Shown: in pieces, positions 1 through 64,000 of the stretch
How positions within the stretch are numbered: position 1 is the stretch's first letter
How the letters are laid out: every line of letters begins with the position of its first letter
Source: Gammaproteobacteria bacterium
GTDB taxonomy: Bacteria; Pseudomonadota; Gammaproteobacteria; JBCCGL01
Reading direction: 5' to 3'
DNA length: 64,000 nt
Assembly: GCA_965277715.1 (NCBI GenBank)
Contig: OZ255836.1
Span: forward strand, 3,360,001-3,424,000
Program-made: the position numbers and the translations under genes
Notes under the pieces: model-generated
Database searches by the model: none
What the model was told of the DNA's origin: nothing
Seen by the model: the letters and a program-made list of their open reading frames with translations, nothing else

Positions 1-100
1 GTTTGCGGAGTGCCAATTGTTGGGTAAGGGTCTCGACCAAGCAAAGGTAATTGTCGAGCAAATGATCGATATTGTGCGTGAAGGGTGCCGCCGGGGATGA
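1..100 (+). CDS. 3' end of a gene truncated by the window edge, probably type I restriction subunit HsdR
   Basis: Frame starting at 2 reads FAECQLLGKGLDQAKVIVEQMIDIVREGCRRG* (TGA 98-100), resembling HsdR C-termini; ATGA overlap with an M48/YgjP gene, the usual hsdR neighbour. Confidence 0.5.
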   Translation, partial: FAECQLLGKGLDQAKVIVEQMIDIVREGCRRG

Positions 101-852
101 TGGTTACTGGTGACAATAGGGAACGGCCAACCCACGGCTCGGTTTATTACGGTGAGCGGTTTATTCCCTTTACTATTGAGCCGCGCACAGGTCATGGCCA
201 CAAAGTGCGCATTAAAGTGTATGCCGATAAACGCGTTGTGGTACAGGCACCGCTACAGGCCAATTACGATGACATTATCGAGGCCGCGCAAAAACGCGCC
301 CGCTGGATTCAGCAGCAGCTAATTATTTTTTCAACCCACTGTAACGATGTGCTGCCGCGCTTGTATGTCAGCGGGGAGAGCCATTTTTATTTAGGCCGTC
401 GGCATTTATTAAAAGTCACCGTGGATCGACAACACGCGGCGCAGGTGAAGTTATTGCAAGGTGTTTTGCAGGTGTACACGCCCTCTGCCGAGAAGACCCG
501 CACGCTGTTAATGGGGTGGTATAAACAGCGTGCCAACGATGTTTTTGATCGTCGACTTGAGGCGTTGCTGGATAAGATTTGGTGGCTGGAAGATAAGCCC
601 GCATTTACTTTGCGGATGATGCAGACACAATGGGGCAACTGCTCACCTGCTGGTGTGCTTACGTTAAATCCGCACCTGGTGAAGGCGCCCACACCGTGTA
701 TTGATTATGTTTTATTACACGAGATTTGCCATATTGCCGAGCATAATCATAGTCAACAGTTTTATCGTTTGGTCGAGCAAATAATGCCGCAGTGGCAATC
801 GGTCAAAACCCGGCTGGATAACATGGCTTATTTTTATTTGAATGATGCGTAA
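97..852 (+). CDS. M48 family (YgjP/DUF45) zinc metallopeptidase-like protein
   Basis: YxSGESHFYLGR, QWGNCS and IDYVLLHEICHIAEHNHS (HExxH) motifs; ATG at 97 overlaps the upstream stop. Confidence 0.9.
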   Translation: MMVTGDNRERPTHGSVYYGERFIPFTIEPRTGHGHKVRIKVYADKRVVVQAPLQANYDDIIEAAQKRARWIQQQLIIFSTHCNDVLPRLYVSGESHFYLGRRHLLKVTVDRQHAAQVKLLQGVLQVYTPSAEKTRTLLMGWYKQRANDVFDRRLEALLDKIWWLEDKPAFTLRMMQTQWGNCSPAGVLTLNPHLVKAPTPCIDYVLLHEICHIAEHNHSQQFYRLVEQIMPQWQSVKTRLDNMAYFYLNDA

Positions 853-965
853 ACCTGAATTAATTAATTACGCCTAAAAAACCCGGAGCACTATCTATTA
901 TTCATGCGCTGAAGCGGGTGGATGAAGAGTACAACAATAAAATTTTACTATGAGGAGCTATACCG

Positions 966-1262
966 ATGTCAAATTTCCCCAATATCCCTGTACGAAAACC
1001 GATTGAGCTGGATTTTTATAAACTACCGCCCAATCACAACCCGATGATTCAGGTGGATGCCGATAGCACCTTCGATAATGTTCAGTCTTCCTTATGCCTG
1101 CTAATGCGCCTGGTAATGGACTCGGAACAAATGGAGCTGCATTACTCAGAGCGAGAAACGCGTGGTTTATTGTGTGTGTTGGAGTGTATGGAAAAGGCGA
1201 TGCGATTTGAGTTATATCATCGGGCTGATGAGAATGAGGGGGGTGAGTGTAATCAATCGTGA
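966..1262 (+). CDS. hypothetical protein
   Basis: 98-aa ORF with GAGGAG RBS just upstream. Confidence 0.55.
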   Translation: MSNFPNIPVRKPIELDFYKLPPNHNPMIQVDADSTFDNVQSSLCLLMRLVMDSEQMELHYSERETRGLLCVLECMEKAMRFELYHRADENEGGECNQS

Positions 1263-1296
1263 ATTTGGGGTAAGGTAAGTTTATCTACGGATTGTG

Positions 1297-1860
1297 CTAA
1301 ACCCATTCATGTGCATTATGGGCGCACCTATCGCTCGCAATAATCACATGCTCCTGACGGGAACGAAAACACGATAAATAGACGCTCTCTCCCCAAACAG
1401 ATCGAGCGTCTGTCAATGCACAGATTTGTTCTACACCCCGCAAAAATAGCGCTGATGCCTTCACTTTTTTGCCTTTTTTTGTCCTGACCTGAGTATTGTC
1501 AGGAATGCGGATAGAAAACGGAATATTCTTCTTTTTCAAATACATAATCCATTCTTTACCTCGAAATTCACGGTCAGCCAATAAGGCACTGATCGTCTGT
1601 ACAGGAAAAACAGTCAAATAACGATTAACCCGATCAATCCGCTCCTGAGTATGGCTGTTTCCCGCTTTGTCTAAAATAGGGGAACCGCTACATTGTGCCA
1701 GTCAATGGAAAGAACCAATAGGTTTACATGCGTCATACCCAACTTCCAGTGGGTTCGGTCAATGCTTACAGTCCAAGGCGGACATTGGGCAATCAGCTTA
1801 ATTAACAACGGGGCAATAGTATTCGGCTTCAAATCAAAATGACGCAAAAAACGTTTATTT
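1297..1860 (-). pseudogene. IS4-superfamily DDE transposase remnant
   Basis: Minus strand reads SIDRTHWKLG...LLVLSI then, after a frameshift near 1675, GNSHTQERI...LLADREFRGKEW; truncated at both ends. Confidence 0.75.
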
Positions 1861-1988
1861 CAATACCTTAATTTATTTTGTCCTGTACAGAGTGGCGTTA
1901 CTATGAAAGTTAACGGGACAGCAGTGATGTTTCACTCGTGATGTTCAGGGTATTTCTCTATTCTTTCACGGGCGAAACCACTGCTGCC

Positions 1989-2014
1989 CGGCAACTGCTC
2001 CTGTGTTGCTCTAT
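1989..2014 (+). repeat. partial copy of the intergenic CGGCAACTGCTCCTG(C/T)GTTGCTCTAT repeat
   Basis: 25/26 identical to 35141-35166. Confidence 0.6.
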
Positions 2015-2226
2015 TTTTATAAAACTATTTAAAAATGGCACATTGTTTAAATAATATTTATAAAAAAGAAAGTTATTTCGTGGGCACTCTTTATTTATCA
2101 ATACAGGTGTACGCCAACTGTTTCTATGCAAAGCAGGCTGACGCTGAAAGCATGAAGCTGTGTTTCTGATGCATTGCCTGCTTATTTATATCGCTTTATA
2201 TCGGTCAATTTAAAGCTGGGACAATG

Positions 2227-2973
2227 TTAGAGTATCTGGCTTAAAAATTCCTGCGTTCGCGGGTCTTTTGCTTCGGTGAAGAAGGTCGATGGCGGCCCGT
2301 GTTCGACGATAACGCCTCGGTCCGTGAAGTAGATGTGGTCGGCGATTTCACGCGCAAAACCCATTTCGTGGGTGACGAGGATACATGTCATGCCATCTTG
2401 TGCCAGGTTTTTGATCGCGATGAGGACTTCTTTGACTGTTTCCGGGTCGAGCGCGGCGGTGACTTCGTCGAATAACATTATGTCAGGGTTCATCGCCAGG
2501 GAGCGGGCAATCGCGACGCGTTGTTGTTGGCCACCCGATAATTCGCCGGGGTAGCTGTGCTCCTTGTCTTGTAGGTTGACGCGCTGCATTAACGCATGTG
2601 CGCGTTGCTCAACTTCAGCGGGGTTTTGTTTTAGTACTTTGATGGGGGCCATCATCACATTTTGCAGGGCGGTTTTGTGTGGAAATAAATTGTATTGCTG
2701 GAAAACCATGCCGACTTTTTTGCGCAGTGCCAGTTTGTCCAGTTGGGGGTCGTGAACCTCTTGCCCCTGTACTTTAATGGAACCGGAATTGATGTCGTTG
2801 AGTGCATTGATGCAACGAATTAATGTCGATTTTCCAGAACCGGATGGGCCGATAATGCAAATTACCTCACCCTTCATTACATTGATGGAAATACCCTTGA
2901 GTACTTCGAGCGAACCAAAGGATTTGTATACGTCTTTTATCGATATGATGGGTTGATCTTGTGTCCAGCTCAT
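2227..2973 (-). CDS. polar amino acid ABC transporter ATP-binding protein (GlnQ-like)
   Basis: GPSGSGKS Walker A, LSGGQQQRVAIAR signature, MLFDEVTAALDPE. Confidence 0.95.
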   Translation of the reverse strand: MSWTQDQPIISIKDVYKSFGSLEVLKGISINVMKGEVICIIGPSGSGKSTLIRCINALNDINSGSIKVQGQEVHDPQLDKLALRKKVGMVFQQYNLFPHKTALQNVMMAPIKVLKQNPAEVEQRAHALMQRVNLQDKEHSYPGELSGGQQQRVAIARSLAMNPDIMLFDEVTAALDPETVKEVLIAIKNLAQDGMTCILVTHEMGFAREIADHIYFTDRGVIVEHGPPSTFFTEAKDPRTQEFLSQIL

Positions 2974-2989
2974 CGGCCAGCAGCCCTCT

Positions 2990-3889
2990 TTAAAGTTTTA
3001 CCGCAAAGCGCTTTTCCAGTGCCATTGTGAGGCGTGCGATGGGGTAGCAATAAGCAAAAAATATAAGCAGTGCAAAGCTGTAAAACGGCACCAATAGTTC
3101 GGGGTGGTTGTTTTCTGCTTCGATAGCCTGGCGGCTCAATGTAATCAGTTCTTCGACGCCGAGTAGCGAGCATAATGGCGTGGCCATCGTGAGGATGGCG
3201 TACCAGTTCATCCACGGTGGGAGCATGCGCTTGAAGCACTGTGGCATGATAACTTGCCACAGTGTTTGCTGGCGCGTATAGGCCAGCGATTCGGCTGCTT
3301 CCCACTGCCCGGATGGCACCGACTGCACCGCACCGCGCACCAGCTCTGCCACATTGGCCATAATGGGGAGTGACAGGCCAAACACGGCTTTCATCCAGTC
3401 AGGCACACGGATAATCCAGTCGCCGATGACAATTTCAAACGGCAGTGCGAGGAGTACGATAAACAACAAAACCAGCCACGGTGAGTTGCGAAATAATTGG
3501 GTGAAAAATTTTGCTGGCAGGCGGATAGCGGCGAACGGCGATAGCTGCGCCAAGCCCAATAACACACCGGCGATGGTGCCGATCAGCATGGTCATCAGCG
3601 AGATGATGATATTGAATAAAAAGCCACCACTGACTAAGAAGGGCAGCCATTTGAATAGTGCCTGGAGTGCGTGTGTGTACGTGTATTGTGACGCCGCCAG
3701 TGTACTCAGGGGCCAGGCAAATATCAGCGCGATCAATAGGGCGAGTGTCCAGGGGGAAAACCCTGCGAGCCAGCGGCAGAAACCGAGGCTGTCACTGCCA
3801 ATATAGCCGGTATTGGCAAGCGGCAGTAATACCGGCAAATCGGTTTGCATATTGGCGTTGACGCCGGGAATGTGTTTCTTTTTCACCAT
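2990..3889 (-). CDS. amino acid ABC transporter permease
   Basis: FRNSP and AELVRGAVQSVPSGQWEAAESL (EAA) motif; hydrophobic. Confidence 0.93.
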   Translation of the reverse strand: MVKKKHIPGVNANMQTDLPVLLPLANTGYIGSDSLGFCRWLAGFSPWTLALLIALIFAWPLSTLAASQYTYTHALQALFKWLPFLVSGGFLFNIIISLMTMLIGTIAGVLLGLAQLSPFAAIRLPAKFFTQLFRNSPWLVLLFIVLLALPFEIVIGDWIIRVPDWMKAVFGLSLPIMANVAELVRGAVQSVPSGQWEAAESLAYTRQQTLWQVIMPQCFKRMLPPWMNWYAILTMATPLCSLLGVEELITLSRQAIEAENNHPELLVPFYSFALLIFFAYCYPIARLTMALEKRFAVKL

Positions 3890-3905
3890 TTACCGGGCGC
3901 CTGCT

Positions 3906-4664
3906 CTACTGACCATAGCCGGGAATGCGTAAGGACGTCTCCCAGCGGTTCATGCCACTGACCAGTACACCGACCAGTAAAATAAAGGTAATAAATAATA
4001 CCAACATGGTCGGGTACAACGCGCTTGGGTAGTCGTTCCATATGCCGACACTTTCATACAGCAGCTCGGGCACGGCAATGCCAATTGCCTGGGTGGTGGT
4101 TTTAACCAGGTTGACGAGGTTATTGTTGAGCGCGGGTAAGGAGACGCGAAATGCCAGAGGCAAAACCACATTGGTGTACGTTTGCAACCGGGAAAACCCC
4201 AGCGCACTGGCGGCTTCCTTGGTGGATTCGGGGACTGCTTCAATACCGGCGCGAAATATTTCCACATTGAAGGCCCCGGCGAAAAATGACAGGGAGATAA
4301 TCGCCCAGCCGACGTTGGAGATCAGGGGTATTTCCGTCCAGCCGTCGGGGCCGGTAACAGTTGGGGTCAAGTGCCCCAAGGCAAAATAGAAAAACAGTAG
4401 TTGTACAAAGGGGGGCGTGTTGCGAAAAAACTGGATATAGCCTTGTACGATAAGCCGCAACCCTTTATTCGGTGAATTTTGCAGCCAGGCGCCGACGACA
4501 CCGATAAGCACTGAAAACAACACGCAGGCAATGGATAGGATGATAGTGGTCTTGAGCCCGCCGACAATCCGCCACCACTGAAACGCATCGTAGAAAAAGA
4601 TGAAATTCCAGCGCGGATACTCATCCGCTATGTGGCGGAAGAACTCGGTAAATACTTCAAGCAT
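3906..4664 (-). CDS. amino acid ABC transporter permease
   Basis: FRNTP and EIFRAGIEAVPESTKEAASALG motif. Confidence 0.93.
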   Translation of the reverse strand: MLEVFTEFFRHIADEYPRWNFIFFYDAFQWWRIVGGLKTTIILSIACVLFSVLIGVVGAWLQNSPNKGLRLIVQGYIQFFRNTPPFVQLLFFYFALGHLTPTVTGPDGWTEIPLISNVGWAIISLSFFAGAFNVEIFRAGIEAVPESTKEAASALGFSRLQTYTNVVLPLAFRVSLPALNNNLVNLVKTTTQAIGIAVPELLYESVGIWNDYPSALYPTMLVLFITFILLVGVLVSGMNRWETSLRIPGYGQ

Positions 4665-4751
4665 TTAGGTGGTGAGATCGATTGGTTTAGGGAGTGTACA
4701 GGGCGCTGGCAACCTGGAAAAAACTGGCTGCCAGCGCGTTGATACACAAAA

Positions 4752-5597
4752 CTATTTAGCTAACCAATCTTTATATTTGGCGTTGTGATCGGCGAGAAAG
4801 GCGGTAGGCTTGATGCCCCATTTCTTTTCCCATTCAATCAGTTGGCCAGACTGATGCCAGTTAAACGTCATGCCAGACATAAACTGACCAAATATGCAGT
4901 CTTTTTCAGCCAGTGGTACGGCCAGTGCCCAGGGGTTGTCGTCTTCTGATCGCAGCGGCATTTCAAACGCATCGTAGTCACCTGAGGCGAGGTCAGAGCC
5001 AATCGATGAGTCGTCGTACACCCAGGCGACACATTTTTTATCGCGCAGTGCCTGCTTGGCTTCGGCATTGCCTGTAAAAGCGACGACGGTTACCCCGTAG
5101 CGCTCGGTGACGATTTTATTGTAAAACGCCCCCTGTTTGCCGCACACAGGTTTGCCGCGCAGGTCTTCCCAGTTTTTGAAGCCAAGCGCTTTGGGTGCCA
5201 TGACATTGGTGCCAGAGGTGTAGTAGTTGGGCTGGGTGATGCCGACAATTTTGCGCCGGTCGTCACGGTCTGACATGGTGGCGATAAACATATCGGTTTT
5301 GCCCTGTTCGAGGAATTGCATACGGTTTGACGATTGCACCGCGACCAGTTCCAGCTCAACTCCCATGGTTTCAGCGACATCTTTGGCCATATCGATTTCC
5401 ATGCCGACAATGCTGCCGTCACTGTCGCGAAACCCCCAGGGCTTATAGTCTGCTTTGACACCGACGACAAGCTTGCCACGGCTCATCACCTTGTTCCACG
5501 TATCGTTGCTGCATTGTGCCGCGTACGCTGCGCTACTGCTCATCAGTAGTGCTGCTGCGGCTGTGCTAATGCCAAATGTGGCGAGTTTTTTATACAT
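4752..5597 (-). CDS. amino acid ABC transporter substrate-binding protein (family 3)
   Basis: Signal peptide; RGKLVVGVKADYKPWGF, GMEIDMA motifs. Confidence 0.93.
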   Translation of the reverse strand: MYKKLATFGISTAAAALLMSSSAAYAAQCSNDTWNKVMSRGKLVVGVKADYKPWGFRDSDGSIVGMEIDMAKDVAETMGVELELVAVQSSNRMQFLEQGKTDMFIATMSDRDDRRKIVGITQPNYYTSGTNVMAPKALGFKNWEDLRGKPVCGKQGAFYNKIVTERYGVTVVAFTGNAEAKQALRDKKCVAWVYDDSSIGSDLASGDYDAFEMPLRSEDDNPWALAVPLAEKDCIFGQFMSGMTFNWHQSGQLIEWEKKWGIKPTAFLADHNAKYKDWLAK

Positions 5598-5807
5598 AGG
5601 TAAATCCTCCAGTGAGTATTGGATTGGGGGGCAGTAAGGTATTTATCGTGTTTGTGTGTCAGCTTGCCTGCCACACGTTTATTAACCTTCGATTGTTATA
5701 CTGAACAGTTGGCGAATTTAAGTCAACACTTCAGGGTTACATGATAACCTTAGTAGATTTCAGCCAGATCATCTGGGTTTTCTCACTGGGTATTATCGCT
5801 ACTAATT

Positions 5808-6596
5808 ATGTGCCGTCACGCTGCTTATCTTGGAAATACTATTTCACTCGCCCGGTTTATGCTCGAATCTGAGCACAACCTGATCGAGCAGGCTATCTAC
5901 CCAAAAGAAATGCGCATCGGGCGGTTTAATGCGGATGGCTTTGGTATCGGGTGGTTTCTTGAAGGTGGTAAACCCGTTTGTTACAAAAATATCCAGCCTA
6001 TCTGGTCAGACACCAATTTACCCGCACTGGGTGCCTCGCTGCACAGCGATCAGTGGATTGCGCTGGCGCGGGGGGCCTCACCAGGCTTAGGCGTGAGCAT
6101 TGATAATACCCACCCATTTGCCGACCATCGCTGGCTGTTTACCTTAAACGGCATCATCACTGATTTTGCCGATACGCTGCGCCCGGCCATCACGGCCAGA
6201 CTTTCCGACAACATCGCAGCGAGCACGCGGGGCCACACGGATGCCGAATTTATTTTTGCCCTGCTACGCCAGTTGTCGATGGAGGATGAGCAGGCGACGA
6301 CAGCGGATCTGTTGGTACGGCTTATCGCTTATATTGAAAGCATTGCGGGCGCTGTTGAGGTGGCATTAAGTATTTTACTGTGTGAACACGGTGCGCTATA
6401 CGCGGTTCGCCATGCGATTAATCTGCCTAATCCTACGCTTTATTACAGTGATAATTATTGTGGCGGCCAGGCGGTGTCGTCCGAACCGATGGGGGATCGC
6501 AAGCAGTGGCAGATGCTGCCGGAGCAACATTTGTTGGTGGTAAAAAGGGCGGGTGAAGCGCGATTGCTGCCCTTGAACCGGGGGGCGTTTTCTTGA
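5808..6596 (+). CDS. class II glutamine amidotransferase, EgtC-like
   Basis: N-terminal MCRHAAYLG (Cys2 nucleophile), NADGFGIGW, PIWSD, NTHPF, TDAE. Confidence 0.8.
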   Translation: MCRHAAYLGNTISLARFMLESEHNLIEQAIYPKEMRIGRFNADGFGIGWFLEGGKPVCYKNIQPIWSDTNLPALGASLHSDQWIALARGASPGLGVSIDNTHPFADHRWLFTLNGIITDFADTLRPAITARLSDNIAASTRGHTDAEFIFALLRQLSMEDEQATTADLLVRLIAYIESIAGAVEVALSILLCEHGALYAVRHAINLPNPTLYYSDNYCGGQAVSSEPMGDRKQWQMLPEQHLLVVKRAGEARLLPLNRGAFS

Positions 6597-7432
6597 GCAC
6601 GCCATCATTGTCTGCGTCTATTCAGTTGAGTGTTGCCAATGCGCTCAGTGAGGATATTGGTAGTGGTGACATTACAGCCAGGTTGATCGATGCGCAGGCA
6701 ATGGCCTACGCCACCGTTATTTCACGGCAGTCGGCGACCTTGTGTGGGACGGCCTGGTTCGATGAAGTATTTGTACAATTGGCGGGAAAAACGGAGATAA
6801 CCTGGTCAGCGGCTGATGGTGGGGTAATCGAGGCCGGGCAGGTTCTGTGCACCATTACCAGCCCGGCGCGCACATTGTTAACGGGAGAGCGCACGGCGTT
6901 GAATTTTTTACAGGTGCTGTCAGCGACGGCCACCACGACGCGTCGCTACGTCGATATTATTGCCGGTACGGGGGCGCGTTTACTGGATACGCGCAAAACA
7001 ATACCGGGGATGCGTGTGGCACAAAAATACGCGGTGCAGTGCGGCGGTGGTTGCAACCACCGCATAGGGTTGTTCGATGCATTTTTAATTAAGGAAAACC
7101 ACATCATTGCCGCCGGTGGGATTGTCAACGCCTGCCAGCAGGCACGGGCGCTGTCTGCTGACAAACTGCTGGAAATTGAAGTGGAGACGCTCGATGAGCT
7201 TGAGCAGGCCCTGTCTGCCGGGGTCGACAGGGTGATGCTGGATAATTTTGACCTGGACACAATGCGCCAGGCGGTGGCGTTGAACAGGCGGCGCGTGGCC
7301 CTTGAAGCCTCTGGCAATGTGGATGAGCATACGTTGCGGTCGATTGCTGAAACAGGCGTCGATTATATTTCTGTCGGTGCGTTAACCAAGCATATCGAGG
7401 CGATTGATTTGTCGATGCGGTTTGATTGTTAA
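6593..7432 (+). CDS. nadC: quinolinate phosphoribosyltransferase
   Basis: EDIGSGDIT, ERTALNF, DTRKTIPG, NHRIGLFD, LIKENH, MLDNF, EASGN. Confidence 0.97.
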   Translation: MSTPSLSASIQLSVANALSEDIGSGDITARLIDAQAMAYATVISRQSATLCGTAWFDEVFVQLAGKTEITWSAADGGVIEAGQVLCTITSPARTLLTGERTALNFLQVLSATATTTRRYVDIIAGTGARLLDTRKTIPGMRVAQKYAVQCGGGCNHRIGLFDAFLIKENHIIAAGGIVNACQQARALSADKLLEIEVETLDELEQALSAGVDRVMLDNFDLDTMRQAVALNRRRVALEASGNVDEHTLRSIAETGVDYISVGALTKHIEAIDLSMRFDC

Positions 7433-7448
7433 CCGCACCATGACCGTT

Positions 7449-9017
7449 TTATTGTAGCCTTTTGCCAATCCAATGGATGCCTTTCTTTGTTTTATTCAAC
7501 GTCCCAAAGATTTCAACATCCCCAGTATCTGAAAATTTGTAAGTTCCCTTGACTTGATCACCCCCCGTGCACTTCAATATCCATGTGCCACTATTGTTTT
7601 TATTGCGTAATGAGAAAATCCCGTCACAAACCTGGTCGGTGATTCGAATTTGTATCTCGCTTGAAAATTCATTATCAATAATCAAGCCGATGGCTGAAAT
7701 ACTGGTATTGTCGGTGGGCCATTCGCCCGTTATTCTGAGTGGGTAAATCTTAGGTAATTGTGATGCGCCGCTGCTGGCTTTGCGCAGTGCCAAAGGATTG
7801 ATGCTACTGACCCGGATATTGCTGAGAAATGCCTGAGCGTCAGACTTTGCCATGGGTTTTTTGATGCTTTGACAATAATAACCAGACATTACTTCATGCC
7901 CACCAAGATCCAGGGCGCCAGCATTTTTATATTTTATGGTGTACAAGCAGGAATATTTCTCTGAGTCGCCGATTGTATAATGCATCGTTGACCAATTATT
8001 TTTTACCCAATCTTCATCCCGTTGTGTAATAGGGCCAAATACATCTTCAAGTTGTTCAACAAAGCCGCCCAGTTTTCTTTTATTACGAAAAATACGATCA
8101 TGGGAGAGCTTATGGTATTCAATATAGGCATATTCACCACTGGAAAATAAATTTCCATACTGGGCGCCTATTACAACGCTACCGTATTTGTTTCTTTTAA
8201 ACGTGATATGTTTTGAGCTGTTGATCAAGGTTGGCATGTTCAATGTCAATGGGCTTTCGCTCTCCAGAATTTCCAAGCTGATATCCTGGGGTGTATAGCG
8301 GTTCGCCGACGATTGGTTACGCGGGGACAGTATGCTGTAGAGAGTAGTAATTGCATCACCCATATGCATATTGGGGTGAATTTTTTCACCGTACAAAAGT
8401 TTTATCAATTGTCGATCGGTTGGTGAGATGTTGTCCTGGCGGCTATTTGTATAGCTCAGCACACTGTATAAACGGTGAGGGTGCCCACCAAAGCCCAGTG
8501 TATGCATGGCTTCGTGCACGATACACCTCGAATCCTTATCTTCGACTGCTGACCGGGTCATGACGATTTTTGCTAATGTGATGACTCCATTAGATGCTTT
8601 GCTAATACTCGCGTAGCAACGGGTGATGAAGTTATTGACTGACAGGGACTTTTTCTCACTGATTTCAAATGAAAGTACAGCAGAATTTCTTTTTGGTGTA
8701 TCAATAAGCTCAATACCAGCCAGGGAGTAAACAGATTTAACCTGCTTAAATATCGATTGTCCCAACGGTGAGTAAATGTTTTCTCCACGCATTGAGAGGT
8801 ATACCGGTGTTTTAACATCCCACCTAATGACCTTGTTACGGTTTACAGTGGCGTGTTGTGCTTTAGGTTCGATACCAAGGCCAAATACTGCCTCGGCAAA
8901 CCCCAGTGTTAACGTTGAGTTGTCGGGCTTTGGCGCTACCTGACAAGATATAAGATGTACCAGAATTAATGAGAGAATAGAGGCACGTATAACGCCTCTT
9001 AGGTTGAAATATTTCAT
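7449..9017 (-). CDS. hypothetical lipoprotein with DUF2927-like HExxH domain
   Basis: Lipobox-like LISC; CIVHEAMHTLGF; DRQLIKLLY. Confidence 0.6.
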   Translation of the reverse strand: MKYFNLRGVIRASILSLILVHLISCQVAPKPDNSTLTLGFAEAVFGLGIEPKAQHATVNRNKVIRWDVKTPVYLSMRGENIYSPLGQSIFKQVKSVYSLAGIELIDTPKRNSAVLSFEISEKKSLSVNNFITRCYASISKASNGVITLAKIVMTRSAVEDKDSRCIVHEAMHTLGFGGHPHRLYSVLSYTNSRQDNISPTDRQLIKLLYGEKIHPNMHMGDAITTLYSILSPRNQSSANRYTPQDISLEILESESPLTLNMPTLINSSKHITFKRNKYGSVVIGAQYGNLFSSGEYAYIEYHKLSHDRIFRNKRKLGGFVEQLEDVFGPITQRDEDWVKNNWSTMHYTIGDSEKYSCLYTIKYKNAGALDLGGHEVMSGYYCQSIKKPMAKSDAQAFLSNIRVSSINPLALRKASSGASQLPKIYPLRITGEWPTDNTSISAIGLIIDNEFSSEIQIRITDQVCDGIFSLRNKNNSGTWILKCTGGDQVKGTYKFSDTGDVEIFGTLNKTKKGIHWIGKRLQ

Positions 9018-9177
9018 TTCACTGTGATCCTTGTTGTTTTAACCTAACAATCAGTTGAGTTGTAACGCGAACGCCTACGGTGCTAAAGCTTCCACTCTTT
9101 ATCTATTTGCTTAAAAAAATAAAGTGTATTGAGTATTTGTAGTAGATTCAACTAATTGTTAGGTTTAAATATAATGG

Positions 9178-9783
9178 TTAAAACGCAAACTTAACATAAA
9201 CGCTGCCATAATCAGCGTCCAGTGTGCTGGTAACTTCGCCTGTTGAGTTGTTTCGTATTGTGCCGCCCGCTGCATCGTTGCGACCATAAGCAATGCCGGT
9301 GTACCTTGCGCCAAGTGAAAAGTGCTCAAAGAGATCAAATTCCAGTTGTAGTACGTACCCGGCTTGAGAGTCAAAGCCAATATCGGCAACCCCGGCAGGT
9401 TGTTCCAGGGTGGGTTCAAGGTGGTAGGTTATGCCGACGCCGTATTCAATCCAGTCCTGGTCATAAATTAATAATAAATCCGCTGGAAACGCGGTAAATG
9501 TAAAGCCACCAGCGCTATTTTGCTTATAACCGATACCCAGGCGTATCTTCCAGTCAAGCTCATTATAAAAATCATAGCCGATAGATCCAGCGATACCATC
9601 ACCCAAATCCAGGTTTTCGTTAGGGTCGGATTGGCTGGATACCAGTGTGTTATTGCCACGATCCAACTGTAATTGCAGGTAAATTTTACTCAGTGTTTCG
9701 TTGCTTTCTTCAGCGTGAACCCCTGAGACCAACAAAGCACCCAACAGGCATAATACTGTCGATAATCGGTTGTTTGGTAGCAT
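9178..9783 (-). CDS. outer-membrane beta-barrel protein
   Basis: Signal peptide, alternating aromatic strands, C-terminal YVKFAF. Confidence 0.75.
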   Translation of the reverse strand: MLPNNRLSTVLCLLGALLVSGVHAEESNETLSKIYLQLQLDRGNNTLVSSQSDPNENLDLGDGIAGSIGYDFYNELDWKIRLGIGYKQNSAGGFTFTAFPADLLLIYDQDWIEYGVGITYHLEPTLEQPAGVADIGFDSQAGYVLQLEFDLFEHFSLGARYTGIAYGRNDAAGGTIRNNSTGEVTSTLDADYGSVYVKFAF

Positions 9784-9899
9784 GACACAGCTCCACTGTT
9801 TGTGTTTGATTCGAGAATAATGCGCTAAGTTACCTTAATCATTAGCAAAAGTATATCTGAAAATAAAACTATTACAGGGGTAAATGACGATGGCGAGTG

Positions 9900-10601
9900 T
9901 TAAAAGGCCAGTAAATACCCACCATAACCGATTGACATAAGCCCAATCACAGCGCGGAAACCTTGGATAAACCGGCTACCAAGATGGGCAAAATGTGCAA
10001 AAACCACGCCGAGAACACCACCAAAAAGTAGCATGGCCATTACCACACCGATGGAGAAGACCAATAGATAGAGAACTCCCTGCCAGGGTGAGGTCATTTG
10101 CCCCAGGGGCAGTAGTAACAATAACGGCGCCGAGCCTGCCATGCCGTGTAGTGCGCCGACCATGGTCGCTGTGTGTGGGTGTCGGTGTGCGGTATCGTCG
10201 TGCTTGCCAGAGGCGTCACCAGAAGCGTCACATGGATGGTTATGTGTGTGCCAGTGGGCGTGCTCAGGCAGGTGGTCGTGGCGGTGAAAGTGTATATGTG
10301 CGCGCTTGCGGTATAAGTCGTGAAAAATCATTGCACCGATACCGATCAGTACGGCGCCTACCGCCTGTTCGGCGAGGGCACTGAGGTCGTCGGGGATTGC
10401 CATGCCGAGTAAAAAAACGGCACCAGCCACGATGAGTAATACCGTGCCGTGGCCCAGCGCCCAGCGCAGACAGAATTGCACGCTCGATTTTAATCCAGCC
10501 CGGTGGCTGGCCATACCTGATACCGCTGCAATATGGTCAGCATCCAACGCATGCAGTAAGCCGAGACCAAAAGCCAAGGCAAATAAGCCAGAGAGATCCA
10601 T
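9900..10601 (-). CDS. UreH/HupE/NicO-like nickel-cobalt transporter
   Basis: GLLHALDADH, WALGH, His-rich loop, VGALHGMAGS; likely start MDLSG at 10601. Confidence 0.85.
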   Translation of the reverse strand: MDLSGLFALAFGLGLLHALDADHIAAVSGMASHRAGLKSSVQFCLRWALGHGTVLLIVAGAVFLLGMAIPDDLSALAEQAVGAVLIGIGAMIFHDLYRKRAHIHFHRHDHLPEHAHWHTHNHPCDASGDASGKHDDTAHRHPHTATMVGALHGMAGSAPLLLLLPLGQMTSPWQGVLYLLVFSIGVVMAMLLFGGVLGVVFAHFAHLGSRFIQGFRAVIGLMSIGYGGYLLAF

Positions 10602-10629
10602 AAGTACCAAGACCGTTAGTGTGGGGTGT

Positions 10630-12552
10630 TTAGGGGTTGTTTGCGTGTTCTTCCATGCGTTTTGATCGCACACTGGCGATAGCTTCGCGAACCTGGCTAC
10701 TGATACCGGCGGCGTCCAGTCGGCACTCGGCGAGTAATTCCTCGCGGCTGCCCTGTTCGATAAAGTTGTCCGGCAGGCCAATGTTGATAATGGGTGTGTG
10801 CCCCCGCTGTTGGTTGAGCAACTCATTGATGCCACTGCCCGCGCCACCGGCGACGACGTTTTCTTCCAGGGTGATCAGCAGGCTATGCGAGGCGGCCAGT
10901 TGTAAGATCATTGTTTCATCAAGGGGTTTTACAAACCGCATGTTGACTAATGTCGCATCGAGCTGGTCGGCGCAGTCTCTGGCCGCATAAACCATTGTGC
11001 CAAAGGCCAGCAGGGCAACGCTGTGCCCCTGATTACTATGCCTCTGGCGAAGTATCTCGGCTCTGCCAATTGGTAGCGTGTCGAGTGTGGCGTCAACGGC
11101 GATTCCCGGGCCAGTGCCGCGTGGGTAGCGCACAGAGGCAGGGCCGTTGTGGTTGAACCCGGTACTGAGCATCTTTCGGCACTCGTTTTCATCTGCGGGT
11201 GCCATAACCAGCACACCAGGCAAGCAGCGCATATAGCTGAAATCGAAGCTCCCGGCGTGGGTGGCGCCGTCTGGGCCGACTAGTCCGGCGCGATCCAGGG
11301 CGAACAATACAGGGAGTTTTTGCAGTACAACATCGTGAATTAGTTGGTCGTAACCGCGCTGTAAAAAAGTGGAGTAAATAGCCAGCACCGGTTTGAGTGA
11401 TTCGCAGGCCATACCCGCCGCAAGGGTGACTGAGTGTTGCTCGGCAATGCCGACATCAAAGTAGCGCTCTGGGTATTTTTTTTCAAACTCAACCAGCCCT
11501 GACCCCTCGCGCATAGCGGGTGTGATGGCGACCAGGCGCTCATCGTGCGCGGCCATATCGCATAGCCAGTCACTGAATACCTGTGTGTATTTCAGACCTG
11601 TCGGTGATGCGCTTTTTTTCAGGTTTTTGCCAGTTTTGGGGTCGAAGGGTTCCACCGCATGCAGTGCCAGTGAGTCCTGCTCGGCAAAGCTGTAGCCCTT
11701 GCCCTTTTTGGTGGCGACGTGCAACAGCAGTGGTCCGGGCAGTTTTTGCAGGTTTTGCAGGATTTTGATCAGTGCGTTGAGGTCGTGGCCGTCGACCGGC
11801 CCGTAGTAATTGAAGCCCAGTTCCTCGAACAGTGTACCGGGGGCGACCATGCCTTTGGCGTGTTCTTCCCAGCGGCGGGCAAATTCCCAGACAGGCGGCA
11901 TTTTGCTCAGTACTTTTTTGCCGGTTTCGCGTGCGCTGGAGTAGATCTGGCCAGAAATAATGCGGGTGAAGTACTGGTTGAGTGCACCTACATTGGGTGA
12001 AATTGACATGTCGTTGTCGTTAAGTATCACCAGCATATTGGCTTTCCAGGCACCGGCGTTGTTAAGTGCCTCGAAGGCCATGCCCGCTGTCATGGCACCA
12101 TCGCCGATAACGGCAATGCATTGGCGTTGTTCGCCGCGCAGGCGCGCACTGATTGCCATGCCCAGCGCTGCGCTGATAGAGGTGCTGGAGTGGCCAACAC
12201 CAAAGGTGTCATATTCGCTTTCGTCGCGCTTATTAAAACCGGCCAGGCCGTCTTTCATGCGGATGGTGTGCATCCGTTCACGGCGTCCGGTGAGGATTTT
12301 GTGTGGGTAGGATTGGTGGCCTACATCCCATACGAGTCTGTCGTGTGGGGTATTGAAAACGTAGTGAAGGGCCACTGTAAGTTCGACTGTGCCGAGGCTG
12401 GCACCGAGGTGGCCACCGGTCTGCGCTACCGACTCAATCAGAAATTCACGCAACTCCTGGCTAAGCGGTAGTAGTTCGCCTGGCTCAAGTTGGCGTAGAT
12501 CCTCTGGGGAGTGGATGGTGCGTAGGTGTGGGTATTTGTCCAGATCGATCAT
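10630..12552 (-). CDS. dxs: 1-deoxy-D-xylulose-5-phosphate synthase
   Basis: [44 protein letters not shown]. Confidence 0.98.
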
Positions 12553-12707
12553 AAATGAAGAGGGCCGGAGTTAATTACCTATTATGGAATTTGCATTGTA
12601 CCCGTGCAAGCAACTTGTTTATCGATAGGGTCGTTCGCCAACTGTTTCTGTGGAGAGTCGGCTGACACTGATTGTTGGTAGTTTGGGATTTGTGCTTCTA
12701 CTATTAA

Positions 12708-13295
12708 TCAGGTGTTGGCCAGGATGTGGCTAATTTTTGTTGCGATGAAGGGGATTACTTCTGTTGCGTACCAGGGGTTCTTTTTTAACCATAGCTGGTT
12801 GCGTGGTGAGGGGTGGGGGAGTGGCAGGTAACCCGGTGTCGCGTCGCGCCAGTGTTTTACCCGCTCGGTGAGTGTTTTGAAGTTGTCCTGCAGGTAGTAT
12901 TGCTGGGCGTATTGGCCAATTAATAGGGTCAGTTCGACAGCGGGCAGGTGGGCTAGTACTTTTTTATGCCATAAGGGCGCGCATTCGGGGCGCGGTGGCA
13001 GGTCGCCGGATTTGCCTTTTCCAGGGTAGCAAAATCCCATAGGTACTATGGCAAACAGTTGTTCATTGTAAAATTGCTGTTTGTCGACTCCCATCCAGTC
13101 ACGCAGGCGGTCGCCGCTGGGGTCGTCCCAGGGGATGCCACTGGCGTGTACGCGGGTGCCGGGTGCCTGGCCGATGATTAATACACGTGATGAATGACTG
13201 GCCCGCACTATTGGCCGTGGGCCAAGGGGGAGTGAGTCGGCGCATTGTGTGCACTCACGAATATCCGCCAGTAATGTAGACAATGAATCAGCCAT
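12708..13295 (-). CDS. uracil-DNA glycosylase family protein
   Basis: IIGQAPG, WDDPSGDRL, GFCYPG, LPHPSPRN. Confidence 0.9.
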   Translation of the reverse strand: MADSLSTLLADIRECTQCADSLPLGPRPIVRASHSSRVLIIGQAPGTRVHASGIPWDDPSGDRLRDWMGVDKQQFYNEQLFAIVPMGFCYPGKGKSGDLPPRPECAPLWHKKVLAHLPAVELTLLIGQYAQQYYLQDNFKTLTERVKHWRDATPGYLPLPHPSPRNQLWLKKNPWYATEVIPFIATKISHILANT

Positions 13296-13307
13296 GTGTA
13301 GCCTCTG

Positions 13308-13982
13308 TTAAAGTAATCCCAGTTCGGCAAACGATACATGACAACCGTCACCAATGATAACGTGATCCAGTACCCGTACTTCCACTAATTCCAGTGCTTG
13401 CTTTAGCTGCTGGGTAATGCGCTCATCATTACGGCTTGGCTCGGCGAGGCCGGAGGGGTGGTTGTGTGAAAGAATAATTGCCGCCGCATTGTGTTGCAGC
13501 GCTATTTTAACGATTTCGCGAGGGTGGACGGTAGCGCTGTGCAGGCTGCCACGGAACACTTCTTCAAAGTGCAGGAGCCGGTGTTGGTTGTCGAGAAACA
13601 GGCAGGCAAATACCTCATAAGATAAGCCGTGCAGGCGGTTGGCGAGAAACTGAAGGGTAACTTCAGGTGAGGTGAATGCATCGGAGAGGGTGAGGGTTTG
13701 TTGCAGGTAGCGGCGTGACATTTCCAATACCGCTTGTAGCTGTGCAAATTTGGCATCACCCAGCCCTTTGTTATGGCAAAACGATTTGTGTGTCGCGACT
13801 AATAAGCCGTGCAGGCCTTTATAGTGTGTGATGAGTTGGCTGGCCAGGTCGACCGCCGATTTACCGGCGACCCCGGTACGTAAAAAAATTGCCAGCAACT
13901 CTGCATCGGTAAGCGCTGCGGCGCCGCGTTTAATCAGTTTTTCGCGGGGGCGGTTTTCTTCTAGCCAATCGTTAATTGCCAT
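13308..13982 (-). CDS. radC: RadC/YicR JAB-domain protein
   Basis: RPREKL, AELLAIFLRTG, VHPREI, SHNHPSG; start MAINDW. Confidence 0.95.
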   Translation of the reverse strand: MAINDWLEENRPREKLIKRGAAALTDAELLAIFLRTGVAGKSAVDLASQLITHYKGLHGLLVATHKSFCHNKGLGDAKFAQLQAVLEMSRRYLQQTLTLSDAFTSPEVTLQFLANRLHGLSYEVFACLFLDNQHRLLHFEEVFRGSLHSATVHPREIVKIALQHNAAAIILSHNHPSGLAEPSRNDERITQQLKQALELVEVRVLDHVIIGDGCHVSFAELGLL

Positions 13983-14152
13983 GCTGTCTTCCCTAACAAG
14001 TGGAGGTGATTCGCTGTATGTTAACCACAAATGGCCGGTTTCACAAATTGTGATTTTCAGGGTGATTTTTTCGGATTAAGTAAACTACCCCAAAACTTCA
14101 AGAGGTAAGCCAGCGGAAACGGCTGAGTGGGTGTTCACGAGCACCCCTGAGA

Positions 14153-15544
14153 TCAATCCAGTAGGCAGCGAACTACATCCGGCAGGCGCTCGACCAAATA
14201 CAAAGGCAGCGAGGCCAAAGTATAACGCGCTCGTTGCGACTGATTGCCGGATTTGATCGTTGCCTCGGTGCTATGCACCGAAGGCAGTGAGGCGTCGAAA
14301 CGTACCGCCAGTGGCAATTGTTTTTCCCCCATAAACTGGTGCAGCGACTTCAAGCTGCCGGTTGCACCGGCTTTTACTTCGATAGGGATAATCTGCCCTT
14401 CTAGCGCGACGACAAAATCCAGCTCGGCGTTATAGGAGCGACCCTCGCGCAGCCAATAAGTTAACTCTCGGTTGGGTGAGTCAGTCAATAGCGCTTGTAG
14501 ATGCTGCCCTACGAATTGCTCGGCGACAGGGCCGTCGTTAACTCCCTGTGTTTCGTTCAACTGGGAAAAGGCGCGCCAATTGAGATCGCAGATGGTGTTC
14601 ATCAACCCCACGTCCAGAAATAGCAGTTTGTAGACATTTTCCTTGAGGGTTGATTGCAGCGGCAAGCCTGTGCAGTGACTGTGAATCACTTTATTAACGA
14701 CTCTGGCCATGCAAAGTAATTCCAAGTCGCGTTTGATCGTTGCGCTCTGGTCGTCGCGGGAAAAGTGACTGTATTTGACCTTTGTGCCCACGCTGCGAGC
14801 AGCTATGTTGAAGACGTTGAGAATCCGGTTGCGGTCGCGGTTACCGATATATTTAGGGAAGTCGTCTCGATACGTTTCAATTATCGATGTGTGAGTTTCA
14901 CTCACCGGTCCTAGGCGCCGTTGTTCAGCATAAGCGGCGACGGCCTCGGGCATACCTCCGACAAAACAATACTCGTGTAACAGCCGTCGCAATCGTTGAT
15001 GGACTATCGGACCGATCAAATCGCCCGGCATGTAAGTGTTAACAATATGTGCCAATTTTTTTTCATCTAATGCCTGAAGAAACTCTGAAAATGTCATTGG
15101 CCCCATCGGTAAATAACGAATTCTGCCGACAGGCATCGAGAATCTGCGATCAGACAGTGCGAATTCAAGCAGTGAGCCAGCACAAATCAAAGGTAACTCT
15201 GGGCGCTCCTCATAAAAGTAGCGCAGCGCGGATATGGCTGCGGGCGCAGCTTGTATCTCATCAAGAAACAGCAATGAGTTTTCATCGACGCTCGCCATTC
15301 GTGGCAGTGCTTCGATTTGTTGCAAAATATAGTGAGGATCGTTGCTGGCGAACACCTCTCCGAGCTGTGGGTAGCGCTCTAAATTGACCTCGATCAGATT
15401 TCGATTCGATTGCTCGGCGAATAGCCTGACAAGGGTAGATTTACCGACCTGGCGGGCGCCTCTAATAACCAGCGGTTTGCGCGTTTTGCTCTGTGCCCAG
15501 TGTTGTAAAAAGCCTAGTTGGTGTCGTTTCATGGTCTCTGTCAC
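14153..15544 (-). CDS. AAA_14 ATPase with DUF4143 C-terminal domain
   Basis: IRGARQVGKS, FLDEIQ, VGGMPE, AELDFV...PIEVKAG. Confidence 0.9.
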   Translation of the reverse strand: MTETMKRHQLGFLQHWAQSKTRKPLVIRGARQVGKSTLVRLFAEQSNRNLIEVNLERYPQLGEVFASNDPHYILQQIEALPRMASVDENSLLFLDEIQAAPAAISALRYFYEERPELPLICAGSLLEFALSDRRFSMPVGRIRYLPMGPMTFSEFLQALDEKKLAHIVNTYMPGDLIGPIVHQRLRRLLHEYCFVGGMPEAVAAYAEQRRLGPVSETHTSIIETYRDDFPKYIGNRDRNRILNVFNIAARSVGTKVKYSHFSRDDQSATIKRDLELLCMARVVNKVIHSHCTGLPLQSTLKENVYKLLFLDVGLMNTICDLNWRAFSQLNETQGVNDGPVAEQFVGQHLQALLTDSPNRELTYWLREGRSYNAELDFVVALEGQIIPIEVKAGATGSLKSLHQFMGEKQLPLAVRFDASLPSVHSTEATIKSGNQSQRARYTLASLPLYLVERLPDVVRCLLD

Positions 15545-15585
15545 CCATTTTCCTTAAGCACTATAGCAAAGATTTATACCACTTA

Positions 15586-15640
15586 TATGATTTTATGGGT
15601 ATCTTTTCAGTTTTTCTGTATGATTTTATGGGTATCTTTT
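15586..15640. repeat. 22-bp direct repeat TATGATTTTATGGGTATCTTTT x2
   Basis: Identical copies at 15586-15607 and 15619-15640, upstream of the AAA gene. Confidence 0.85.
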
Positions 15641-15744
15641 AATACTTACTTTACCTAAAAACACCGATAGTGACTCAACAGGCCTTGTATCTAAAGAAAA
15701 GGCTCAGGTCATAAGCGACTACGGCAGATGGTCAACAATGTGCT

Positions 15745-16092
15745 TCAGCAGGAATACACCACGGGAATTCGAGGTGTTTTGCGTGAACGAACGGCATCCA
15801 CATTTTCCAGTGGGCGTTTCAATACACGGGTATATAAAAAAACTAAGGCATTAAATGCCTGGTTTTGCGTGGCCGCAGCCACATTGGCTTTTGTTGCCAA
15901 ATATCCCAGAAAATCCTCAGTCTTACGCTCTGGTTCAACAAACAGTGCTTTCCGTGCCTGCATTGGGTGAAAACGTATAAAGCGGACAATCCAATTGCAG
16001 TAAGCGCGCTCGGTATGAATAGAATAATGGAGGCGTCTCATGAGGTCACGCATTTCCGTAAGCAGTTTTTTGTCCTTTGTTGAAGTTGACAT
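15745..16092 (-). pseudogene. intI: integron integrase, N-terminal domain only
   Basis: HYSIHTERAYCNWIVRFIRFH, VAAATQNQAFNALVFLY, RIPVV then stop; catalytic domain absent; divergent from cassettes. Confidence 0.85.
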
Positions 16093-16167
16093 ACTTGTCT
16101 TATTCCCCTATAGGTTCGGGTAAGTTTTATAGTTTCAGCCTGCCTGATTTGCCAGGTGATATCAACT

Positions 16168-16203
16168 TATCAGGGCGAACTTGCCTGATACTAATTGTTA
16201 TGT
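16168..16203 (+). other. putative attI site
   Basis: TATCAGG..CCTGATA inverted repeat followed by core GTTATGT (16197-16203) between intI and the first cassette. Confidence 0.6.
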
Positions 16204-16209
16204 TTTTGT

Positions 16210-16566
16210 ATGAAAAATGTCCTGACAATAATTGCCTGCGCATTCTGCATCAATGCTGGTGCCTGCGAGCTAACGTCTGAATACTTGGCGCTGCGAGTGG
16301 AGGCGGCGAAAGAGATTCGGCAACTATACCGTCAGTGCAAAAAAGCAGCTGATGCTCATTTCTTTTACAAAGCGGTCGCTGAGTGCATCAAAGAAGGTAA
16401 AGGTAAAAAGGTGGCAGGCGGTTGTTTTCATGTAGTGGGTTATGAGGAAACTCACAGTTCAGCTGATATCGAGCACTGTGAACTTCTAAAACCATCAAGT
16501 GATCAATTTATCGCTTATCTACATCAGGTTTCGCAGCAGAAAGGTGTGAAAAAGTGCATACATTAA
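16210..16566 (+). CDS. integron cassette: secreted Cys-rich hypothetical protein
   Basis: Signal peptide; lies between GTTATGT core and attC whose R'' (ACATAAC) is its exact complement. Confidence 0.75.
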   Translation: MKNVLTIIACAFCINAGACELTSEYLALRVEAAKEIRQLYRQCKKAADAHFFYKAVAECIKEGKGKKVAGGCFHVVGYEETHSSADIEHCELLKPSSDQFIAYLHQVSQQKGVKKCIH

Positions 16567-16572
16567 CTCAAA

Positions 16573-16636
16573 ACATAACAAGAGCTTCGTGCGGGACGCT
16601 CCGCGTTGCTACCCGCCCCACAAGCAGGAGTTAGGT
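16573..16636 (+). other. attC site
   Basis: ACATAAC...GCTTCGTGCGGG..CCCGCCCCACAAGC...GTTAGGT, 64 bp. Confidence 0.8.
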
Positions 16637-16679
16637 ATTCGGAACGGGAATATATGAAATGAAAATTTTTGCATCTTAT

Positions 16680-16943
16680 GGGGTCAAGATCTTATGGGGT
16701 CAGGCCAGTTATTCACTGTTCAATTGACTTTCAATCTGGCACATGACCTCTCTTGCCTTGGCTGAACAAAATACTGCTTTCGCTCACCCGGCAACAACTT
16801 GCCACAGTGATTACTATCAAGTGGCTGGCCAACTTTTCCCGCAACTGTGGCCGCACATCAAGGCCACTCTGACTTTCTTTGTGTTCGGCCAAGCATAAGC
16901 GAAAAGCTTTGTTGTCTAACACAGTCGAGACGTTATTTTTTAC
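16680..16943 (-). mobile_element. partial, internally deleted Y1 TIR element with duplicated end
   Basis: ATCTTATGGGGTCA occurs twice, then GGCCAGTTATT; body matches parts of 16944-17903. Confidence 0.75.
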
Positions 16944-17903
16944 GGGGTCAGGCCAGTTATTCACTATTCAATTGACTTTCAATCTGGTACATCATCTCAT
17001 AGAACTCTCCGGTGTCTAACTGCTTCCTAATATAGGCTATTGCGCTCGATACACCACCAGGATGACTTAGACCGAAAATAGTGAGTAATCGCTTTTAGTG
17101 ACATACCGCTAAACCGCTGGCAGTAATACATCGCCAGTTTACGGGGGATGTTCACACTGCCTCCCTTGCCTTGACTGAACAAAATACTGCTTTCGCTCAC
17201 CCAGCAACAACTTGCCACAGTGATTACTATCAAGTGGCTGGCCAACTTTTCCCGCAACTGTGGCCGCACATCAAGGCCACTCTGGCTTTCTTTGTGTTCG
17301 GCCAAGCATAAGCGAAAAGCTTTGTTGTCTAACACAGTCGAGACGTTATTTTTGCCGTAAAATCGTTGTATATCCTCATCAACCCCTTGATCTACATAAT
17401 CTACGCAGCGTTGATAGCTGTTTCGCGCCGGTAAACAGGCATAAACGTGATTGCGGCATAACCAAGTGAGGCTCGATGCCTTTCCTATATAAGCGGGGTA
17501 ACGAGACCAGGGATAGCTCTCTAGCGATTGAACCAGTGGCCGTTTGGTTTCAAGGGTTTCTATGAATATAGCGAGACAGTGGCAATAGATAGGCGTCTTC
17601 ATCGACATTCAGGGCCTTAAACCGTCCTCTAAACTAGGAGCCATCGGTTTTTTTAAGACGGTTATAACGCTGTGTATAAACTCCATCGACATGCTGTATG
17701 ATGCGACTGAGGTTAACATCCGGTGTTTCCAGCAGTAGGTGGTAGTGGTTGCCCGTTAGGCAGTAAACTTCGCCATGAAAAATCGCCTTATGCTCCCGAC
17801 AACGGTTCATTATGTGGTAGAAGGCGTTTTCGTATTCTATGCGCTGAGGCCTTGGCATTGGTTGGTATTGGTACAGCCTATACTAAATAACTAGCCTGAC
17901 CCC
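16944..17903 (-). mobile_element. TIR-flanked Y1/HUH (RAYT-like) transposase element, gene decayed
   Basis: 18-bp TIR GGGGTCAGGCCAGTTATT / AATAACTAGCCTGACCCC; MPRPQRIEY..YHIMNR..NHYHLL, nonsense at DGS*FRGRFKA; C-terminal HTH-like part 17027-17608. Confidence 0.85.
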
Positions 17904-17910
17904 CTTTTTT

Positions 17911-17977
17911 TGAACGCTAAAAAATGAATGAACGATTAAAAAATTGTTGAATTTAACTGCGGGTCCATATATGACCC
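17911..17977 (+). mobile_element. orphan right end of the IS110/IS1111 element
   Basis: 17911-17978 matches 49515-49582 at 67/68 positions. Confidence 0.75.
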
Positions 17978-19537
17978 CAATGGCACTAAGTTAAGCGGTT
18001 TTAGCGGGTAAAATAAACGAAAAAATAACTGTAATAAACCCAATAAAAAAGGCTGAAATGTTATAATTTTGTATGAAAAATACAACCTTATTTCTACCCG
18101 GATTCAACATCCAAACACTCCGCAAAACACCCCGTTCAGCCATTCAAATCTTGCACGATAAGATAGCAAAAATACGTCACAAATCACTGAGTGAACTACC
18201 TGTTTTTCTTGGCGATATTATACCCACGAATATTCTTAAACCGAATGATTTTGGTGTGAATAGTCGTCGACGTATTTTCAGTAAAGAAAATACTTTCTGG
18301 TTGTTTTTTTCACAAATAATGAACGCCGATGGTGGCTGTAAAGAAGTCGTTAGACAACTGCAAAATGTCGCCCACAACCAAGGCATTCCCATACCTTCAT
18401 CATCCACCTCCGCCTATTGCCAAGCACGTAAAAAACTACCCATGGACGATCTTAAAAACGTATTTTCAGGGACGTGTCGATTATCGCCACCTCAACCCAA
18501 AGCGCTCCAAGGTCGACCGGTTATCGTTGCCGATGGGACAGGCCTATCCATGCCCGATACGCCCGCGAATCAACAAACTTACCCACAACCGAAATCACAA
18601 AAACAGGGATGCGGATTTCCTCAAGCACGGCTTTTAGCTTGTTTTAATCTTTATAGCGGTTTAATTCTGAGCTATGCACTAGGAAATAAAAAAAGTCATG
18701 AGCTAAGACTTTTAGAAGAACAATGGGATACCTTCAATGAAGGTGACATTTTCTTAGGTGATAAAGGTTTTTGCAGCTTCTACGATATTGACTGCCTCTC
18801 TCGACGAACGGTTGACAGTGTCGTTACATTGGCGCGGAGAACGCCCAGCACTGCCTCCCAGGCCAAAAAGAAGATAGCCGATAATGACCTTCATATTGAA
18901 TGGCAAAAACCTAAACACACAAAAGCGACCCGTTACACAAAAGAGCAGCATAGCGACCTTCCAAAGACCTTAACTTTACGACAAATACACGTCAGTATTG
19001 TACGAAAAGGATTTAGGACGAACCATTTTTATATCATCACGACACTACTTGATGCTCAGCAATATCCCGCTATAGAAATTATCGACCTCTATGCACAGCG
19101 CTGGAATGTGGAACTGTATTTTCGCAATATTAAAACCACCATGGGTATGGATATATTACGCTGTAAAACACCTGATATGGTTCGTAAGGAAATCATCATG
19201 CACATGATTGTTTACAACACGATCAGGCACATCATGTGTGTCGCTTCATACCGACATGACACACCGGTTGATCGGCTAAGTCTTAAAGGTGTTTTGCAAA
19301 CACTCCGACAAAGCACTTCATCACTTGGTAGTGGGCAGAGTCCAGCACAAAAAAGACGGCAATATCTTGATTATTTATATGCAGCGATTGCGGATGATCG
19401 TGTGCTTCATCGACCTTTTAGATTTGAACCAAGAGTGGTAAAAAGGCGACCTAAACCACGGGCATTAATGACTCGACCAAGGAACGTTTTAAAAACTGAA
19501 TATTGGCAAGCTAAAGCGGCTTAACTTAGTGCCATTG
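17978..19537 (+). mobile_element. complete IS4-family element (IS4-a)
   Basis: 19-bp perfect IR CAATGGCACTAAGTTAAGC; 11-bp TSD ATATATGACCC (17967-17977, 19538-19548). Confidence 0.92.
18073..19524 (+). CDS. IS4-family DDE transposase
   Basis: VADGT, LGDKGF, YAQRWNVELYFRNIK (YREK motif), EPRVVKRRPK. Confidence 0.93.
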   Translation: MKNTTLFLPGFNIQTLRKTPRSAIQILHDKIAKIRHKSLSELPVFLGDIIPTNILKPNDFGVNSRRRIFSKENTFWLFFSQIMNADGGCKEVVRQLQNVAHNQGIPIPSSSTSAYCQARKKLPMDDLKNVFSGTCRLSPPQPKALQGRPVIVADGTGLSMPDTPANQQTYPQPKSQKQGCGFPQARLLACFNLYSGLILSYALGNKKSHELRLLEEQWDTFNEGDIFLGDKGFCSFYDIDCLSRRTVDSVVTLARRTPSTASQAKKKIADNDLHIEWQKPKHTKATRYTKEQHSDLPKTLTLRQIHVSIVRKGFRTNHFYIITTLLDAQQYPAIEIIDLYAQRWNVELYFRNIKTTMGMDILRCKTPDMVRKEIIMHMIVYNTIRHIMCVASYRHDTPVDRLSLKGVLQTLRQSTSSLGSGQSPAQKRRQYLDYLYAAIADDRVLHRPFRFEPRVVKRRPKPRALMTRPRNVLKTEYWQAKAA

Positions 19538-19557
19538 ATATATGACCCCCTTTTTTT

Positions 19558-19659
19558 CCGGTTCATTATGTGGTAGAAAGCGTTTTCGTATTCTATGTGC
19601 TGAGGCCTTGACATCGGTTGGTGTTGGTACAGTCTATACTAAATAACTAGCCTGACCCC
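19558..19659 (-). mobile_element. terminal fragment of the Y1 TIR element
   Basis: Matches 17803-17903 including the AATAACTAGCCTGACCCC end. Confidence 0.75.
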
Positions 19660-19677
19660 CTTTTCCGACCTACGCCA

Positions 19678-20137
19678 TATAAAAACGACAATGAAGATGC
19701 ACACTTTCCGTTGTAAGACGCCAGAAATGGTTGAGAAGGAAATGTGGGTGCACATATTAGCTTACAACCTTATTCGCTTATTAATGGCGCAATCTGCCTT
19801 ACTAGTGGACATACTGCCTCGACAGATAAGTTTTAAGCATACGTTACAAATTTGGGTAGCGTATCGTTATCAGAAAGGCGGTAGCCCTCTGGGTAGTGAT
19901 AAGGTGTTGGCGCTATGTGCGTTGATTGCAGAAAACTGTGTGGGTAATCGACCGGGGCGTATTGAACCAAGAGTGGTTAAACGAAGGCCCAAACCGTATC
20001 CTTTATTGATGCAGCCAAGGGACGTGGCCAGAAGTGTTGTTAAAAAATATGGCCATCCCAAAAAACAGAAATAGGTCATTTACAATGAAAGTACTTCCAT
20101 ATTTTTCATGTACTTAGAGCTTAAGGAAGTGCCATTC
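19678..20137 (+). pseudogene. 3' fragment of a second IS4-family element (IS4-b)
   Basis: RCKTPEMVEKE..EPRVVKRRPK (ORF 19691-20074); right IR CTTAAGGAAGTGCCATTC ends at 20137. Confidence 0.82.
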
Positions 20138-20340
20138 AGGTCATACCCATAAATTTGGCTATGAATTCAGAAGTAATTACCTTTAGATGTGTTTCTCAAA
20201 ATGCAAGACAGAGCATATTATTTAAGCAAAAATTTGAAAGAGATGAATCTTCATCTATAGGCTGGAAACCTGTTTGGAATGACAGAGTAGAAAAAGCCAT
20301 ATCCTCACTTGAAGGGTATAGCAGGTATTAGGAACTAATT

Positions 20341-20559
20341 ATGAGCATTAATTTTGATAAAGAGGAAATTGATATTCCGTGTGAGGGATGTAAAAGAAAA
20401 AACAAGAAAACAATTGGTTGGATAAAAAGAAATAAACAACTAAATTGTACGTGTGGTGCAATAATAAATTTAGAAACATCTCAATTTACAAGAGAGTTAC
20501 AGAAAATTGAAAAATCATTTTTAGACCTTGAAAAAATATTTAAAGGACTTGGGAAATAA
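20341..20559 (+). CDS. small zinc-ribbon protein (CxxC...CxC), probable cassette gene
   Basis: IPCEGC...LNCTCG; AT-rich; followed by attC left half GCATAACAAAGCACTC. Confidence 0.65.
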   Translation: MSINFDKEEIDIPCEGCKRKNKKTIGWIKRNKQLNCTCGAIINLETSQFTRELQKIEKSFLDLEKIFKGLGK

Positions 20560-20579
20560 AAAGCATAACAAAGCACTCC

Positions 20580-20722
20580 CTAGGCGACTATACAGAATGG
20601 CTTGTAGCAAACGCCCTAAGTCTAGAGTTAGAGAGCAATTCTAAAGCTGGGTATGATGGTGTTTGTAAAAATGGTGTTCGTGTCCAAATAAAAGGACGGC
20701 GAGTAACAAAAAATGGTTCTTC
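20580..20722 (+). pseudogene. fragment of a PD-(D/E)XK-like nuclease gene
   Basis: Reads LGDYTEWLVANALSLELESNSKAGYDGVCKNGVRVQIKGRR (E..D..QxK) with no start. Confidence 0.45.
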
Positions 20723-20754
20723 CCCGATTATTGTGAAGCCACTGGTTCCATATC

Positions 20755-20858
20755 CCCCTGTGTCAGGCTAGTTGTTCCTCTCCCTAAATTGGGATTCAAT
20801 AAGTTTTTACAGGAGGCAAAAAGAGAGTGACATGGGTTATCCAATAGAAAGAAAGGCC
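20755..20858 (+). mobile_element. left-end fragment of the IS3-family element
   Basis: Diverged reverse-complement match to ~52360-52463 (IR through start of orfA, YPIERKA). Confidence 0.75.
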
Positions 20859-21016
20859 CCTGTGTGTCAACCTCACCTCAAGCCACTATGATTTAAGATA
20901 ACATCTAAATCAGGGCAGATATCAAGAGTGAGAACAATGCCAAAACCTATATCAGATAAACCCCAGCCAGAGTCATGTGAGGCCAAGCCTGACCCGACAC
21001 GGGAGAAAAAGCTTAC
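20857..21016 (+). mobile_element. left-end fragment of a second IS3-like element
   Basis: CCCCTGTGTGTCAA end, then MPKPISDKPQPESCEAKPDPTREK cut by the Y1 TIR. Confidence 0.45.
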
Positions 21017-21976
21017 GGGGTCAGGCCAGTTATTCACTGTTCAATTGACTTTCAATCTGGTACATCATCTCATAGAACTCTCCGGTGTCTAACTGCTTTC
21101 TGATATAGGCTATTGCGCTCGATACACCACCAGGATGACTTAGACCGAAAATAGTGAGTAATCGCTTTTAGTGACATACCGCTAAACCGCTGACAGTAAT
21201 ACATCGCCAGTTTACAGGGAATGTTCACACTGTCTCCCTTGCCTTGGCTGAACAAAATACTGCTTTCGCTCACCCGGCAACAACTTGCCACAGTGCTTAC
21301 TATCAAGTGGCTGGCCAACTTTTCCCGCAACTGTGGGTGCACATCAAGGCCACTCTGGCTTTCTTTGTGTTCGGCCAAGCATAAGCGAAAAACTTTGTTG
21401 TCTAACACAGTCGAGACGTTATTTTTGCCGTAAAATCGTTGTATATCCTCATCAACCCCTTGATCTACATAATCTACGCAGCGTTGATAGCTGTTTCGCG
21501 CCGGTAAACAGGCATAAACGTGATTGCGGCATAACCAAGTGAGACTCGATGCCTTTCCTATATAAGCGGGGTAACGAGACCAGGGATAGCTCTCTAGCGA
21601 TTGAACCAGTGGCCGTTTGGTTTCAAGGGTTTCTATGAATATAGCGAGACAGTGGCAATAGATAGGCGTCTTCATCGACATTCAGGGCCTTAAGCCGTCC
21701 TCTAAACTAGGAGCCATCGGTTTTTTTAAGACGGTTATAACGCTGTGTATAAAGTCCATCGACATGCTGCATGATGCGACTGAGGTTAACATCCGGTGTT
21801 TCCAGCAGTAGGTGGTGGTGGTTGCCCGTTAGGCAGTAAACTTCGCCATGAAAAATCGCCTTACGCTCCCGACCACGGTTCATTATGTGGTAGAAGGCGT
21901 TTTCGTATTCTATGCGCTGAGGCCTTGGCATCGGTTGGTATTGGTACAGTCTATACTAAATAACTAGCCTGACCCC
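21017..21976 (-). mobile_element. second 960-bp copy of the Y1 TIR element, decayed
   Basis: Colinear with 16944-17903 (offset 4073); same TIRs, deletion and nonsense codon. Confidence 0.87.
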
Positions 21977-22211
21977 CTTTTCTTCTTCATCGATAGCGAA
22001 AAGTAACTACCAAAAAAATAATTGGCATCGTAAACAGAATTTATATTCACTGCATGATATTGAATATAATAATTTGAATGACGCAATTAATAAACACTGC
22101 AAGACTGATTTTGATACAAATTCAAACTTTAAAAGACTGAGTGAATTTATCGCTATAACTAGAGAGTCGGCACAAGTTTCTATTGGGAACTGGCAGCATG
22201 CGTTAAAAGAC

Positions 22212-22289
22212 TGCTAACAAGGCCATAAAATTCGCTCCCTACAGTCGCCGGACGCTCGCAAGCTCGCGCCGTTTATGGCGGCGTTATGT
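22212..22289 (+). other. attC site
   Basis: TGCTAAC AAGGCCATAAA ... TTTATGGCGGC GTTATGT, 78 bp, after a 5'-truncated AT-rich ORF. Confidence 0.85.
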
Positions 22290-22302
22290 GTAGAAATTAA
22301 TA

Positions 22303-22608
22303 ATGAGCAAAGAATCAATATTTATAATAAGTCCATTTATTTTTGGACTCATGCTTTTAAGTATTAGCCTTTATGACCTGCATCAATTTGATGTGGGTGG
22401 TATAGCGGTTACTGAGATGCTGCGAAGAGAAATGCCATTTTTTGTTCTCGGTATTTTGAGTAGCTTTTGTTTGTTTGTAAAATCAATATATTGGCTTTGG
22501 ACGAGATGCTGGATTAAATCATTCGTTTCTGTGTTTAGCATTCTTTCATTTTTTGTTTTATTTGCAGTAGGCGGGTCATTGGGGGCTGCTTATCTTAATG
22601 CAACTTAG
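22303..22608 (+). CDS. integron cassette: small membrane protein
   Basis: Three hydrophobic segments; begins after GTTATGT and is followed by complementary R'' ACATAAC (22617-22623). Confidence 0.75.
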   Translation: MSKESIFIISPFIFGLMLLSISLYDLHQFDVGGIAVTEMLRREMPFFVLGILSSFCLFVKSIYWLWTRCWIKSFVSVFSILSFFVLFAVGGSLGAAYLNAT

Positions 22609-22645
22609 CAGGGTACACATAACAAACCGTTGAAGTCGGACAGTC

Positions 22646-22738
22646 ACGGTGTTTGTCAAGGTAGTTGTCCGTTTTACTATGCTACTTGCTTTTCAATTCC
22701 ATTGTGCTTTTGTCTCATGGCCAAGCCTTCCCTTTCCG
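22646..22738 (-). mobile_element. right-end fragment of the IS3-family element, interrupting an attC
   Basis: Near-identical to 50785-50877; follows the attC left half at 22617-22645. Confidence 0.8.
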
Positions 22739-22746
22739 AGTCTTAT

Positions 22747-23493
22747 GGGGTCAGGCCAGAATGGCACTTCTTTAAGCTGTAAGTATTTGAAAGTATTGGT
22801 ATTACGTGCTTGGTTCAGATAACTTGGCATATGGTTCTTGAAAGCAATATTTGTAAAACTATCCCGGTTATCATTGGCGGCAACTTTCAAAATATCATTT
22901 TTGTTTCTTAGAAAGAATAAATAAACTCTTTACTATCAGTTGCTTACGCCTTAAGGAAGTGCCATTCGGGTCAGGCCAGTTATTCACTGTTCAATTGACT
23001 TTCAATCTGGTACATCATCTCATAGAACTCTCCGGTGTCTAACTGCTTCCTGATATAGGCTATTGCGCTCAATACACCACCAGGATGACTTAGACCGAAA
23101 ATAGTGAGTAATCGCTTTTAGTGACATACCGCTAAACCGCTGGCAGTAATACATCGCCAGTTTACGGGGAATGTTCACACTGCCTCCCTTGCCTTGACTG
23201 AACAAAATACTGCTTTCGCTCACCCGGCAACAACTTGCCACAGTGCTTATTATCAAGTGGCTGGCCAACTTTTCCCGCAACTGTGGGCGCACATCAAGGC
23301 CACTCCGGAAGCGATCTGCAGCTTCGGCCAATGTAGTGAGAAACGCTTGGTAGTAAGCTTCGCCATGAAAAATCGCCTTACGCTCCCGACAACGGTTGGT
23401 TATGTGGTAGAAGGCGTTTTCGTATTCTATGCGCTGAGGCCTTGGCATCGGTTGATATCGACACAATCTATACTAAATAACTAGCCTGCCCCC
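22747..23493 (-). mobile_element. internally deleted Y1 TIR element with the MITE in its left TIR
   Basis: ORF 23020-23466 fuses N-terminus to C-terminal part; right TIR variant AATAACTAGCCTGCCCCC. Confidence 0.82.
22759..22967. mobile_element. 209-bp MITE with IS4-b-type ends
   Basis: IR GAATGGCACTTCTTTAAG / CTTAAGGAAGTGCCATTC; 11-bp TSD GGGTCAGGCCA (22748-22758, 22968-22978). Confidence 0.88.
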
Positions 23494-23661
23494 TTTTATT
23501 CACTCTACCCACTACACGCCCAACATTGAATTGGTTCACATATAAGGCGATCTAAGCCAAACCAACTGGAGCGCCTGTTTCATCCAGGGTCGGGCTGATG
23601 TAACGGGCAATGTTCGCTATACTGGCTGTTTGTGCTAATAGGGTGGTCAGGCGTTATTTAA

Positions 23662-24894
23662 ATGCATGAGCAAAAAGGTAGTGAGCCGGACGGTGTTTTG
23701 TTAGGCCGTATTTTACTCGGCGTAAGTGGCGGTATCGCTGCGTATAAAAGCCCAGACTTAGTGCGCCGCCTGCGTGATATAGGCGCCGAGGTGCGTGTTG
23801 TGATGACACCCGCTGCGCAGGCATTCGTTACTCCACTGACGTTCCAGGCCACTTCAGGCCACCCCGTGCACAGTGAACTGCTGGATGCAGCGGCAGAAGC
23901 AGGTATGGGGCATATCGAGCTGGCCCGCTGGGCGGATGCTGTGCTGATTGCCCCGGCTTCTGCCAACCGTATTGCGGCGCTGGCACAGGGCTTCGCCGAT
24001 GATTTATTGAGCACCGTTTGCCTGGCCAGTGATGCACCCTTGTTTATCGCCCCCGCGATGAATCAGGCGATGTGGAAACACCCGGCAGTACAGGAGAATA
24101 TCGCTATTTTACGCCGACGTGGCGCCATCATCCTCGGCCCAGGTGAGGGCGGGCAGGCCTGCGGCGATACGGGTGCAGGGCGTATGCTGGAGCCTATCGC
24201 GCTGCGTGACGCACTGCGCGATCAGTTGCACGCCCCCCATTCCAACGCACTGTGCAATAAGCGTGTGCTGCTGAGCGCCGGGCCTACGCGGGAGGCGCTC
24301 GATCCCGTGCGCTATTTAAGTAATCACAGCTCCGGCAAGATGGGGTTTGCACTGGCCGCTGCCGCGCAGCGTGCGGGGGCGTCGGTGACGCTGATTGCCG
24401 GCCCTGTGCAGCAGGATACACCGGCAAATGTCGAGCGTATCGACGTGGTTTCCGCCCAGGATATGCACGCCGCAGTGATGCAGCACGCGGCCAGTGCCGA
24501 TATATTTATCAGCGTTGCGGCGGTTGCCGATTACCGGGTGCGTGAACCGCAGCCTGAAAAAATCAAAAAGTCACAACACAACATGGTGCTGGCGTTGACG
24601 CGCAACCCGGATATTCTCGCCGGGGTTGCCGCGCTCGATAATAAGCCTTTTTGTGTCGGCTTCGCCGCCGAGACACACCGCGTGGAGGACTACGCGGCGG
24701 AAAAAATGCAACGCAAAAACCTGGATATGATCGCCGCCAATCAGGTGGGGGTTGTCGGGAGTGGCTTTGCCAGTGACAACAATAGCCTGCTTGTTTTAGC
24801 GCGTGATGGCAGCCGGGCAGTACTGGCAGATGCCCCCAAAACGCGTATTGCCGCACAGCTGATCGAACTGATTGCCAAACACACCACACACTAA
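23662..24894 (+). CDS. coaBC: phosphopantothenoylcysteine decarboxylase/ligase
   Basis: [49 protein letters not shown]. Confidence 0.97.
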
Positions 24895-24901
24895 GCGACT
24901 T

Positions 24902-25357
24902 ATGAAATCCATTGATGTAAAAATTCTCGATCCGCGCCTGGGTGCGGAAATTCCTTTGCCGGAATACGCAACAACGGGTTCCGCCGGGCTGGATTTGCGC
25001 GCCTGCCTGGACAGTGAGCTGGTGTTGGAGGCGGGACAAACGCATTTGATTCCCACTGGAATGGCAATTTATATCGCCGATCCGGCCTACGCTGCGATCA
25101 TCCTGCCACGCTCGGGGCTTGGTCATAAGCACGGTATTGTGCTCGGTAACCTGGTTGGGTTGATCGATGCCGATTACCAGGGGCAGTTGTTTGTCTCCTG
25201 CTGGAACCGTGGTGATGCCGCTTTTACGGTTGAAGTGGGTGAGAAAATTGCCCAGTTGGTTATTGTACCTGTGGTGCAGGCGCAGTTTAACCTCGTCGAC
25301 AGTTTTGACAGTAGCGGGCGTGGAGGCCGTGGTTTTGGCTCCTCGGGCCGTCAATGA
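24902..25357 (+). CDS. dut: dUTP pyrophosphatase
   Basis: [32 protein letters not shown]. Confidence 0.97.
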
Positions 25358-25397
25358 GCGTTATGTACGTCTAACTTACTGATTTAAGGAGGTTTAT

Positions 25398-26771
25398 ATG
25401 CAAATTTCACCCGCTATTTTTCGCGCCTATGATATTCGCGGTGTTGTCACTGAATCACTTACCCCGGATGTCGTTCGCGAGATTGGCCGGGCGTTTGCCA
25501 GCGAATGCCAGCAGCGTGGACAGCAAACGGTGGTACTGGCACGCGATGGCCGCCTGTCCGGCCCGGCGCTGATTGGCGCACTGACAGAAGGTTTGCTGTC
25601 GACTGGCTGCGATGTGATCGATATTGGCATGGTGCCAACCCCGGTACTGTATTTTGCCACCCACAGTCTGAAAACCGGCACGGGTATTATGGTCACCGGT
25701 AGTCACAATCCACCCGAGTACAATGGCCTGAAAATGATGATTGGGGGTGATCCGCTATCGGGTGATGGTATCACCGGGCTGTATCGGCGGCTCGTCAGTG
25801 GTGATCTCGCTTGTGGCCAAGGTGTCCGTAGCGAACAATTGATTGCCGATAGCTATTTGCAACGCATTCTCGGTGATATTGCGCTCGGCAAAAAAATGCG
25901 TATTGGCATCGATTGTGGCAATGGTGTTGCCGGTGCAGTAGCCCCTGAATTATTCCGGCAACTCGGCTGCGAGGTGGTGGAATTTTTCTGTGAGGTCGAC
26001 GGTACATTTCCCAATCACCACCCCGATCCCAGCAAAGTTGAAAACATGCAGGATTTGATCGCCGCAGTGAAAAGCCAGCAACTCGATATCGGCCTGGCAT
26101 TTGATGGTGACGGTGACCGTGTAGGGGTGATCGACAATGACGGCAACCTGATCTGGCCAGATCGGCAGATGATTTTATTTGCAGAGGATATTCTTGGCCG
26201 CAACCCCGGTGCGCGTATTATCTACGATGTAAAGTGCTCACGGTTACTGCCGCAGGCCATCCGTGCAATGGGAGGGGAGCCGGAAATGTGGAAAACCGGG
26301 CATTCATTTATAAAGGCGCGTATCAAGGAAACGGGTGCACTGCTGGGTGGTGAGATGAGCGGCCATATTTTTTTTAAGGAGCGCTGGTATGGTTTTGATG
26401 ATGCCTTGTATGCGGGCGCCCGGTTGTTAGAGATTTTGTCACACCGCGATGTGTCAGCCGAGGCAATTTTTTCAGCGATACCCAATAGTATTAACACCCC
26501 TGAATTGAACATTGCCTTTGCCGAAGGGGAACACCATCGGTTTATTCAACGGTTTGTCCAGCGGGCCACATTTGATGGGGCGCAACTGACGACTATCGAC
26601 GGAGTGCGGGCAGATTTTGACGATGGCTGGGGCCTGGTGCGTGCATCCAATACCACACCTGTACTGGTTATCCGTTTTGAGGCGGATACGCCGCTGGCGC
26701 TTGAGCGGATCCAGGCGGTTTTTCGTGAACAAATGTTAAAGCTGGCGCCTGGGTTAGCGTTGCCGTTTTGA
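25398..26771 (+). CDS. algC: phosphomannomutase/phosphoglucomutase
   Basis: FRAYDIRG, TGSHNP, DGDGDR, GEMSGH, RASNT. Confidence 0.93.
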   Translation: MQISPAIFRAYDIRGVVTESLTPDVVREIGRAFASECQQRGQQTVVLARDGRLSGPALIGALTEGLLSTGCDVIDIGMVPTPVLYFATHSLKTGTGIMVTGSHNPPEYNGLKMMIGGDPLSGDGITGLYRRLVSGDLACGQGVRSEQLIADSYLQRILGDIALGKKMRIGIDCGNGVAGAVAPELFRQLGCEVVEFFCEVDGTFPNHHPDPSKVENMQDLIAAVKSQQLDIGLAFDGDGDRVGVIDNDGNLIWPDRQMILFAEDILGRNPGARIIYDVKCSRLLPQAIRAMGGEPEMWKTGHSFIKARIKETGALLGGEMSGHIFFKERWYGFDDALYAGARLLEILSHRDVSAEAIFSAIPNSINTPELNIAFAEGEHHRFIQRFVQRATFDGAQLTTIDGVRADFDDGWGLVRASNTTPVLVIRFEADTPLALERIQAVFREQMLKLAPGLALPF

Positions 26772-26841
26772 TGCGCGGTATTTTCCGGCGCTCCCTAATG
26801 AGGGGCGGAAAGCCACCGTGCCTGTGAGGTTTTATAGCCCT

Positions 26842-28062
26842 CTACGCTGAAAAGCGCTGAAACACCAGCGTGGCATTGGTGCCCCCGAAGCCAAAACTGT
26901 TCGACATAACGCGATCCAGTTGTACACCGTCACGGCGTTCCAGTGCAATCGGTATGCCCTCTGCGCCAGGGTCGAGTTGTTCGATATTTGCCGATGCGGC
27001 GATGAACCCCTCCTGCTGCATCAACAGGCTGTAGATCGACTCCTGTACGCCAGCGGCCCCCAGTGAGTGACCAGAGAGTGATTTGGTCGAACCGATCACG
27101 GGAATCGGCTTGTCAGCGAAGGCTTCACGCACGGCGTTTAGTTCGGTGATATCCCCCGCCGGGGTGCTGGTGCCGTGGGCATTGATGTAATCCACCGGGC
27201 CTTCGACGGTCGCCATCGCCTGTTGCATGCACCGCACTGCGCCCTCGCCGGATGGCGCGACCATGTCGTGGCCGTCAGACGTGGCGCCGTAACCGACAAT
27301 TTCGGCGTAAATTTTTGCGCCGCGTGCCTGTGCGTGTTCGAGTGATTCGATGACCAGCATACCGCCACCGCCCGCGATGACAAAACCGTCGCGGTTGGCA
27401 TCGTAGGCGCGTGAAGCGCACTCTGGGGTGTCGTTGTATTTGCTGGATAGCGCGCCCATCGCATCGAACAGGCAGCTCATGGTCCAGTGTTCTTCCTCGC
27501 CGCCACCGGCAAACACGATGTCTTGCTTGCCGAGCTGAATTTGCTCCATTGCCGCCCCCACGCAGTGTGCGCTGGTCGAGCAGGCCGAGGAAATCGAATA
27601 GTTGACCCCCTTGATAGCGAACGGTGTCGCCAGGCATGCCGAGACGGTACTACTCATGGTTTGCGTTACCCGATAGGGGCCAACGCGGCGAATACCACGC
27701 TGGCGCAATATGTCCGCCGCTTGGTTCAGGTTGTCAGTGGAGCCACCACCGGAGCCAGCGATAACGCCGGTGCGTACATTGGAGACTTGATCGGCCTGCA
27801 GCCCGGCATCGGCAATCGCCTGCTGCATAGCGATAAACGCATAAGCGGCGGCCGGACCCATAAAGCGTAGCTGCTTGCGATCAATAAAGTCACTTAACTC
27901 AATGTCCGGTGCACCGGCTACATGGCTGCGCATACCGAGATCGGCGTACGCCTGGCGAAAACCAATACCCGATCGACCCGCTCGCAGCGATTCGATAACC
28001 GCTTGTGCATTATTGCCAAGACACGAAACAATGCCTAACCCTGTAACGACAACGCGTTGCAT
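26842..28062 (-). CDS. fabB: beta-ketoacyl-ACP synthase I
   Basis: [32 protein letters not shown]; downstream of fabA. Confidence 0.96.
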
Positions 28063-28215
28063 AGTAACCCCCGAATAATCTTTGCCTGTAGAGGGTGTCA
28101 GAAAACGACTGCGCCCGGTGATGCGGTGTTGGAGCGCTTTGGCTCACCTTTGCACGCGATGTTTTCCGATACCTCTGTGTGTGCCAATAAATGTTTGCTA
28201 ATACACCGTCTACCA

Positions 28216-28731
28216 CTAAAAATCTTTCGTTGAGGTAAACAGGCCTACCCGCAAGTCTTTGGCATTGTAGATGTCGCGGCCATCGACAGACAACGTGCCA
28301 TCGGCAATGCCCATTACCAGTTTGCGCTCAATCACGCGTTTAAAATTGATTTCATAGCGCACTTTTTTTGCCGAGGGTAATACCTGGCCGGAAAATTTCA
28401 CCTCGCCGGAACCGAGTGCGCGACCATGCCCCGGATTGCCTTTCCAGGCGAGAAAAAAACCCACCAATTGCCACATTGCATCCAGGCCAAGGCAGCCGGG
28501 CATCACCGGGTCACCAATAAAATGGCAATCAAAGAACCACTGTTGTGGGTTGATATCGAGTTCGGCAATAATCTGCCCCTTGCCATAGCGGCCACCTTCT
28601 ACACTAATGTGAGTAACCCGATCAATCATTAACATATTGGGTGCGGGTAATTGTGCATTGCCGGGACCAAACATTTCCCCGCGACCGCACTGCAGGAGTT
28701 CTTCACGTGTGAAAGCACTTTGTGATGTCAT
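28216..28731 (-). CDS. fabA: 3-hydroxydecanoyl-ACP dehydratase/isomerase
   Basis: [22 protein letters not shown]. Confidence 0.97.
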
Positions 28732-28993
28732 AAGTTTATCTGGGTGTCAGTAATAAGGGGTGTCGAAGCAGAACTGCCTAATGATATTCAAACGAGTGAG
28801 CCTATCAATCGGGTTGTCAGGTTCAAAAACGGTCGGTGGTAGACAGAGAATAGTAGGGTATAGGGCAAAGGTTACAATAGCGTGTTCAAAAGATGGTGTA
28901 ATTATACCCTCTCGCCATTGGCGGACGCTACCGTTAGGTTGGTAGGGTGTAAGCCCAGATATAAACAAGCTGTATTATGAGGAAACAAGATTG

Positions 28994-29599
28994 ATGAATA
29001 GCGAAATCCAACGAATTTATGATTTTTGGTTTGGTGACATCGTGAGCAACCCCAGAGCGGAGAGCCGCCACGCGCTTTGGTATATGGGGGGCGAAGCCGT
29101 CGATACGGACATTCGCAATCAGTTCGAGGCATTGGTGCAACAGGCGCAGGCGGGGGAGCTGGCCGATTGGCAACAAACGGCGCAGGGGTCGACGGCACTT
29201 ATTATTCTGCTCGATCAGTTTCCGCTGAATATGTACCGGGGTGAGGCGCGTGCATTTGCTTCAGAACAACACAGCGTGGCGGTTTGCCTGAGTGGGATTG
29301 AAAATGGCCAGGATAGGGCGTTATCGTTTTATGAGAAGACGTTTTTCTACCTGCCACTGGAGCACTCAGAGGCCGCTCAACACCAGCAACTCAGTATTAA
29401 ATACTTCACGCAATTGCGCGATGAAGCACCACCAGCACACCGCCAGGCTGGCGAGGCCGCGCTGGAGTTTGCTATCAGCCACAAAGCGATTGTCGATCGC
29501 TTTGGTCGCTACCCCCACCGCAACAAGGCGTTGGGGCGGGTGTCGACAGCGGCAGAAATTGCCTGGCTTGAATCGGGGGGTGAGACTTATGGGCAATAA
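28994..29599 (+). CDS. DUF924 family protein
   Basis: FWFG, IILLDQFP, YLPLEHSE, RFGRYPHRN. Confidence 0.9.
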   Translation: MNSEIQRIYDFWFGDIVSNPRAESRHALWYMGGEAVDTDIRNQFEALVQQAQAGELADWQQTAQGSTALIILLDQFPLNMYRGEARAFASEQHSVAVCLSGIENGQDRALSFYEKTFFYLPLEHSEAAQHQQLSIKYFTQLRDEAPPAHRQAGEAALEFAISHKAIVDRFGRYPHRNKALGRVSTAAEIAWLESGGETYGQ

Positions 29600-29621
29600 C
29601 GCGTTGATTATTGAGGTACGT

Positions 29622-30194
29622 TCAGGTCGACACTTCGCTATAGCGAAAACAATCGACCAAATGGTCATTGACCATGCCGGTTGCCTGCATAAAGGCATAA
29701 CAAATGGTGGGGCCGACAAATTTGAACCCCCGCTTTTTGAGTGATTTGCTCATCGCTTCAGATTGTGGCGTGCTGGCGGGCACATCACCGCTTGTTTGCC
29801 GGGCATTTTGAATAACCTGATTGTCGACAAATGACCATAGGTAGTCGCTGAATGATTCGCCTTTTTCCTGCATGTCGAGGTAGCACCTGGCGTTGGTGAT
29901 AAACGCGTTGACCTTCAGGCGGTTGCGGATAATGCCGGGGTCATTGAGTAACCGCTCGATCTTTTTATCACTGTAACGGGCGATTTTTTGGGGGTCAAAA
30001 TTATCGAAAGCTTTGCGGTAGTGCGCCCGCTTTTTCAAAATGGTGATCCAGCTTAATCCTGCCTGTGCACCTTCCAAATTGAGCATTTCAAACAGGTGTT
30101 GGTCATCGCGCTGGGGCGTGCCCCATTCATTGTCGTGGTAGTGTTGATAGATTTCGGAATCACCGCACCACCAACAGCGTATTTTATCGTTCAT
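29622..30194 (-). CDS. tag: DNA-3-methyladenine glycosylase I
   Basis: YHDNEWG, LEGAQAGLSW, GIIRNRLK, GMVNDHL. Confidence 0.95.
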   Translation of the reverse strand: MNDKIRCWWCGDSEIYQHYHDNEWGTPQRDDQHLFEMLNLEGAQAGLSWITILKKRAHYRKAFDNFDPQKIARYSDKKIERLLNDPGIIRNRLKVNAFITNARCYLDMQEKGESFSDYLWSFVDNQVIQNARQTSGDVPASTPQSEAMSKSLKKRGFKFVGPTICYAFMQATGMVNDHLVDCFRYSEVST

Positions 30195-30227
30195 CGTTTC
30201 CCCAATTTAAACAACCCGGCTTTTTAT

Positions 30228-31265
30228 CTACCGTCCCATCTCGCGGCTAAACGCCAGCATTCGCTCCAGCGGCATAACGGCACGCTGGCGAATGTTTTCT
30301 TCAATATGAATTTCGTTATCGCCCGATTCGAGCACATGGGTCAGTTTTTGCAAATCGTTCATCGCCATCCACGGGCAATGAGCGCAACTGCGACAGGTGG
30401 CCCCGTGCCCACCTGTGGGGGCGGCGACAAGTGTTTTATCGGGTGCGGCCTGTTGCATTTTGTAGAAAATCTGATTGTCCGTGGCGACGATAAAGGCATT
30501 GTGGGGCAGCTCGACGGCAGCGCGAATAAGCTGCGAGGTCGAGCCGACGGCATCGGCGGCATCGATCATTTCCGCCGGGGATTCCGGGTGGACCAACAAC
30601 CCGGCACCGGGGTACTGCTCGCGCAGCTTATCGATGCCAAATGTTTTGAACTCCTCGTGAACGATACAGGCGCCGTCCCACAGCAGCATATCTGCGCCCG
30701 TTTTGCGCTGGATATAGCTGCCGAGGTATTTATCCGGCGCCCACAGTACCTGTTCGCCCTGGGCATCCAGGTGTTCAATCACATCCACGGCAATACTGGA
30801 GGTCACCACCCAGTCGGCGCGGGCTTTTACAGCGGCGCTGGTATTGGCATAAACCACTACTGTGTGCTGTGGATGCTGGTCGCAAAATGCTGAAAAACGT
30901 TCGATTGGGCAGCCCAGATCAAGCGAGCAGGTGGCCTCTAAGGTTGGCATGAGTATGCGTTTGTCAGGGCTGAGAATTTTTGCTGTTTCACCCATAAAAC
31001 GCACGCCGGCGACAATCAGCGTAGTCGCCGGGTGTTCGCTGCCAAAGCGCGCCATCTCCAGAGAGTCGGCAACGCAGCCGCCGGTTTGCTCGGCGATCAT
31101 TTGCAGGTCGTTGTGTGTGTAATAATGCGCGATAAGGGCCGCGTTGTGTTGTTTCAACAGGCCTGTAATTTTATCGATCAGTTGGTCGCGTTCGCGCCTG
31201 GAGTAACTGTGTTGCGTACGCAACACCTCGGCGGTAATCGGGTAATTGGGGTGAGCAGTGGCCAT
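30228..31265 (-). CDS. nadA: quinolinate synthase
   Basis: [36 protein letters not shown]. Confidence 0.96.
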
Positions 31266-31278
31266 AAGCAGATAGGGG

Positions 31279-32433
31279 CTATTGAGTATGGACGGGGAAT
31301 TCTAGCACAGCGCGATTTCCCTGTGCCTGTAACTGTGTGCCCCGTTCCAGCGAGAGCATTTGCAACCCGGCAATCGCCTGTTGGGCCTGTTCGCCCTGCA
31401 GTGGGGTGGGCTGAAATAATACACGCTGGTTGAATATGTCGATAGGTATCAGTTCCAGGCGTCGCAAATGATTATCGACAAATTTTACCTGGGCTATCGC
31501 ACCGCTCACGAAATCGCTGCTATAGCTGCCAAAGGTAAAGTTACCCAGGCTGTAGAGGATAACACCGTGTTTATAGCGCTCCACGGCTTGCAAAACATGT
31601 GGATGATGGCCGATGACCAGCGCCGCACCTGCATCGATGGCAGCCCGCCCCAGTAACGGCTGGTAGTCACGTAGCTCGGTAGTGCCCTCCCGGCCCCAGT
31701 GAAACGAGACCACGACAATATTGATGCCTTGTGCTTTTAGTGCCTGTACGTCGTCACGCACGTGTTCTTCATGGCCAAAGGCGGTGCCGGGTTTATCCTG
31801 CTCGGCCCAGAATTCGGGTGGAAAGGTGTTGGAGTAGGCGAGAAAACCGACCCGTTGGCCATCGATGGTGATAATCGCTGCACGGCGTGCCTCGGCCAGG
31901 GTATCCCCGGCCCCGATAGTCTTAATGTTCTGTGCGTTGAGTACCTGGCGCGTTTGTGTCAGGCCAGTGTAACCGTAATCGAGTGAGTGGTTATTGGCGA
32001 GGTTGGCAATATCCATTCCCGCACGCGCCAGCGCTTTGGAGACCGGGCCGGGTGGGTTGCGAAACCGGTATTTTTTTTCTACCAGCAGTTCATCGCTGGT
32101 CGTCAGCGAGGTTTCTATATTGCCGATAAAAACATCGGCGTCAATCAATAGCTTGCGCACATTGGCAAACGCATAGTCGTAGTTATCTCGGTGGTAAAAC
32201 TCGGTGCCGGTGCCACCGAGCATCATATCGCCGGTGGCGGTGATGGTCAGCGTTTTTGGCGCTGCATTGATTGTTGCGGGCTTATCGACGGCTACCGCCC
32301 GGGTTGTTATCGCAGGCTCAGAGGGGAGGTCGCCTGCCTCAATGGGTGTCTGTGTTTCAACCACTGGGGTAGGCGAACAGGCGCTCAATAATAAGGCAAA
32401 ACCTGCGCATACCAGAACAGGTGATTGTTGCAT
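31279..32433 (-). CDS. CapA-family metallophosphatase lipoprotein
   Basis: LLSAC lipobox; [28 protein letters not shown]. Confidence 0.9.
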
Positions 32434-32630
32434 GTGTGTCGCCTGGTCGATAGGGGGAGGGAGTTTAACCTAACAACCAGTGAAATTAGACTTTTTTGCT
32501 ATAATTCAACTGACTGTCAGGTTGAATTCGCAGCACTTTTAACGACAGCCTCACGCGACCGTCGTTTGGCTAACACCGGGTTTTTATTCCATTTAGACGC
32601 CCTCGCTACGATTCAACTGCGGAATTTAGG

Positions 32631-32951
32631 TTGAACCAGGTTTTTATCAACCTGGTTCAAAATGCTATTCATGCTGTAGAGCATCGGGAACAGGGAGAGG
32701 TCTGTATTACTACTGAGTTGATAGGCGATGAGGTGAGTATTTGCATCCGGGATAACGGGTGTGGCATTGCCGAGGATAAGCTAAGCGATATTTTTAACCT
32801 CTTTTTTACCACCAAAACAGTGGGGAAGGGGGCAGGTCTGGGGCTATCGTTGAGCCACGGCATTGTCGAAAAACACAGAGATCGTATTCAGGTGGATACC
32901 TGTGTGGGGGAGTTTACCGCTGCTGAAAGCTGCTGCCTAATCAGAAGTTAG
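32631..32951 (+). pseudogene. isolated HATPase_c fragment of a histidine kinase
   Basis: NQVFINLVQNA, DNGCG, FFTTK, GAGLGL; no sensor or HisKA domain upstream. Confidence 0.7.
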
Positions 32952-33522
32952 GTAACGCGTTACGTGCTTGTGTACGAAATGATTTTGACATCTTTGCATC
33001 CGGTATTGAGTTGGCAATCTGGTCGATTGTTTCGCTGATAGTCAGTTGCTGGCTGAGTATATCCTGCACCACGATATCGGCGACCATACCGATATACTCC
33101 CGCGCTATATTGCTAAGGACCCGCAACAAATCCGGGTCTATTCCATCAGGCGTTTGTGCCGGTATGGGTTTCGGTGCCAGTTTCGGTGACGCATCCGGCG
33201 CTACGGGTGTTTCACTCCACGCATTGATCGATTGGCCAATGGCCTGGAGAAATGTGCCGATGGGGATAATTTCCGGCAGATCTTCGGCGGGTGCCGCAGC
33301 ATAGTTAAATTTGAGCGTGGTGGATTCAAGTAATACCTGAATTGCATCCATTATATCTTTACTTCTGCAGCGTGACTGAATCAACCGGCCACCCGAGAAA
33401 CGCAGTAAAACCGAGCGCTGAGTATTGGTCAAGATGGTCAGAAAACCGTCTTCACGCTGTTGTGCGATACGTTTGATGCGTTCAATTAATTGTTGCTTGG
33501 GTACGAATTCACCGGCAGCCAT
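32941..33522 (-). CDS. hypothetical protein, possible DUF4388/PatA-N-like N-terminal domain
   Basis: N-terminal GFLTI..LRFSGGRL pattern, Pro-rich linker, helical C-terminus. Confidence 0.55.
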   Translation of the reverse strand: MAAGEFVPKQQLIERIKRIAQQREDGFLTILTNTQRSVLLRFSGGRLIQSRCRSKDIMDAIQVLLESTTLKFNYAAAPAEDLPEIIPIGTFLQAIGQSINAWSETPVAPDASPKLAPKPIPAQTPDGIDPDLLRVLSNIAREYIGMVADIVVQDILSQQLTISETIDQIANSIPDAKMSKSFRTQARNALPNF

Positions 33523-33834
33523 GATGCTATAACTCTTTGAATTGACAGGCTAAATTTTGACGGCCTATCAAGTGAAGGCGTTTTTTCACCGCCATTTGTA
33601 ATTAAGTTTGCCAAATTGCCAGCAGGCGGTACAAGCGCCGCCTGGGTAGGTAGCGCAGTGTTGTGCTGTCTCAATAGGGCGTATACAGATACTACATAGT
33701 AGGATGCAAGAAGCATAGAGGTGCTTGCTAAAACAGGCACAAATTAGTCATCCAGGCCTTGTACAATGGCATAAACACTCCCTACTGTAGTACAGTAGTA
33801 CATTATCCGGGAATATGCCACCGGGACATTAAAA

Positions 33835-34917
33835 TTGGGGGTGTGTGTGTTATTTATTCGTTTTTTTATTGCGTTATTGTTAGTCAGCCTGGTGCCCGTA
33901 TCAGTGAACATTTATCAGCTTTGGCAATCCCAGTTTACCACCAAGGAAAAAGTGGATAGGGCGCTGATCTCGGCGGCGGAGCTTATTGTCGCTGATGTTA
34001 ATAACTGGGTGGAACTCAATCTAAGGTCTTCAACGCTTATTGCTAAGACCAAAGAAATACAGTCGATGGATCCTGCGCTGCAGGTGCCCATTCTCAAGGC
34101 CACAGATGATACGTTTGAATGGTCGTACACCGCATTTACAACTGACCTGGATGGTAATGCGGTTGCCAGAAGCGACGGTAAACCATTGAAGTTTTACGGT
34201 GACAGGGAATATGTCCGCGCTATTTTAGGCGGCGGCAAGGTAGGGCAGCAGGTATTGATCAGCCGTGTCAACGGCAAACCGGCCCTGTGCTTATCGGTGC
34301 CAATAACCCGACGGTCTCAGCTTGTGGGTACGCTGGTTCAATGTTCAAAACTGGTGAATATTGCAGAGAATGTGGCGGCGGTGCGTATTGGTAAAACCGG
34401 GCTGGCTCGCTTGACAGACAGCAAAAATCGCTTGATTGCACACGGTGACGCCAGCCAGCTTACAGAGAACCTGAAGGACCTGACCACTGACCCTATCACG
34501 GTGCTAGGTGTCGGCCCGGTTCCGGTTTTTTCAACAGTGGATGGCAGGCAGGTGGTGAGTTACAGCATTGTCACTACATTGGGTTGGCGACTGACCGTGA
34601 CGCAAGACTATGATGACGCCTATGCGGCGCTGGCGGCCTTAAAGCGGGATGCGTTGATTGCGGGCGGGGTTTTGATTTTAGGTATTTTTCTGTTGGCGTA
34701 TCTGTTGGGCAATAATATTAGTAAGCCCATTAGAAAATTGTCTTCTGTTGCAGAGGCCTACAGTAAAGGTAAGCTGGATCTCGATATTCCCGGCACCCGG
34801 CGGCGTGATGAAATTGGGGATTTGGCCCGGTCAATTGAGCGTTTGGGGCTGGGTTTGAAGGTTATTGTCAGGCGTTATAATGATGTTGCCAAGAAGGCTA
34901 AGAGTCAGGCGCGGTAG
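33835..34917 (+). CDS. membrane sensor with Cache and HAMP domains, no output domain
   Basis: TM, YGDREY..ISRVNGKP Cache-like segment, TM, PIRKLS...RRDEIGDLARSIERL HAMP, then ends. Confidence 0.8.
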   Translation: MGVCVLFIRFFIALLLVSLVPVSVNIYQLWQSQFTTKEKVDRALISAAELIVADVNNWVELNLRSSTLIAKTKEIQSMDPALQVPILKATDDTFEWSYTAFTTDLDGNAVARSDGKPLKFYGDREYVRAILGGGKVGQQVLISRVNGKPALCLSVPITRRSQLVGTLVQCSKLVNIAENVAAVRIGKTGLARLTDSKNRLIAHGDASQLTENLKDLTTDPITVLGVGPVPVFSTVDGRQVVSYSIVTTLGWRLTVTQDYDDAYAALAALKRDALIAGGVLILGIFLLAYLLGNNISKPIRKLSSVAEAYSKGKLDLDIPGTRRRDEIGDLARSIERLGLGLKVIVRRYNDVAKKAKSQAR

Positions 34918-35134
34918 CATAGCAGAGGTGGTTGGAGGTGCGATTTATCGCATCTCTACATTCGTGATGTTTAAACCCAGTGCGCTTTAGATGAATGTTT
35001 TTATCAGCATTTTCTATGCGCACTGCAAGTGACACTTAACCAGGCTCAAATATCACCTTGACTAGGAGCCTGGGCTTCTTTAGGTCTGCAAATAAGTGTG
35101 GTATAGGCGTTCAGAGTACCTTGCTAATCAATAT

Positions 35135-35198
35135 AGTCGTCGGCAACTGCTCCTGCGTTGCTCTATCTCCAATGTATCCATACAGTCGTCGGCAACTG
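35135..35198 (+). repeat. 49-bp intergenic repeat unit with partial tandem copies
   Basis: Unit 35141-35189 preceded by AGTCGT and followed by CGGCAACTG. Confidence 0.6.
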
Positions 35199-35285
35199 TT
35201 TCTGTGGAAAACAGGCCGACGCTAATTACTGATAGCTGATGCATGAGATTGTGCCCCGGATGTATTGTCTGCTCTATTGTCCTTT

Positions 35286-37646
35286 TCAGGATCGTACCCG
35301 GGTTTTTTCAGGGTCATAAAACGGGAACGCAATAACCTTTGCCGGTAAACGCTTCTGGTGGCCATCGAGTTTGCCCACCTCTACCTCGGTGCCAATCGCT
35401 GCGTATTCAACGGCCATGCGGCACAGGGCAATGTTCTTTTTCAAAACAGGCGAGCGCACACCACTGGTTACTATGCCCACTTGATTGCGCCCGACATGCA
35501 CACAGTCACCGTGGGCAGCCAGTTCTTCACCGTTTAGCTGTAAGCCCACCAATACCCGCTGTGGGTGGGCTTTGCGCTTTAACAGTGCCTCGCGACCAAT
35601 AAAATCCTCTTCTTTGGTTTTCAACGGCACAGTAAAGGGAATGCCTGCCTCAAACGGATCGGTCTGGTCATCGAACTCGTAACCGGCAAAGATTAACCCG
35701 GCTTCGATGCGCAGCATGTCGAGCGCTTCCAGGCCCAGCGGGGTCAGTCCGTACGGCTGACCTGCCCGCCAGATAGTGTCCCATACGGCGGGGGCATCTT
35801 TGGGGTGGCAGAATACTTCATAGCCCAGTTCACCCGTGTAACCCGTGCGTGAAACGATCAGTGGAATGCCGTGTTCGTCACCGATGCGGGCAATCGAAAA
35901 ACGAAACCACTGTAGCTCTTCTACCGTTGCCTGATCGGGGCGTGTCCAGATAATGTCTTTTAAGATGGCACGGCTGTTCGGCCCCTGGATTTGTAGATTG
36001 TGCAGTTGGTCAGTCGAGTTGCGTACCCATACCTGTAGGCCCAGCGCTTTGGCCTGTTCGCGTAGCCAGATACCGCTCTCGTCGCAGCCGCCGATCCAGC
36101 GAAAGTTATCCTGCCCCAAACGAAACACAGTGCCGTCATCGATCATGCCGCCCGTGTCATAGCACATGGCGGTGTACACCACCTGGCCAACGGCCAGTCG
36201 GCGGATATTGCGCGTTACGCAGGTCTGCATCAGCGTTTCTGCATCGGGGCCGAGCACTTCGTATTTACGCAACGGGGATAAATCAATTGCCACGGCCTTT
36301 TCGCGGCAGGCCCAGTATTCATCGATGGCACCGTGCTGGGTGTAGCTGTTGGCCAGCCAATAGCCCGCGTATTCGGTAAAATTGCGGGTGTGCCCGGCGG
36401 TGCGTGCGTGGAATCCCGTTTGTTTGGTCATTTGTGTGTCTGCATCAGTGGTCATTCTGTAGGCTACCGCTCTTTTAAAGGTTTCTTTTGCTGGGTAAAT
36501 GCGCAAGTGAATATCGGTTGGGTTCCAGCCGTTGGCCGGGTCTATATCACACGCGCAGGCCGAGGAGACGCATACCATGTCCTTCAGTGCGCGGAATAAA
36601 ACATAGTCGCCTGGCCGTGACCACGGTTGATCAAAAAGCAGTTGGTTGCTGGCGTCGATGGCGGTGTTAAAAAATAGATTAATCGCCATCCACCCCGGCC
36701 GGGCAGCGACACCAAAGGGCGCCAGTGCGGCGTTAAAATTATCCGAACAGTTGGCGTGCCCAGGGTAGCCGAGGTTGTCGTAATACTTGGATGTACAGGC
36801 GGGGCCGTAGCTGTCGTGACGACCGCAGGTATCCTGAATCACCTCGACCACTGGCTCGAAGTCCTGGTCGTAAAACTTGGCGTGCAGGCCGGGTGTTGGG
36901 TAGGCGGCGCCGACCATGTGGCGGGTGCTGGTGGCATCCAGGCTGCGCTCGATGCCGCATTCGAGTTTACGGGTATCAAAGCATTGAAAGTCAGAACATT
37001 CGCGGCCCTGCACGTCGATTATCTGGATGTATTCCCCCGCTTTGACTTCGTAGGCAAAGGCGGTGCTTGCCGCGATGCGTACATCGACGCGTGGATCTGC
37101 TAGTGGCTCTGGCAGCACAATCAATTCACCGGCTTTATCGGGGTTGGCGCGGTGTATAAATAAGGTCAAATCACTTGGGGTGTTTTGTGCGTCAACCTGC
37201 ATAGGGCCGCCTGGCGCGGCGACAATGCAGGTGCCATCGTATTCTGCGGTAAATGATTCGCTGGCACCGGCGACGGCCTGTTCATCAAAAAAGCGCAGGC
37301 CCTTTGCTGAGGTGACATCGATACCGTACCGCTGTAGTTTGGCGTTGACGCCGAGCGTATCGCTATCACTTGCAGACAGTGCCTGAACAATACCCTGGCT
37401 GATACTCTGGGTGCGGCCAATGGTGGGGTTACCCAGCATACCGGGGTGGTTAACACCCTCTGCCGAGAATGTGGCGATCTCACAAGGTTGCAAGCCCTCT
37501 GGGTTGACGACGGTTATTTGGTCGTCTGCCTGCAATGACACAATGGTCACGCCACCAGCGCGCACCACATAGCGCTCCACGCCGGGCGGCAGGCTGCCAA
37601 GCCCCGGCTCAAGGACGCGGTTTGTTGTAATTTGGGAAGCGATCAT
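35286..37646 (-). CDS. tdm: DUF1989 + GcvT aminomethyltransferase, TMAO demethylase-like
   Basis: 786 aa; N-terminal DVQGRECSDF, HDSYGPAC, NCSDN, SSAC; C-terminal GcvT (SRTGYTGELGYE, LRIEAG). Confidence 0.78.
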   Translation of the reverse strand: MIASQITTNRVLEPGLGSLPPGVERYVVRAGGVTIVSLQADDQITVVNPEGLQPCEIATFSAEGVNHPGMLGNPTIGRTQSISQGIVQALSASDSDTLGVNAKLQRYGIDVTSAKGLRFFDEQAVAGASESFTAEYDGTCIVAAPGGPMQVDAQNTPSDLTLFIHRANPDKAGELIVLPEPLADPRVDVRIAASTAFAYEVKAGEYIQIIDVQGRECSDFQCFDTRKLECGIERSLDATSTRHMVGAAYPTPGLHAKFYDQDFEPVVEVIQDTCGRHDSYGPACTSKYYDNLGYPGHANCSDNFNAALAPFGVAARPGWMAINLFFNTAIDASNQLLFDQPWSRPGDYVLFRALKDMVCVSSACACDIDPANGWNPTDIHLRIYPAKETFKRAVAYRMTTDADTQMTKQTGFHARTAGHTRNFTEYAGYWLANSYTQHGAIDEYWACREKAVAIDLSPLRKYEVLGPDAETLMQTCVTRNIRRLAVGQVVYTAMCYDTGGMIDDGTVFRLGQDNFRWIGGCDESGIWLREQAKALGLQVWVRNSTDQLHNLQIQGPNSRAILKDIIWTRPDQATVEELQWFRFSIARIGDEHGIPLIVSRTGYTGELGYEVFCHPKDAPAVWDTIWRAGQPYGLTPLGLEALDMLRIEAGLIFAGYEFDDQTDPFEAGIPFTVPLKTKEEDFIGREALLKRKAHPQRVLVGLQLNGEELAAHGDCVHVGRNQVGIVTSGVRSPVLKKNIALCRMAVEYAAIGTEVEVGKLDGHQKRLPAKVIAFPFYDPEKTRVRS

Positions 37647-37727
37647 TGGATTGTTTAAGCCCTGGACAGATAGATGGAGGTGACTGGTTTGGGTTTCACG
37701 CAGGCATTGGCGGCTATACCTCTTCGC

Positions 37728-38453
37728 TTATTGTGCCTCAGCACCAAGCAAATGTGCCCGTGCCTTTTCCAGGTGGGCGTTGATCGAGGCCAGCGCCGCT
37801 TCCATATCGCGTGATTTGATTGCCTCAAACAGATCCCGGTGTTGCCTATTGTAACGTTCAATGCGCGGGTGGTTGAGCACTTTGTCCTTGACCGTTGACC
37901 ACTGGCTGTGATTGCGAATGTCGTTGAGCTGTTGATACAACCATTTCATTAAGGGGTTTTGTGTGCAATCGGCCAGCGCCAGGTGGAAGGCGCTATCGGC
38001 CTCGCCAAATGACTGTGGGTCGTCGCTGGTGTCTTCTACGCGCCGCAGTGCGGCTTCTAGCCTGTCCAGATCATGGGCATTGGCATTGCTGACCGCCAGG
38101 CGCACAATTTGTGACTCTATCCCCAGGCGTACATCGATCAGCTCTACCGGGCTGGTCGCCCGGGCGATATTGCTCTCGACACTATCACCCTGAAAACTGA
38201 CAAAAGTACCACTGCCAACCTTGCGGTTTACCAAACCGAGGGCTTCCAGGTGCTTAAGTGCCTCGCGCACGGTACCGCGGGATGTGTTGTATTGCCCAGC
38301 GAGGTTGCGCTCCGCCGGCAATCGCTCGTGCAAACGATAGACGCCGCTGTGAATAGCGTTGTGCAGTTCACTGATGAGACGTGCTGCGCTACCAGAGCCG
38401 ACAGGCTGGTAGCTGCGTCTGGTGTCTTGTAGTACTGCACCGGCAAGGGCCAT
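37728..38453 (-). CDS. GntR/FadR-family regulator
   Basis: RLPAERNLA...SRGTVREAL wHTH, FCD domain. Confidence 0.92.
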   Translation of the reverse strand: MALAGAVLQDTRRSYQPVGSGSAARLISELHNAIHSGVYRLHERLPAERNLAGQYNTSRGTVREALKHLEALGLVNRKVGSGTFVSFQGDSVESNIARATSPVELIDVRLGIESQIVRLAVSNANAHDLDRLEAALRRVEDTSDDPQSFGEADSAFHLALADCTQNPLMKWLYQQLNDIRNHSQWSTVKDKVLNHPRIERYNRQHRDLFEAIKSRDMEAALASINAHLEKARAHLLGAEAQ

Positions 38454-38742
38454 AACATTATTTCAATTTGGTATAAATTGGTTTTAAATATACACTGCAA
38501 CTTTTTTCCTGTCCAATTTTTTTACGCGTACATTTTTTGCAAATTTAGATAACTAACTGATTGTTATATTAAATAATTAAAAATTTAATTGATATCTGCT
38601 ATTGATAGTGTAAGGGTTGTGGCCAATTTTATTGGTCTATATGGTTTTTTTTGGTTTACTGTGGTACAAAGCATGGGTATGGAGGCAGTGCGCTGTCGCC
38701 ACCCTATTCAAAAGCAAGAATTATACTCCTGGAGGTTTATAT

Positions 38743-40212
38743 ATGACTGATTTACAAGCTCACGTCGAGGCGCCTGGTCGTGCCGACCTGGTTAAACAGG
38801 TCGCTGAAAAGATAAAAGAAACCGGTGTCGATTATATCTATTACCAGTTTGTCTCGGTCACTGGCCGTATCGTCGGTAAGGGTATCCCCGCCGCACACTG
38901 GGAGCGCCTGGCGGAGAAAGGGTTTCAGCTGGTTTACGGCTCAACCGCAAACCTGTTTATCGACCGCCACGGCGATTACATTGGCTATGGCCCTGAGGCG
39001 TCTGAACTGGTCGGTATCCCAGATCCGGAAACCTTTGTCCAGTTGCCCTGGGACAAACGCATTGGCCGTGTATTCTGTACCCTGTTTCGCAACCGTGAAG
39101 AGCGTGAAAACCCAGGTGGTGCGCTGACCTCCGACTGCCGGGGTAACCTGCGCCGTATTCACAACGATTTTCAGGCCAAGCATGGTCTCGATATGCGTTG
39201 TGGTACCGAACCGGAAATGATGTGGCTGAAACGTGGCGCCGATGGCAAACCCGACGGTGGTGTCACCAAGCCAAACTGCTACCACATCGATCAGTTTGAA
39301 GAGTTGCGCCCCACCTTTATGAAAGTGATCGAATATTCCCAGCAAATGGGCCTCGATATTATTCAAGGCGACCACGAAGACGCCCCCGGTCAGCTTGAGC
39401 TGAACACCCAGTTTGATGATGTGCTGCGCAACGCAGACAGACTCACCACCTACCGCCAGATTTGTGCACAAGTGGCGCGTGAAGACGGCCTGATTGCCTG
39501 CTTTATGTCCAAGCCATTTATGGGTGTCTCGGCCTCTGGCTGTCACCACAACATGTCTTTGTGGCGTGGCGGTGAGGATGTGGTGAATAGATTGGGCATG
39601 GATTCTCTGCCGGGTATGGACGGTGCATTCAGCTACCGGGTAGGGGGTGAAAACACCTTTATGCCTGATCCCGCCATCGACGCCCGTGCGCCAGGCCCCA
39701 TTGGTCTGCAATCGATTGGTGGCGTTATCAAACACCTGGGTGCACTCACCTCGATTGGTTCATCCACGGTTAACTCCTATCGCCGACTGTGGGACACCGG
39801 TTTCTGGGCGCCGATTTTTGCCGACTGGGGCTACCAGAACCGCACGTGTGCGCTGCGCGTTTCGGCACCGGGGCGTTTTGAGTACCGCTCGGTGGATTCA
39901 ATGGTCAACCCCTACCTGATGGGCGCTGCGCTATTGAAATCGTTTGACGATGGTATCGACAACAACCTCGACCCCGGTGAGGCGGAGGAGCGCAACATCT
40001 ACGCGGCGATGGATGCGGGCAAGCAGGTGAAAAAACTGCCGATGTCCCTGGGTGAGGCGCTTGAAGAGCTGCGTAACGATGAAGTGGTTAAATCCTCAAT
40101 GCCGGGTGAGATGTACAAAGTGTACGAACACTACAAACGGGATGAGTGGGAGAAATACAACGCCACCGTCACCGATTGGGATATGGAAATGTACATGGAT
40201 TGCCTGCCATAG
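38743..40212 (+). CDS. glutamine synthetase-like gamma-glutamylamide ligase
   Basis: GTEPE, DHEDAPGQLE, SGCHHN, NSYRRL, NRTCALR, EYRSVD; GGAGG RBS; first gene before the glxBCD-like genes. Confidence 0.85.
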   Translation: MTDLQAHVEAPGRADLVKQVAEKIKETGVDYIYYQFVSVTGRIVGKGIPAAHWERLAEKGFQLVYGSTANLFIDRHGDYIGYGPEASELVGIPDPETFVQLPWDKRIGRVFCTLFRNREERENPGGALTSDCRGNLRRIHNDFQAKHGLDMRCGTEPEMMWLKRGADGKPDGGVTKPNCYHIDQFEELRPTFMKVIEYSQQMGLDIIQGDHEDAPGQLELNTQFDDVLRNADRLTTYRQICAQVAREDGLIACFMSKPFMGVSASGCHHNMSLWRGGEDVVNRLGMDSLPGMDGAFSYRVGGENTFMPDPAIDARAPGPIGLQSIGGVIKHLGALTSIGSSTVNSYRRLWDTGFWAPIFADWGYQNRTCALRVSAPGRFEYRSVDSMVNPYLMGAALLKSFDDGIDNNLDPGEAEERNIYAAMDAGKQVKKLPMSLGEALEELRNDEVVKSSMPGEMYKVYEHYKRDEWEKYNATVTDWDMEMYMDCLP

Positions 40213-40384
40213 GTGGTTCATAGGTAACAGAGCAGGAGCGCACCCACGTGTGCACTCTGGTCAGGGTAGACGCCAATAAAATTAAGTGTAAAAAACGTAG
40301 GGCAGGTAGAAAGCCTGCCCTCGCTGGTGTGCCGGTGCGTTATACACCGGCTAACTCCATTTTCTTTGAGTAAGGGGAAATATT

Positions 40385-41329
40385 ATGTGTGGTATTGCTG
40401 GACTTATCTGGAAAGGTGGGAGCAGCAGCAACATCGGTGGTGAAATGACCCAAATGCTTCAGGCACTGAAGCACCGTGGGCCGGATTCGACCGGTTTTGC
40501 GCTCTATGGAAAACCCGACGCAGACGCAGACGTTCACGTTATGCGTTTTAAAGTCGCCGAGCAGGAAGACCTGCGCACCGGCTTTGATATTCATCAACAA
40601 ATCAAAGACCGCAAAGGTGTCGTCGATGCACGCCTGGCCGATATGGGCGCTGAGGTCACGCAACGTGAAGAAGCCACCGAATACGCCTATCGCTACCATT
40701 TTAAATTTGGTGGTGATTTGAAACGGCTGATCGATTTTATCGAAGACATTGACGGTGCGGAAATTCTGTCTGTTGGTAAAGGTCTGGAACTGGTCAAAGA
40801 CCTTGGCGACGCCGCTGTGGTGTCTGAACAGTATGGGCTGGGTAACTTCGAGGGCACGCACGCCATTGGGCACACCCGTATGGCCACCGAGTCGGATGTC
40901 GATATCCGCTCGGCGCATCCCTACTGGGCCTACCCATTTAACGACGTATCTGTTGTGCACAACGGCCAGTTGACCAACTACTGGAGCTTCCGCCGCGACC
41001 TCGAACGCCGGGGGCATCGCTTCATGTCTAATTGCGACTCTGAGCTGATCGCCGTGTATATCGCTGACCGCATGGACCGTGGTGAAGACCTCGAGGAATC
41101 GATGCGCCGCTCGGTGGAAGAGCTGGACGGTGTTTTCACCTATCTGGTCGCCACCAGTGACAAGCTCGGCATGGCCAAAGACGTTATGTCTGCCAAGCCG
41201 ATGGTGTTGTACGAAAGTGATGAATTTGTTGGCCTGGCTTCTGAAGAAGTGGCTATCCGTAGTATTTTCCCGCGTGAAATCGATACGTGGGACCCGTATC
41301 AAGGGGAGGTAAAAGTATGGGCAGCGTAA
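40385..41329 (+). CDS. class II glutamine amidotransferase (MgsA/GlxB-like)
   Basis: MCGIAG, HRGPDS, GHTRMATES, HNG, DSE. Confidence 0.88.
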   Translation: MCGIAGLIWKGGSSSNIGGEMTQMLQALKHRGPDSTGFALYGKPDADADVHVMRFKVAEQEDLRTGFDIHQQIKDRKGVVDARLADMGAEVTQREEATEYAYRYHFKFGGDLKRLIDFIEDIDGAEILSVGKGLELVKDLGDAAVVSEQYGLGNFEGTHAIGHTRMATESDVDIRSAHPYWAYPFNDVSVVHNGQLTNYWSFRRDLERRGHRFMSNCDSELIAVYIADRMDRGEDLEESMRRSVEELDGVFTYLVATSDKLGMAKDVMSAKPMVLYESDEFVGLASEEVAIRSIFPREIDTWDPYQGEVKVWAA

Positions 41330-42153
41330 GTAAATCGCACGATCTGGGGCTGCACGAAGAACAACTCGCCGGGCGTACCCAGCAGCGTTTTTTCTCGGCC
41401 TCAGAAGAGGAAAACTTCACCTATCCGTGGTCGTATGAAGTCGACTATGCCAAACAGGCGGCATTTGACGCGGCGGATATGAAAATTGACGACATCAACC
41501 TGAAAATCCGCGACCTGATGAAAGCGGGCCACGGCACCATTACCGTGCAGAACCCGCGTGCCAAACACTCCCTGGGGGTCGGCATTCTCAACCGCCTCGA
41601 CCTGCGCTTTGAAGGCAGCCTGGGCTATTTTGGCTGTGGCCTTGTCGATGGCCCGAACATCAGCATCTCTGGCCGGGTCGGTTGGTCTTGTGCAGAAAAC
41701 ATGATGGCTGGCACCGTCGTCATCGAAAAAAATGCCGGTTCTCTATTTGGCGCGGCGATTCGCGGCGGTGATCTGGTGTGTAAAGGCCAGGCGGGTGCGC
41801 GTGTCGGCATCGACCAGAAGGGCGGTACGATTATCGTCGGGGGCAGTGTCGGCGCCTTCACCGGCTTTATGATGCAGCGCGGGCGCATGATCATCCTCGG
41901 CGACGCGGGTGACAACCTCGGTGACTCGATGTACGACGGCACCATCTACGTGGCAGGTAAAATCGCCAGTTTGGGCGTTGACTGTGTCGAGGCCGAATTG
42001 ACCGACCTCGACAAAAAATACATCGCGGCGAAGCTTGAGCAATACGGTATGCAGGCACCCAACGGTATCGACAATATCGTCAAGCACGTTTCCGGCAAAC
42101 AGCTGTGGAACTACGACAACCTCGAACCCAATGAAAAGAAACTGGTGCTTTAG
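41317..42153 (+). CDS. GXGXG-domain protein (MgsB/GlxC-like)
   Basis: Repeated Gly-rich beta-helix motifs (AENMMAG, GDSMYDG). Confidence 0.88.
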   Translation: MGSVSKSHDLGLHEEQLAGRTQQRFFSASEEENFTYPWSYEVDYAKQAAFDAADMKIDDINLKIRDLMKAGHGTITVQNPRAKHSLGVGILNRLDLRFEGSLGYFGCGLVDGPNISISGRVGWSCAENMMAGTVVIEKNAGSLFGAAIRGGDLVCKGQAGARVGIDQKGGTIIVGGSVGAFTGFMMQRGRMIILGDAGDNLGDSMYDGTIYVAGKIASLGVDCVEAELTDLDKKYIAAKLEQYGMQAPNGIDNIVKHVSGKQLWNYDNLEPNEKKLVL

Positions 42154-42168
42154 TTTCCGGAGAATGAC

Positions 42169-43515
42169 ATGTCTGTAAATACACCAAAACGCGATACCAA
42201 CCGGCTTGGCAACAGCTTTATCTTCCCGCCGGAGGTAATGGACGATATCCACGTTAAGGCCGAGCTGGGCCGCTACCGTATGCGTGGTTTTTCACTGTTC
42301 AAAAAAATCCCCACCTGGGACGACCTGACCTTTATGCCAGGCACCCTGACCCGCTTCGTGATTGAGGGTTACCGGGAAAAGTGCCTAACCAAAACGGTCA
42401 TTGGCCCCAATGCCAAACAACCGCTCGAACTGGATATCCCCGTCTACATCACCGGCATGAGCTTCGGTGCGCTGAGCTATGAAGCGAAAACCGCGCTGGC
42501 GCGTGGTGCGACAATGGCCGGTACCGCCACCTGCTCGGGTGAGGGCGGGATGATCCCCGATGAGCGTCGCTACTCATCGAAATGGTTCTACCAGTGTATC
42601 CAGTCCCGCTATGGCTTTAATCCCAACCACCTGCGTTTGGCTGATGCGGTTGAATTCTTTATCGGCCAGGGGTGTAAAGTCGGCCTCGGTGGCCACCTGA
42701 TGGGTCAAAAAGTCACCGACCAGGTAGCCGAAATGCGCTCTCTGCCTGCGGGTATCGACCAACGCTCACCGGCACGCCACCCAGACTGGATGGGGCCAGA
42801 TGACCTGGCACTGAAAATCCAGGAAATCCGCCAGGCGACCGATGGGCAAATCCCGATTCAGCTAAAGCTGGGTGCGGCGCGTGTCTACGATGACGTGCGT
42901 ATGGCCGCCAAAACCGGCCCCGATTCCATCTATATCGATGGCATGGAAGGCGGCACCGGTGCTGGCCCTCACCTGGCGACAGAAGATACCGGCGTACCCG
43001 GCATTGCGGCGATTCGCCAGGCGCGTCAGGCGCTGGACGATGTCGGCATGTCCGGTGAAATCACGCTGATCTATGCGGGCGGCATCCGCAACGGTGCCGA
43101 CGTGGCCAAGGCCATTGCCCTGGGCGCAGACGCGGTGGCCATTGGTCACTCGGCACTGATCGCGCTAAACTGCAACAAAGCCATCCCCGAAGCGGATTTT
43201 GAAAAAGAAATGGGTGTTGAAGCGGGCTATTGCTACCACTGCCACACAGGCCGTTGCCCGGTTGGCGTTGCCACCCAGGATGTCGAATTGCGCAAGCGCC
43301 TCGACCCGGATGCCGCCGCTGAGCGGGTGTACAACTTCCTGCACACGCTGACCATGGAGGCGCAACTATTTGCTCGCGCCTGTGGTAAAACCAACATCCA
43401 CTCGCTGGAACCTGAAGACCTGGCCGCACTGACCATGGAAGCCTCGGCTTGCGCGCAAGTGCCCATGGCGGGTTCTCAACACACCGTCGGTCGCCCCGAC
43501 ATGACACGTTTCTGA
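42169..43515 (+). CDS. FMN-binding glutamate synthase family protein (MgsC/GlxD-like)
   Basis: GMSFGALS, GEGG, GQGCKVGLGGHL, DGMEGGTGA, CYHCHTGRCPVGVATQD. Confidence 0.9.
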   Translation: MSVNTPKRDTNRLGNSFIFPPEVMDDIHVKAELGRYRMRGFSLFKKIPTWDDLTFMPGTLTRFVIEGYREKCLTKTVIGPNAKQPLELDIPVYITGMSFGALSYEAKTALARGATMAGTATCSGEGGMIPDERRYSSKWFYQCIQSRYGFNPNHLRLADAVEFFIGQGCKVGLGGHLMGQKVTDQVAEMRSLPAGIDQRSPARHPDWMGPDDLALKIQEIRQATDGQIPIQLKLGAARVYDDVRMAAKTGPDSIYIDGMEGGTGAGPHLATEDTGVPGIAAIRQARQALDDVGMSGEITLIYAGGIRNGADVAKAIALGADAVAIGHSALIALNCNKAIPEADFEKEMGVEAGYCYHCHTGRCPVGVATQDVELRKRLDPDAAAERVYNFLHTLTMEAQLFARACGKTNIHSLEPEDLAALTMEASACAQVPMAGSQHTVGRPDMTRF

Positions 43516-43527
43516 GGAGGCATTGAA

Positions 43528-43917
43528 ATGAGCGAACAAAACATCGATCACTTCATCAAAACCGAAGGTCTGGACAGCACCCGCGAACAGGAAATCGGCC
43601 AGCACATTGGCTACCGTTACGACGTTAATCTAGTGCCGGATATGGATCGCTGCCCACCCTTTCTGAAAAAATACATGGAGATTATGGGTTGGCGTGATTT
43701 GAACTGGCTGGAAGATGTACACATGGGGTACGAAGAAGGTAACGCCGCCGTTTTCGACCGCAACATCAACGGCTGGGTCACCATCCCCGACGACATCGAA
43801 CTGCCGGACAACCAACAGGATCGCGATATGATTGCGCGTGAACTGCTGATTAAGTTTCAAATGTCCAGCAACCACCCGATGGTCGATTTGCGCAAAGCTT
43901 ACGAAAAGTTTGCCTGA
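43528..43917 (+). CDS. hypothetical protein, last gene of the operon
   Basis: GAGGAGG RBS; followed by hairpin GGCCGGATA..TATCCGGCC. Confidence 0.75.
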   Translation: MSEQNIDHFIKTEGLDSTREQEIGQHIGYRYDVNLVPDMDRCPPFLKKYMEIMGWRDLNWLEDVHMGYEEGNAAVFDRNINGWVTIPDDIELPDNQQDRDMIARELLIKFQMSSNHPMVDLRKAYEKFA

Positions 43918-44009
43918 CCAGTTGATCGGCATATCAAAACAATAAAGCCCTGGGCCGGATAAACTATCCGGCCTATTCAATTTAAGCTGAACCTGACAAC
44001 GCCCTTCTC

Positions 44010-44537
44010 ATGGCTGAAACACCCACCCCTATAGAGCAGTTTATGTACTGGCAGTGCCGTATCCGCCAGGAATCGGTACGCAAACTTGATGGCCGCCCAA
44101 CGGCGGGTATGCGCCCAACCGTATTGCGGGTTGATACCCGTGAATCGCTCGGTACGATTAATGTATTGATTACCAAACGTGAACCCGCCGACTACACCAG
44201 CCAATTTCGCCATACGGTTAAAAAGACACAAGACCCAACTGAACGTATAAAAAGCGGTTTGCAGTTATTGGCAGAAGCTTACTACCAGCAACCTAAAGGG
44301 TTTTCCACCGAGCTGGTGGCGCTGTTTGCATTGGACTCTGAACTGGCGGGTAATTTACTGAGCACCGGTGAATGTAACCTGGCCTTTGCACAAGACACCC
44401 AAAAACACCGCCTGCACTGCACCGTGCGTGAAGTGCCTGAGGATGACCCGGCCCACCAGGCCATCTACTGGCACAACCATTTATTTAATCCGCGTATGCC
44501 GGGACGTGTGCAGGTGTTGGGGTTTACGCCGCAATAG
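44010..44537 (+). CDS. hypothetical protein
   Basis: 175-aa ORF with ATG start, longest ORF in this interval. Confidence 0.65.
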   Translation: MAETPTPIEQFMYWQCRIRQESVRKLDGRPTAGMRPTVLRVDTRESLGTINVLITKREPADYTSQFRHTVKKTQDPTERIKSGLQLLAEAYYQQPKGFSTELVALFALDSELAGNLLSTGECNLAFAQDTQKHRLHCTVREVPEDDPAHQAIYWHNHLFNPRMPGRVQVLGFTPQ

Positions 44538-44686
44538 AATGCATGTAAAGCGTGACCTCTGGTGAAAGTAGGTTCAGCACTTAGTCTGATTCAGCTAATG
44601 CTTTTCAAGCCGGTTAGCCTGAGCGATTTCGACATAAGTATCCAATCGGGTTTCCAGCTTAATAACTCATTAAAGGGGTCAGTACC

Positions 44687-45325
44687 CAATGGCACTAAGT
44701 TAAGCCGCTTTAGCTTGCCAATATTCAGTTTTTAAAACGTTCCGTGGTCGAGTCATTAATGCCCGTGGTTTAGGTCGCCTTTTTACCACTCTTGGTTCAA
44801 ATCTAAAAGGTCGATGAAGCACACGATCATCCGCAATCGCTGCATATAAATAATCAAGATATTGCCGTCTTTTTTGTGCTGGACTCTGCCCACTACCAAG
44901 TGATGAAGTGCTTTGTCGGAGTGTTTGCAAAACACCTTTAAGACTTAGCCGATCAACCGGTGTGTCATGTCGGTTCGTACAATGCTGACGTGTATTTGTC
45001 GTAAAGTTAAGGTCTTTGGAAGTTCGTTATGCTGCTCTTTTGTGTAACGGGTCGCTTTTGTGTGTTTAGGTTTTTGCCATTCGATATGAAGGTCATTATC
45101 GGCTATCTTCTTTTTGGCCTGGGAGGCAGTGCTGGGCGTTCTCCGCGCCAATGTAACGACACTGTCCTGTCAACCGTTCGTCGAGAGAGGCAGTCAATAT
45201 CGTAGAAGCTGCAAAAACCTTTATCACCTAAGAAAATGTCACTTTCATTGAAGGTATCCCATTGTTCTTCTAAAAGTCTTAGCTCATAACTTTTTTTATT
45301 TCCCAGTGCATAGCTCAGAATTAAA
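44687..45325 (-). mobile_element. truncated, internally deleted copy of IS4-a
   Basis: IR CAATGGCACTAAGTTAAG at 44687; matches the 3' half of 17978-19537 with an internal deletion. Confidence 0.87.
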
Positions 45326-45335
45326 CTACCTTAAA

Positions 45336-46117
45336 GGGGTCAGTACCCTTTATTTATTATCTTGTTTAATATAGGGCCTCCCTCTCTTCGAATGCCCCAC
45401 TTTCAGACTTAAAAGGCTCTCTATCTCATGCTTAAACCGATCACTGCCCAGGGGAACACCTGTTTGAGTACATTGACGAATTTTCTCAACTAGGCTCTCA
45501 TCCATCACTTCCGTAAAGAGAGACCTGTAAGCCAGCTGCCTCTCTGCTTTTTTATTGTCTAACGCCAAGTAGAGAGGGTGAGGAGTGACCAGTGGATCAT
45601 CATGCCCGAGTCCATTGGCATGATAACTTGACCATCGGTAATCCTGGCAGCGCTCGACCATTAGTGCTCTAACCGGGTTCGTTTCTATATATCGACAGCA
45701 AGCCAATAAATACGGCTCTGTATCAACACTACTGGCCTTAAAACGCCCTTCCCACAAAGTGCCACTCCTCCCATATTTATGATTAAAGTAGGGGACATAA
45801 CGCCGCCCCACTGTCTGAGATAGTTTCGATAAGTGGCTGGTATCACTCGCACTCACCAACAAGTGCAAATGATTCGACATTAAGACATAGCTATGAATTC
45901 GGCACGCTAGCTGTTCTGCCGCCTCCTGTAGCCAGCGCTTATAGATAAAGAAATCCTCATCTTCAGCAAAGACGACCTGGCGACTGTTCCCTCTAAGGAT
46001 CATATGGATTGGTACATCGGGGATAAAAAAGCGCGGTTTTCTTGGCATTGTGTTGAGGCTTCAAGAGCGAATGAAAACAGAATTTTATACAAAAATCCTA
46101 TAAAAGGGTACGACCCC
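45336..46117 (-). mobile_element. TIR-flanked Y1/HUH element with intact gene
   Basis: Ends GGGGTCAGTACCCTTTA and TAAAAGGGTACGACCCC. Confidence 0.8.
45350..46048 (-). CDS. Y1/HUH (RAYT-like) tyrosine transposase
   Basis: MPRKPR..HMILRGN, YVLMSNHLHLL (HUH), LWEGRFK, RYIETNPVRA, YRWSSY. Confidence 0.92.
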   Translation of the reverse strand: MPRKPRFFIPDVPIHMILRGNSRQVVFAEDEDFFIYKRWLQEAAEQLACRIHSYVLMSNHLHLLVSASDTSHLSKLSQTVGRRYVPYFNHKYGRSGTLWEGRFKASSVDTEPYLLACCRYIETNPVRALMVERCQDYRWSSYHANGLGHDDPLVTPHPLYLALDNKKAERQLAYRSLFTEVMDESLVEKIRQCTQTGVPLGSDRFKHEIESLLSLKVGHSKRGRPYIKQDNK

Positions 46118-46126
46118 TTTATTTTT

Positions 46127-46205
46127 CAAAAAACAGAAATAGGTCATTTACAATGAAAGTACTTCCATATTTTTCATGTACTTAGAGCTTAAGGAAGTGC
46201 CATTC
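46127..46205 (+). mobile_element. 79-bp right-end fragment of IS4-b
   Basis: Identical to 20059-20137. Confidence 0.85.
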
Positions 46206-46219
46206 ACCTGAGACCCCTT

Positions 46220-46927
46220 TTACTCTTTAGCTCCTTGCATCGCCCATTCGACAATTTTGTTCCGTACCCCCGCCTTAATCTTATCAACCTCCGGGATATA
46301 ACGGCCGGTAAACGAAAGATCAGCATCCCCATACTCGAAGGAAACGTTTGTACTGCAACGCACATTGGACATATCCTCTGCTTTAGGTTCATGAAACCCA
46401 ACACTGCATCCTGCTACCCATTTTGGTTGTAACGTCGCCGTATCAGAGGGAGGTGCCTCAAAATACTCCCAGAATCTAGACCCCTGCCGCCAATATATCC
46501 TGTAAAGCCCCACCTTATCGTCGTATTCGATGAAACGCGCACGACGATAATTCCCCAGTCCCATCCAGGCATCATACGCGCCTGGGTTCAAGTTATATTC
46601 GTTCGCATCGGTGAAAGCCTTCGGTCCATACAACAGCATATGGACTTCCATGGCCTTTCCAGTTGGTATGGTGTGCGGCAACGGGGTGATCCCCATATCC
46701 AGCAAAGAAATGTCCAGATTAATGCCCGTGTCTTCATCCATCTCTGGGCCGCGCGGGACCATCGCCGATGGCAGATCCGGTAACATGTACCGGGTTGGAA
46801 TCTGATAACGCTGCCCACTGATGATGACCGTCTTGTTCACTGCTACCGCCTCCCCTTCATTGCTGCAACCTGCCACGGCAACAAGAAGGCCCATGGCCGT
46901 GAAAACACGCTTCATTACTTTTTTCAT
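46220..46927 (-). CDS. lipoprotein, probable Rhs immunity protein
   Basis: Lipobox VAGC; GAGG RBS immediately after the Rhs tip. Confidence 0.7.
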   Translation of the reverse strand: MKKVMKRVFTAMGLLVAVAGCSNEGEAVAVNKTVIISGQRYQIPTRYMLPDLPSAMVPRGPEMDEDTGINLDISLLDMGITPLPHTIPTGKAMEVHMLLYGPKAFTDANEYNLNPGAYDAWMGLGNYRRARFIEYDDKVGLYRIYWRQGSRFWEYFEAPPSDTATLQPKWVAGCSVGFHEPKAEDMSNVRCSTNVSFEYGDADLSFTGRYIPEVDKIKAGVRNKIVEWAMQGAKE

Positions 46928-46941
46928 TTGATACCTCTTGC

Positions 46942-48417
46942 TTACGGCCTGGTGTCACAGCCACCACACCACGCCCCACTGTAGGCGTTGGGCGCATTAC
47001 CAAATCGGGTACCGCCGAAGTAAGACTTTGGGATCCCATAATCATGAAATACATCGTGATGGTAGTCGGAAATCTGTTTCGGACTCAGTAAGTGGTTGAC
47101 GCTTGTTCTATCTTTCGTAACAAAGTTAATGTGGGCCTCCACAAGCTTGAGACCTATTTGCTCCATCGTCACCGTTAAGCCATTATCACTGATATAGGAC
47201 TCCAATCGGCTCCAGGTATAGCTTGCCGAAGCTCGCTCCCACCAACTGGCATCGACAAAGTCGCCATATCCCCAACCTATCAGTGCAGTACGCGCGACCG
47301 GATCACTGCTGTCAGAATACCGGGACTTCCAAAAACCAATAATGTCGCCGTCTTCAGCCAGCGTTTTTTGTGCGTCCGTTATAGGTGAACCTCCCTTCCC
47401 AGCACCCGACTCCGCATTATGCCAATGAGTAAACGCTGCACTAGCCGCCCCATTTGCAAACTTCCCCCCCACCAAGCTTAGATGCCGTCCCCCCAATCAC
47501 CGCAGCAGTAACCGTCCGATGAATTTTATAATTAGCGGACTTCCCCCAAATATCAAAATTCAACGACTTTGCCCCTGCAGCAAAGGCCGACGAAACAAAC
47601 CCATAACCAAACTTTCCGCCTTGCGCAACCGCCAAAGTACCACCAACCACACCATTAGCAGCCGCGTTCAAGGCATGCTGACCTGCACCAGCATTAATGT
47701 CAAAGGTTGAACCAACCCAACTACTGGCTCGTTGCCCAAGATAATACGTTACCCCCGCTACAGCGGCACCTCTAGCGGCTTCCGAGGGCGAAGCCCCATA
47801 CGCTCTGGCTATGTCGTATTGCGCCGCCGCATAACACAGCGCCGCAAAAGGGCCACAAAATGCTGAGCCAATGGTCGCCGCGAGATTGGCAATTTTTGGA
47901 CCTACAGCCCGAATAACGGCTCTTGTAGCTTTCTTCACAAGTCGCTGCAAAGCCGCCGCCGGCCCTAATACAAGACCCGCAAGTCCCCCGATTGCTTTTT
48001 TAAGCAATCCCTTTAAAAAATACCCACTAGGATCCGTATACTTCATCGGATTATTCTGCACATAGCTATAGCGACTATAGCTCTGGCTCATGCCCGTCAA
48101 TCGATTCGTGGTCGGTATAAGCTCGGGTGGTAAACAGTAAACGCATGCTGTACAGCGACCCCGCACCTTGCCAGTCAAAATGGCGTTGTTTGCCCCAGGC
48201 ATCGTAACTGCGCCGATCAACCACTTGACCGTCAGCATCCGTCATCGTGTCGATACTGCCGAGCGCGTCTTTGTGCAGATAGTGGGTTTTAACACCTTCC
48301 TTGCTGGAAACACTGTGGCTGGCGACCCGATTGCCCGCAGCGTAGATGTAGTGTTGATGCCGGGTGTGTTGACCGTTGTCAGTGACCTGTTTCTCGTACA
48401 ATCCCCCTACGTACCAG
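46942..48417 (-). pseudogene. Rhs toxin C-terminal remnant (core end, hydrophobic linker, tip)
   Basis: YLHKDALGSI..RSYDAWG and YSYVQNNPMKYTDPSG; split over ORFs 48075-48401, 47441-48238, 46942-47496. Confidence 0.85.
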
Positions 48418-49284
48418 GAAGCGTATGCGACGTCCAGTTATTGGTCGCAGGTTTTCACACGCTACGGCCATACCGTCAAACTCATTAATCCAGCATACGT
48501 ACGCCCTTACGTTAAAACAAACAAGAACGATGCAGCGGATGTAGAGGCCCTGTGTGAAGCAGCCTCACGTCCGAATATGCGATTTGTTCAGCCCAAAACA
48601 CCCGACCAACAAGACAGCCAATTACTCCACCGGGTGCGCAGTCGGTTAGTGTCAAAACGGACGAGTTTAAGTAATCAAATAAGAGGGTTACTGGGTGAGT
48701 ATGGGCTGATTATTCCGGTAGGTATTCGCCACGTCCGCCAGCACTTGCCTGCGCTTTTAGAGGATGCTGAAAATGCCTTGTCAGCCACAGCACGTGAAGT
48801 GTTCAGTGCTTTGTATGATGAACTAGTGGAGATTGATAAACGCGTAACACACTACACAAAACGGTTAACCCAGTTGAGCAACCAGCATGAGCGCTGTCAG
48901 CAATTAAAAACACTGCCGGGTGTAGGGCCTCTGGTCGCCACTGCCTTGTTTACAGCAATGGGCGATCCGGGTTTCTATAAAAACGGGCGTGAGTTTTCCG
49001 CCTTTTTGGGTCTCGTTCCTCGTCAATATAGTTCGGGGGGCAAAACACAACTCAAAGGTATCAGTAAACGCGGGGACGAACACGTGCGCACTTTGTTGAT
49101 ACAGGGGGCGCAAGCGGCATTAAGTCGAATGCCTAAACACGATGATGGGCTAAGTCGTTGGGCCTGTCGTGTCAAAGCACGTCGGGGCCATTGTGTGGCG
49201 GCGGTGGCATTGGCCAATAAGCTCGCCAGAATTAGCTGGGCGGTAGCGGCTAATAATACAACTTACGTGCATAAAACAGTTTAA
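48418..49284 (+). pseudogene. IS110-family (IS1111-type) recombinase, 5'-truncated
   Basis: EAYATS, KNDAAD, LPGVG, LGLVPRQYSSGG, ISKRGD, VALANKLARI; first catalytic Asp segment missing. Confidence 0.88.
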
Positions 49285-49338
49285 TAACATCGTTGAAGAT
49301 TTCTTACCACGAGGTAGCGAAAGAGCAGTAAAGGGTAT

Positions 49339-49492
49339 AACAGGTTAAACCGGCTCAGACAGAACCTGGAGGGGGTCATGGTCTTCACAGACCGATTGCT
49401 TGATGAGGTGTCTGAGCACGGTTCCCATTATGGCTCTGGACGGATAAACAAATACAATCCGTCCTATCGAGAAGCCGGATATATGACTGCTA
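49339..49492 (+). ncRNA. putative IS1111 seek/bridge RNA
   Basis: Non-coding region after the transposase; stems CTCAGACA/TGTCTGAG, GGTC/GACC, GGACGGAT/ATCCGTCC; loops match target and donor ends. Confidence 0.68.
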
Positions 49493-49707
49493 ACCTTATT
49501 TACTGTGTCTGCTCTGAACGCTAAAAATTGAATGAACGATTAAAAAATTGTTGAATTTAACTGCGGGTCCATATATGACCCCTTAACTTTGGGCGCTATT
49601 TCCAATTTCTCGGGATATCCTTGTATATTTCTATATAATGCCTGTCCTATTTTCCTTCTTGATAAATAGTTTGGGAATTTATACGGCCAGAAAGTGGCAC
49701 ATTACAA

Positions 49708-50322
49708 TTATGGATGATCTCTATCTATTTTCTGTTGCCGCCCAATGGATAAAGATTTATTCATCTCATACCTAGACAGCAGCAGAATTTTAGCCCTTTC
49801 ATATTTATCACGGTTATACGTAGGAGAATTTAAGTGAGGGGCTCTTCCTATAGTTAATAACGCTATTACTTTTTCTACATTTAACTCTCTCAAATCCAAA
49901 CCATAATAATGACTAGATGCATTGGAAAGACCCCGACCTTCTTCATATGGCAAATAGTAACCATATAACGATAAAATTTTATCATCCGATAAGCTGACAA
50001 GCATAGCAAAGCGAACAAGCCAAAATTTTATGGGCCAACTACTAATTTTTTTCTGCTCGCTATTGTAATACCTCATCCCTACTACTTTAGCTACATAGGT
50101 CTTGACACTGTTAGGTAAAATACCTGCATCCTTATTTGATCTTTCTACCCATATAATTGTTTGCTTTATTTCATTCGTTAGCGCTTTCTCGGACTCAGAT
50201 AAATTCTGATACTCATTTTGAATAAATTCATTAATTCCACTTAGGTATACATAGCATATACAAAATATGAAAATTACGAAGCCTACTAAAACAAAAGAAG
50301 TTCTTCTGCACACTAAACTCAT
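49708..50322 (-). CDS. membrane-anchored transglycosylase-domain-like protein, probable immunity
   Basis: N-terminal TM; GLSNASSHYYG..RELNVEKVIALLTIGRAPHLNSP resembles the GT51 C-terminal half; AT-rich; directly after a toxin-tip-like ORF. Confidence 0.6.
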   Translation of the reverse strand: MSLVCRRTSFVLVGFVIFIFCICYVYLSGINEFIQNEYQNLSESEKALTNEIKQTIIWVERSNKDAGILPNSVKTYVAKVVGMRYYNSEQKKISSWPIKFWLVRFAMLVSLSDDKILSLYGYYLPYEEGRGLSNASSHYYGLDLRELNVEKVIALLTIGRAPHLNSPTYNRDKYERAKILLLSRYEMNKSLSIGRQQKIDRDHP

Positions 50323-50327
50323 TTCAA

Positions 50328-50784
50328 TTACCTAAGTCGTTCATTCACAGCATCTAGTAGTCGACGTGGTGTTACTATACTGGTGAAAGAAATACTGGAT
50401 TGTTGGTTAATTCCATTGAATGCTGGAATAGTTTCTATTGCATTTGTAATAGTACATGCACAATACAGTGGACTACGCCATCCTAATCTATCAATTGTCG
50501 TCAATAAATCTGTCACGTCGGCTGGTGAAATATTCAAATCTCTAATAACAACTGTTGAACCTGTTCCATGATGATAAGTTATATAATCTTGAACACTTAC
50601 ATTATATAAAACGTCTCCAGATCCTCTTGTCCCTGTTTGGAAACTTCCACCTGGATCATATAAAAAGCTCTCTCCATTCTGCTGAATCAATAAAGCTGAA
50701 TGCATATCAGCCAAACCCTCATCTAAAACGCTTACTAGCTTTGCAGTACTCTTTTCCGCCTTCTGTGCAGCAAGCTCTTGTTCA
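50328..50784 (-). pseudogene. 5'-truncated toxin-tip-like ORF
   Basis: HSAL..LYDPGGSF..RGSGD..LYCA; cut by the IS3 end; AT-rich. Confidence 0.5.
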
Positions 50785-50792
50785 ACGGTGTT

Positions 50793-52457
50793 TGTCAAGG
50801 TAGTTGTCCGTTTTACTATGCTACTTGCTTTTCAATTCCATTGTGCTTTTGTCTCATGGCCAAGCCTTCCTTTTCCGGGTTTAACCACACCCCCGATACC
50901 GGTTCGAGGTGTTTAATATCCTGGCTCCAGCGTTCAGGGTGTTTGGCCTTTGCTTGTTCATAAACTGCTTTTCTGGCTGCCAGTATCGCGTGATCTTCGC
51001 CTTTATGACGCGAGGCTGGTGTCACAAACCCAATGCCGCTATGGCAATGAGAGCCGTTGTACCATTGCACAAATCCATGCACCCAGTTTCGCGCAGAGGC
51101 TAAACTATCAAATGGCTTTGACGGATAGGCAGGCGTGTATTTTAAGGTTCTAAACAGACTTTCTGAATAAGGATTATCATCGCTTACCGATGGCCTACTA
51201 AACGAAGGTATCACACCCAACCATTGCAGTTTTGCTAACATGGTAGCACCTTTCATCGGGCCACCATTATCCGCGTGTAATACCAATTGACTCTGGCTGC
51301 ACCCCTCCGCTAAACAGGCACGCTGGATCAGCGCCGCTGCCAGATCAGCCGATTCACTGTCATGCACTTCCCAGGCAACAATTTTACGACTGTAAATATC
51401 CATCATCATGTAAAGCCGGTAAAACCACCCGGTTATGTTCGATTTCAAAAAGGTAATATCCCAAGACCACACCTCGTTTGGCCTTGATGCCAGGTAGCTG
51501 TTAGGTTTGTGCCGTTTTTTAGGCGTCGCCGCCTTACCTTGCCGCTGCAGTTGGTTTTCCGACTTTAACACCCGATAGAAGCTTGACTCTGACCCAATAT
51601 ACACACCTTCATCCGCCAATTTGGGCACAATTTGCGAGGGGGGTAGCGCTTGGTAGTTCGCTTCATTACAGGTGGTGACAATCAATGCCCGCTCTTCTGC
51701 TGTGAACTTATTACCAGGCGCCTGTCGATGAGCGCTGGGTCTGCCATCAGCACGGACAGTACCCGCGTTTGCCCAGCGTCGGTACGTCTTAGGGTGTCAC
51801 TCAAGCACTTTGCACGCTTTGCTTAATGTAGCGCCAGCGACAACGGCCTCTTTGATTAAACGGATACTATTTTGGCGATCTGAATGGCAGGTCATTCGTC
51901 CTCTCCCTCCCCCCAGATCGCTTGGGCCTTTTTTCTAAGCACCAGCAAAGCGGCTGTTTCGGCTAACGCTTTCTCCTTTCGGTGCAGGTCTTGTTCGAGA
52001 CGTTTAATACGTTTATCCGCTTCTCTACGACTGGTTTGTAAACGTTTCGTTTGGGCGCGATCCCAGTCATTGGCTTGTTCACAAGCCATTCGCCATGCCT
52101 TAATCTGATCAGGGTACAAACCACGATGACGGCAATAAGCTGAAAGGTCTGTTTCGCTTAATGACGCACTTTCCAGAACCGCTGAAAACTTATCCGAAGA
52201 ACCCCAACCTGCTGGTGTCAAATCGCCATCTGGCATGAGTTCGCCTTTCGCTCTTGCTGGGGCTCGCCAACTATAAAGCGTACCTTGTGCAATGCCTTCT
52301 TCTTTGGCTAACCGGGAAATTGTCTGATTGTTCGGCGGCAGCATCTTCTTTAAAACAGCGGCCTTTCTTTCTATTGGATAACGCATACCACTCTCTCTTT
52401 GCCTCCTGTAATAACTTATTGAATCCCAATTTAGGGAGGGGGACAACTACCCTGACA
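50793..52457 (-). mobile_element. IS3-family element, orfB inactivated
   Basis: IR TGTCAAGGTAGTTGTCC / GGACAACTACCCTGACA; orfA 51892-52386; orfB 50816-51895 (WSWDIT, HADNG, YSESLFRTLK) with in-frame TGA at 51797-51799. Confidence 0.88.
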
Positions 52458-52475
52458 CAGGGGGGGAGAAGGCAC

Positions 52476-52919
52476 ATGCCAAAATATGCACCAAAAGACC
52501 CCGCTCGTTTAGGTAGGCTGTTTCGCGATTTGATCTTTGCACGACAAATCGTGGTTGAAGGCCGAAGTAAGGTTGTCGAAGAGATAACGCACTCTAGCTT
52601 AAAGCGTGAGGTAGAGCAGGCATTACTAACCTTAATGGATAAACCAGATCTGCTTGAGCAATTCCACGCATTTGTACACGACCCAAAGTGCCGAAAAGAA
52701 ATATTAGCCGAGCATACTGCTAAACGTCTGATAGGTAGTGGCTATGACAATGATGTTCAGGATCTTGATAACGAGGATATGAAAACTTTTAATGTGGTAC
52801 TCGATAGCCCACATACTTTCCACATCGCGTTGCCTGATACATTGATGAGTATTGAACAATATGTTGATCCAAATTGGATAGAAACCATGGGCGCCTACAT
52901 TTTACGCAAGTGCCGTTAA
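52476..52919 (+). CDS. hypothetical protein, possibly truncated by IS3
   Basis: Open frame beyond the IS end, ATG at 52476. Confidence 0.5.
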   Translation: MPKYAPKDPARLGRLFRDLIFARQIVVEGRSKVVEEITHSSLKREVEQALLTLMDKPDLLEQFHAFVHDPKCRKEILAEHTAKRLIGSGYDNDVQDLDNEDMKTFNVVLDSPHTFHIALPDTLMSIEQYVDPNWIETMGAYILRKCR

Positions 52920-53065
52920 GCTGATAAGTACTGATCTCCTCACTCAGGACACCCGATCTGGCGTTCTGGGTGAGGAAATAACAAGCTGGACTGATCAGTT
53001 TCGCGAAAATGAATGCGTTTTATGTTATGCATTAAAATTTCTAACTATTTGAGAAAAATAAGAAA

Positions 53066-53443
53066 ATGGCGAGAGAAATTAAAAAAACAGATCAATTTAA
53101 AGAGCGACTGCTAAAGTTAATTCCAAGCGAAATAATTGCTGCATACGCTGTAATCCAAGGGCTGGTAGCCGATCAAGAGTCTATTTTGATATATATTGTT
53201 ATTGGGGTACTTACGTTGATAGCATTTATATATATGCATAAATTGGAAAAGGTGACAAACACTTGGCATAAAGTAGTTGTGGCACTCGCTTTTCCAATAT
53301 GGGCTTTTACTGTTACTCCGGAAGCTATTCCAGAGAGCGTGCCATACAACCGCCAACTTGCCCCTATTCTCCTGGTTGTGTGGACATTATTAATTCCGTT
53401 AGTAATAAAAAATCAGGGTGATAAGGACAACCCAACACCTTAA
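53066..53443 (+). CDS. small membrane protein
   Basis: ERLLKLIPSEIIAAY plus 3-4 hydrophobic segments; AT-rich. Confidence 0.7.
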   Translation: MAREIKKTDQFKERLLKLIPSEIIAAYAVIQGLVADQESILIYIVIGVLTLIAFIYMHKLEKVTNTWHKVVVALAFPIWAFTVTPEAIPESVPYNRQLAPILLVVWTLLIPLVIKNQGDKDNPTP

Positions 53444-53596
53444 TTTAGCGCTTATGGCAATAGACGTTTTTTCGTGAGTGTAAGGTATACGGTGTGCTAG
53501 ACCCCAGTATTAACGTGCACAGCCGATCATGGCTGGCTTTATATTTGTGCCTTAAGTTTTATATACTGAGGGCCTCAAGGCCTGGAAAATCTACCG

Positions 53597-54457
53597 ATGA
53601 ACACCGATATATTACGCACCATTAAACCGGATGAGGTTGCACGCTACCATCGTGATGGTGTTGTCCTGTTACCGGCAATGTTTGATGATGACTGGATCGC
53701 GTTGTTGAACCAGGGGCTGGTGACCAATTGTCAGAATCCCTCGAATCGCTCGCGTGTGTGGGATCGGGATGCAGCGGGGCGCACGATGTTTTACGACAGC
53801 CAGGCGTGGCAAAACATAGAGGAATACCAGCAGTTTATTTTTCATTCCCCGGCGGCCCAGATTGCTGGGCAGTTGATGAAGTCAGCCTGTGTGAATTTCT
53901 ATTTTGATGCGGTATTTGTTCGCTCGCACGGCAGCCAGTTTGCCACGCCCTGGCATCAGGATGAACCCTACTGGTCGGTAGAGGGGTATGACACCTGCAC
54001 TATCTGGATGCCGCTGGTGCCGGTTAATCGGGAGAATGCGTTGGCTTATGTGCCGGGTTCGCACCGCCTTGATTCTGTGTTTTATCAATATAATTTCGGT
54101 AACCTGAATCCCGATGGCAAGCCGGGTGTCGATCAGGTGGACTTTTCCAGTGTCTCCGATTTAACGTTTCCCGATATCAATGCAGACCCAGAAGGTTTCG
54201 GTGTGGTGAGTTGGGATATGCAGCCAGGTGACTGCGTTGCTTTTAATAGCCGGATTATGCACGGCGGATCGGGTAAGCTGGACGATGATTTTGAGTTGCG
54301 GGTTTTCACCACTAAGTGGTTGGGTGATGATGTGCGTATTAAATTCCGTGCGTGTGGGATGGACCCTGATCATAGCGCTATTATGACGGCGTATGGTCTC
54401 GGGCCGGGTGACCGGCCGGGGACGGATTTATATCCGCAGGTTTGGTCGCGGGGTTAG
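53597..54457 (+). CDS. PhyH-family Fe(II)/2-oxoglutarate dioxygenase
   Basis: YHRDGVV, TPWHQD, VPGSH, PGD..F...MHG. Confidence 0.9.
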   Translation: MNTDILRTIKPDEVARYHRDGVVLLPAMFDDDWIALLNQGLVTNCQNPSNRSRVWDRDAAGRTMFYDSQAWQNIEEYQQFIFHSPAAQIAGQLMKSACVNFYFDAVFVRSHGSQFATPWHQDEPYWSVEGYDTCTIWMPLVPVNRENALAYVPGSHRLDSVFYQYNFGNLNPDGKPGVDQVDFSSVSDLTFPDINADPEGFGVVSWDMQPGDCVAFNSRIMHGGSGKLDDDFELRVFTTKWLGDDVRIKFRACGMDPDHSAIMTAYGLGPGDRPGTDLYPQVWSRG

Positions 54458-54546
54458 GTTTTGTGGGGTTTCGCTCGCTGTGACTCTGACACTATAATTG
54501 TTCGATCCACGGTTTAACGCCACGATTTACCCACTGAGTAAAATTC

Positions 54547-56886
54547 ATGACCAGCAAACAAGACCTGCAAGCGCGTGAAGCGGAATGCAATAACCCGGCG
54601 AGTTACGCAGCACTGGCGCGTGAGGCATTGGCCGGGCCTGCCGATAACGCGTACGCGCTGCACTTGCTCCAAGAGGGTGAGATGATGTGCCAGATGCCCA
54701 TCGATTATTGTCAGGTCGCCGAGGTGGCTTTGCTCGCAGGGGTTGCGGATATGGCTGATGAGTTATACCAACAGGCCGAAGATTTTTGTATGGAGGGCAG
54801 GGAGTTTGCCGATGTAGCCACTAGCCTTGCAGCACACACTGAACAACGCGAACGGGCGCAGGGACTGTTACAAAAAGCCGTCGATGCCGCCTCTCAGGCA
54901 GAGGAGTATCTGTATTACGCGACCGTCGCCAGAGAGACATTTAATGACAACGCGCTGTCTGAATCATTATTTACCAGGGTACGTGAGAAGTGCAGCACGC
55001 TGGACGACTATAAAGCACTCGCCAGTAAGCTGATTAACCAGCAAAACGATAGCCAGACTGCCCGGGCGTTATACCAGTCGGCTGCCGACCAGGGAAATGA
55101 ATTTGAGCATATCAGCGCTTATGCCGAGGGTATGGTCACGCTGTTTGACGACCGCGAGTGGGCCGCCAGTACGCTGGCTGAAAAGGAGGGTGATTGTATG
55201 TTTCCCGCACAGTTTGTGGCATTGGCGGGTGGTTATAAAAGCTTATTTGACGATACCGACAAGGTGGGTGAACTGCTCGACAGTGGCAAGGAGTTTGCGA
55301 TGAGCGGTGAAGAGCAACTCGATCTCGCCAATGGCTACACGGATCTACTTGGCGATCAACAAACCGCCACCGGGCTCTACCAGGCGGCACTGGGTGATTT
55401 TTCAACAAAAGATGATTTATTGAAACTGGCAGAACACATCAGCGCCAGGCTTGACGATAAATCGCTGGCCAAATCGGCCTATGCAAAGGCCGAGCAGAAA
55501 ATTACCGACAACAAAGAATTTGCACTGCTCGCCAAAGCGGTGCTCGATAATCTCAACGACCAGACATTTGCCGGGGAGATCTATCAGCGTAGCATTGAAA
55601 AATTCAACACACCGGCTGATCTGATTCGGCTGGCAGGTGAAATTCGCACCGCACTGGGTGATGCGGCACTCACCAGCAGCGCTTACCGCAAAGCCCTGCA
55701 ATCAACCGATGATTTTTCCGCACTGCAAAAAATTCTCACTGCCCTGACAGAGGGGCACGATGATGCCGGGTTAGCACGGGAAACTCTCAATCTGGCGCAA
55801 CAAACCGCGCAGGGCAGCACTCATTTTCTGGTTATCGCCAACGCCGCCAGTGCGTTGTTGAATGATGCCGGGATGGTCAATACAGCGCTGGATTCGGCTG
55901 AGTCATCGGTCAACAGCTTCGATGATATTAAGGCCGTGGTGGCCGCTGCGCAGTCGCTGGTGGCCGACGACGCTACAAGGCTGGCGCGGTTGCAGGAAAA
56001 ACAGGAAAAACGTGAAGCGGGACAGGCACGTTATGTGGAATTTCAGCAGCGCGAGCAACGTATTGATAAACCTGACGGCTTTATTGCGCTCGCTACAGAG
56101 GTGGTCGCTGAAATTGACGATAAGTTTTATGCGGCAAAATTGCTTGGTTCAGCAGAAGAGCTGTTACAGGCGGGAACGTTTGATTTGAATGGTTACCTGT
56201 CACTGGCACTTGCCGTTGACCGCAGTGTAGATGATCGCGAATGGCTGCAACGGGTGCTCGATATCTGCACACAACATACTGCGACCTTTGTGCAGTGTAA
56301 TACGCTGGGTAAAACCGCTGTCCGTCACCTCAGTGATACGACATTTTCCCGGCAGTGGACACACAGCCTGTACCAGCAGTGGGAAGCGCGCATTGCGGAT
56401 ACACTCGGCGGCGCCAGCCCGGAGTACACCAAGCTGGCCATTGCAGTGCGCGACGAGCTGGGGGATAGGGCATGGTCAGAACAGTTATTGGCCCGTGCGC
56501 GTGAACGGGCCGATGATGCCTTTCACCTTTTGCGGCTTGCTGTTGTGGCGGCCAATTGGGATGATAAACCCCTGAGCGAAACGCTGTTTGCCGAGGCGGC
56601 CAATCGGTGTGTCAGTGCCGACTGTTTCATACAGATGGTGGGCTGGATGAAGAAAAACCGTATTGATACCGCAGCGCAGCGCACACTTTACGCCGTTGGC
56701 GAACAGGTGTTATCTGAGCCTCGTATGCAGTTGCGCTGGGCTGAAGGGCTTATCAGCCTGTTTGCGGATCGGGAGTGGGCCACCCGCGTTTACGACAAGC
56801 TAAAAGACGTTTTAACCACGGGTGTCGATAGCCAAGTTTACCAGCTCAGTCGTCGCAACCGGTTGGAGGGGCATGGGTTTTTTTAG
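54547..56886 (+). CDS. large alpha-helical repeat hypothetical protein
   Basis: 779 aa, Ala/Leu/Asp-rich recurring helical pattern. Confidence 0.75.
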
Positions 56887-58172
56887 CCGGGGGTTGATTG
56901 GCCGGGTACTGATTGGCCAAGTATTGATTGACAATAATCTTTCATAAACTTAACGCGGATAGTATAAGCGGCGTCGGCAATGTCGCCGCTGTTGCTCCTG
57001 GCGTATTCACCGATCCCGGCCTGTGCTTTTTTCAATGCCTGTAGCGCGCCCCGCAGAAAGTCCGCCTGCGGGTAGGCGGTATCCTCAAAACCGGTGCGCC
57101 CGCGTGCATCGGCTTCACACGCTAACAGAAAATGCTCAAAGCGTTCGGGTTTGCGCAATCCATCCAGTGCCATCAATGTTTTTACCAACGTTGTCGGTTT
57201 TAGCGTAAGGGCGCGATGGCAGTGTGTGTGGTAGCGCGCTGTATGCACGGCAATATCCCTAAAGGCAGTGGGTACGGTGAGGCGTCTGCAAAGCGCCTTG
57301 ACCAGTTTTGCGCCACTCTCCTCGTGCCCGTGGTGTGCGGGCAGTATATTGTCTGGCGTTATACCCTTGCCCAAATCGTGGCATAGCACGGCGAACCGGA
57401 CGTGTGGGTCTGGCGATAGCCTGCTCGCCTGCTGTAGTGCCATCTCGTTATGCACACCCGTATCAATTTCAGGGTGCCATTGCGCCGTTTGTGGCACGCC
57501 GTACAAACGATCCAGCTCGGGAAACAGCGTCGCCAATGCACCGCAGGCGCGCAATACCCGAAAATATTCAACCGGGTGGGATTCACCCAGCGCCCGCACC
57601 GTTTCCCGCCACACGCGCTCCGCCGCCAATGCATTCAATTCATGGCGGGTGCTTATCCTGCGCATCAGTGCCAGCGTGTCGTCGGCGATGCGAAACCCCA
57701 ATGCATGGTAGCGCGCAGCGAAACGCGCCACGCGCAATACCCTCAGCGGGTCTTCACTAAAGGCAGGGGATACATGGCGCAACACACGGTTTTCGAGGTC
57801 TGCCAGACCATTGTAAGGGTCGATGAGCGCACCATCGGCGGCGCGGGCGATGGCATTGATGGTGAGATCGCGGCGCAATAAATCCTGTTCCAGGGTGACA
57901 CTTGGGTCGGCGTGCACAGCAAAGCCATAGTAGCCGGGCGCGGTTTTGCGCTCAGTGCGCGCAAGGGCGTACTCGTCATGGGTGTCCGGGTGTAGAAAGA
58001 CAGGAAAATCTTTACCCACTGCTTTGAATCGGTGGGCCAGCATTAACGCGGGTGTCGCCCCGACGACAACCCAGTCGTACTCGTGCACTTCGCGCCCAAG
58101 CAACTGATCGCGCACGGCACCGCCAACAAGGTAAGTATTTGCCCCCTCCAATGAAATAAATGGTTTGTTCAT
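56883..58172 (-). CDS. cca: multifunctional CCA-adding enzyme
   Basis: [48 protein letters not shown]. Confidence 0.96.
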
Positions 58173-58208
58173 CTGTCTGAGCATTGCGCAATGAGGTAAG
58201 TCAATAAT

Positions 58209-59258
58209 ATGAACAGAATAGCAGGCAGTGTGCTCGTGTCGCTAGCTGCAATAGTAATGGGTGGTTGTTCCACGCTGGGTTACTACGCAGAAATTGTCGA
58301 TGGACACCTCAGCCTGCAGTCGGCGCGAACCCCAATAAGTGAGTTGCTGGATGATGCCAGGGTCGATCCGGTATTGAAAAAACGGCTGCGCACAGCACAA
58401 CAGATTCGCGACTATGCCAGTGAAGTTTTGCAGTTACCCGATAACGACAGTTACCGCAGCTACGCAGACATCGAGCGCGATTTCGTTACCTGGAATGTCG
58501 TGGCGACACCAAGATTTTCGTTAAAAGCGGAAACCTGGTGTTTCTGGGTGGCAGGCTGTGTCGCCTACCGGGGTTTTTACAGCAAGGCATCGGCGCAGGC
58601 ATTTGCCGGGTCACTGCGTGAACAGGGCTACGACGTGGCTATCAGCGGTGCACGGGCGTACTCGACGCTCGGCTGGTTTGATGATCCGGTACTCAATACC
58701 ATGATTACGGGTGAGGACTTTACCCTGGCGGGCCTATTGTTTCACGAACTGGCACATCAGAAACTGTATATAGAGGATAGCTCGGCATTCAACGAGGCGT
58801 TTGCCACTTTTGTCGAGCGTGAAGGTGTGCGGCGTTGGCTGGATAGCCGTAATGCAGACGCTGAAAAATTGCGGCATAAACAAAAAATTCAACGACAAGC
58901 TGACTTTATCTCGTTGTTAAAACGAGCGCGGGATAACTTAAGTCAATTGTATAAGCAGGAACAACCACAAAATACGCTGCAATTGGGCAAAAAAGCGGTA
59001 TTTACCCAATTGCAAACGGACTACCGTGAATTAAAAAAAACCTGGGGCGGTTATAACGGTTACGACCGCTGGTTTGCCCGGCCATTGAATAACGCACACC
59101 TGGCTACTTTATCCACTTACCATCGCTGGGTGCCTGGCTTTGCGCGTTTATACCAGCAGTCGGGTGATTTGGTGACGTTTTACCTGTCAGCGGCAGAAAT
59201 AGGCGAATTACCGGCTGCGCAACGCCGTGAAAAACTGGACGCGCTCTCTAATGATTAA
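58209..59258 (+). CDS. putative aminopeptidase lipoprotein (DUF2265-like)
   Basis: MGGC lipobox, [23 protein letters not shown]. Confidence 0.85.
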
Positions 59259-59329
59259 GCATGATCGACTTCTTTTAGAAGCGCGTGCACAGAACACCCG
59301 TTAAATAGTAAATCTATAAACATTCCTTA

Positions 59330-59366
59330 TTGACGCAGGCTGTGTAGCTGATAGATAATTGCGCGC
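59330..59366 (+). promoter_or_regulatory. sigma70 promoter with GC-rich discriminator
   Basis: TTGACG-18-GATAAT followed by TGCGCGC, upstream of the tRNAs. Confidence 0.6.
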
Positions 59367-59375
59367 TTTGTTTTC

Positions 59376-59460
59376 GGAGGGGTTCCCGAGTGGCCAAAGG
59401 GGGCAGACTGTAAATCTGCTGGCTCCGCCTTCGGAGGTTCGAATCCTCCCCCCTCCACCA
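59376..59460 (+). tRNA. tRNA-Tyr(GTA)
   Basis: Cloverleaf, CTGTAAA loop, long variable arm, CCA end. Confidence 0.97.
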
Positions 59461-59549
59461 AATTCCTATAAGGATGTAGAGAATGCGCGATAGCAGGATG
59501 CCGTAGCGCTAACTAAAAGGTACACGCCTTTGGTTAGTAATATGAACAG

Positions 59550-59623
<74 letters not shown>

Positions 59624-59776
59624 ACTACAGGCCCGCGCCAACCGACGGGATGTAGGTAAAGGCTAACCGCAAAACGCGATAGTGCTTTAAAGACACCGCC
59701 TGAATCGGTAGGTCTTATACGAGTGGTTGGATTGTGCATTACACGGCACCCTCTGAGGGTGGCAGGTTTGGTTTGT

Positions 59777-59852
<76 letters not shown>

Positions 59853-59917
59853 TTAAAATAGACAGTTACATTATTTGTAAGCGACATTGTAGGGCAATAG
59901 ATTAAGGGGTTATAGCG

Positions 59918-61108
59918 GTGTCCAAAGAGAAATTTGAAAGAAACAAGCCACACGTAAACGTGGGCACAATAGGCCATGTAGACCATGGTAAGACGACGTT
60001 GACAGCGGCGTTGACGAAGGTTCAGGCAGAGGCGATGGGGGGTGAGTTTAAAGCTTACGACCAGATAGACAATGCCCCGGAAGAACGCGCCCGAGGTATA
60101 ACGATTGCCACGGCGCACGTAGAGTACGAATCTGCAAATCGTCACTACGCCCACGTTGATTGCCCTGGACACGCGGACTATGTGAAAAACATGATAACCG
60201 GTGCTGCGCAGATGGACGGAGCTATTTTGGTGTGTTCAGCGGCCGATGGTCCAATGCCACAAACCCGAGAGCACATTCTGTTGGCGCGTCAGGTGGGCGT
60301 TCCCTACATTATCGTCTACCTGAACAAGGCCGATATGGTTGACGACGAAGAACTGTTGGAACTGGTTGAAATGGAAGTGCGAGAACTGTTGGATGCGTAT
60401 AACTTTCCGGGTGATGATACCCCGGTCATAATAGGTTCGGCACTTAAAGCGCTGGAAGGTGATACCAGCGAAATTGGTGTGCCTTCAATTAGCCGACTGG
60501 TTGAAGCGTTGGATAGTTACATTCTGCAGCCGGAACGTCCAATTGATCAACCGTTCCTGTTGCCGATTGAAGATGTGTTTTCGATTTCGGGTCGTGGCAC
60601 AGTGGTAACGGGTCGTATTGAACGCGGTGTTATCAAAGTGGGTAACGAGATAGAGATAGTTGGTATCCGCGAAACAGCGAAGACCACTGTTACGGGTGTT
60701 GAAATGTTCCGCAAGCTGCTGGACAGTGGTGAAGCGGGCGATAACGTTGGCGTACTGTTGCGTGGTACGAAGCGTGAAGAGGTTGAACGTGGTCAGGTGT
60801 TGTGTATCCCTGGCAGTATTAACCCGCATACAGTGTTTGAGGCGGAAGTGTATATTTTGGGTAAAGATGAAGGGGGTCGTCATACGCCGTTCTTCAATGG
60901 TTATCGTCCTCAGTTTTACTTTCGCACGACGGATGTGACGGGTGCGTGTGATCTACCGGAAGGTATTGAGATGGTGATGCCGGGTGACAACGTTAAGATG
61001 AGTGTAAAACTGATTGCACCGATAGCGATGGAAGAGGGTTTGCGTTTTGCGATTCGTGAAGGTGGCCGTACCGTGGGTGCGGGCGTCGTATCGAAAATTA
61101 TTGAGTAA
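59918..61108 (+). CDS. tuf: elongation factor Tu
   Basis: [17 protein letters not shown]. Confidence 0.99.
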
Positions 61109-61225
61109 CTATTTATTGAGTAGCCCCGGCGTATCTAATGTGCCTGGGCGTTTAACCTACATCAGGGTGCACTCAATTTTAAAGGGTGCGAAAGGCCGTA
61201 GCGCCTTTCGCTTTTTGCGTTTTAC

Positions 61226-61301
<76 letters not shown>

Positions 61302-61350
61302 CTTTTGGCATTTTGCCTGAGTGTGCAGTTGGCTATAGCAGGTAATATAA

Positions 61351-61731
61351 ATGGTCTCAAAGGCCGAAGTACAAGATTCTCGCGGTGACGTGGTAAAACA
61401 TGCCCTGGCAATGCTGGTTGTTGCCGGTGCGCTTACGGCGTTCTACGTTTACGCTGAGGAATCATTACTGTTTCGTGTGCTCGGGCTGTTATTGGCCTCT
61501 GCTGTAGCTGTGGCTATTTTTTATCAGACTCAATCGGGTCGGCAATTGTGGGTGTTCTTTCAATTGTCCAGAACAGAAGTGCGCAAAGTGGTGTGGCCCA
61601 CCCGTGCTGAAACATTGCAGACAACGCTGATTGTCTTTGTACTGGTGTTACTGGTTGGTTTGTTTCTCTGGTTGCTCGATCTGGGTCTCGGCGCTGGATT
61701 TCGATGGGTTACCGGACTTGCAGGAGGCTAG
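61351..61731 (+). CDS. secE: preprotein translocase subunit SecE
   Basis: [10 protein letters not shown]; three TMs. Confidence 0.96.
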
Positions 61732-61732
61732 T

Positions 61733-62266
61733 ATGGCGATGCGCTGGTATGTATTGCAGGCGTTTTCCGGGTTTGAAAACCTGGTAAAACGCTCTTTGGA
61801 AGAGCGTATCGGGCGTGCCGATATGCAGGAATCCTTTGGGGATATCCTGGTGCCAACCGAAGAGGTATTGGAAATTCGCGGCGGGCAAAAACGTCGCTCT
61901 GAGCGTAAGTTTTTCCCCGGTTACGTACTGGTGCGCATGGAAATGAACGATGAAACCTGGCACCTGGTTAAAGATGTACCCAAAGTGTTGGGGTTTATTG
62001 GTGGCACAGCGGATAAACCTGCACCGATCACGGATAAAGAGGCAGAGGCTATTTTGCAGAGCGTACAGGAAGGGGTCGAGAAGCCAAAACCCAAGGTACT
62101 GTTCGAGGCGGGCGAAGTTGTGCGTGTTACCGATGGCCCCTTTAACGATTTTAACGGTGTTGTCGAAGAAGTTAATTTTGACAAAAACCGCCTACTGGTT
62201 GCAGTGCAGATATTTGGCCGCTCGACACCCGTAGAACTGGAATTTGGTCAGGTCGAAAAAGCCTGA
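61733..62266 (+). CDS. nusG: transcription factor NusG
   Basis: [33 protein letters not shown]. Confidence 0.98.
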
Positions 62267-62330
62267 CCGACAAGGGTCGACAATACGTTGACCCGTTAAC
62301 CGCCTGTTAATCCAGGCTATCAACATACAC

Positions 62331-62358
62331 CGGGGAGCTGATAAAGCGTCCGTACCCG
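62331..62358 (+). promoter_or_regulatory. L1-binding leader of the rplK-rplA operon
   Basis: CGGGGAGC..GCG..TACCCG just upstream of the rplK RBS. Confidence 0.55.
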
Positions 62359-62370
62359 TGGAGATTGAAC

Positions 62371-62802
62371 ATGGCTAAAAAAGTCAGCGCCTATATCAAG
62401 CTGCAAGTGTCTGCTGGCCAGGCAAACCCCAGCCCACCGGTTGGCCCCGCACTGGGTCAACACGGGGTTAATATCATGGAGTTTTGCAAGGCGTTTAATG
62501 CCGCTACGCAAAACCTTGAGCAGGGTCTACCCACACCGGTGGTGATCACTGTCTACTCTGATCGCAGCTTTACCTTCATCACCAAAACACCGCCAGCGGC
62601 TGTTTTGTTGAAAAAAATTGCCGGTATCCCAAAAGGCAGCGGTACACCTAATACCAAGAAAGTGGGTAAAGTCACCCGCGAGCAACTGGAAGAAGTTGCC
62701 ACCACCAAACAACCCGATTTAACCGCCGCTGATATGGACGCCGCCGTGCGCACTATCGCGGGTAGCGCCCGCAGTATGGGCCTTGAAGTGGAGGGCGTGT
62801 AA
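62371..62802 (+). CDS. rplK: 50S ribosomal protein L11
   Basis: [23 protein letters not shown]. Confidence 0.98.
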
Positions 62803-63500
62803 TGGCGACTCTAAGCAAACGGGCGAAAGCCATTCGCGAAAAAGTTGACGCTAATAAAGCCTACCCTGCCGAGCAGGCATTTGGTTTATTGAAAGAATTG
62901 TCCTCGGTTAAATTCGTCGAATCGGTTGATGTCGCCGTCAGGCTGGGCGTCGATCCACGTAAATCAGACCAGGTTGTGCGCAGCTCAACCGTGTTGCCGC
63001 ATGGCACAGGTAAAGTGGTGCGTGTCGCTGTGTTTGCCCAGGGCGAACAGGCCGAAAAAGCCAAAGCGGCCGGTGCCGATCAGGTGGGCATGGAAGATTT
63101 GGCCGAGTCGGTACAGGCGGGCAATCTCGATTTTGACGTGGTGATTGCCACCCCGGACGCCATGCGTGTCGTTGGGAAATTAGGCACGATTCTCGGCCCG
63201 CGTGGCCTGATGCCAAACCCCAAAGTGGGTACTGTCAGCGCCGATGCAGAAACCGCAGTAAAAAATGCCAAGGCTGGGCAAGTGCGCTACCGCACCGATA
63301 AAGTCGGCATTATTCACTGCATTATCGGTAAAGTCGATTTTGACCCCAGCGCCTTAAAAGAAAACCTCGAAGCGTTGCTGAACGACCTGATTAAAGTTAA
63401 ACCGTCTGCGGCCAAAGGCGTTTACATGCGGGGTATTTCAGTGTCCTCGACGATGGGTCCCGGTCTTACCGTTGATCAAAGTAGCTTAGCCGTTAAGTAA
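62802..63500 (+). CDS. rplA: 50S ribosomal protein L1
   Basis: [26 protein letters not shown]. Confidence 0.98.
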
Positions 63501-63580
63501 CAAATCGATTTATACCGGTTGGTCTCAATGGCCAGCCGATAACAGACTTTGTGTATTTCAACCGTTTTGGCTGAGTACAT

Positions 63581-63637
63581 CAAAGACCGCAGGTGTTGCC
63601 TGAGAACGTGACGGGCCACTTAATTGCCTGCGTAGAT
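63581..63637 (+). promoter_or_regulatory. L10 leader
   Basis: AAAGACCGCAGG...TTAAT..CCTGCGTAGA upstream of rplJ. Confidence 0.7.
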
Positions 63638-63775
63638 GGATGAGCCGGACACTACATCGATTACTTACCTATCGATGGCATGGCAGGCTCACCAAAATGG
63701 GGTGATGCACTCGTTGCATCACTGTTCTTAAAACCCTGTTGGACCCGTTATTGGGCCAACAAAGTGAGGTGCTCT

Positions 63776-64000
63776 ATGGCGCTGAATCTCGAAGAGAAAA
63801 AAGCGGTTGTCGCCGAAGTTGCCGAAGTGGCAGCGAGTGCGCATTCCGCCGTGGCAGTCGAGTACAGGGGTTTGACCGTCGACCAGTTGACCGGTTTACG
63901 GGTACAGGCACGCAATGAAAATGTTTATCTGCGTGTCGTCAAAAACAGCCTGGCCCGACGTGCTATCGAGGGAACTGCGTTTGAGTGTATGGGGGAAAAC
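63776..64000 (+). CDS. rplJ: 50S ribosomal protein L10 (partial)
   Basis: [15 protein letters not shown]...EYRGLTV...RVVKN, runs off the window. Confidence 0.96.

Follow-up and report, generated by a model that had tools for sequence, protein, structure and literature searches.

TIRtrons and their TIRYT genes were defined by Di Nocera, De Gregorio and Rocco (2013, BMC Genomics 14:522), with GGGGWSAS as the consensus of the terminal inverted repeats (TIRs). In the TnpAY1 classification of Quentin et al. (2018, BMC Genomics 19:475; both papers are cited here from their available text), subclass 2.1 was mapped onto RAYT group 1 of Bertels 2017. Class 2 genes are presented there as few in copy number and as lacking evidence of mobility; subclass 2.1 has a median length of 238 aa and averages 1.9 copies (49% identity), subclass 2.3 (325 aa, motif YVDLNP) is nested in it, and the insertion-sequence subclass 1.1 has 4.8 copies at 99.4% identity (Quentin et al., 2018). 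A full-text literature search under the name TIRtron found it in only two works, neither with experiments, and an earlier note on this locus was right that TIR-flanked relatives of the Y1 enzymes had been noted only bioinformatically, these being the TIRYT/TIRtron class.

Here we describe a group of GGGGTCA-ended repeats at 16680-23493 of a 64-kb stretch of gammaproteobacterial DNA, termed the window in its full length of 64,000 nt. By their sequence features the repeats are assigned to the TIRYT/TIRtron class, probably TnpAY1 subclass 2.1, a little-studied kind that has already been described from sequence analysis. We consider it quite probable that they are decayed TIRtron copies, the intact element being compact (~1.03 kb) and made up nearly entirely of one TIRYT gene.

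Repeat copies and their ends in an integron remnant

The whole 64-kb window was scanned with the TIR pattern GGGGTCAGGCYAGTTATT, allowing up to three mismatches, which gave nine matches, all inside 16696-23493 (0.10 expected by chance; nine were reached in 0 of 100 shuffles). Eight of the nine are genuine 18-nt TIR ends, so that the repeat copies read by the earlier note are real. The ninth, at 20759, was rejected as a TIRtron end, since it falls in the inverted repeat at the left of an IS3-family fragment, and the GGGGTCA at 17972/19543 was likewise set aside as part of a different 68-nt repeat that also occurs at 49515-49582. The TIR arms are complementary at 17 of 18 positions (88% when extended to 24 nt), and all full TIR ends in 16696-23493 carry GGGGTCAG. 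The set comprises two copies of 960 bp (A and B), one split by a MITE (C), two truncated copies (D and E) and one 7-nt stub, all family copies in 16680-23493 having the same orientation (Table 1); the whole and partial copies claimed earlier thus exist, but the one placed at 16680 is only the stub. Over their 960 positions copies A and B show 22 differences and no indels, and in copy A the ATG lies at 17858 and the stop codon falls within the left TIR. Copy D is 92.7-97.9% identical to copy A and stops exactly where A starts, and copy E shares 94-96% identity with A and B.

Table 1. Coordinates of TIRtron copies and other elements in the window.
Feature	Position	Strand	Details
Integron integrase gene remnant	15745-16092	-	N-terminal 115 aa only; Pfam Phage_int_SAM_4, E 1.1e-21
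attC-like site, closes cassette 1	16570-16640	+	RYYYAAC and GTTRRRY cores, by eye
Stub	16673-16686	-	Outer 7 nt of the element (ATCTTAT) + GGGGTCA, in tandem ahead of copy D
Copy D, left (gene 3′) end	16696-16943	-	~160-bp internal deletion
Copy A, defective TIRtron, 960 bp	16944-17903	-	TIRs 16944-16961 and 17886-17903
68-nt unit, separate GGGGTCA-ended repeat family	17911-17978	-	Ends in ATATATGACCCC; 98.5% identity to 49515-49582
IS4-family element, 483-aa DDE transposase	17978-19537	+	28-nt inverted repeats; 11-bp target duplication ATATATGACCC
Copy E, final 102 nt of right (gene 5′) end	19558-19659	-	Includes TIR and first 21 codons
Second IS4-like element, 3′ fragment	19671-20137	+	Truncated beside copy E; 127-aa ORF
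Further attC-like sites	20563-20637; 22216-22290		RYYYAAC and GTTRRRY cores, by eye
IS3-family left end	20754-21016	+	Truncated exactly at copy B; 92% identity to intact copy's left end
Copy B, defective TIRtron, 960 bp	21017-21976	-	Same four lesions as copy A
IS3-family right-end piece	22646-22741	-	Truncated 5 nt before copy C; 98% identity to 50785-50880
Copy C, TIRtron with large internal deletion	22747-23493	-	~Residues 50-214 of P0002 deleted
IS4-type MITE, ~208 bp	22759-22967		Splits left TIR of copy C; 11-bp target duplication GGGTCAGGCCA
Second TIRtron, other lineage, apparently intact	45332-46121	-	232-aa Y1 nuclease

TIRtron, IS4-type and IS3-type elements have made this small integron about 70% mobile-element debris. 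The catalytic part of its integrase is missing, because the next gene already starts at 15544, and the folds of the attC-like sites are no better than those of shuffled sequence. The IS4 copy inserted into the 68-nt unit at 17911-17978, and the 127-aa ORF of the second IS4-like element, which has a loose end at 19671, resembles by eye the C-terminal region of the IS4 transposase of 483 aa. The IS3-like end that the earlier note placed at 21016 is the left end of an IS3-family element; an intact copy of that family lies at 50785-52464, and the fragment also matches a plasmid record, from just upstream of an annotated transposase gene into its start. In that record the annotated gene is followed by one for an IS3 family transposase.

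TTAY precedes all five left ends and CTTTT follows all four right ends. Both seem to be part of the element, probably its outermost bases and not flanking target DNA, because at three junctions where the uninterrupted neighbor sequence is known the neighbor supplies neither; the TTA(C/T) and T-runs that the earlier note saw beyond the ends are present at all of them, but probably lie inside the element. Its absence of target duplication is confirmed, with no direct repeat flanking any copy in 16680-23493, and the truncated neighbors that it saw at several ends can be widened to six window junctions where a truncated mobile element adjoins a TIRtron end. Not one of A, B, C and E is a plain insertion flanked by the two halves of a disrupted target.

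It is very improbable that the assembly turned one element into several copies. The contigs that bear on this are short, and run X6, from which they come, may be the window's own source sample; however, the 22 differences between A and B and the differing structures of C, D and E speak against duplication by assembly, as does a 735-nt contig of run X6 that spans the right junction of copy B into the cassette with zero differences. Run X6 also contains contigs with the D-type deletion joint, contigs with the C-type joint and contigs of the undeleted variant.

The nuclease gene, its lesions and its intact relatives

The minus-strand gene is predicted to encode a fusion of a RAYT-like Y1/HUH nuclease with a DNA-binding domain that resembles domain IV of DnaA. 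Pfam Y1_Tnp and Bac_DnaA_C match ORFs of the window, and both domains are present in the intact paralog P0002, which carries the motifs YIHRNP and GNHYH. Across 57 aligned proteins H60-Y61-H62 and Y119 (in Y119...N123-P124) are invariant, and a profile of aligned family proteins matched DnaA domain IV in the PDB (E 4.7e-15; Pfam PF08299 also matches). Foldseek of the AlphaFold model (pLDDT 90.9) gave 4er8_A, a REP-associated transposase, as the best match (TM 0.77 on target), and the DnaA DNA-binding domain 3pvp_B also matches with TM 0.76.

Every TIRtron copy in 16680-23493 is defective. When lesions were mapped against P0002, copies A and B were found to retain the nuclease motifs in a broken reading frame, and to have in common the in-frame loss of 22 codons (66 bp), a TAG stop where P0002 has Q97 and, after YIHRNP, a frameshift; a further frameshift, at residue 284, is common to A, B and C. 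This bears out the deletion and nonsense codon that the earlier note had seen in both 960-bp copies. The flanks of A and B are unlike on both sides, their similarity ending a few bases beyond the TIRs, and since the four lesions are common while the flanks differ, these copies multiplied after inactivation, as had been proposed. At the level of sequence comparison, the lesions demonstrate that A, B and C derive from an already frameshifted ancestor and that A and B multiplied after three more lesions.

The 4.29-Mb contig to which the window belongs encodes five intact 322-aa paralogs at 96.3-98.4% identity, which at the protein level are ~62-76% identical to A and B. Five near-identical intact paralogs are insertion-sequence-like behavior, unlike the published view of the class. 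Another genome, G003, has a 1021-bp unit of this family in at least two contexts at 99.5-99.7% identity and without target duplication, and the identity breaks off a few bases beyond the GGGG, though G003 is metagenome-assembled and two of the loci shared one flank. Contigs from sponge-metagenome runs of three other studies cover parts of the element at ≥90% identity. Neither excision products nor empty sites nor new insertions were seen.

It has to be asked whether the gene is instead a domesticated, immobile RAYT-like host gene, with GGGGTCA as REP-like host sequences and the copies made by segmental duplication. The low copy number of published class 2 genes, for which the literature sees no evidence of mobility, agrees with such a reading, as do the closest solved structure, a domesticated E. 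coli REP-associated transposase, and the solo TIRs, which cluster by the gene as REPs do by RAYT genes. We nevertheless judge it improbable: the A/B similarity stops just outside the TIRs on both sides, the G003 unit lies in different contexts, the five intact paralogs are far from the published mean of subclass 2.1, and the pairing of the gene family with its GGGGTCA ends persists among proteins from several phyla that share only 36-56% identity. Here the TIRtron looks like a truly jumping element, not a tamed gene.

For the ends in relatives we fetched 78 loci from other genomes and kept the 60 with a long open frame and both motifs, dropping 18. In 55 of the 60 a GGGTCA core lies upstream of the start, at no more than 150 nt from it, and a matching inverted 14-mer is found at the stop codon in 39 of these 55. 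Extra outer TIR copies occur at 30 of the 95 ends examined and are oriented like the adjacent end (inverted copies upstream at 0/55 loci, copies of opposite orientation downstream at 1/55). Nearly half of the outer copies (22/50) end directly after GGGGTCA, and stubs made up of the outer bases plus GGGGTCA are found at 16 of the 95 element ends. Many relatives have a clear GTCAAG...CTTGAC hairpin, which is absent from the window TIR, and a hairpin-guided single-strand mechanism is therefore not evident here.

The TIRs of the second TIRtron in the window are 22 nt long, and their cores are GGGGTCAG and GGGGTCGT. Its lineage has no other copy in the window, and truncated IS4-type pieces adjoin both of its ends.

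Proposed movement, nested ends and lost neighbors

From these arrangements we infer a mechanism of TIRtron transposition. The element would move as a discrete unit without target duplication, like IS200/IS605, and defective copies that keep both ends could be moved in trans by the enzyme of intact paralogs. The DnaA-like domain may grip the inner, double-stranded half of the repeat, while the HUH domain would nick beside GGGGTCA and at the outer terminus 4-10 nt beyond; repeated action at an end would leave nested partial ends of the same orientation and delete adjacent DNA. Taken as a whole, the proposal that TIRtrons are active insertion-sequence-like transposons, whose nuclease cuts after GGGGTCA and at the outer terminus 4-10 nt past the G run, and whose copying or joining from the ends, when it stops early, yields nested ends, stubs and deletions, with movement in trans, is a tentative one. 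If true, it would represent a third mode of Y1/HUH transposition, beside the peel-and-paste of IS200/IS605 and RAYT-driven mobilization of REPs.

It is also possible, though we hold it with some doubt, that the TIRtrons are real and the TIRYT nuclease is uninvolved in the damage around them, the broken neighbors and flanks having come from homologous recombination and later IS4 and IS3 insertions, with local rearrangement contributing more than transposition to the copy number. The family copies of the window share one orientation, and recombination between them would delete the intervening DNA, so that a single copy remained between foreign flanks, which would explain the unmatched flanks of A, B, C and E without any nuclease; the IS4-type and IS3-type elements of the region do damage of their own, and clean insertions are unmarked, there being no target duplication. 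However, recombination between copies cannot make the junction at which the interior of D meets the exact outer end of A, and the stubs that end after GGGGTCA, as well as two copies with four common lesions, are likewise beyond its reach. The TIRtron at 45332-46121, alone of its lineage in the window, also has its truncated IS4-type neighbors at both ends.

Comparison with known systems

IS91/Helitron-type elements have an HUH nuclease, make no target duplication and leave partial copies that keep one terminus; they use two-tyrosine enzymes and have unlike ends. In this general comparison the element described here differs in its one tyrosine, its symmetric TIRs and its partial copies of both ends. 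With IS200/IS605 (IS608, ISDra2) it shares the Y1/HUH fold, the lack of target duplication and the single orientation of the window copies. It does not belong to that family, scoring 23.8 with NCBIfam NF033573 (IS200; cut-off 55), having Y---NP in place of Y---Q, lacking tnpB, and ending in true inverted repeats where IS200/IS605 have subterminal hairpins, of the same orientation on one strand. The target of IS608 is TTAC, whereas the conserved flanking bases here seem to be borne by the element.

E. coli TnpAREP (the REPtron, PDB 4ER8) is the best structural match of the N-terminal domain, and its gene is similarly framed by inverted cognate short repeats that are piled beside it. The present protein has an extra DnaA-like domain and no GTAG-tagged palindromes, its score with NCBIfam NF047646 (REP-associated tyrosine transposase) is 62.8 where the cut-off is 80, and its flanks are GGGGTCA TIRs, which places it outside the REPtrons. 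BIMEs hold repeats in alternating orientation; compared with this general layout, the extra repeats here take one orientation on each side.

Within the classification of Quentin et al. (2018), as far as its available text goes, subclass 2.1 is matched by the Y---NP motif (YIHRNP), the NHYH form of the HUH motif and the absence of REP hairpins, and group 2.1.2 by the C-terminal Bac_DnaA_C-like helix-turn-helix. The length of 322 aa departs from the 2.1 median and is nearer to subclass 2.3, which the gammaproteobacterial hosts also resemble, but the YVDLNP of 2.3 does not fit and the motifs resemble 2.1. In copy number and identity (five at 96-98%) the family is similar to subclass 1.1, not 2.1.

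The closest system remains the TIRtrons of Di Nocera et al. (2013), with a RAYT-like tyrosine nuclease gene, TIRs in place of REP hairpins, one TIR at a fixed distance upstream and one overlapping the 3′ end of the gene, and solo TIRs clustered nearby; the GGGGTCAG of the window fits their consensus. Those TIRtrons are described, in the available text, as single genes with TIR families and without evidence of whole-unit movement, and neither stubs ending after GGGGTCA nor strict same-orientation nesting was found in that text. Unlike them, the present family has several whole or defective units, five intact paralogs and copies that share their lesions.

TIRtron debris in the integron remnant

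Cassettes with three attC-like sites, which were read by eye and folded no better than their shuffles, extend from an integrase gene remnant of 115 aa to coaBC (23662), where the array stops. Between this remnant and an AAA-ATPase gene, 15586-15651 holds a 33-nt unit twice in tandem (82% identity). From that remnant to coaBC, coordinate arithmetic assigns about 5.4 of about 7.6 kb to TIRtron, IS4-type, IS3-type or MITE sequence, and the region has a G+C content of 42.6% vs. 51.2% in the remaining window. In a repeat search, the long direct repeats at 16680-23493 fell into three families, accompanied by numerous inverted pairs of 18-24 nt; the repeats that the earlier note had described there are real and were rightly recognised. 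Its title, that these elements break up the integron array, is fair, with the qualification that TIRtrons share the damage with two other kinds of element. As far as the window is concerned, this is an ordinary result: the TIRtron copies are mobile-element debris inside a decaying integron.

Coordinates of TIRtron pieces and other mobile elements in the window
Feature	Position	Strand	Description
Stub	16673-16686		ATCTTAT followed by GGGGTCA
Copy D	16696-16943		Left end, internally deleted
Copy A	16944-17903		960 bp
Copy E	19558-19659		Final 102 nt of right end
Copy B	21017-21976		960 bp
Copy C	22747-23493		Left repeat split by IS4-type MITE (about 208 bp, 11-bp duplication)
Second TIRtron, other lineage	45332-46121	minus (ORF)	Apparently intact; ORF 45350-46048, 232 aa
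IS3-family element	50785-52464	minus	Apparently intact; HTH_Tnp_1 ORF and rve ORF
Sites at IS4-type ends	17967-17978, 19538-19548, 22748-22758, 22968-22978, 44676-44686, 20138-20148, 46206-46216

The window copies share the end structure TTAY-GGGGTCAGG...CCTGACCCC-CTTTT. When the 18-nt GGGGTCAGGCYAGTTATT was searched with up to three mismatches, the 64-kb window gave nine matches, all inside the 16680-23493 stretch, with an expected count of 0.10 and nine matches in none of 100 shuffles. Eight of them are TIRtron ends; the remaining one is an inverted repeat belonging to an IS3-family fragment. The left TIR also holds TTATTCACT (16957-16965), an 8/9 match to the DnaA-box consensus quoted in the literature, TTWTNCACA; since the right TIR scores 6/9 and relatives show no such box, we rejected a DnaA box in the TIR and regard the match as probably due to chance.

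All TIRtron pieces of the window, from three families, have one orientation with their genes on the minus strand, and G+C skew over the whole window is positive in seven of eight bins. Such an arrangement would suit strand-specific, replication-linked insertion, the pieces being non-independent events.

The protein encoded by the second TIRtron matches Y1_Tnp at E 1.9e-13 and contains NHLH, LWE and YIETNP motifs. Both of the element's TIRs (22 nt, 77% complementary) adjoin truncated IS4-type pieces, and an 18-nt sequence, TTAAAGGGGTCAGTACCC, is present at 44670 and again at 45331. Two fragments, at 20754-20863 and 22646-22741, correspond to the ends of the apparently intact IS3-family element (92% and 98%, respectively). 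An 11-mer with GGGTC(A/T) or AGGTCA adjoins every IS4-type end or insertion of the window (five in all), and two insertions have clean 11-bp target duplications, ATATATGACCC and GGGTCAGGCCA. The IS4-type elements here seem to home to TIRtron ends, much as IS231 inserts into the ends of Tn4430.

In sponge-metagenome runs of three other studies, contigs match parts of these elements at 90% identity or above. For runs X1-X4, from studies other than that of X6-X8, these contigs cover the TIRtron, IS4-like and IS3-like stretches within 19660-22746, with an identity of 90-100%. The two cassettes were uncovered in X1, X2 and X4 save for short X2 stretches within 22132-22337, missing cover that proves nothing, and the X1 contig over 21756-21866 continues 28 letters past the joint of a 66-bp deletion in the nuclease gene, where bridging needs 31. 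Run X6, possibly the sample that the window came from, has contigs for both the D-type and C-type joints as well as for the undeleted variant, and one of 735 nt bridges the right junction of copy B with zero differences. Its summed word depth, which is not a copy number, is 700-6200 over element parts vs. 240 over the cassettes. The host is probably a sponge-associated gammaproteobacterium; the best match to its coaBC among the species genomes searched was 63%, which gave no close species for an empty-site comparison.

The encoded nuclease and its conserved ends

The minus-strand pieces of copies A, B and C match Pfam Y1_Tnp and Bac_DnaA_C, and a protein search detected P0002, an intact relative of 322 aa encoded by the 4.29-Mb contig to which the window belongs. 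When P0002 was aligned with 56 translated proteins of other genomes, no sequence departed from the HUH triad H60-Y61-H62 or from the tyrosine motif Y119, N123-P124. The DnaA-like tail needed a profile search, because P0002 alone gave weak DnaA matches against PDB (phmmer, E 0.02-0.1); the profile of the 57-protein alignment found DnaA domain IV at E 4.7e-15. The AlphaFold model of P0002 is confident (pLDDT 90.9), and its top structural match is 4er8_A, the E. coli REP-associated tyrosine transposase (TM 0.77 by the target), followed by the IS608 and ISDra2 transposases; it also matches the DnaA DNA-binding domain 3pvp_B at TM 0.76. P0002 falls under both NCBIfam cut-offs (RAYT, 62.8 vs. 80; IS200, 23.8 vs. 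55).

The ends are conserved as well. From a scan of one genome per species with more than 568 relatives, 78 loci were retained, and a long open frame with both motifs was present in 60, the remaining 18 being dropped. A GGGTCA core lies within 150 nt upstream of the start in 55 of the 60, mostly 44-47 nt before the ATG, and in 39 of these 55 a 14-mer matching it in inverted form stands at the stop codon (two mismatches allowed). Just beyond the G run, both bases are A at 27-33 of 52 upstream and 32-34 of 45 downstream ends. Many relatives carry a small GTCAAG...CTTGAC palindrome directly after GGGG, which is absent from the window's repeat. An exact scan of genome contigs with the window TIR gave four matches, none counted as a relative, on the taxa in the record titles alone; P0002 found full-length matches at best 55-57% identical among genome and metagenome contigs, and partial ones up to 73%.

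Junctions, nested ends and a possible mechanism

TTAY occurs at five of five left ends in the window and CTTTT at four of four right ends. An IS608-like target was rejected as the leading reading of TTAY, as the neighbours at three junctions supply neither TTAY nor CTTTT. Where D meets A, copy A continues the sequence of D as GCCGTAAAA, not TAC; where an IS3 fragment meets C, an intact copy continues the right-end piece as TTTAACC, not TCTTAT; and where E meets the IS4-like fragment, intact IS4-like copies are unlike the window upstream of 19671, which is a loose end. Because this known neighbour sequence supplies neither motif, TTAY and CTTTT probably travel with the element, a reading we favour by about two to one. 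A strongly preferred target on both sides is the possible alternative. Outer bases borne by the element agree with two relatives: units in a metagenome-assembled genome (G003) have 4-5 nt outside GGGG in common, and at a Paraglaciecola sp. locus (L013) each repeated end unit begins about 10 nt outside GGGG.

At six junctions a truncated mobile element adjoins a TIRtron end with 3-9 nt, probably element-borne, between them: D with A, an IS3 fragment with B, another with C, E with an IS4-like fragment, a truncated IS4 with the second TIRtron, and the second TIRtron with the final 80 nt of an IS4-like element. The neighbour's other half was found beyond the TIRtron at none of the six. Plain recombination between copies of the same orientation, the main rival explanation for stubs, nested ends and adjacent deletions, accounts for such unmatched flanks, but it leaves unexplained the junction of D with A and the broken neighbours of the second TIRtron, which stands alone.

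It also leaves the stubs unexplained. The window shows the nested arrangement known from relatives: three left ends stand in succession (stub, D and A), and to the right of A there are three right-end units, each with TGACCCC and then CTTTT, the middle one belonging to another 68-nt family. This 68-nt unit, ending in GGGTCCATATATGACCCC, occurs at 17911-17978 and 49515-49582 (98.5% identical), and its inner boundary is equal in both, which marks it as a discrete repeat, similar to a solo end, from a third family with GGGGTCA ends. Among 95 ends of relatives with enough sequence on both sides, 30 have extra outer copies, counted where at least 4 nt matched the outer flank together with GGTCA, and 16 have at least one stub. 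Nothing past GGGGTCA is present in 22 of 50 outer copies, 16-30 nt (a solo repeat) in 13 and more than 30 nt in 14. Extra repeat copies upstream, at 12 of 55 loci, are all direct and never inverted, and those at the seven loci with two or more copies on the 3′ side are all oriented as the 3′ end; the single exception to the orientation of extra copies is a palindromic arrangement. The TIRtron on the Paraglaciecola contig (L013:2900-4470) has nested units at both ends, all 97-100% identical: four at the 3′ end, and five at the 5′ end in which the repeat stands by itself or is joined by 64 or 105 nt of gene sequence.

We propose that the nuclease would recognise its own inverted repeats, with the DnaA-like domain on the duplex and the HUH domain on the single strand, nick beside GGGGTCA and at the outer terminus, and shift the unit without duplication. 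Defective copies would be moved in trans by intact paralogs, and abortive or repeated action at an end may leave the stubs, nested partial ends and adjacent deletions.

Evidence for movement as a unit, and known systems

Copies A and B differ at 22 positions with zero indels, and vs. P0002 both carry a TAG stop, an in-frame deletion of 66 bp and a frameshift following YIHRNP; another frameshift, at residue 284, is common to A, B and C. A few bases beyond the repeats the flanks of A and B become unlike on either side, and target duplications are absent. Common lesions in unlike flanks mean that the lineage multiplied at least two times after the first lesion. In the metagenome-assembled genome G003, a 1021-bp unit at 99.5-99.7% identity occurs in at least two contexts (of four loci, two are one place and two have one flank in common), and identity stops at CTAR-GGGG...CCCC-YTAG, again without target duplication. 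Upstream of the 5′ end of this unit the outermost pentamer CTAAG is found 3-4 times with short spacers (loci L038/L093 and L089), in two unlike contexts. The evidence that the TIRtron class moves as a unit is circumstantial but consistent.

The kind of element is already known, though from sequence analysis only. RAYT-like genes with flanking inverted repeats were named “TIRYT” and their units “TIRtrons”, with the common repeat motif GGGGWSAS, repeats at fixed distances from the gene and clustered solo repeats, according to Di Nocera (2013, BMC Genomics 14:522). In Quentin (2018, BMC Genomics 19:475), TnpAY1 class 2 has a low copy number, subclass 2.1 takes in most TIRYTs, its TIRYT genes occur in about 15% of surveyed strains, and group 2.1.2 has a Bac_DnaA_C-like tail. 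In full-text literature searches the term TIRYT turned up in two works and TIRtron in one, and a broader search gave no later work on these elements. What the present analysis adds is the circumstantial evidence for unit mobility and a testable prediction of where the nuclease cuts. The genome is a natural test set, with five intact near-identical genes, defective copies multiplied after inactivation and many informative junctions, from which one can predict the TIRtron ends and a likely nick site.

The window's GGGGTCAG agrees with GGGGWSAS (Di Nocera, 2013), and the NHYH and YIHRNP of P0002 agree with the subclass 2.1 motifs (Quentin, 2018, Table 1), while subclass 2.3, nested in 2.1, is nearer to P0002 in length (322 aa). 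Seven proteins form the 90% cluster of P0002. Five of them, full-length at 322 aa, are encoded by the 4.29-Mb contig and a sixth by a small ENA contig, and mutual identity among the six is 96.0-98.4%. In copies and identity the cluster is like the insertion-sequence subclass 1.1 (4.8 copies, 99.4%) and unlike subclass 2.1 (1.9 copies, 49%), by the figures of Quentin (2018).

Follow-up and report, generated by a model that had tools for sequence, protein, structure and literature searches.

Mobile elements in the window

The window, that is, the whole 64-kb stretch of DNA analysed, carries complete and partial IS4-type elements, a MITE, two Y1-type elements (A and B) and IS1111/IS110-like sequences. 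The features are as follows.

16696-16943: partial copy of element A
16944-17903, reverse strand: element A copy 1, Y1-type, with 18-bp terminal inverted repeats GGGGTCAGGC.AGTTATT
17911-17978, forward strand: 68-bp 3'-terminal fragment of an IS1111/IS110-like element, the target of IS4-a (99% identical to 49515-49582)
17967-17977 and 19538-19548: target duplication of IS4-a, ATATATGACCC, 11 bp, an exact direct repeat
17978-19537, forward strand: IS4-a, complete IS of the IS4 subgroup, 1560 bp, with 19-bp inverted ends CAATGGCACTAAGTTAAGC
18073-19524, forward strand: IS4-a transposase, single ORF
19561-19659: right-end fragment of element A
19666-20137, forward strand: IS4-b, 3' part only, with the last ~136 transposase codons and the right end (NF033592, E = 2e-7)
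21017-21976: element A copy 2
22747-23493: element A copy 3, with the MITE and an internal deletion
22759-22967: MITE, 209 bp, with IS4-b-type ends GAATGGCACTTC; both ends and the target site duplication (TSD) present
44687-45325, reverse strand: partial IS4-a, ~640 bp of the right end, truncated at IS4-a position 18659 and internally deleted
45333-46124, reverse strand: element B, RAYT-like Y1 (HUH) gene (45350-46048) with flanks
46127-46205, forward strand: IS4-b right-end fragment, 79 bp (96% identical to 20059-20148)
48376-49582, forward strand: IS110-family transposase ORF (48376-49284, N-terminally short) and 3' non-coding end

Element B is a candidate RAYT/REP system, its Y1 gene lying between inverted short palindromes, AAAGGGGTCAGTACCCTTT (45333-45351) and AAAAGGGTACGACCCCTTT. 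Its protein matched Pfam Y1_Tnp (PF01797) with 51 bits (cut-off 23), but scored 63.5 bits, below the cut-off of 80, with NCBIfam NF047646 (REP_Tyr_transpos); the GTAG/CGTC tag typical of REPs was not seen at this element. The copies of element A are 95-97% alike. Their N-terminal gene piece contains an HUH-like stretch (NHHHLLLET; Y1_Tnp 22.5 bits, cut-off 23), their C-terminal piece gave 25-31 bits with Bac_DnaA_C (cut-off 31.5), and in copy 2 the two pieces lie in different frames. TIRYT-like Y1 elements encode a Y1 domain protein and are bounded by terminal inverted repeats rather than subterminal hairpins; element A, with terminal inverted repeats and a Y1_Tnp score just under the cut-off, is a candidate for this type. 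The product of ORF 48376-49284 matched Transposase_20 (82.3 bits) and DEDD_Tnp_IS110 (43.2 bits) of Pfam.

The IS4-a transposase matched NCBIfam NF033592 (IS4 family) with 205.6 bits (cut-off 115), and Pfam DDE_Tnp_1 (PF01609) and Nterm_IS4 (PF13006) with 92.5 and 27.9 bits (cut-off 25 for the latter). Its translation contains the YREK motif (YAQRWNVELYFRNIK), defined as Y(2)R(3)E(6)K in PMC2266710. According to the same paper (De Palmenaer, Siguier and Mahillon 2008), elements of the IS4 subgroup have ends of the form -AATR--------WTW- with a relaxed first base, a size of 1400-1650 bp and direct repeats of 10-13 bp. The ends of IS4-a have AATG at positions 2-5 and TTA at positions 14-16, and its size and 11-bp duplication are inside these ranges. 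IS4-a is thus a member of the IS4 family, IS4 subgroup. The ends of IS4-b and the MITE (GAATGGCACTTCCTTAAGC) agree with the same signature, IS4-b being known from its 3' piece only; no full-length copy of it was found. The ~136 C-terminal codons of IS4-b are 42% identical to the C-terminus of the IS4-a transposase over 131 aligned residues, and the two IS4 elements are indeed different, as proposed in the preliminary description.

IS4-type ends share one register at GGGGTC

The window contains seven IS4-type ends, NAATGGCACT...TTAAG (also written ...TTAAGC), four of which directly adjoin an 11-bp target that starts at the second G of GGGGTC; at a fifth, a degenerate version (GGGTA) lies in the same register. 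GGGGTC occurs at 38 sites on the two strands (about 3 in 10,000 positions). Four of these sites are followed by an IS4-type end after exactly 11 bases, and none of the 38 has such an end at any other offset. By our own arithmetic, the probability that four of five independent insertions fall in the GGGGTC register by chance is <1e-11.

On the reverse strand, the duplication of IS4-a reads G|GGGTCATATAT. The MITE is bordered by the 11-bp TSD GGGTCAGGCCA (22748-22758 and 22968-22978), the left copy preceded by G22747. It lies one base inside element A copy 3, whose left end it splits, and intact counterparts of this site are present at the left ends of the element A copies at 16696, 16944 and 21017. 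The partial IS4-a at 44687 comes after a copy of the element B palindrome and has the flank G|GGGTCAGTACC at 44675-44686; this junction recurs in contigs of runs X6 and X7. The IS4-b fragment ending at 46205 is followed by ACCTGAGACCC|C (46206-46217), and the IS4-b piece ending at 20137 by the degenerate AGGTCATACCC (20138-20148), with GGGTA on the reverse strand. Perfect 11-bp duplications were present at the two elements having both ends, IS4-a and the MITE. Since the other TSD bases vary from site to site, the insertions represent separate events. Re-checking of the coordinates on the sequence therefore bore out, with four exact cases and one degenerate, the earlier claims that two IS types and a MITE occupy one register beside GGGGTC and that the target begins at the second G while the remaining bases vary. 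GGGTC lay on the right-end side of the IS in all five cases; under strict symmetry, the two-sided probability of this is about 0.06.

IS4-a inserted into the final 11 bases at the 3' end of an IS1111/IS110-like element and therefore came later than that end. The same sequence as the 68 bp at 17911-17978 follows ORF 48376-49284, where an unoccupied single-copy paralog of the target is found at 49572-49582 (intact paralogous site, 49565-49582); unoccupied paralogous target sites thus remain within the window. Contigs from four runs continue through ...GACCC(C) and, past 17977/17978, split into several unlike flanks. The order of arrival given in the preliminary description, with the TSD at 17.9 kb including the IS1111 end, is supported by this divergence and by the 99% match.

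A palindromic target consensus common to the IS lineage

A first scan of other genomes yielded at least 126 loci of the same IS lineage in many phyla. Among the matches listed, to which all counts in this paragraph refer, we analysed the flanks of 146 non-identical ends (150 in the count of consensus matches). The 11-base consensus was a palindrome, GGGTCWGACCC, preceded by G at -12 and an A-rich stretch at -19 to -14, with a T-rich opposite arm. GGGTC occupied TSD positions 1-5 at 16 of the 146 ends and GACCC positions 7-11 at 23; one or the other was in register at 37/146 ends, compared with 0-1 in each of 25 other registers. GGG at positions 1-3 or CCC at 9-11 was found at 73/146 ends. At least 7 of 10 consensus positions were matched by 55/150 ends in the true register versus 0-6/150 in eight shifted registers. 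The consensus is degenerate, with fewer than 7 of 10 positions matched in 95/150 external ends. It is common to the sublineages with end variants TAC (46 ends), AAG (24), C:ACC (8) and TCC (6); the AGC sublineage (10 ends) has an unlike target. Of 12 external elements with an exact repeat of 9-13 bp at both ends, the repeat was 11 bp in 10 and 10 bp in 2. Four Nostoc ends (L027, L033, L039 and L060) fitted the consensus poorly. The closest transposases in the plasmid collection were only 38% identical and came from Nostoc.

From the 146 foreign ends among the matches listed, and no window ends, we derived a scoring matrix and applied it to 127,964 window positions. Window IS4-type ends ranked 4, 11, 25, 41, 51 and 63, so that six of the seven were among the top 0.05% of positions. 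The best scores belonged to the ends of elements B and A, the two ends of element B being the top two. The targeting is real and operates via sequence, as the preliminary description had allowed.

In contigs of four runs with IS4-a, the in-register flank G|GGGTCAGGTAT precedes an IS4-b-type end, and further in-register flanks are GGGTCAAACGA, GGGTATCTTTG and GGATCAGTTCC. Other copies of IS4-a, in contigs from the same organism and its relatives, showed only partial matches (for example GGATCAGTTCC, GCATCATAGTG and GCGTTATACCC), and IS4-a flanks with neither GGGTC nor GACCC in contigs of the four runs were GCATCATAGTG, TGGCTATCACC and TAATTAACCCC. In one contig, an IS4-b/MITE end abuts the IS4-a duplication ATATATGACCC; two elements therefore used the same 11 bp. 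Judged from the flanking sequences, the register is not special to the window genome, and the preference for the palindrome is common to the IS lineage in many taxa. Insertions into a single type of repeat may dominate the external consensus, so intrinsic transposase preference and repeat targeting are not cleanly separable in it.

Insertions into repeats flanking Y1 genes

Five genomes (G001-G005) were taken from loci of the first scan and are not independent of it; G002 served as a surrogate whole genome in place of that of the window organism. Elements of the AAG and TCC types both occur in G002. Of its 33 ends, 30 matched at least 7 of 10 consensus positions and 19 had exact GGGTC or GACCC; ends fitting the motif numbered 5/7 in G001, 3/4 in G003, 3/6 in G004 and 1/4 in G005. 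Most of the G002 insertions are within short palindromic repeats flanking Y1 genes. One such repeat, AGGGGTCAGAGCCCTT, had 31 matches at up to 2 mismatches, compared with 1 for the control. Several copies are split by an IS or MITE, and about a third are occupied, as estimated from reading rather than from a direct count. By our reading, MITE ends face either way with respect to the asymmetric repeat, which fits symmetric recognition. A 52%-identical relative of element B in G002 carries a MITE of the IS4 lineage, inserted into the same repeat and in the same register.

All five genomes contain Y1 homologs, and GGGGTC or GGGTC lay within 260 bp upstream of 10 of their 13 Y1 genes. Among the matches listed from the first scan, Y1 genes were within 2 kb of IS4-type ends at 5 of 126 loci, counted as 4 separate places.

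The preliminary description held that the transposases specifically target Y1 ends. The best window targets are indeed Y1 ends, and in this respect, as well as in the location of most G002 sites, the claim stands. However, only two of the five window insertions (22748 and 44676) are at Y1-type ends or repeats; one is at the IS1111-like end, the remaining two are those at 46206 and 20138, and the lineage prefers a degenerate symmetric consensus in many taxa instead of recognising Y1 elements as such. That this IS4 lineage and its MITEs are specialised on the GGGGTC(A)G-type motif of one HUH Y1 family in gamma- and betaproteobacteria is a possibility toward which we are rather sceptical. Were it so, the repeats of one selfish element would form standing landing pads in a long-lived parasite-on-parasite relation, and the palindromic motif of the transposase would have been shaped by Y1 repeats, beyond coincidence. 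A link to Y1 repeats, if general, would clearly exemplify the exploitation of one selfish element's repeats by another.

Recognition of the target

Given the observed register, 11-bp duplications, lineage consensus and its prediction of window sites, we consider it probable that a sequence-directed, palindromic 11-bp motif of the DDE transposase explains the shared register. IS4-a, IS4-b and the MITE with IS4-b-type ends would belong to one IS4-subgroup lineage with ends NAATGGCACT...TTAAGC, moving by DDE cut-and-paste. The transposase would take the target DNA as a symmetric complex and cut the strands 11 bp apart, preferring sites of the form (A-rich)-G|GGGTCWGACCC|C-(T-rich), of which one good half-site may be enough. 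The second G of GGGGTC would be position 1 of the 11-bp staggered cut, which would account for the start of the duplication there. In the window, the best matches to the putative motif are termini or flanking palindromes of the two Y1 (HUH) elements and the IS1111-like 3' end, all belonging to other mobile elements; different IS4-type elements would therefore share a register there. Symmetric dimeric recognition is suggested by analogy with Tn5, Tn10 and IS231A, and the transposase probably recognises the site alone.

Alternatively, the shape of the DNA might be recognised, either a cruciform or hairpin or bent DNA between A- and T-tracts, with the bases merely reflecting the repeats. In many cases the target is a short palindrome whose dyad lies at the centre of the duplication, such as AAAGGGGTCAGTACCCTTT at 45333-45351 and AAAG|GGGTCAGAGCC|CTTT in G002, and one arm is rich in A, the other in T. 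We nevertheless regard this as unlikely, since in-register targets include non-palindromic ones (GGGTCAGGCCA at the element A end and GGGTCTTATAT at locus L056) and the IS4-a target ATATATGACCC is off-centre in the IS1111-like palindrome. A GGGTC/GACCC stem with a one-base loop could form no hairpin, and the information in single positions (T4, C5, G7 and C11) argues for base contacts.

Recruitment of the IS4 transposase by a Y1 (HUH) protein at element ends or repeats, with the protein contact setting the register, would accord with the Y1 genes near 5 of the 126 listed loci, the Y1 homologs in every genome examined and the repeats used in G002. It is quite improbable, because the same register was also found away from Y1 ends, at the IS1111-like end, and the window copies of element A have broken genes. 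A matrix made from foreign sequences only already ranks the occupied sites among the highest window positions, so that no bound protein is needed to predict them, and the symmetry of the consensus about the cut is what one would expect if a symmetric transposase complex recognised the DNA directly. Survivorship of random insertions in harmless DNA, such as mobile-element ends and intergenic repeats, would account for sites in repeats, mobile-element ends or just beyond a gene end, but can hardly be the explanation, since selection for harmless sites cannot set a single-base register or a palindromic consensus centred on the duplication.

Sequence-directed recognition of the 11-bp motif would also explain the nested pile-up of mobile elements in the window genome. 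The matrix provides a usable target description for a widespread, poorly described IS4 lineage, and helps to locate element boundaries, MITEs and insertion hot spots in metagenome-assembled genomes.

Comparison with known systems

Sequence-specific insertion of IS4-family elements into palindromic repeats or transposon ends is established behaviour. Hallet et al., in 1991 and 1994, reportedly observed that IS231A favours the terminal repeats of Tn4430 and that A/T-rich bent flanks matter. IS231A (IS231 subgroup, Bacillus thuringiensis) resembles the lineage described here in its DDE chemistry, 11-bp duplication and palindromic motif at the staggered cut. Its motif, GGGNNNNNCCC, or GGGN5CCC, with an 11-bp TSD (PMC2577343, Table 1), agrees with the lineage consensus in length, outer GGG...CCC and symmetry; GGGTCWGACCC is a more specified form in which the inner TC-W-GA is also conserved. 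IS231A belongs to another subgroup and a Bacillus host, whereas the present lineage is found in proteobacteria and others, and IS231 ends start with CAT... (PMC2266710, Table 1) rather than NAATG.... For the IS4 subgroup, the target consensuses drawn by De Palmenaer et al. (2008) may already include GGGTCWGACCC.

ISRm22 of Sinorhizobium meliloti, an IS4-family element of subgroup IS4Sa (PMC2266710), has all its copies in REP sequences, inserted at the palindrome axis, but generates 6-bp direct repeats instead of 11 bp and differs also in REP sequence, subgroup and host (PMC1525189). In the type 1 REP association of Tobes and Pareja (2006), an IS lies between two halves of a broken multi-copy repeat; candidates in the window are the MITE, which splits an element A end, and the partial IS4-a at 44687 after the element B palindrome, repeat copies having been counted in G002. 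A precedent for two different elements at one register is given by ISPpu9 and ISPpu10 of Pseudomonas putida, dissimilar IS110-family ISs found at exactly the same REP position (PMC1525189). IS110-family elements encode DEDD recombinases, and members are described as choosing their targets by guide RNA; as ISPpu9 and ISPpu10 are of the DEDD type and lack an 11-bp duplication, their mechanism is unrelated to that of the IS4 lineage described here.

IS4-type elements and their insertion register

The sequence AATGGCACT occurs eight times in the window (0.6 expected), and seven of the eight occurrences are ends of IS4-type elements, recognized by the end pattern NAATGGCACT...TTAAG. The remaining occurrence, at 3018, was ruled out as an IS4-type end, being without the TTAAG part of the pattern. 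The elements are:

17978-19537, IS4-a, complete, 1560 bp, 19-bp inverted ends CAATGGCACTAAGTTAAGC
44687-45325, second, partial copy of IS4-a, orientation opposite to the first
19666-20137 and 46127-46205, IS4-b, 3' pieces only
22759-22967, MITE (miniature element), 209 bp, IS4-b-type ends

IS4-a contains a single ORF of 483 aa, which scored 205.6 bits with the IS4-family model NF033592 (cut-off 115) and also matched DDE_Tnp_1 and Nterm_IS4; a YREK motif was found. Its size, repeat length and end signature agree with those of the IS4 subgroup as tabulated in PMC2266710. The transposase tail of IS4-b is 42% identical to that of IS4-a; therefore, the two are distinct ISs, with IS4-b probably belonging to the same subgroup.

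Each of the two elements that retain both ends lies between the copies of a perfect direct repeat of 11 bp, whose sequence is ATATATGACCC at IS4-a and GGGTCAGGCCA at the MITE. The flanks below run in the direction of the element end:

IS4-a, right end: G followed by GGGTCATATAT
MITE: G followed by GGGTCAGGCCA
44687: G followed by GGGTCAGTACC
46205: G followed by GGGTCTCAGGT
20137: T followed by GGGTATGACCT

GGGGTC is found at 38 sites in the window. At 4 of these an IS4-type end lies exactly 11 bases on, and no such end lies at any other distance, which confirmed the fixed register claimed in the preliminary description, with the 11-bp target starting at the second G of GGGGTC. The hexamer occupies about 3 in 10,000 window positions; by our own arithmetic, four of five events would fall in register by chance with a probability below 1e-11, and chance is excluded. 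Because the remaining bases of the duplication vary from site to site, the insertions were independent. The motif is not a part of the IS inverted repeat but target DNA, since non-palindromic flanks are direct, not inverted, repeats. Intact targets are also present in the window, that of IS4-a at 49565-49582 and that of the MITE in the uninterrupted left ends of other copies of element A, a Y1-type element.

Targets in the window include Y1-element ends and an IS1111-like end

The MITE is positioned in the terminal repeat at the left of element A, one base in. Element A is about 960 bp long, has 18-bp terminal inverted repeats starting GGGGTCAGGC and occurs as fragments as well as in three copies that are 95-97% alike. 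In copy 2 the gene is split over two frames; one piece of the gene gives a borderline match to Y1_Tnp and includes an HUH-like stretch, and the second piece has a DnaA-C-like helix-turn-helix. The insertion at 44687 is preceded by a copy of the palindrome AAAGGGGTCAGTACCCTTT, whose dyad coincides with the centre of the 11 duplicated bases. The same palindrome bounds element B, which carries a RAYT-like Y1 gene of 232 aa (Y1_Tnp, 51 bits; REP_Tyr_transpos, 63.5 bits, under its cut-off).

At 17.9 kb, the IS4-a target is the final 11 bases of a 68-bp fragment that matches (99% identical) the 3' end following an IS110-family transposase ORF at 48376-49284. Contigs from four public runs read past ...GACCC(C) at this IS1111-like end and then split into several different sequences, as would be expected at the end of a multi-copy element. 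With the IS4-a target being the IS1111-like 3' end, and flanks diverging after it, the proposed order of events, IS1111-like first and IS4-a later, was borne out.

The target motif is a consensus of the IS4 lineage

Scanning one genome per species for AATGGCACTNNNTTAAGC gave at least 126 loci, from gamma- and betaproteobacteria, cyanobacteria, the PVC group and others. Among the matches listed, 146 ends were left once identical entries had been removed. The consensus of the 11-base flanks of these foreign ends is the palindrome GGGTCWGACCC; position -12 is G, and the stretch from -19 to -14 is A-rich. Among the same listed matches, positions 1-5 were GGGTC in 16/146 ends, positions 7-11 were GACCC in 23/146 and either was present in 37/146; elsewhere in the 30-base flank, neither pentamer was found more than once in any one register. 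A metagenome scan with the IS4-b-type pattern yielded 6 loci and added six further ends; one with a 28-base IS4-a-specific end pattern gave 0 matches. At the true register, 55 of 150 ends among the matches listed agreed with the consensus at 7 or more of the 10 specified positions; in eight shifted registers, the number was 0-6 of 150. For twelve external elements, an exact direct repeat was found next to both ends; it is 11 bp long in 10 elements and 10 bp in 2.

Among the matches listed, the motif is common to sublineages with different end variants; an AGC sublineage (10 ends) is without it, and four Nostoc ends fit poorly. The AGC variant (L009, L051, L070, L077, L083, L110, L111 and L117, mostly from planctomycete MAGs) does not differ in its element ends but has a flank consensus of G followed by GTgtGACCgAC, with a mean match to the main motif of 3.3/10. 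Judged from these flanks, the target preference of the AGC sublineage has apparently shifted.

In the window, GGGTC is always on the right-end side. This fixed orientation was not upheld by external ends or by contigs. Of the external ends, 22 could be assigned to a side by tblastn and 124 could not; GGGTC and GACCC were found in 2/11 and 3/11 of the assigned left ends, and in 3/11 each of the right ends.

IS4-a was present in eight public runs from four studies, labelled as sponge metagenome or with a coded organism name, and further junctions were taken from contigs of four runs:

Left-side flanks: GGATCAGTTCC, GCATCATAGTG, TGGCTATCACC, GCGTTATACCC, GGGTATCTTTG
Left-side flank GCATCAGAACC: 2 contigs, agreement 0.67
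Left-side flank GGGTCAAACGA: 3 contigs, agreement 0.63
Right-side flanks: TAATTAACCCC, CGTTATACCCT

As these flanks vary, the preference is a consensus, not a rule; GGGTC-like half-sites were seen on the left-end side too, so the uniform orientation in the window is not general. In another contig junction, AAAAG followed by GGGTCAGGTAT stands just before an IS4-b-type end. One contig had an IS4-b/MITE end directly adjoining the IS4-a duplication ATATATGACCC, indicating that the same 11 bases were used by two different elements. In contigs of the public run X7, the IS4-a right end plus ATATATGACCCC (window 19538-19550) runs into at least 3 different downstream sequences, which places IS4-a at the same point of several IS1111-like ends. 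Either this IS1111-like site was hit repeatedly, or IS4-a and the IS1111-like element moved together.

Y1-flanking repeats as targets in other genomes

Five surrogate genomes carrying the lineage (G001-G005) were picked from the loci of the first scan, so the two data sets are not independent. In G002 there are 33 distinct ends, with AAG and TCC variants both present; 30 of them matched at 7 or more of 10 positions, and 19 contain exact GGGTC or GACCC. The corresponding counts at 7 or more of 10 were 5/7 in G001, 3/4 in G003, 3/6 in G004 and 1/4 in G005. The targets in G002 are two short palindromic repeats, one with GGGTCAGAGCC between TTAAAG and CTTTT (31 matches at up to 2 mismatches versus 1 for the reversed control), the other with AATAG followed by GGGACAGACCA. 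Both flank Y1 genes 48-52% identical to that of element B, and at one of these genes (G002:C110) the repeat on the upstream side holds a MITE of the lineage, whose register is that seen in the window. Over the five genomes, GGGGTC or GGGTC occurs within 260 bp upstream of 10 of 13 Y1 genes, often in tandem, and by our count GACCC or GACCCC occurs downstream of six of those genes. Short tandem arrays bearing GGGGTC were seen upstream of Y1 genes at L134, L137, L138, L143 and L147 (in G001, G002 and G004); examples of the unit, in six to seven copies, are 20 bases (G002:C85) and 16 bases (G002:C87).

Target choice is directed by sequence

A log-odds matrix was built from the 146 foreign ends only and used to score the window on both strands. 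Among the 127,964 positions, six of the seven IS4-type ends ranked 4, 11, 25, 41, 51 and 63; the one remaining end, which is the poor half of the IS4-a site, came at 5393. The top two sites are the two ends of element B, and a large part of the first twenty consists of element A ends. Landing in Y1 ends is therefore predicted from sequence alone. It had been proposed that these transposases target Y1 ends by sequence or through a bound protein. The data support that interpretation in part: sequence directs the targeting and Y1 ends are the best targets, but they are not the sole ones, the IS1111-like end being an example of another.

Recognition of DNA shape alone by the transposase agrees with the palindromes and A/T arms but disagrees with the non-palindromic sites and the single-base information. 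Recruitment of the IS4 transposase by a bound Y1 protein is not needed and leaves the IS1111-like site unexplained; nothing in the data points to a protein guide. Survivorship by itself has no means of fixing a register.

Sequence-directed targeting has precedents. According to PMC2577343, IS231A of the same family generates an 11-bp duplication at the motif GGGNNNNNCCC (Table 1), a staggered-cut palindromic target of this kind, and such targeting is common among cut-and-paste transposons. PMC1525189 describes REP targeting for ISs from five families, among them the IS4-family ISRm22, with insertions at the axis of a palindromic consensus, and a common insertion point for the dissimilar ISPpu9 and ISPpu10. 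Insertion specificity in the IS4 subgroup has already been called 'spectacular' in PMC2266710. A full-text literature search for the end sequence AATGGCACT with 'transposase' retrieved nothing relevant, and a search for IS4 family and RAYT together gave no paper relevant by its title and the start of its abstract. Two points may be new: the explicit consensus of this IS4 lineage, and its coincidence, in several bacterial classes, with an end motif conserved in one Y1 family.

Junctions of the Y1 elements and other repeats

In three cases, right ends of element A or B adjoin truncated IS pieces: the junction at 17903/17911 involves the final 68 bp of the IS1111-like element, that at 19659/19666 the final ~470 bp of IS4-b and that at 46120/46127 the final 79 bp of IS4-b. 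At 45325/45326, the left palindrome of element B adjoins an internal break of IS4-a. These junctions suggest that the Y1 elements insert into the other ISs or cause deletions beside them. All four element A left ends are preceded by TTAT or TTAC (16692-16695, 16940-16943, 21013-21016 and 22743-22746), with a run of T after the right ends. Y1 elements of the IS200/IS605 type have a fixed tetranucleotide beside the left end, TTAC in IS608, which the tetranucleotides of element A recall.

In the nest at 44.6-46.2 kb, the IS4-a fragment is flanked on both sides by a 17-bp repeat, TTAAAGGGGTCAGTACC; no one scenario fitted the history of this nest. At locus L073 (Gilvimarinus), regularly spaced repeats of ~28 bp ending CCTGCGGGGAACGG (3380-3690), resembling a CRISPR array, adjoin a Y1-like fragment and an IS4-lineage end. 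A 96-bp stretch just left of element A copy 3 (22646-22741) recurs 28 kb off, at 50785-50880, with 98% identity. A repeat family of 47-57 bp containing CAACTGTTTCT is present in three copies, 72-77% alike, at 2091-2157, 12615-12681 and 35189-35235.

Follow-up and report, generated by a model that had tools for sequence, protein, structure and literature searches.

What brought a transposase gene fragment to lie against TGACCCC, a heptamer that recurs at the ends of Y1 (HUH) transposase elements in the same DNA? An earlier sequence-only reading of this locus had proposed that the insertion sequence (IS) is an RNA-guided parasite of HUH-element ends. We followed up this proposal in the window, by which we mean the whole stretch of 64,000 nucleotides that was analysed, and in relatives of the IS in other genomes and in metagenomes. 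The best explanation, which we consider likely, is that the locus holds a truncated IS1111-group IS of a family that carries bridge/seek RNA guides and homes on Y1 ends and REP-like satellites.

The IS1111-group element and its boundaries

The reading frame at 48417–49284 (+ strand) is a 5′-truncated transposase gene of the IS1111 group (IS110 family), as judged from Pfam and NCBIfam. Its product has the IS110-type architecture of an N-terminal DEDD RuvC-like domain (PF01548, 43.2 bits, starting at profile position 54) and a C-terminal PF02371 domain (82.3 bits), and it matches the NCBIfam model transpos_IS110 with 295.6 bits against a cut-off of 140 over model positions 55–342 of 343. Over 99% of its length it shares 43% identity with annotated transposases of the IS4321/IS5075 family, so the assignment to IS1111 made in the sequence-only reading is correct. 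About 54 N-terminal residues are gone, and with them part of the catalytic domain that an autonomous element would have; the left inverted repeat and left end are also absent from the copy at 48417–49575, whose frame is fused at 48417/48418 to an RHS-like gene. Lacking its N-terminus and left end, this copy is immobile by itself, and it is a defective, dead relic. The left boundary at 48418 is real, as contigs of four public runs depart at 48417/48418 in both directions. In contigs of runs X1, X4 and X6 the transposase frame continues upstream of 48417, and full-length copies therefore exist elsewhere; the X4 contig, from a sponge metagenome, is 566 nt long and extends 263 nt beyond this boundary. 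No near-identical full-length copy was found among genome contigs (best 70%), metagenome contigs (best 56%) or plasmids (<60%).

The 291 nt from the stop codon (49284) to the end of the element (49575) comprise the 3′ non-coding region and right end (49285–49575, + strand), which can be aligned with those of 63 relatives. This is the IS1111 arrangement: according to the passages of PMC11187229 used here, IS1111-type elements have their longer non-coding region downstream of tnp, and their ends extend 7 bp outside the left repeat and 3 bp outside the right repeat. Subterminal inverted repeats in this group measure ~11–13 bp. The right side of the window IS follows this pattern, with the subterminal inverted repeat GCGGGTCCAT and a 3-nt extension, ATA, forming the IS right end (49563–49575, + strand); in neither window copy does the left side survive. 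Of 80 relatives, 63 combine inverted repeats with extensions of 7 nt on the left and 3 nt on the right. The left end of the nearest relatives is TGATGGG, and the closest relative whose ends are available has the left inverted repeat ATGGACCCGC that had been predicted from the window alone.

The IS end reads GCGGGTCCATATA|TGACCCC, and the 20-mer GCGGGTCCATATATGACCCC occurs twice in the window (17959 and 49563), where 100 shuffles gave an expectation of 0.00. The earlier claim that this right-end junction recurs is thus borne out. The other occurrence belongs to a second, far shorter right-end remnant of the same IS (17911–17971, + strand), likewise followed by TGACCCC, and the two right-end copies are identical at 65 of 66 positions, flank included. 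This remnant sits between two direct copies of TGACCCCCTTTTTTT, for which simple insertion is no explanation; deletion, insertion of a Y1 element into the IS and recombination at an internal TGA were also considered, and none of the four fits.

The predicted RNA and its four guide segments

The sequence-only reading placed a stem with guide loops in the 3′ non-coding region, and its motifs lie where it put them (CTCAGACA at 49354, TGTCTGAG at 49409, GGGGGTCA at 49371 and GCTTGA at 49398). Alignment of 57 sequences gives a consensus fold in which this stem belongs to a conserved bridge/seek-RNA structure. Its target-binding module (49353–49417, + strand) has outer helices 49353–49360/49410–49417 and 49365–49367/49406–49408 (+ strand) and an inner hairpin, 49380–49383/49390–49393 (+ strand; GGTC from 49380, GACC from 49390). 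The helices of the donor-binding module (49432–49476, + strand) are 49432–49435/49473–49476 and a hairpin, 49437–49441/49461–49465. Compensatory changes occur in 21 of the 24 consensus pairs, 90.6% of cells are paired (62.2% in shuffled controls), and the covariation score is 0.710 against 0.200 when shuffled, with 0 of 500 shuffles as high and a maximum of 0.14 in slid controls. Helix 5, in the donor module, is paired in 100% of cells, with two pairs covarying. In the single-sequence minimum-energy fold some bases of GGGGGTCA are weakly paired to the 3′ loop; the covariation-supported consensus fold leaves both target loops unpaired. Searches for independent signs of an RNA gene returned no Rfam match at E ≤ 1 over 47000–51000, no public run recorded as RNA that contains the stretch, and 0 sites in a scan for sigma-70-like promoters; the sole terminator-like site arises from pairing between the right inverted repeat and the target.

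Four segments of the predicted RNA can be read as guides. In the window the 5′ target-guide loop GGAGGGGGTCAT (49368–49379, + strand) is complementary to the right flank TGACCCCC(TC), and the 3′ target-guide loop GATTGCTTGATG (49394–49405, + strand) contains the left guide TTGCT (49396–49400) followed by TGA (49401–49403). The 5′ donor segment CCCATTA (49424–49430, + strand) is the complement of the 7-nt extension at the left end, T(A/G)ATGGG, and the 3′ donor segment ATATATGAC (49479–49487, + strand) repeats the right-end tip ATATA plus TG(AC). The window guides are thus TGACCCCC for the right target, TTGCT plus TGA for the left target, ATATA plus TG for the right end and TRATGGG for the left end. 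In the window the top-strand match lies 5′ of the bottom-strand match and the two overlap at TGA; this is the seekRNA order published for IS1111 elements, with overlap in the target, in the portion of PMC11187229 that describes it.

We compared guides with flanks by counting matching positions at offsets 0–3 against shuffled controls, in a main set of 44 lineages, defined as distinct guide pairs, and in a hold-out of 39 new guide pairs from metagenome loci. In the main set the 5′ target loop and the right flank of the same element agree on average at 7.41 of 9 positions (3.91 ± 0.19 shuffled), the 3′ target loop and that element's left flank at 4.77 of 6 (1.79 ± 0.18 shuffled), and for neither guide did any of 2000 shuffles reach the observed score. 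The hold-out gave 7.31 of 9 (4.04 shuffled) for the right flank and 4.44 of 5 (1.48 shuffled) for the left. The left guide of these relatives agrees with their own left flank at 5/5 positions in 31 lineages, 4/5 in nine, 3/5 in three and 1/5 in one, and the window loop is in offset 1, one of the two common registers, which 16 of the 44 share. For the 5′ loop of the window copy itself the score is 8 of 9 with the flank beside it and 9 of 9 with the Y1 right end.

The donor loop reads both IS ends. Its 3′ segment is identical to the final 5 nt of the right end, at every position, in 43–44 of 44 lineages and in 38–39 of the 39 hold-out pairs, and it tracks the tip variants ATATA, ATGTA, ATACA and ATCTA. 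The reverse complement of the 5′ donor segment agrees with positions 1–7 of the left extension in 32, 7, 44, 44, 44, 43 and 30 of the 44 lineages, so that donor position 2 is systematically non-Watson–Crick (a match in 7 of 44). Annotated IS4321, taken as a positive control, obeys the same four-segment rule when read by eye. Because guides and flanks change together in 44 + 39 lineages, the two loops named in the sequence-only reading are target guides and ATATATGA is a donor guide; its identity with the end junction is exact (49479 and again 49571). The details proposed for the right loop fared less well. It had been read as GCTTGA, matching GCCTGA through one G–U wobble; the left guide is instead the 5-mer TTGCT, which agrees with the window Y1 ends (TAGCC/TGGCC) at 3 of 5 positions, and wobble is not a usual feature, since just 4 of the 19 left-guide mismatches among relatives are wobble-compatible.

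Intact members of the family would then make a DEDD recombinase and a bridge/seek RNA, which comes from the region downstream of the recombinase gene and has two internal loops. The 5′ half of the target loop (GGAGGGGGUCA) would pair with the top strand on the right-hand side of the insertion point (TGACCCCC) and its 3′ half (UUGCU plus UGA) with the bottom strand at the left (TTGCT|TGA), the two halves overlapping at TGA. In the donor loop CCCAUUA would pair with the 7-nt left-end extension (TRATGGG) while AUAUAUG(AC) is identical in sequence to the right-end tip, and together they may read the joined ends of an excised circle, which the recombinase would insert between ...TTGCT and TGACCCCC... 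without target duplication. Production and use of the RNA, the circle intermediate and TTGCT as the left half of the window copy's target are all predictions.

Targets of the family and Y1-associated repeats

TGACCCC is the core of both the REP-like inverted repeats and the 24-nt Y1 terminal repeats in the window. A decayed Y1 (HUH) transposase element at 16944–17903 (− strand) has 24-nt terminal inverted repeats GGGGTCAGGCCAGTTATT.../...AATAACTAGCCTGACCCC that are 88% complementary; its gene carries stops and a frameshift, and it matches Pfam Y1_Tnp with 29.4 bits when two stops are read as X. A second copy with the same ends lies at 21017–21976 (− strand). An intact Y1 gene (45350–46048; Y1_Tnp, 51 bits) occupies most of a third unit at 45332–46121 (− strand), where two REP-like palindromes in inverted orientation, AAAGGGGTC(A)GTACCCTTT, flank it; these include GGGGTCA/TGACCCC, and the inverted arms are 45332–45353 and 46100–46121. 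The best NCBIfam hit of these genes is the REP-associated tyrosine transposase, with 63.5 bits for the intact and 30.9 for the decayed protein, both under the cut-off of 80. Allowing one mismatch, GCCTGACCCC occurs 16 times in the window (4.07 ± 2.25 expected; 0 of 100 shuffles reach 16), and each of the seven exact occurrences among these lies at the terminus of a Y1-derived element or at that of an IS4-like insertion in such a terminus. For the predicted 13-mer target the window has no site with at most one mismatch, and with at most two it has three, all of them Y1 right ends, of which that of 16944–17903 is the best match (2 mismatches); sites with at most three mismatches are not enriched in the window (16, with 20.2 expected).

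In two other genomes (G002 and G003) sister elements occupy precisely the REP-like repeats that stand beside Y1 genes. G003 has a Y1 gene with ATCAATCGATAC|TGACCCCATTGAT on either side, and this is exactly the site in which the IS lies at L018; the layout of 45332–46121 in the window is also seen at G003 locus L170. In G002 the sequence CAAGCTGGC|TGACCCCTTGA upstream of a Y1 gene is the site occupied at L006, where an empty copy of the target lies ~25 nt from the filled one. With at most one mismatch, G001 contains 24 occurrences of GCTGGCTGACCCC (control 2) and G002 contains 17 (control 1); at 5 of 10 Y1 loci, TGACCCC lies no more than ~140 nt from the Y1 match. No Y1-like ORF was seen within ~1.3 kb of the IS in six loci (L001–L004, L017 and L018) whose translations were read by eye, and in tblastn of the window's two Y1 proteins against all the loci collected from relatives L006 was the sole hit. 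Since TGACCCC is the core of the palindromes and of the Y1 terminal repeats, both here and in the genomes of relatives, the IS family most likely homes on Y1 ends and their satellites. The sister elements retain TGACCCC and have their left guide altered to local repeats (CTGGC, GATAC and AGATT), and their uninterrupted targets are present elsewhere; of the window IS site the right half, TGACCCCT (49576–49583, + strand), is visible. Empty sister targets and contig divergence, with public-run contigs splitting into four further flanks after TGACCC(C)(T)(T), place this half-target outside the IS, as the sequence-only reading had maintained. Its broader idea of a parasite of HUH-element ends stands for the sisters in Y1-flanking REP-like repeats and is weaker for the window copy, where the left half fits Y1 ends at 3 of 5 positions, both left junctions are lost, and the flank at 49576 (TGACCCCTTAAC), which resembles the REP-like TGACCCCTTTAA, is no Y1 terminal repeat.

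Those weaknesses are what an alternative builds on, namely that the guide RNA is real, its cognate site is another TGACCCC repeat with TTGCT on its left, and the Y1 ends are near-cognate look-alikes. A left guide that fits Y1 ends at 3/5, when in 40 of 44 relatives the guide agrees with its own site at ≥4/5, speaks for it, as do the surviving flank and the way in which the sisters keep TGACCCC and vary the left guide with local repeats. Set against this, the window offers no sites within two mismatches beyond the three Y1 right ends; with the IS4-like insertion read out, the remnant at 17911–17971 is followed by TGACCCCCTTTTTTT, a 15-nt perfect match to the sequence at the adjacent Y1 right end; and the repeats occupied in G002 and G003 are the ones that flank Y1 genes. 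We regard this alternative as unlikely, though it deserves to be taken seriously.

Far less probable is that TGACCCC is a general insertion hot spot or structured repeat, with no RNA pairing and an incidental link to Y1. In its favour, an unrelated IS4-family element and its short derivative adjoin the motif with all 7 of their ends in the window, and with one in G001. A hot spot, however, leaves unexplained the covariation of the loops with each element's flanks, which holds in 83 lineages with quite different targets, and the window loop is in the register of the family. That TGACCCC is part of the IS, ending in ...ATATATGACCCC, with the loop match reflecting internal complementarity, can hardly be right: every copy in the window and in public-run contigs does have at least TGACCC after ATATA and the 3′ donor segment does read ATATATGAC, but the family rule is a 3-nt right extension, the bases past it vary by locus in other lineages and follow the loop, the joined left and right flanks occur uninterrupted many times in sister genomes, and GCCTGACCCC occurs seven times in the window without the IS.

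If homing on Y1-associated repeats is accepted for the family, a wider picture suggests itself, which we offer tentatively and with some doubt: in sponge-associated bacteria the TGACCCC core of a Y1/HUH family may be exploited by IS1111 and IS4 layers, nested and co-travelling. An IS1111 clade would then have its right guide fixed on TGACCCC and its 5-nt left guide rewritten per host (CTGGC, GATAC, AGATT, TTGCT), an IS4-family DDE element would insert at a fixed distance from the same core, and three mobile layers of different chemistry would move jointly between symbiont genomes. The 83 related lineages form a natural data set in which the four IS1111 guide segments can be read from sequence, and the small clade is a case of natural retargeting, in which one guide half changes while the other stays on a Y1-associated repeat core. 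These guide rules help target prediction for uncharacterised IS1111 elements, the data set helps to show the stacking of mobile elements inside one another in symbiont genomes, and the regular non-Watson–Crick donor-guide position may bear on how the recombinase discriminates donor from target.

Comparison with known systems

RNA-guided homing of IS110/IS1111 elements on REPs and transposon ends is already published (ISPa11, IS621, ISPpu10, IS4321/IS5075), and the window copy, with its known mechanism, adds nothing mechanistically new. ISPa11, an IS1111-family element of Pseudomonas aeruginosa, is like the window IS in its transposase type and in having the non-coding region downstream of tnp; its seekRNA, as set out in the relevant part of PMC11187229, has the top-strand match 5′ of the bottom-strand match, overlapping, and its target is a REP sequence. 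It differs in target sequence and host, and the window copy, likened to it here by description, is truncated. IS4321/IS5075 share the end anatomy of the window IS family (TAATGAG + ATGGTCAC.../...GTGACCAT + AGA) and likewise reside in the ends of another mobile element, but the element that hosts them is a transposon of the DDE Tn3 family and not of the Y1/HUH type, and their target sequence differs.

In the sections of PMC11208160 cited here, the IS621 bridge RNA has target and donor loops that each read both strands around a short core, and excerpts of PMC11187229 and PMC12288879 give REPs as the natural targets of IS621, ISPpu10 and ISPpu9, all of the IS110 group. As that group is described in the part of the literature used here, its RNA lies upstream of tnp, its guide order is reversed and its subterminal repeats are 2–3 bp, whereas the window IS has the IS1111 arrangement. 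On the side of the presumed target, a Y1 gene between two inverted REP-like palindromes is the defining RAYT/REP layout in the portion of PMC2817692 consulted, and the intact window Y1 gene shares both this layout and the best NCBIfam model with RAYTs, with scores under the cut-off. The 960-bp decayed Y1 elements, with several copies and 24-nt terminal repeats, are more IS-like than RAYT/REP systems.

A truncated IS1111-group copy and its relatives

The IS1111-group copy at 48417-49575 (+ strand) is a dead relic. Its open reading frame (48376-49284, + strand) carries IS110-family transposase domains by Pfam and NCBIfam: PF02371 scores 82.3 bits, PF01548 matches over its last two thirds only, starting at profile position 54, and the NCBIfam call is IS110 family RNA-guided transposase (295.6 bits against a cut-off of 140, model positions 55-342 of 343). 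Since the profile matches begin at 54/55, this copy lacks about 54 N-terminal residues as well as its left inverted repeat and left end. The truncation junction is at 48417/48418, with a minus-strand RHS-like gene to its left; the fragment of that gene (48075-48417, - strand) stops at the junction. The stretch is present in nine public sequencing runs from four studies, five of the nine labeled sponge metagenome. Contigs from four public runs fall into two sets, one extending the transposase frame upstream of 48417 and the other carrying the RHS side past 48418 without the IS. The IS-free continuation occurs in all four runs and thus indicates that the locus as seen in the window has been rearranged or partly deleted. 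Past the stop codon lies a 291-nt non-coding 3′ region (+ strand) that ends ...GCGGGTCCAT ATA, then TGACCCC. A second right-end remnant of ~60 nt (17911-17971) is identical at 65/66 positions including flank, and the left junction is lost in both window copies (48417-49575 and 17911-17971).

The best 80 of 511 relatives from a scan of species genomes were used, the closest of which are 61-70% identical; a metagenome scan gave no closer relative (56% identity at most). Transposases annotated as IS4321 or IS5075 family are 43% identical to the query, with 99% of it covered. Both ends could be placed in 63 of the 80 loci (L025, a 64th row, was left out as spurious), and the elements are 1.34-1.52 kb long. 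On the left a 7-nt extension, (T/C)(A/G)ATG(G/A)N, precedes the left repeat ATGGNC..., and on the right the repeat ...GNCCAT precedes a 3-nt extension, ATA, GTA, CTA or ACA. This is the same anatomy as that given for IS1111 in PMC11187229, with subterminal repeats of 11-13 bp, 7 bp outside the left and 3 bp outside the right. The sequence-only reading of this locus, whose coordinates are exact, had predicted a left repeat that we find in the closest relatives with ends (L001-L004), whose left end reads TGATGGG + ATG(G/A)ACCCGC.

A predicted RNA and its guide segments

The region 49325-49510 folds at -67.4 kcal/mol (z = -4.35), and none of 200 shuffles is as good. A consensus fold of the window with 56 non-identical relatives (57 sequences, 195 columns) has 24 pairs, 21 of them with compensatory changes; 90.6% of cells pair on it vs 62.2% when shuffled, and its covariation score is 0.710 vs 0.200 (0 of 500 shuffles as high), falling to ≤0.14 in a control with partners slid by 1-3 columns. 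The fold consists of a target and a donor module, both on the + strand. The first has an outer stem (49353-49360/49410-49417), a short helix (49365-49367/49406-49408) and an inner GGTC/GACC hairpin, which enclose unpaired stretches at 49368-49379 and 49394-49405; the stem and hairpin are those named in the sequence-only reading. The second has a helix (49432-49435/49473-49476) with a variable hairpin, flanked by segments at 49424-49430 and 49479-49487. That GGGGGUCA lies in a loop holds for the consensus fold but not fully for the single-sequence fold, where part of it is weakly paired with the opposite loop, as expected of two halves that each read a different strand of the same site.

Fifty-one relatives' loci had enough flank for comparison of guides with each element's own site (5 short-flank loci were left out), and one per distinct loop pair gave 44 lineages. 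On average, 7.41 of 9 positions of the 5′ loop are complementary to the right flank of the same element, vs 3.91 ± 0.19 (maximum 4.73) with flanks shuffled among lineages, and 4.77 of 6 positions of the 3′ loop are identical to its left flank, vs 1.79 ± 0.18 (maximum 2.43); in each case 0 of 2000 shuffles reach the observed value. The right guide spans flank bases 1-8 (34-42/44 matching per position) and the left guide the last five left-flank bases (38-43/44). The donor segment at 49479-49487, previously noted as a loop identical to the IS end junction, equals the right end's last five bases in 43-44/44 lineages and tracks the tip variants ATATA (24), ATGTA (10), ATACA (5) and ATCTA (4); that at 49424-49430 complements the left extension, matching at positions 3-6 in 43-44/44. 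Position 2 of that extension is rarely Watson-Crick paired with the donor guide (7/44, hold-out 2/39; columns 119-125 and 178-186 of A1, the alignment of 3′ non-coding regions): in most lineages the left end has A at this position and every guide segment implies G, and in the window clade it has G against an A implied by the RNA, a combination that would pair as U-G.

A hold-out set of 80 metagenome loci, which played no role in column choice, included 49 with both ends and flanks and 47 with ungapped guide columns, and yielded 39 new guide pairs. Here the right guide matches at 7.31/9 (4.04 ± 0.20 shuffled), the left guide at 4.44/5 (1.48 ± 0.17 shuffled) and the donor segment in 38-39/39. 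The two loops proposed from sequence as target guides thus track their own flanks in both sets, and an annotated IS4321 (E. coli plasmid, Tn21-family terminal-repeat target), read by eye, follows the same guide rule. The guide order, a top-strand match and then a bottom-strand match that overlap in the target, is that of IS1111 seekRNAs in PMC11187229, and PMC11208160 likewise places the RNA in the right end. The predicted RNA very probably guides this type of element.

The TGACCCC target and the window's own guides

TGACCCC is target rather than IS. It had been allowed that the motif might belong to the element. By the family rule the IS end falls 3 nt past the right repeat, and L001-L003 in one relative's genome (G001) and L006 in a second (G002) are inserted in the context ...AAGCTGGC|TGACCCC.... 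Allowing ≤1 mismatch, the joined sequence GCTGGCTGACCCC has 24 copies in G001 against 2 for the control and 17 in G002 against 1, and at L006 an empty copy of the site lies ~25 nt from the occupied one. Within the window GCCTGACCCC occurs seven times without the IS, and public-run contigs part ways after TGACCC(C)(T)(T), giving four flanks beyond the window's own. At 49565-49581 the right repeat and target form an inverted repeat, GGGTC CATATAT GACCC, listed as terminator-like in a scan; the target therefore resembles the element's own repeat.

Read from its guides, the window copy has the right target TGACCCCC(TC), the left target TTGCT, then TGA, and the donor guides ATATA+TG and T(A/G)ATGGG. 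Its own flank TGACCCCT fits the right guide at 8/9 positions and the Y1 right end TGACCCCCT at 9/9, in a register common to 16/44 lineages; the flank at 49576 resembles a REP-like variant rather than the Y1 terminal repeat. TTGCT and the Y1 ends of the window (TAGCC, TGGCC) share only 3/5 positions, and relatives match their own left site at 5/5 in 31/44 lineages and 4/5 in 9/44. A G-U wobble had been invoked at the left guide, but as a general rescue it fails, since a wobble could account for only 4 of the 19 mismatches seen in relatives. The only window sites within two mismatches of the predicted 13-mer are three Y1 right ends (about one expected by chance, a rough estimate), and within three mismatches the window has no enrichment (16 found vs 20.2 expected). 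The run of five G in the 5′ guide at 49371 is one G shorter in sponge metagenome contigs of public run X3 (depth 129/618, 7 contigs) and in run X6 (depth 4375/11856, 4 contigs), and two G shorter in X3 (depth 194/618, 4 contigs); shorter runs could fit CCCC or CCC targets, or could be homopolymer error.

Y1 elements, REP-like repeats and known targets

In the window TGACCCC has two settings, Y1 (HUH) terminal repeats and REP-like palindromes. Two 960-bp decayed Y1/HUH elements (16944-17903 and 21017-21976) have 24-nt terminal inverted repeats ending in the motif; their transposase scores 29.4 bits with Pfam Y1_Tnp when its two in-frame stops are treated as X, and a frameshift follows. Both copies share the stops (after ...KKTDGS and ...YIHRNP) and the frameshift, so they were copied after gene decay, in the manner of non-autonomous elements. 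An intact Y1 gene (45350-46048) has inverted REP-like palindromes, AAAGGGGTC(A)GTACCCTTT, around it that contain the motif. The top NCBIfam model for both Y1 proteins is REP-associated tyrosine transposase, below cut-off in both cases.

In a third relative's genome (G003) a Y1 gene has ATCAATCGATAC|TGACCCCATTGAT on both sides, the exact site that is IS-occupied at locus L018, whose left guide is GATAC, and in G002 CAAGCTGGC|TGACCCCTTGA upstream of a Y1 gene is the site occupied in L006. By these sites and guides, the right guide of this small clade stays on TGACCCC and its left guide changes to suit the repeat at each site. Among ten Y1 loci examined, the Y1 match has TGACCCC no more than ~140 nt away in five, and the other five loci lack the motif. 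No Y1-like ORF lies within ~1.3 kb of the IS in six loci whose translations were read by eye (L001-L004, L017, L018), and tblastn of the window's two Y1 proteins against the relatives' loci matched L006 only; this absence fits dispersed REP-like repeats and is no proof of a link. On balance, Y1 ends and their REP-like satellites are probably the natural home of the element. Contig C33 of G001 has four GTTGGCTGACCCC copies at 24-36 nt spacing (64644-64740), a BIME-like array of the REP-like target.

IS4-family insertions sit on the same motif, namely an element at 17979-19536 (NCBIfam transpos_IS4_1, 205.6 bits) and its ~190-bp derivative at 22768-22958. All seven outward-facing ends ...AGTGCCATT in the window, at 19528(+), 17987(-), 44696(-), 22768(-), 22958(+), 20128(+) and 46196(+), have TGACCCC/GGGGTCA or a near copy within 0-6 nt. 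The 11-12 bp IS4-like duplications (ATATATGACCC, GGGTCAGGCCAG) span the motif in a fixed register, and in G001 (locus L166, 2362(-)) the same end is followed by CATATATGACCCC, so it inserted at an IS1111 right-end junction there too. With the IS4-like insertion read out, the second remnant sits between two direct TGACCCCCTTTTTTT copies (region 17897-17971 and 19543-19557), the first the tip of a complete Y1 element and the second with a partial Y1 right end of 100 bp after it; neither simple insertion nor deletion explains this arrangement.

The sequence-only reading had proposed an RNA-guided parasite of HUH ends. Its observation is confirmed and its mechanism is right; its target identity is only partly supported. 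A literature search (RAYT with IS110; seekRNA or bridge RNA with IS1111), supplements aside, found nothing published on this clade or motif. That IS1111 and IS110 elements choose their targets by RNA guidance is established (PMC11187229; PMC11208160). The natural targets already described (PMC11187229; PMC12288879) include REPs for ISPa11, IS621, ISPpu10 and ISPpu9, Tn21-family terminal repeats for IS4321 and IS5075, and also attC sites. REPs are in turn satellites of Y1 transposases (PMC2817692), and the idea of a parasite of HUH ends thus describes a relationship already known, here with a host and a target sequence that are new.
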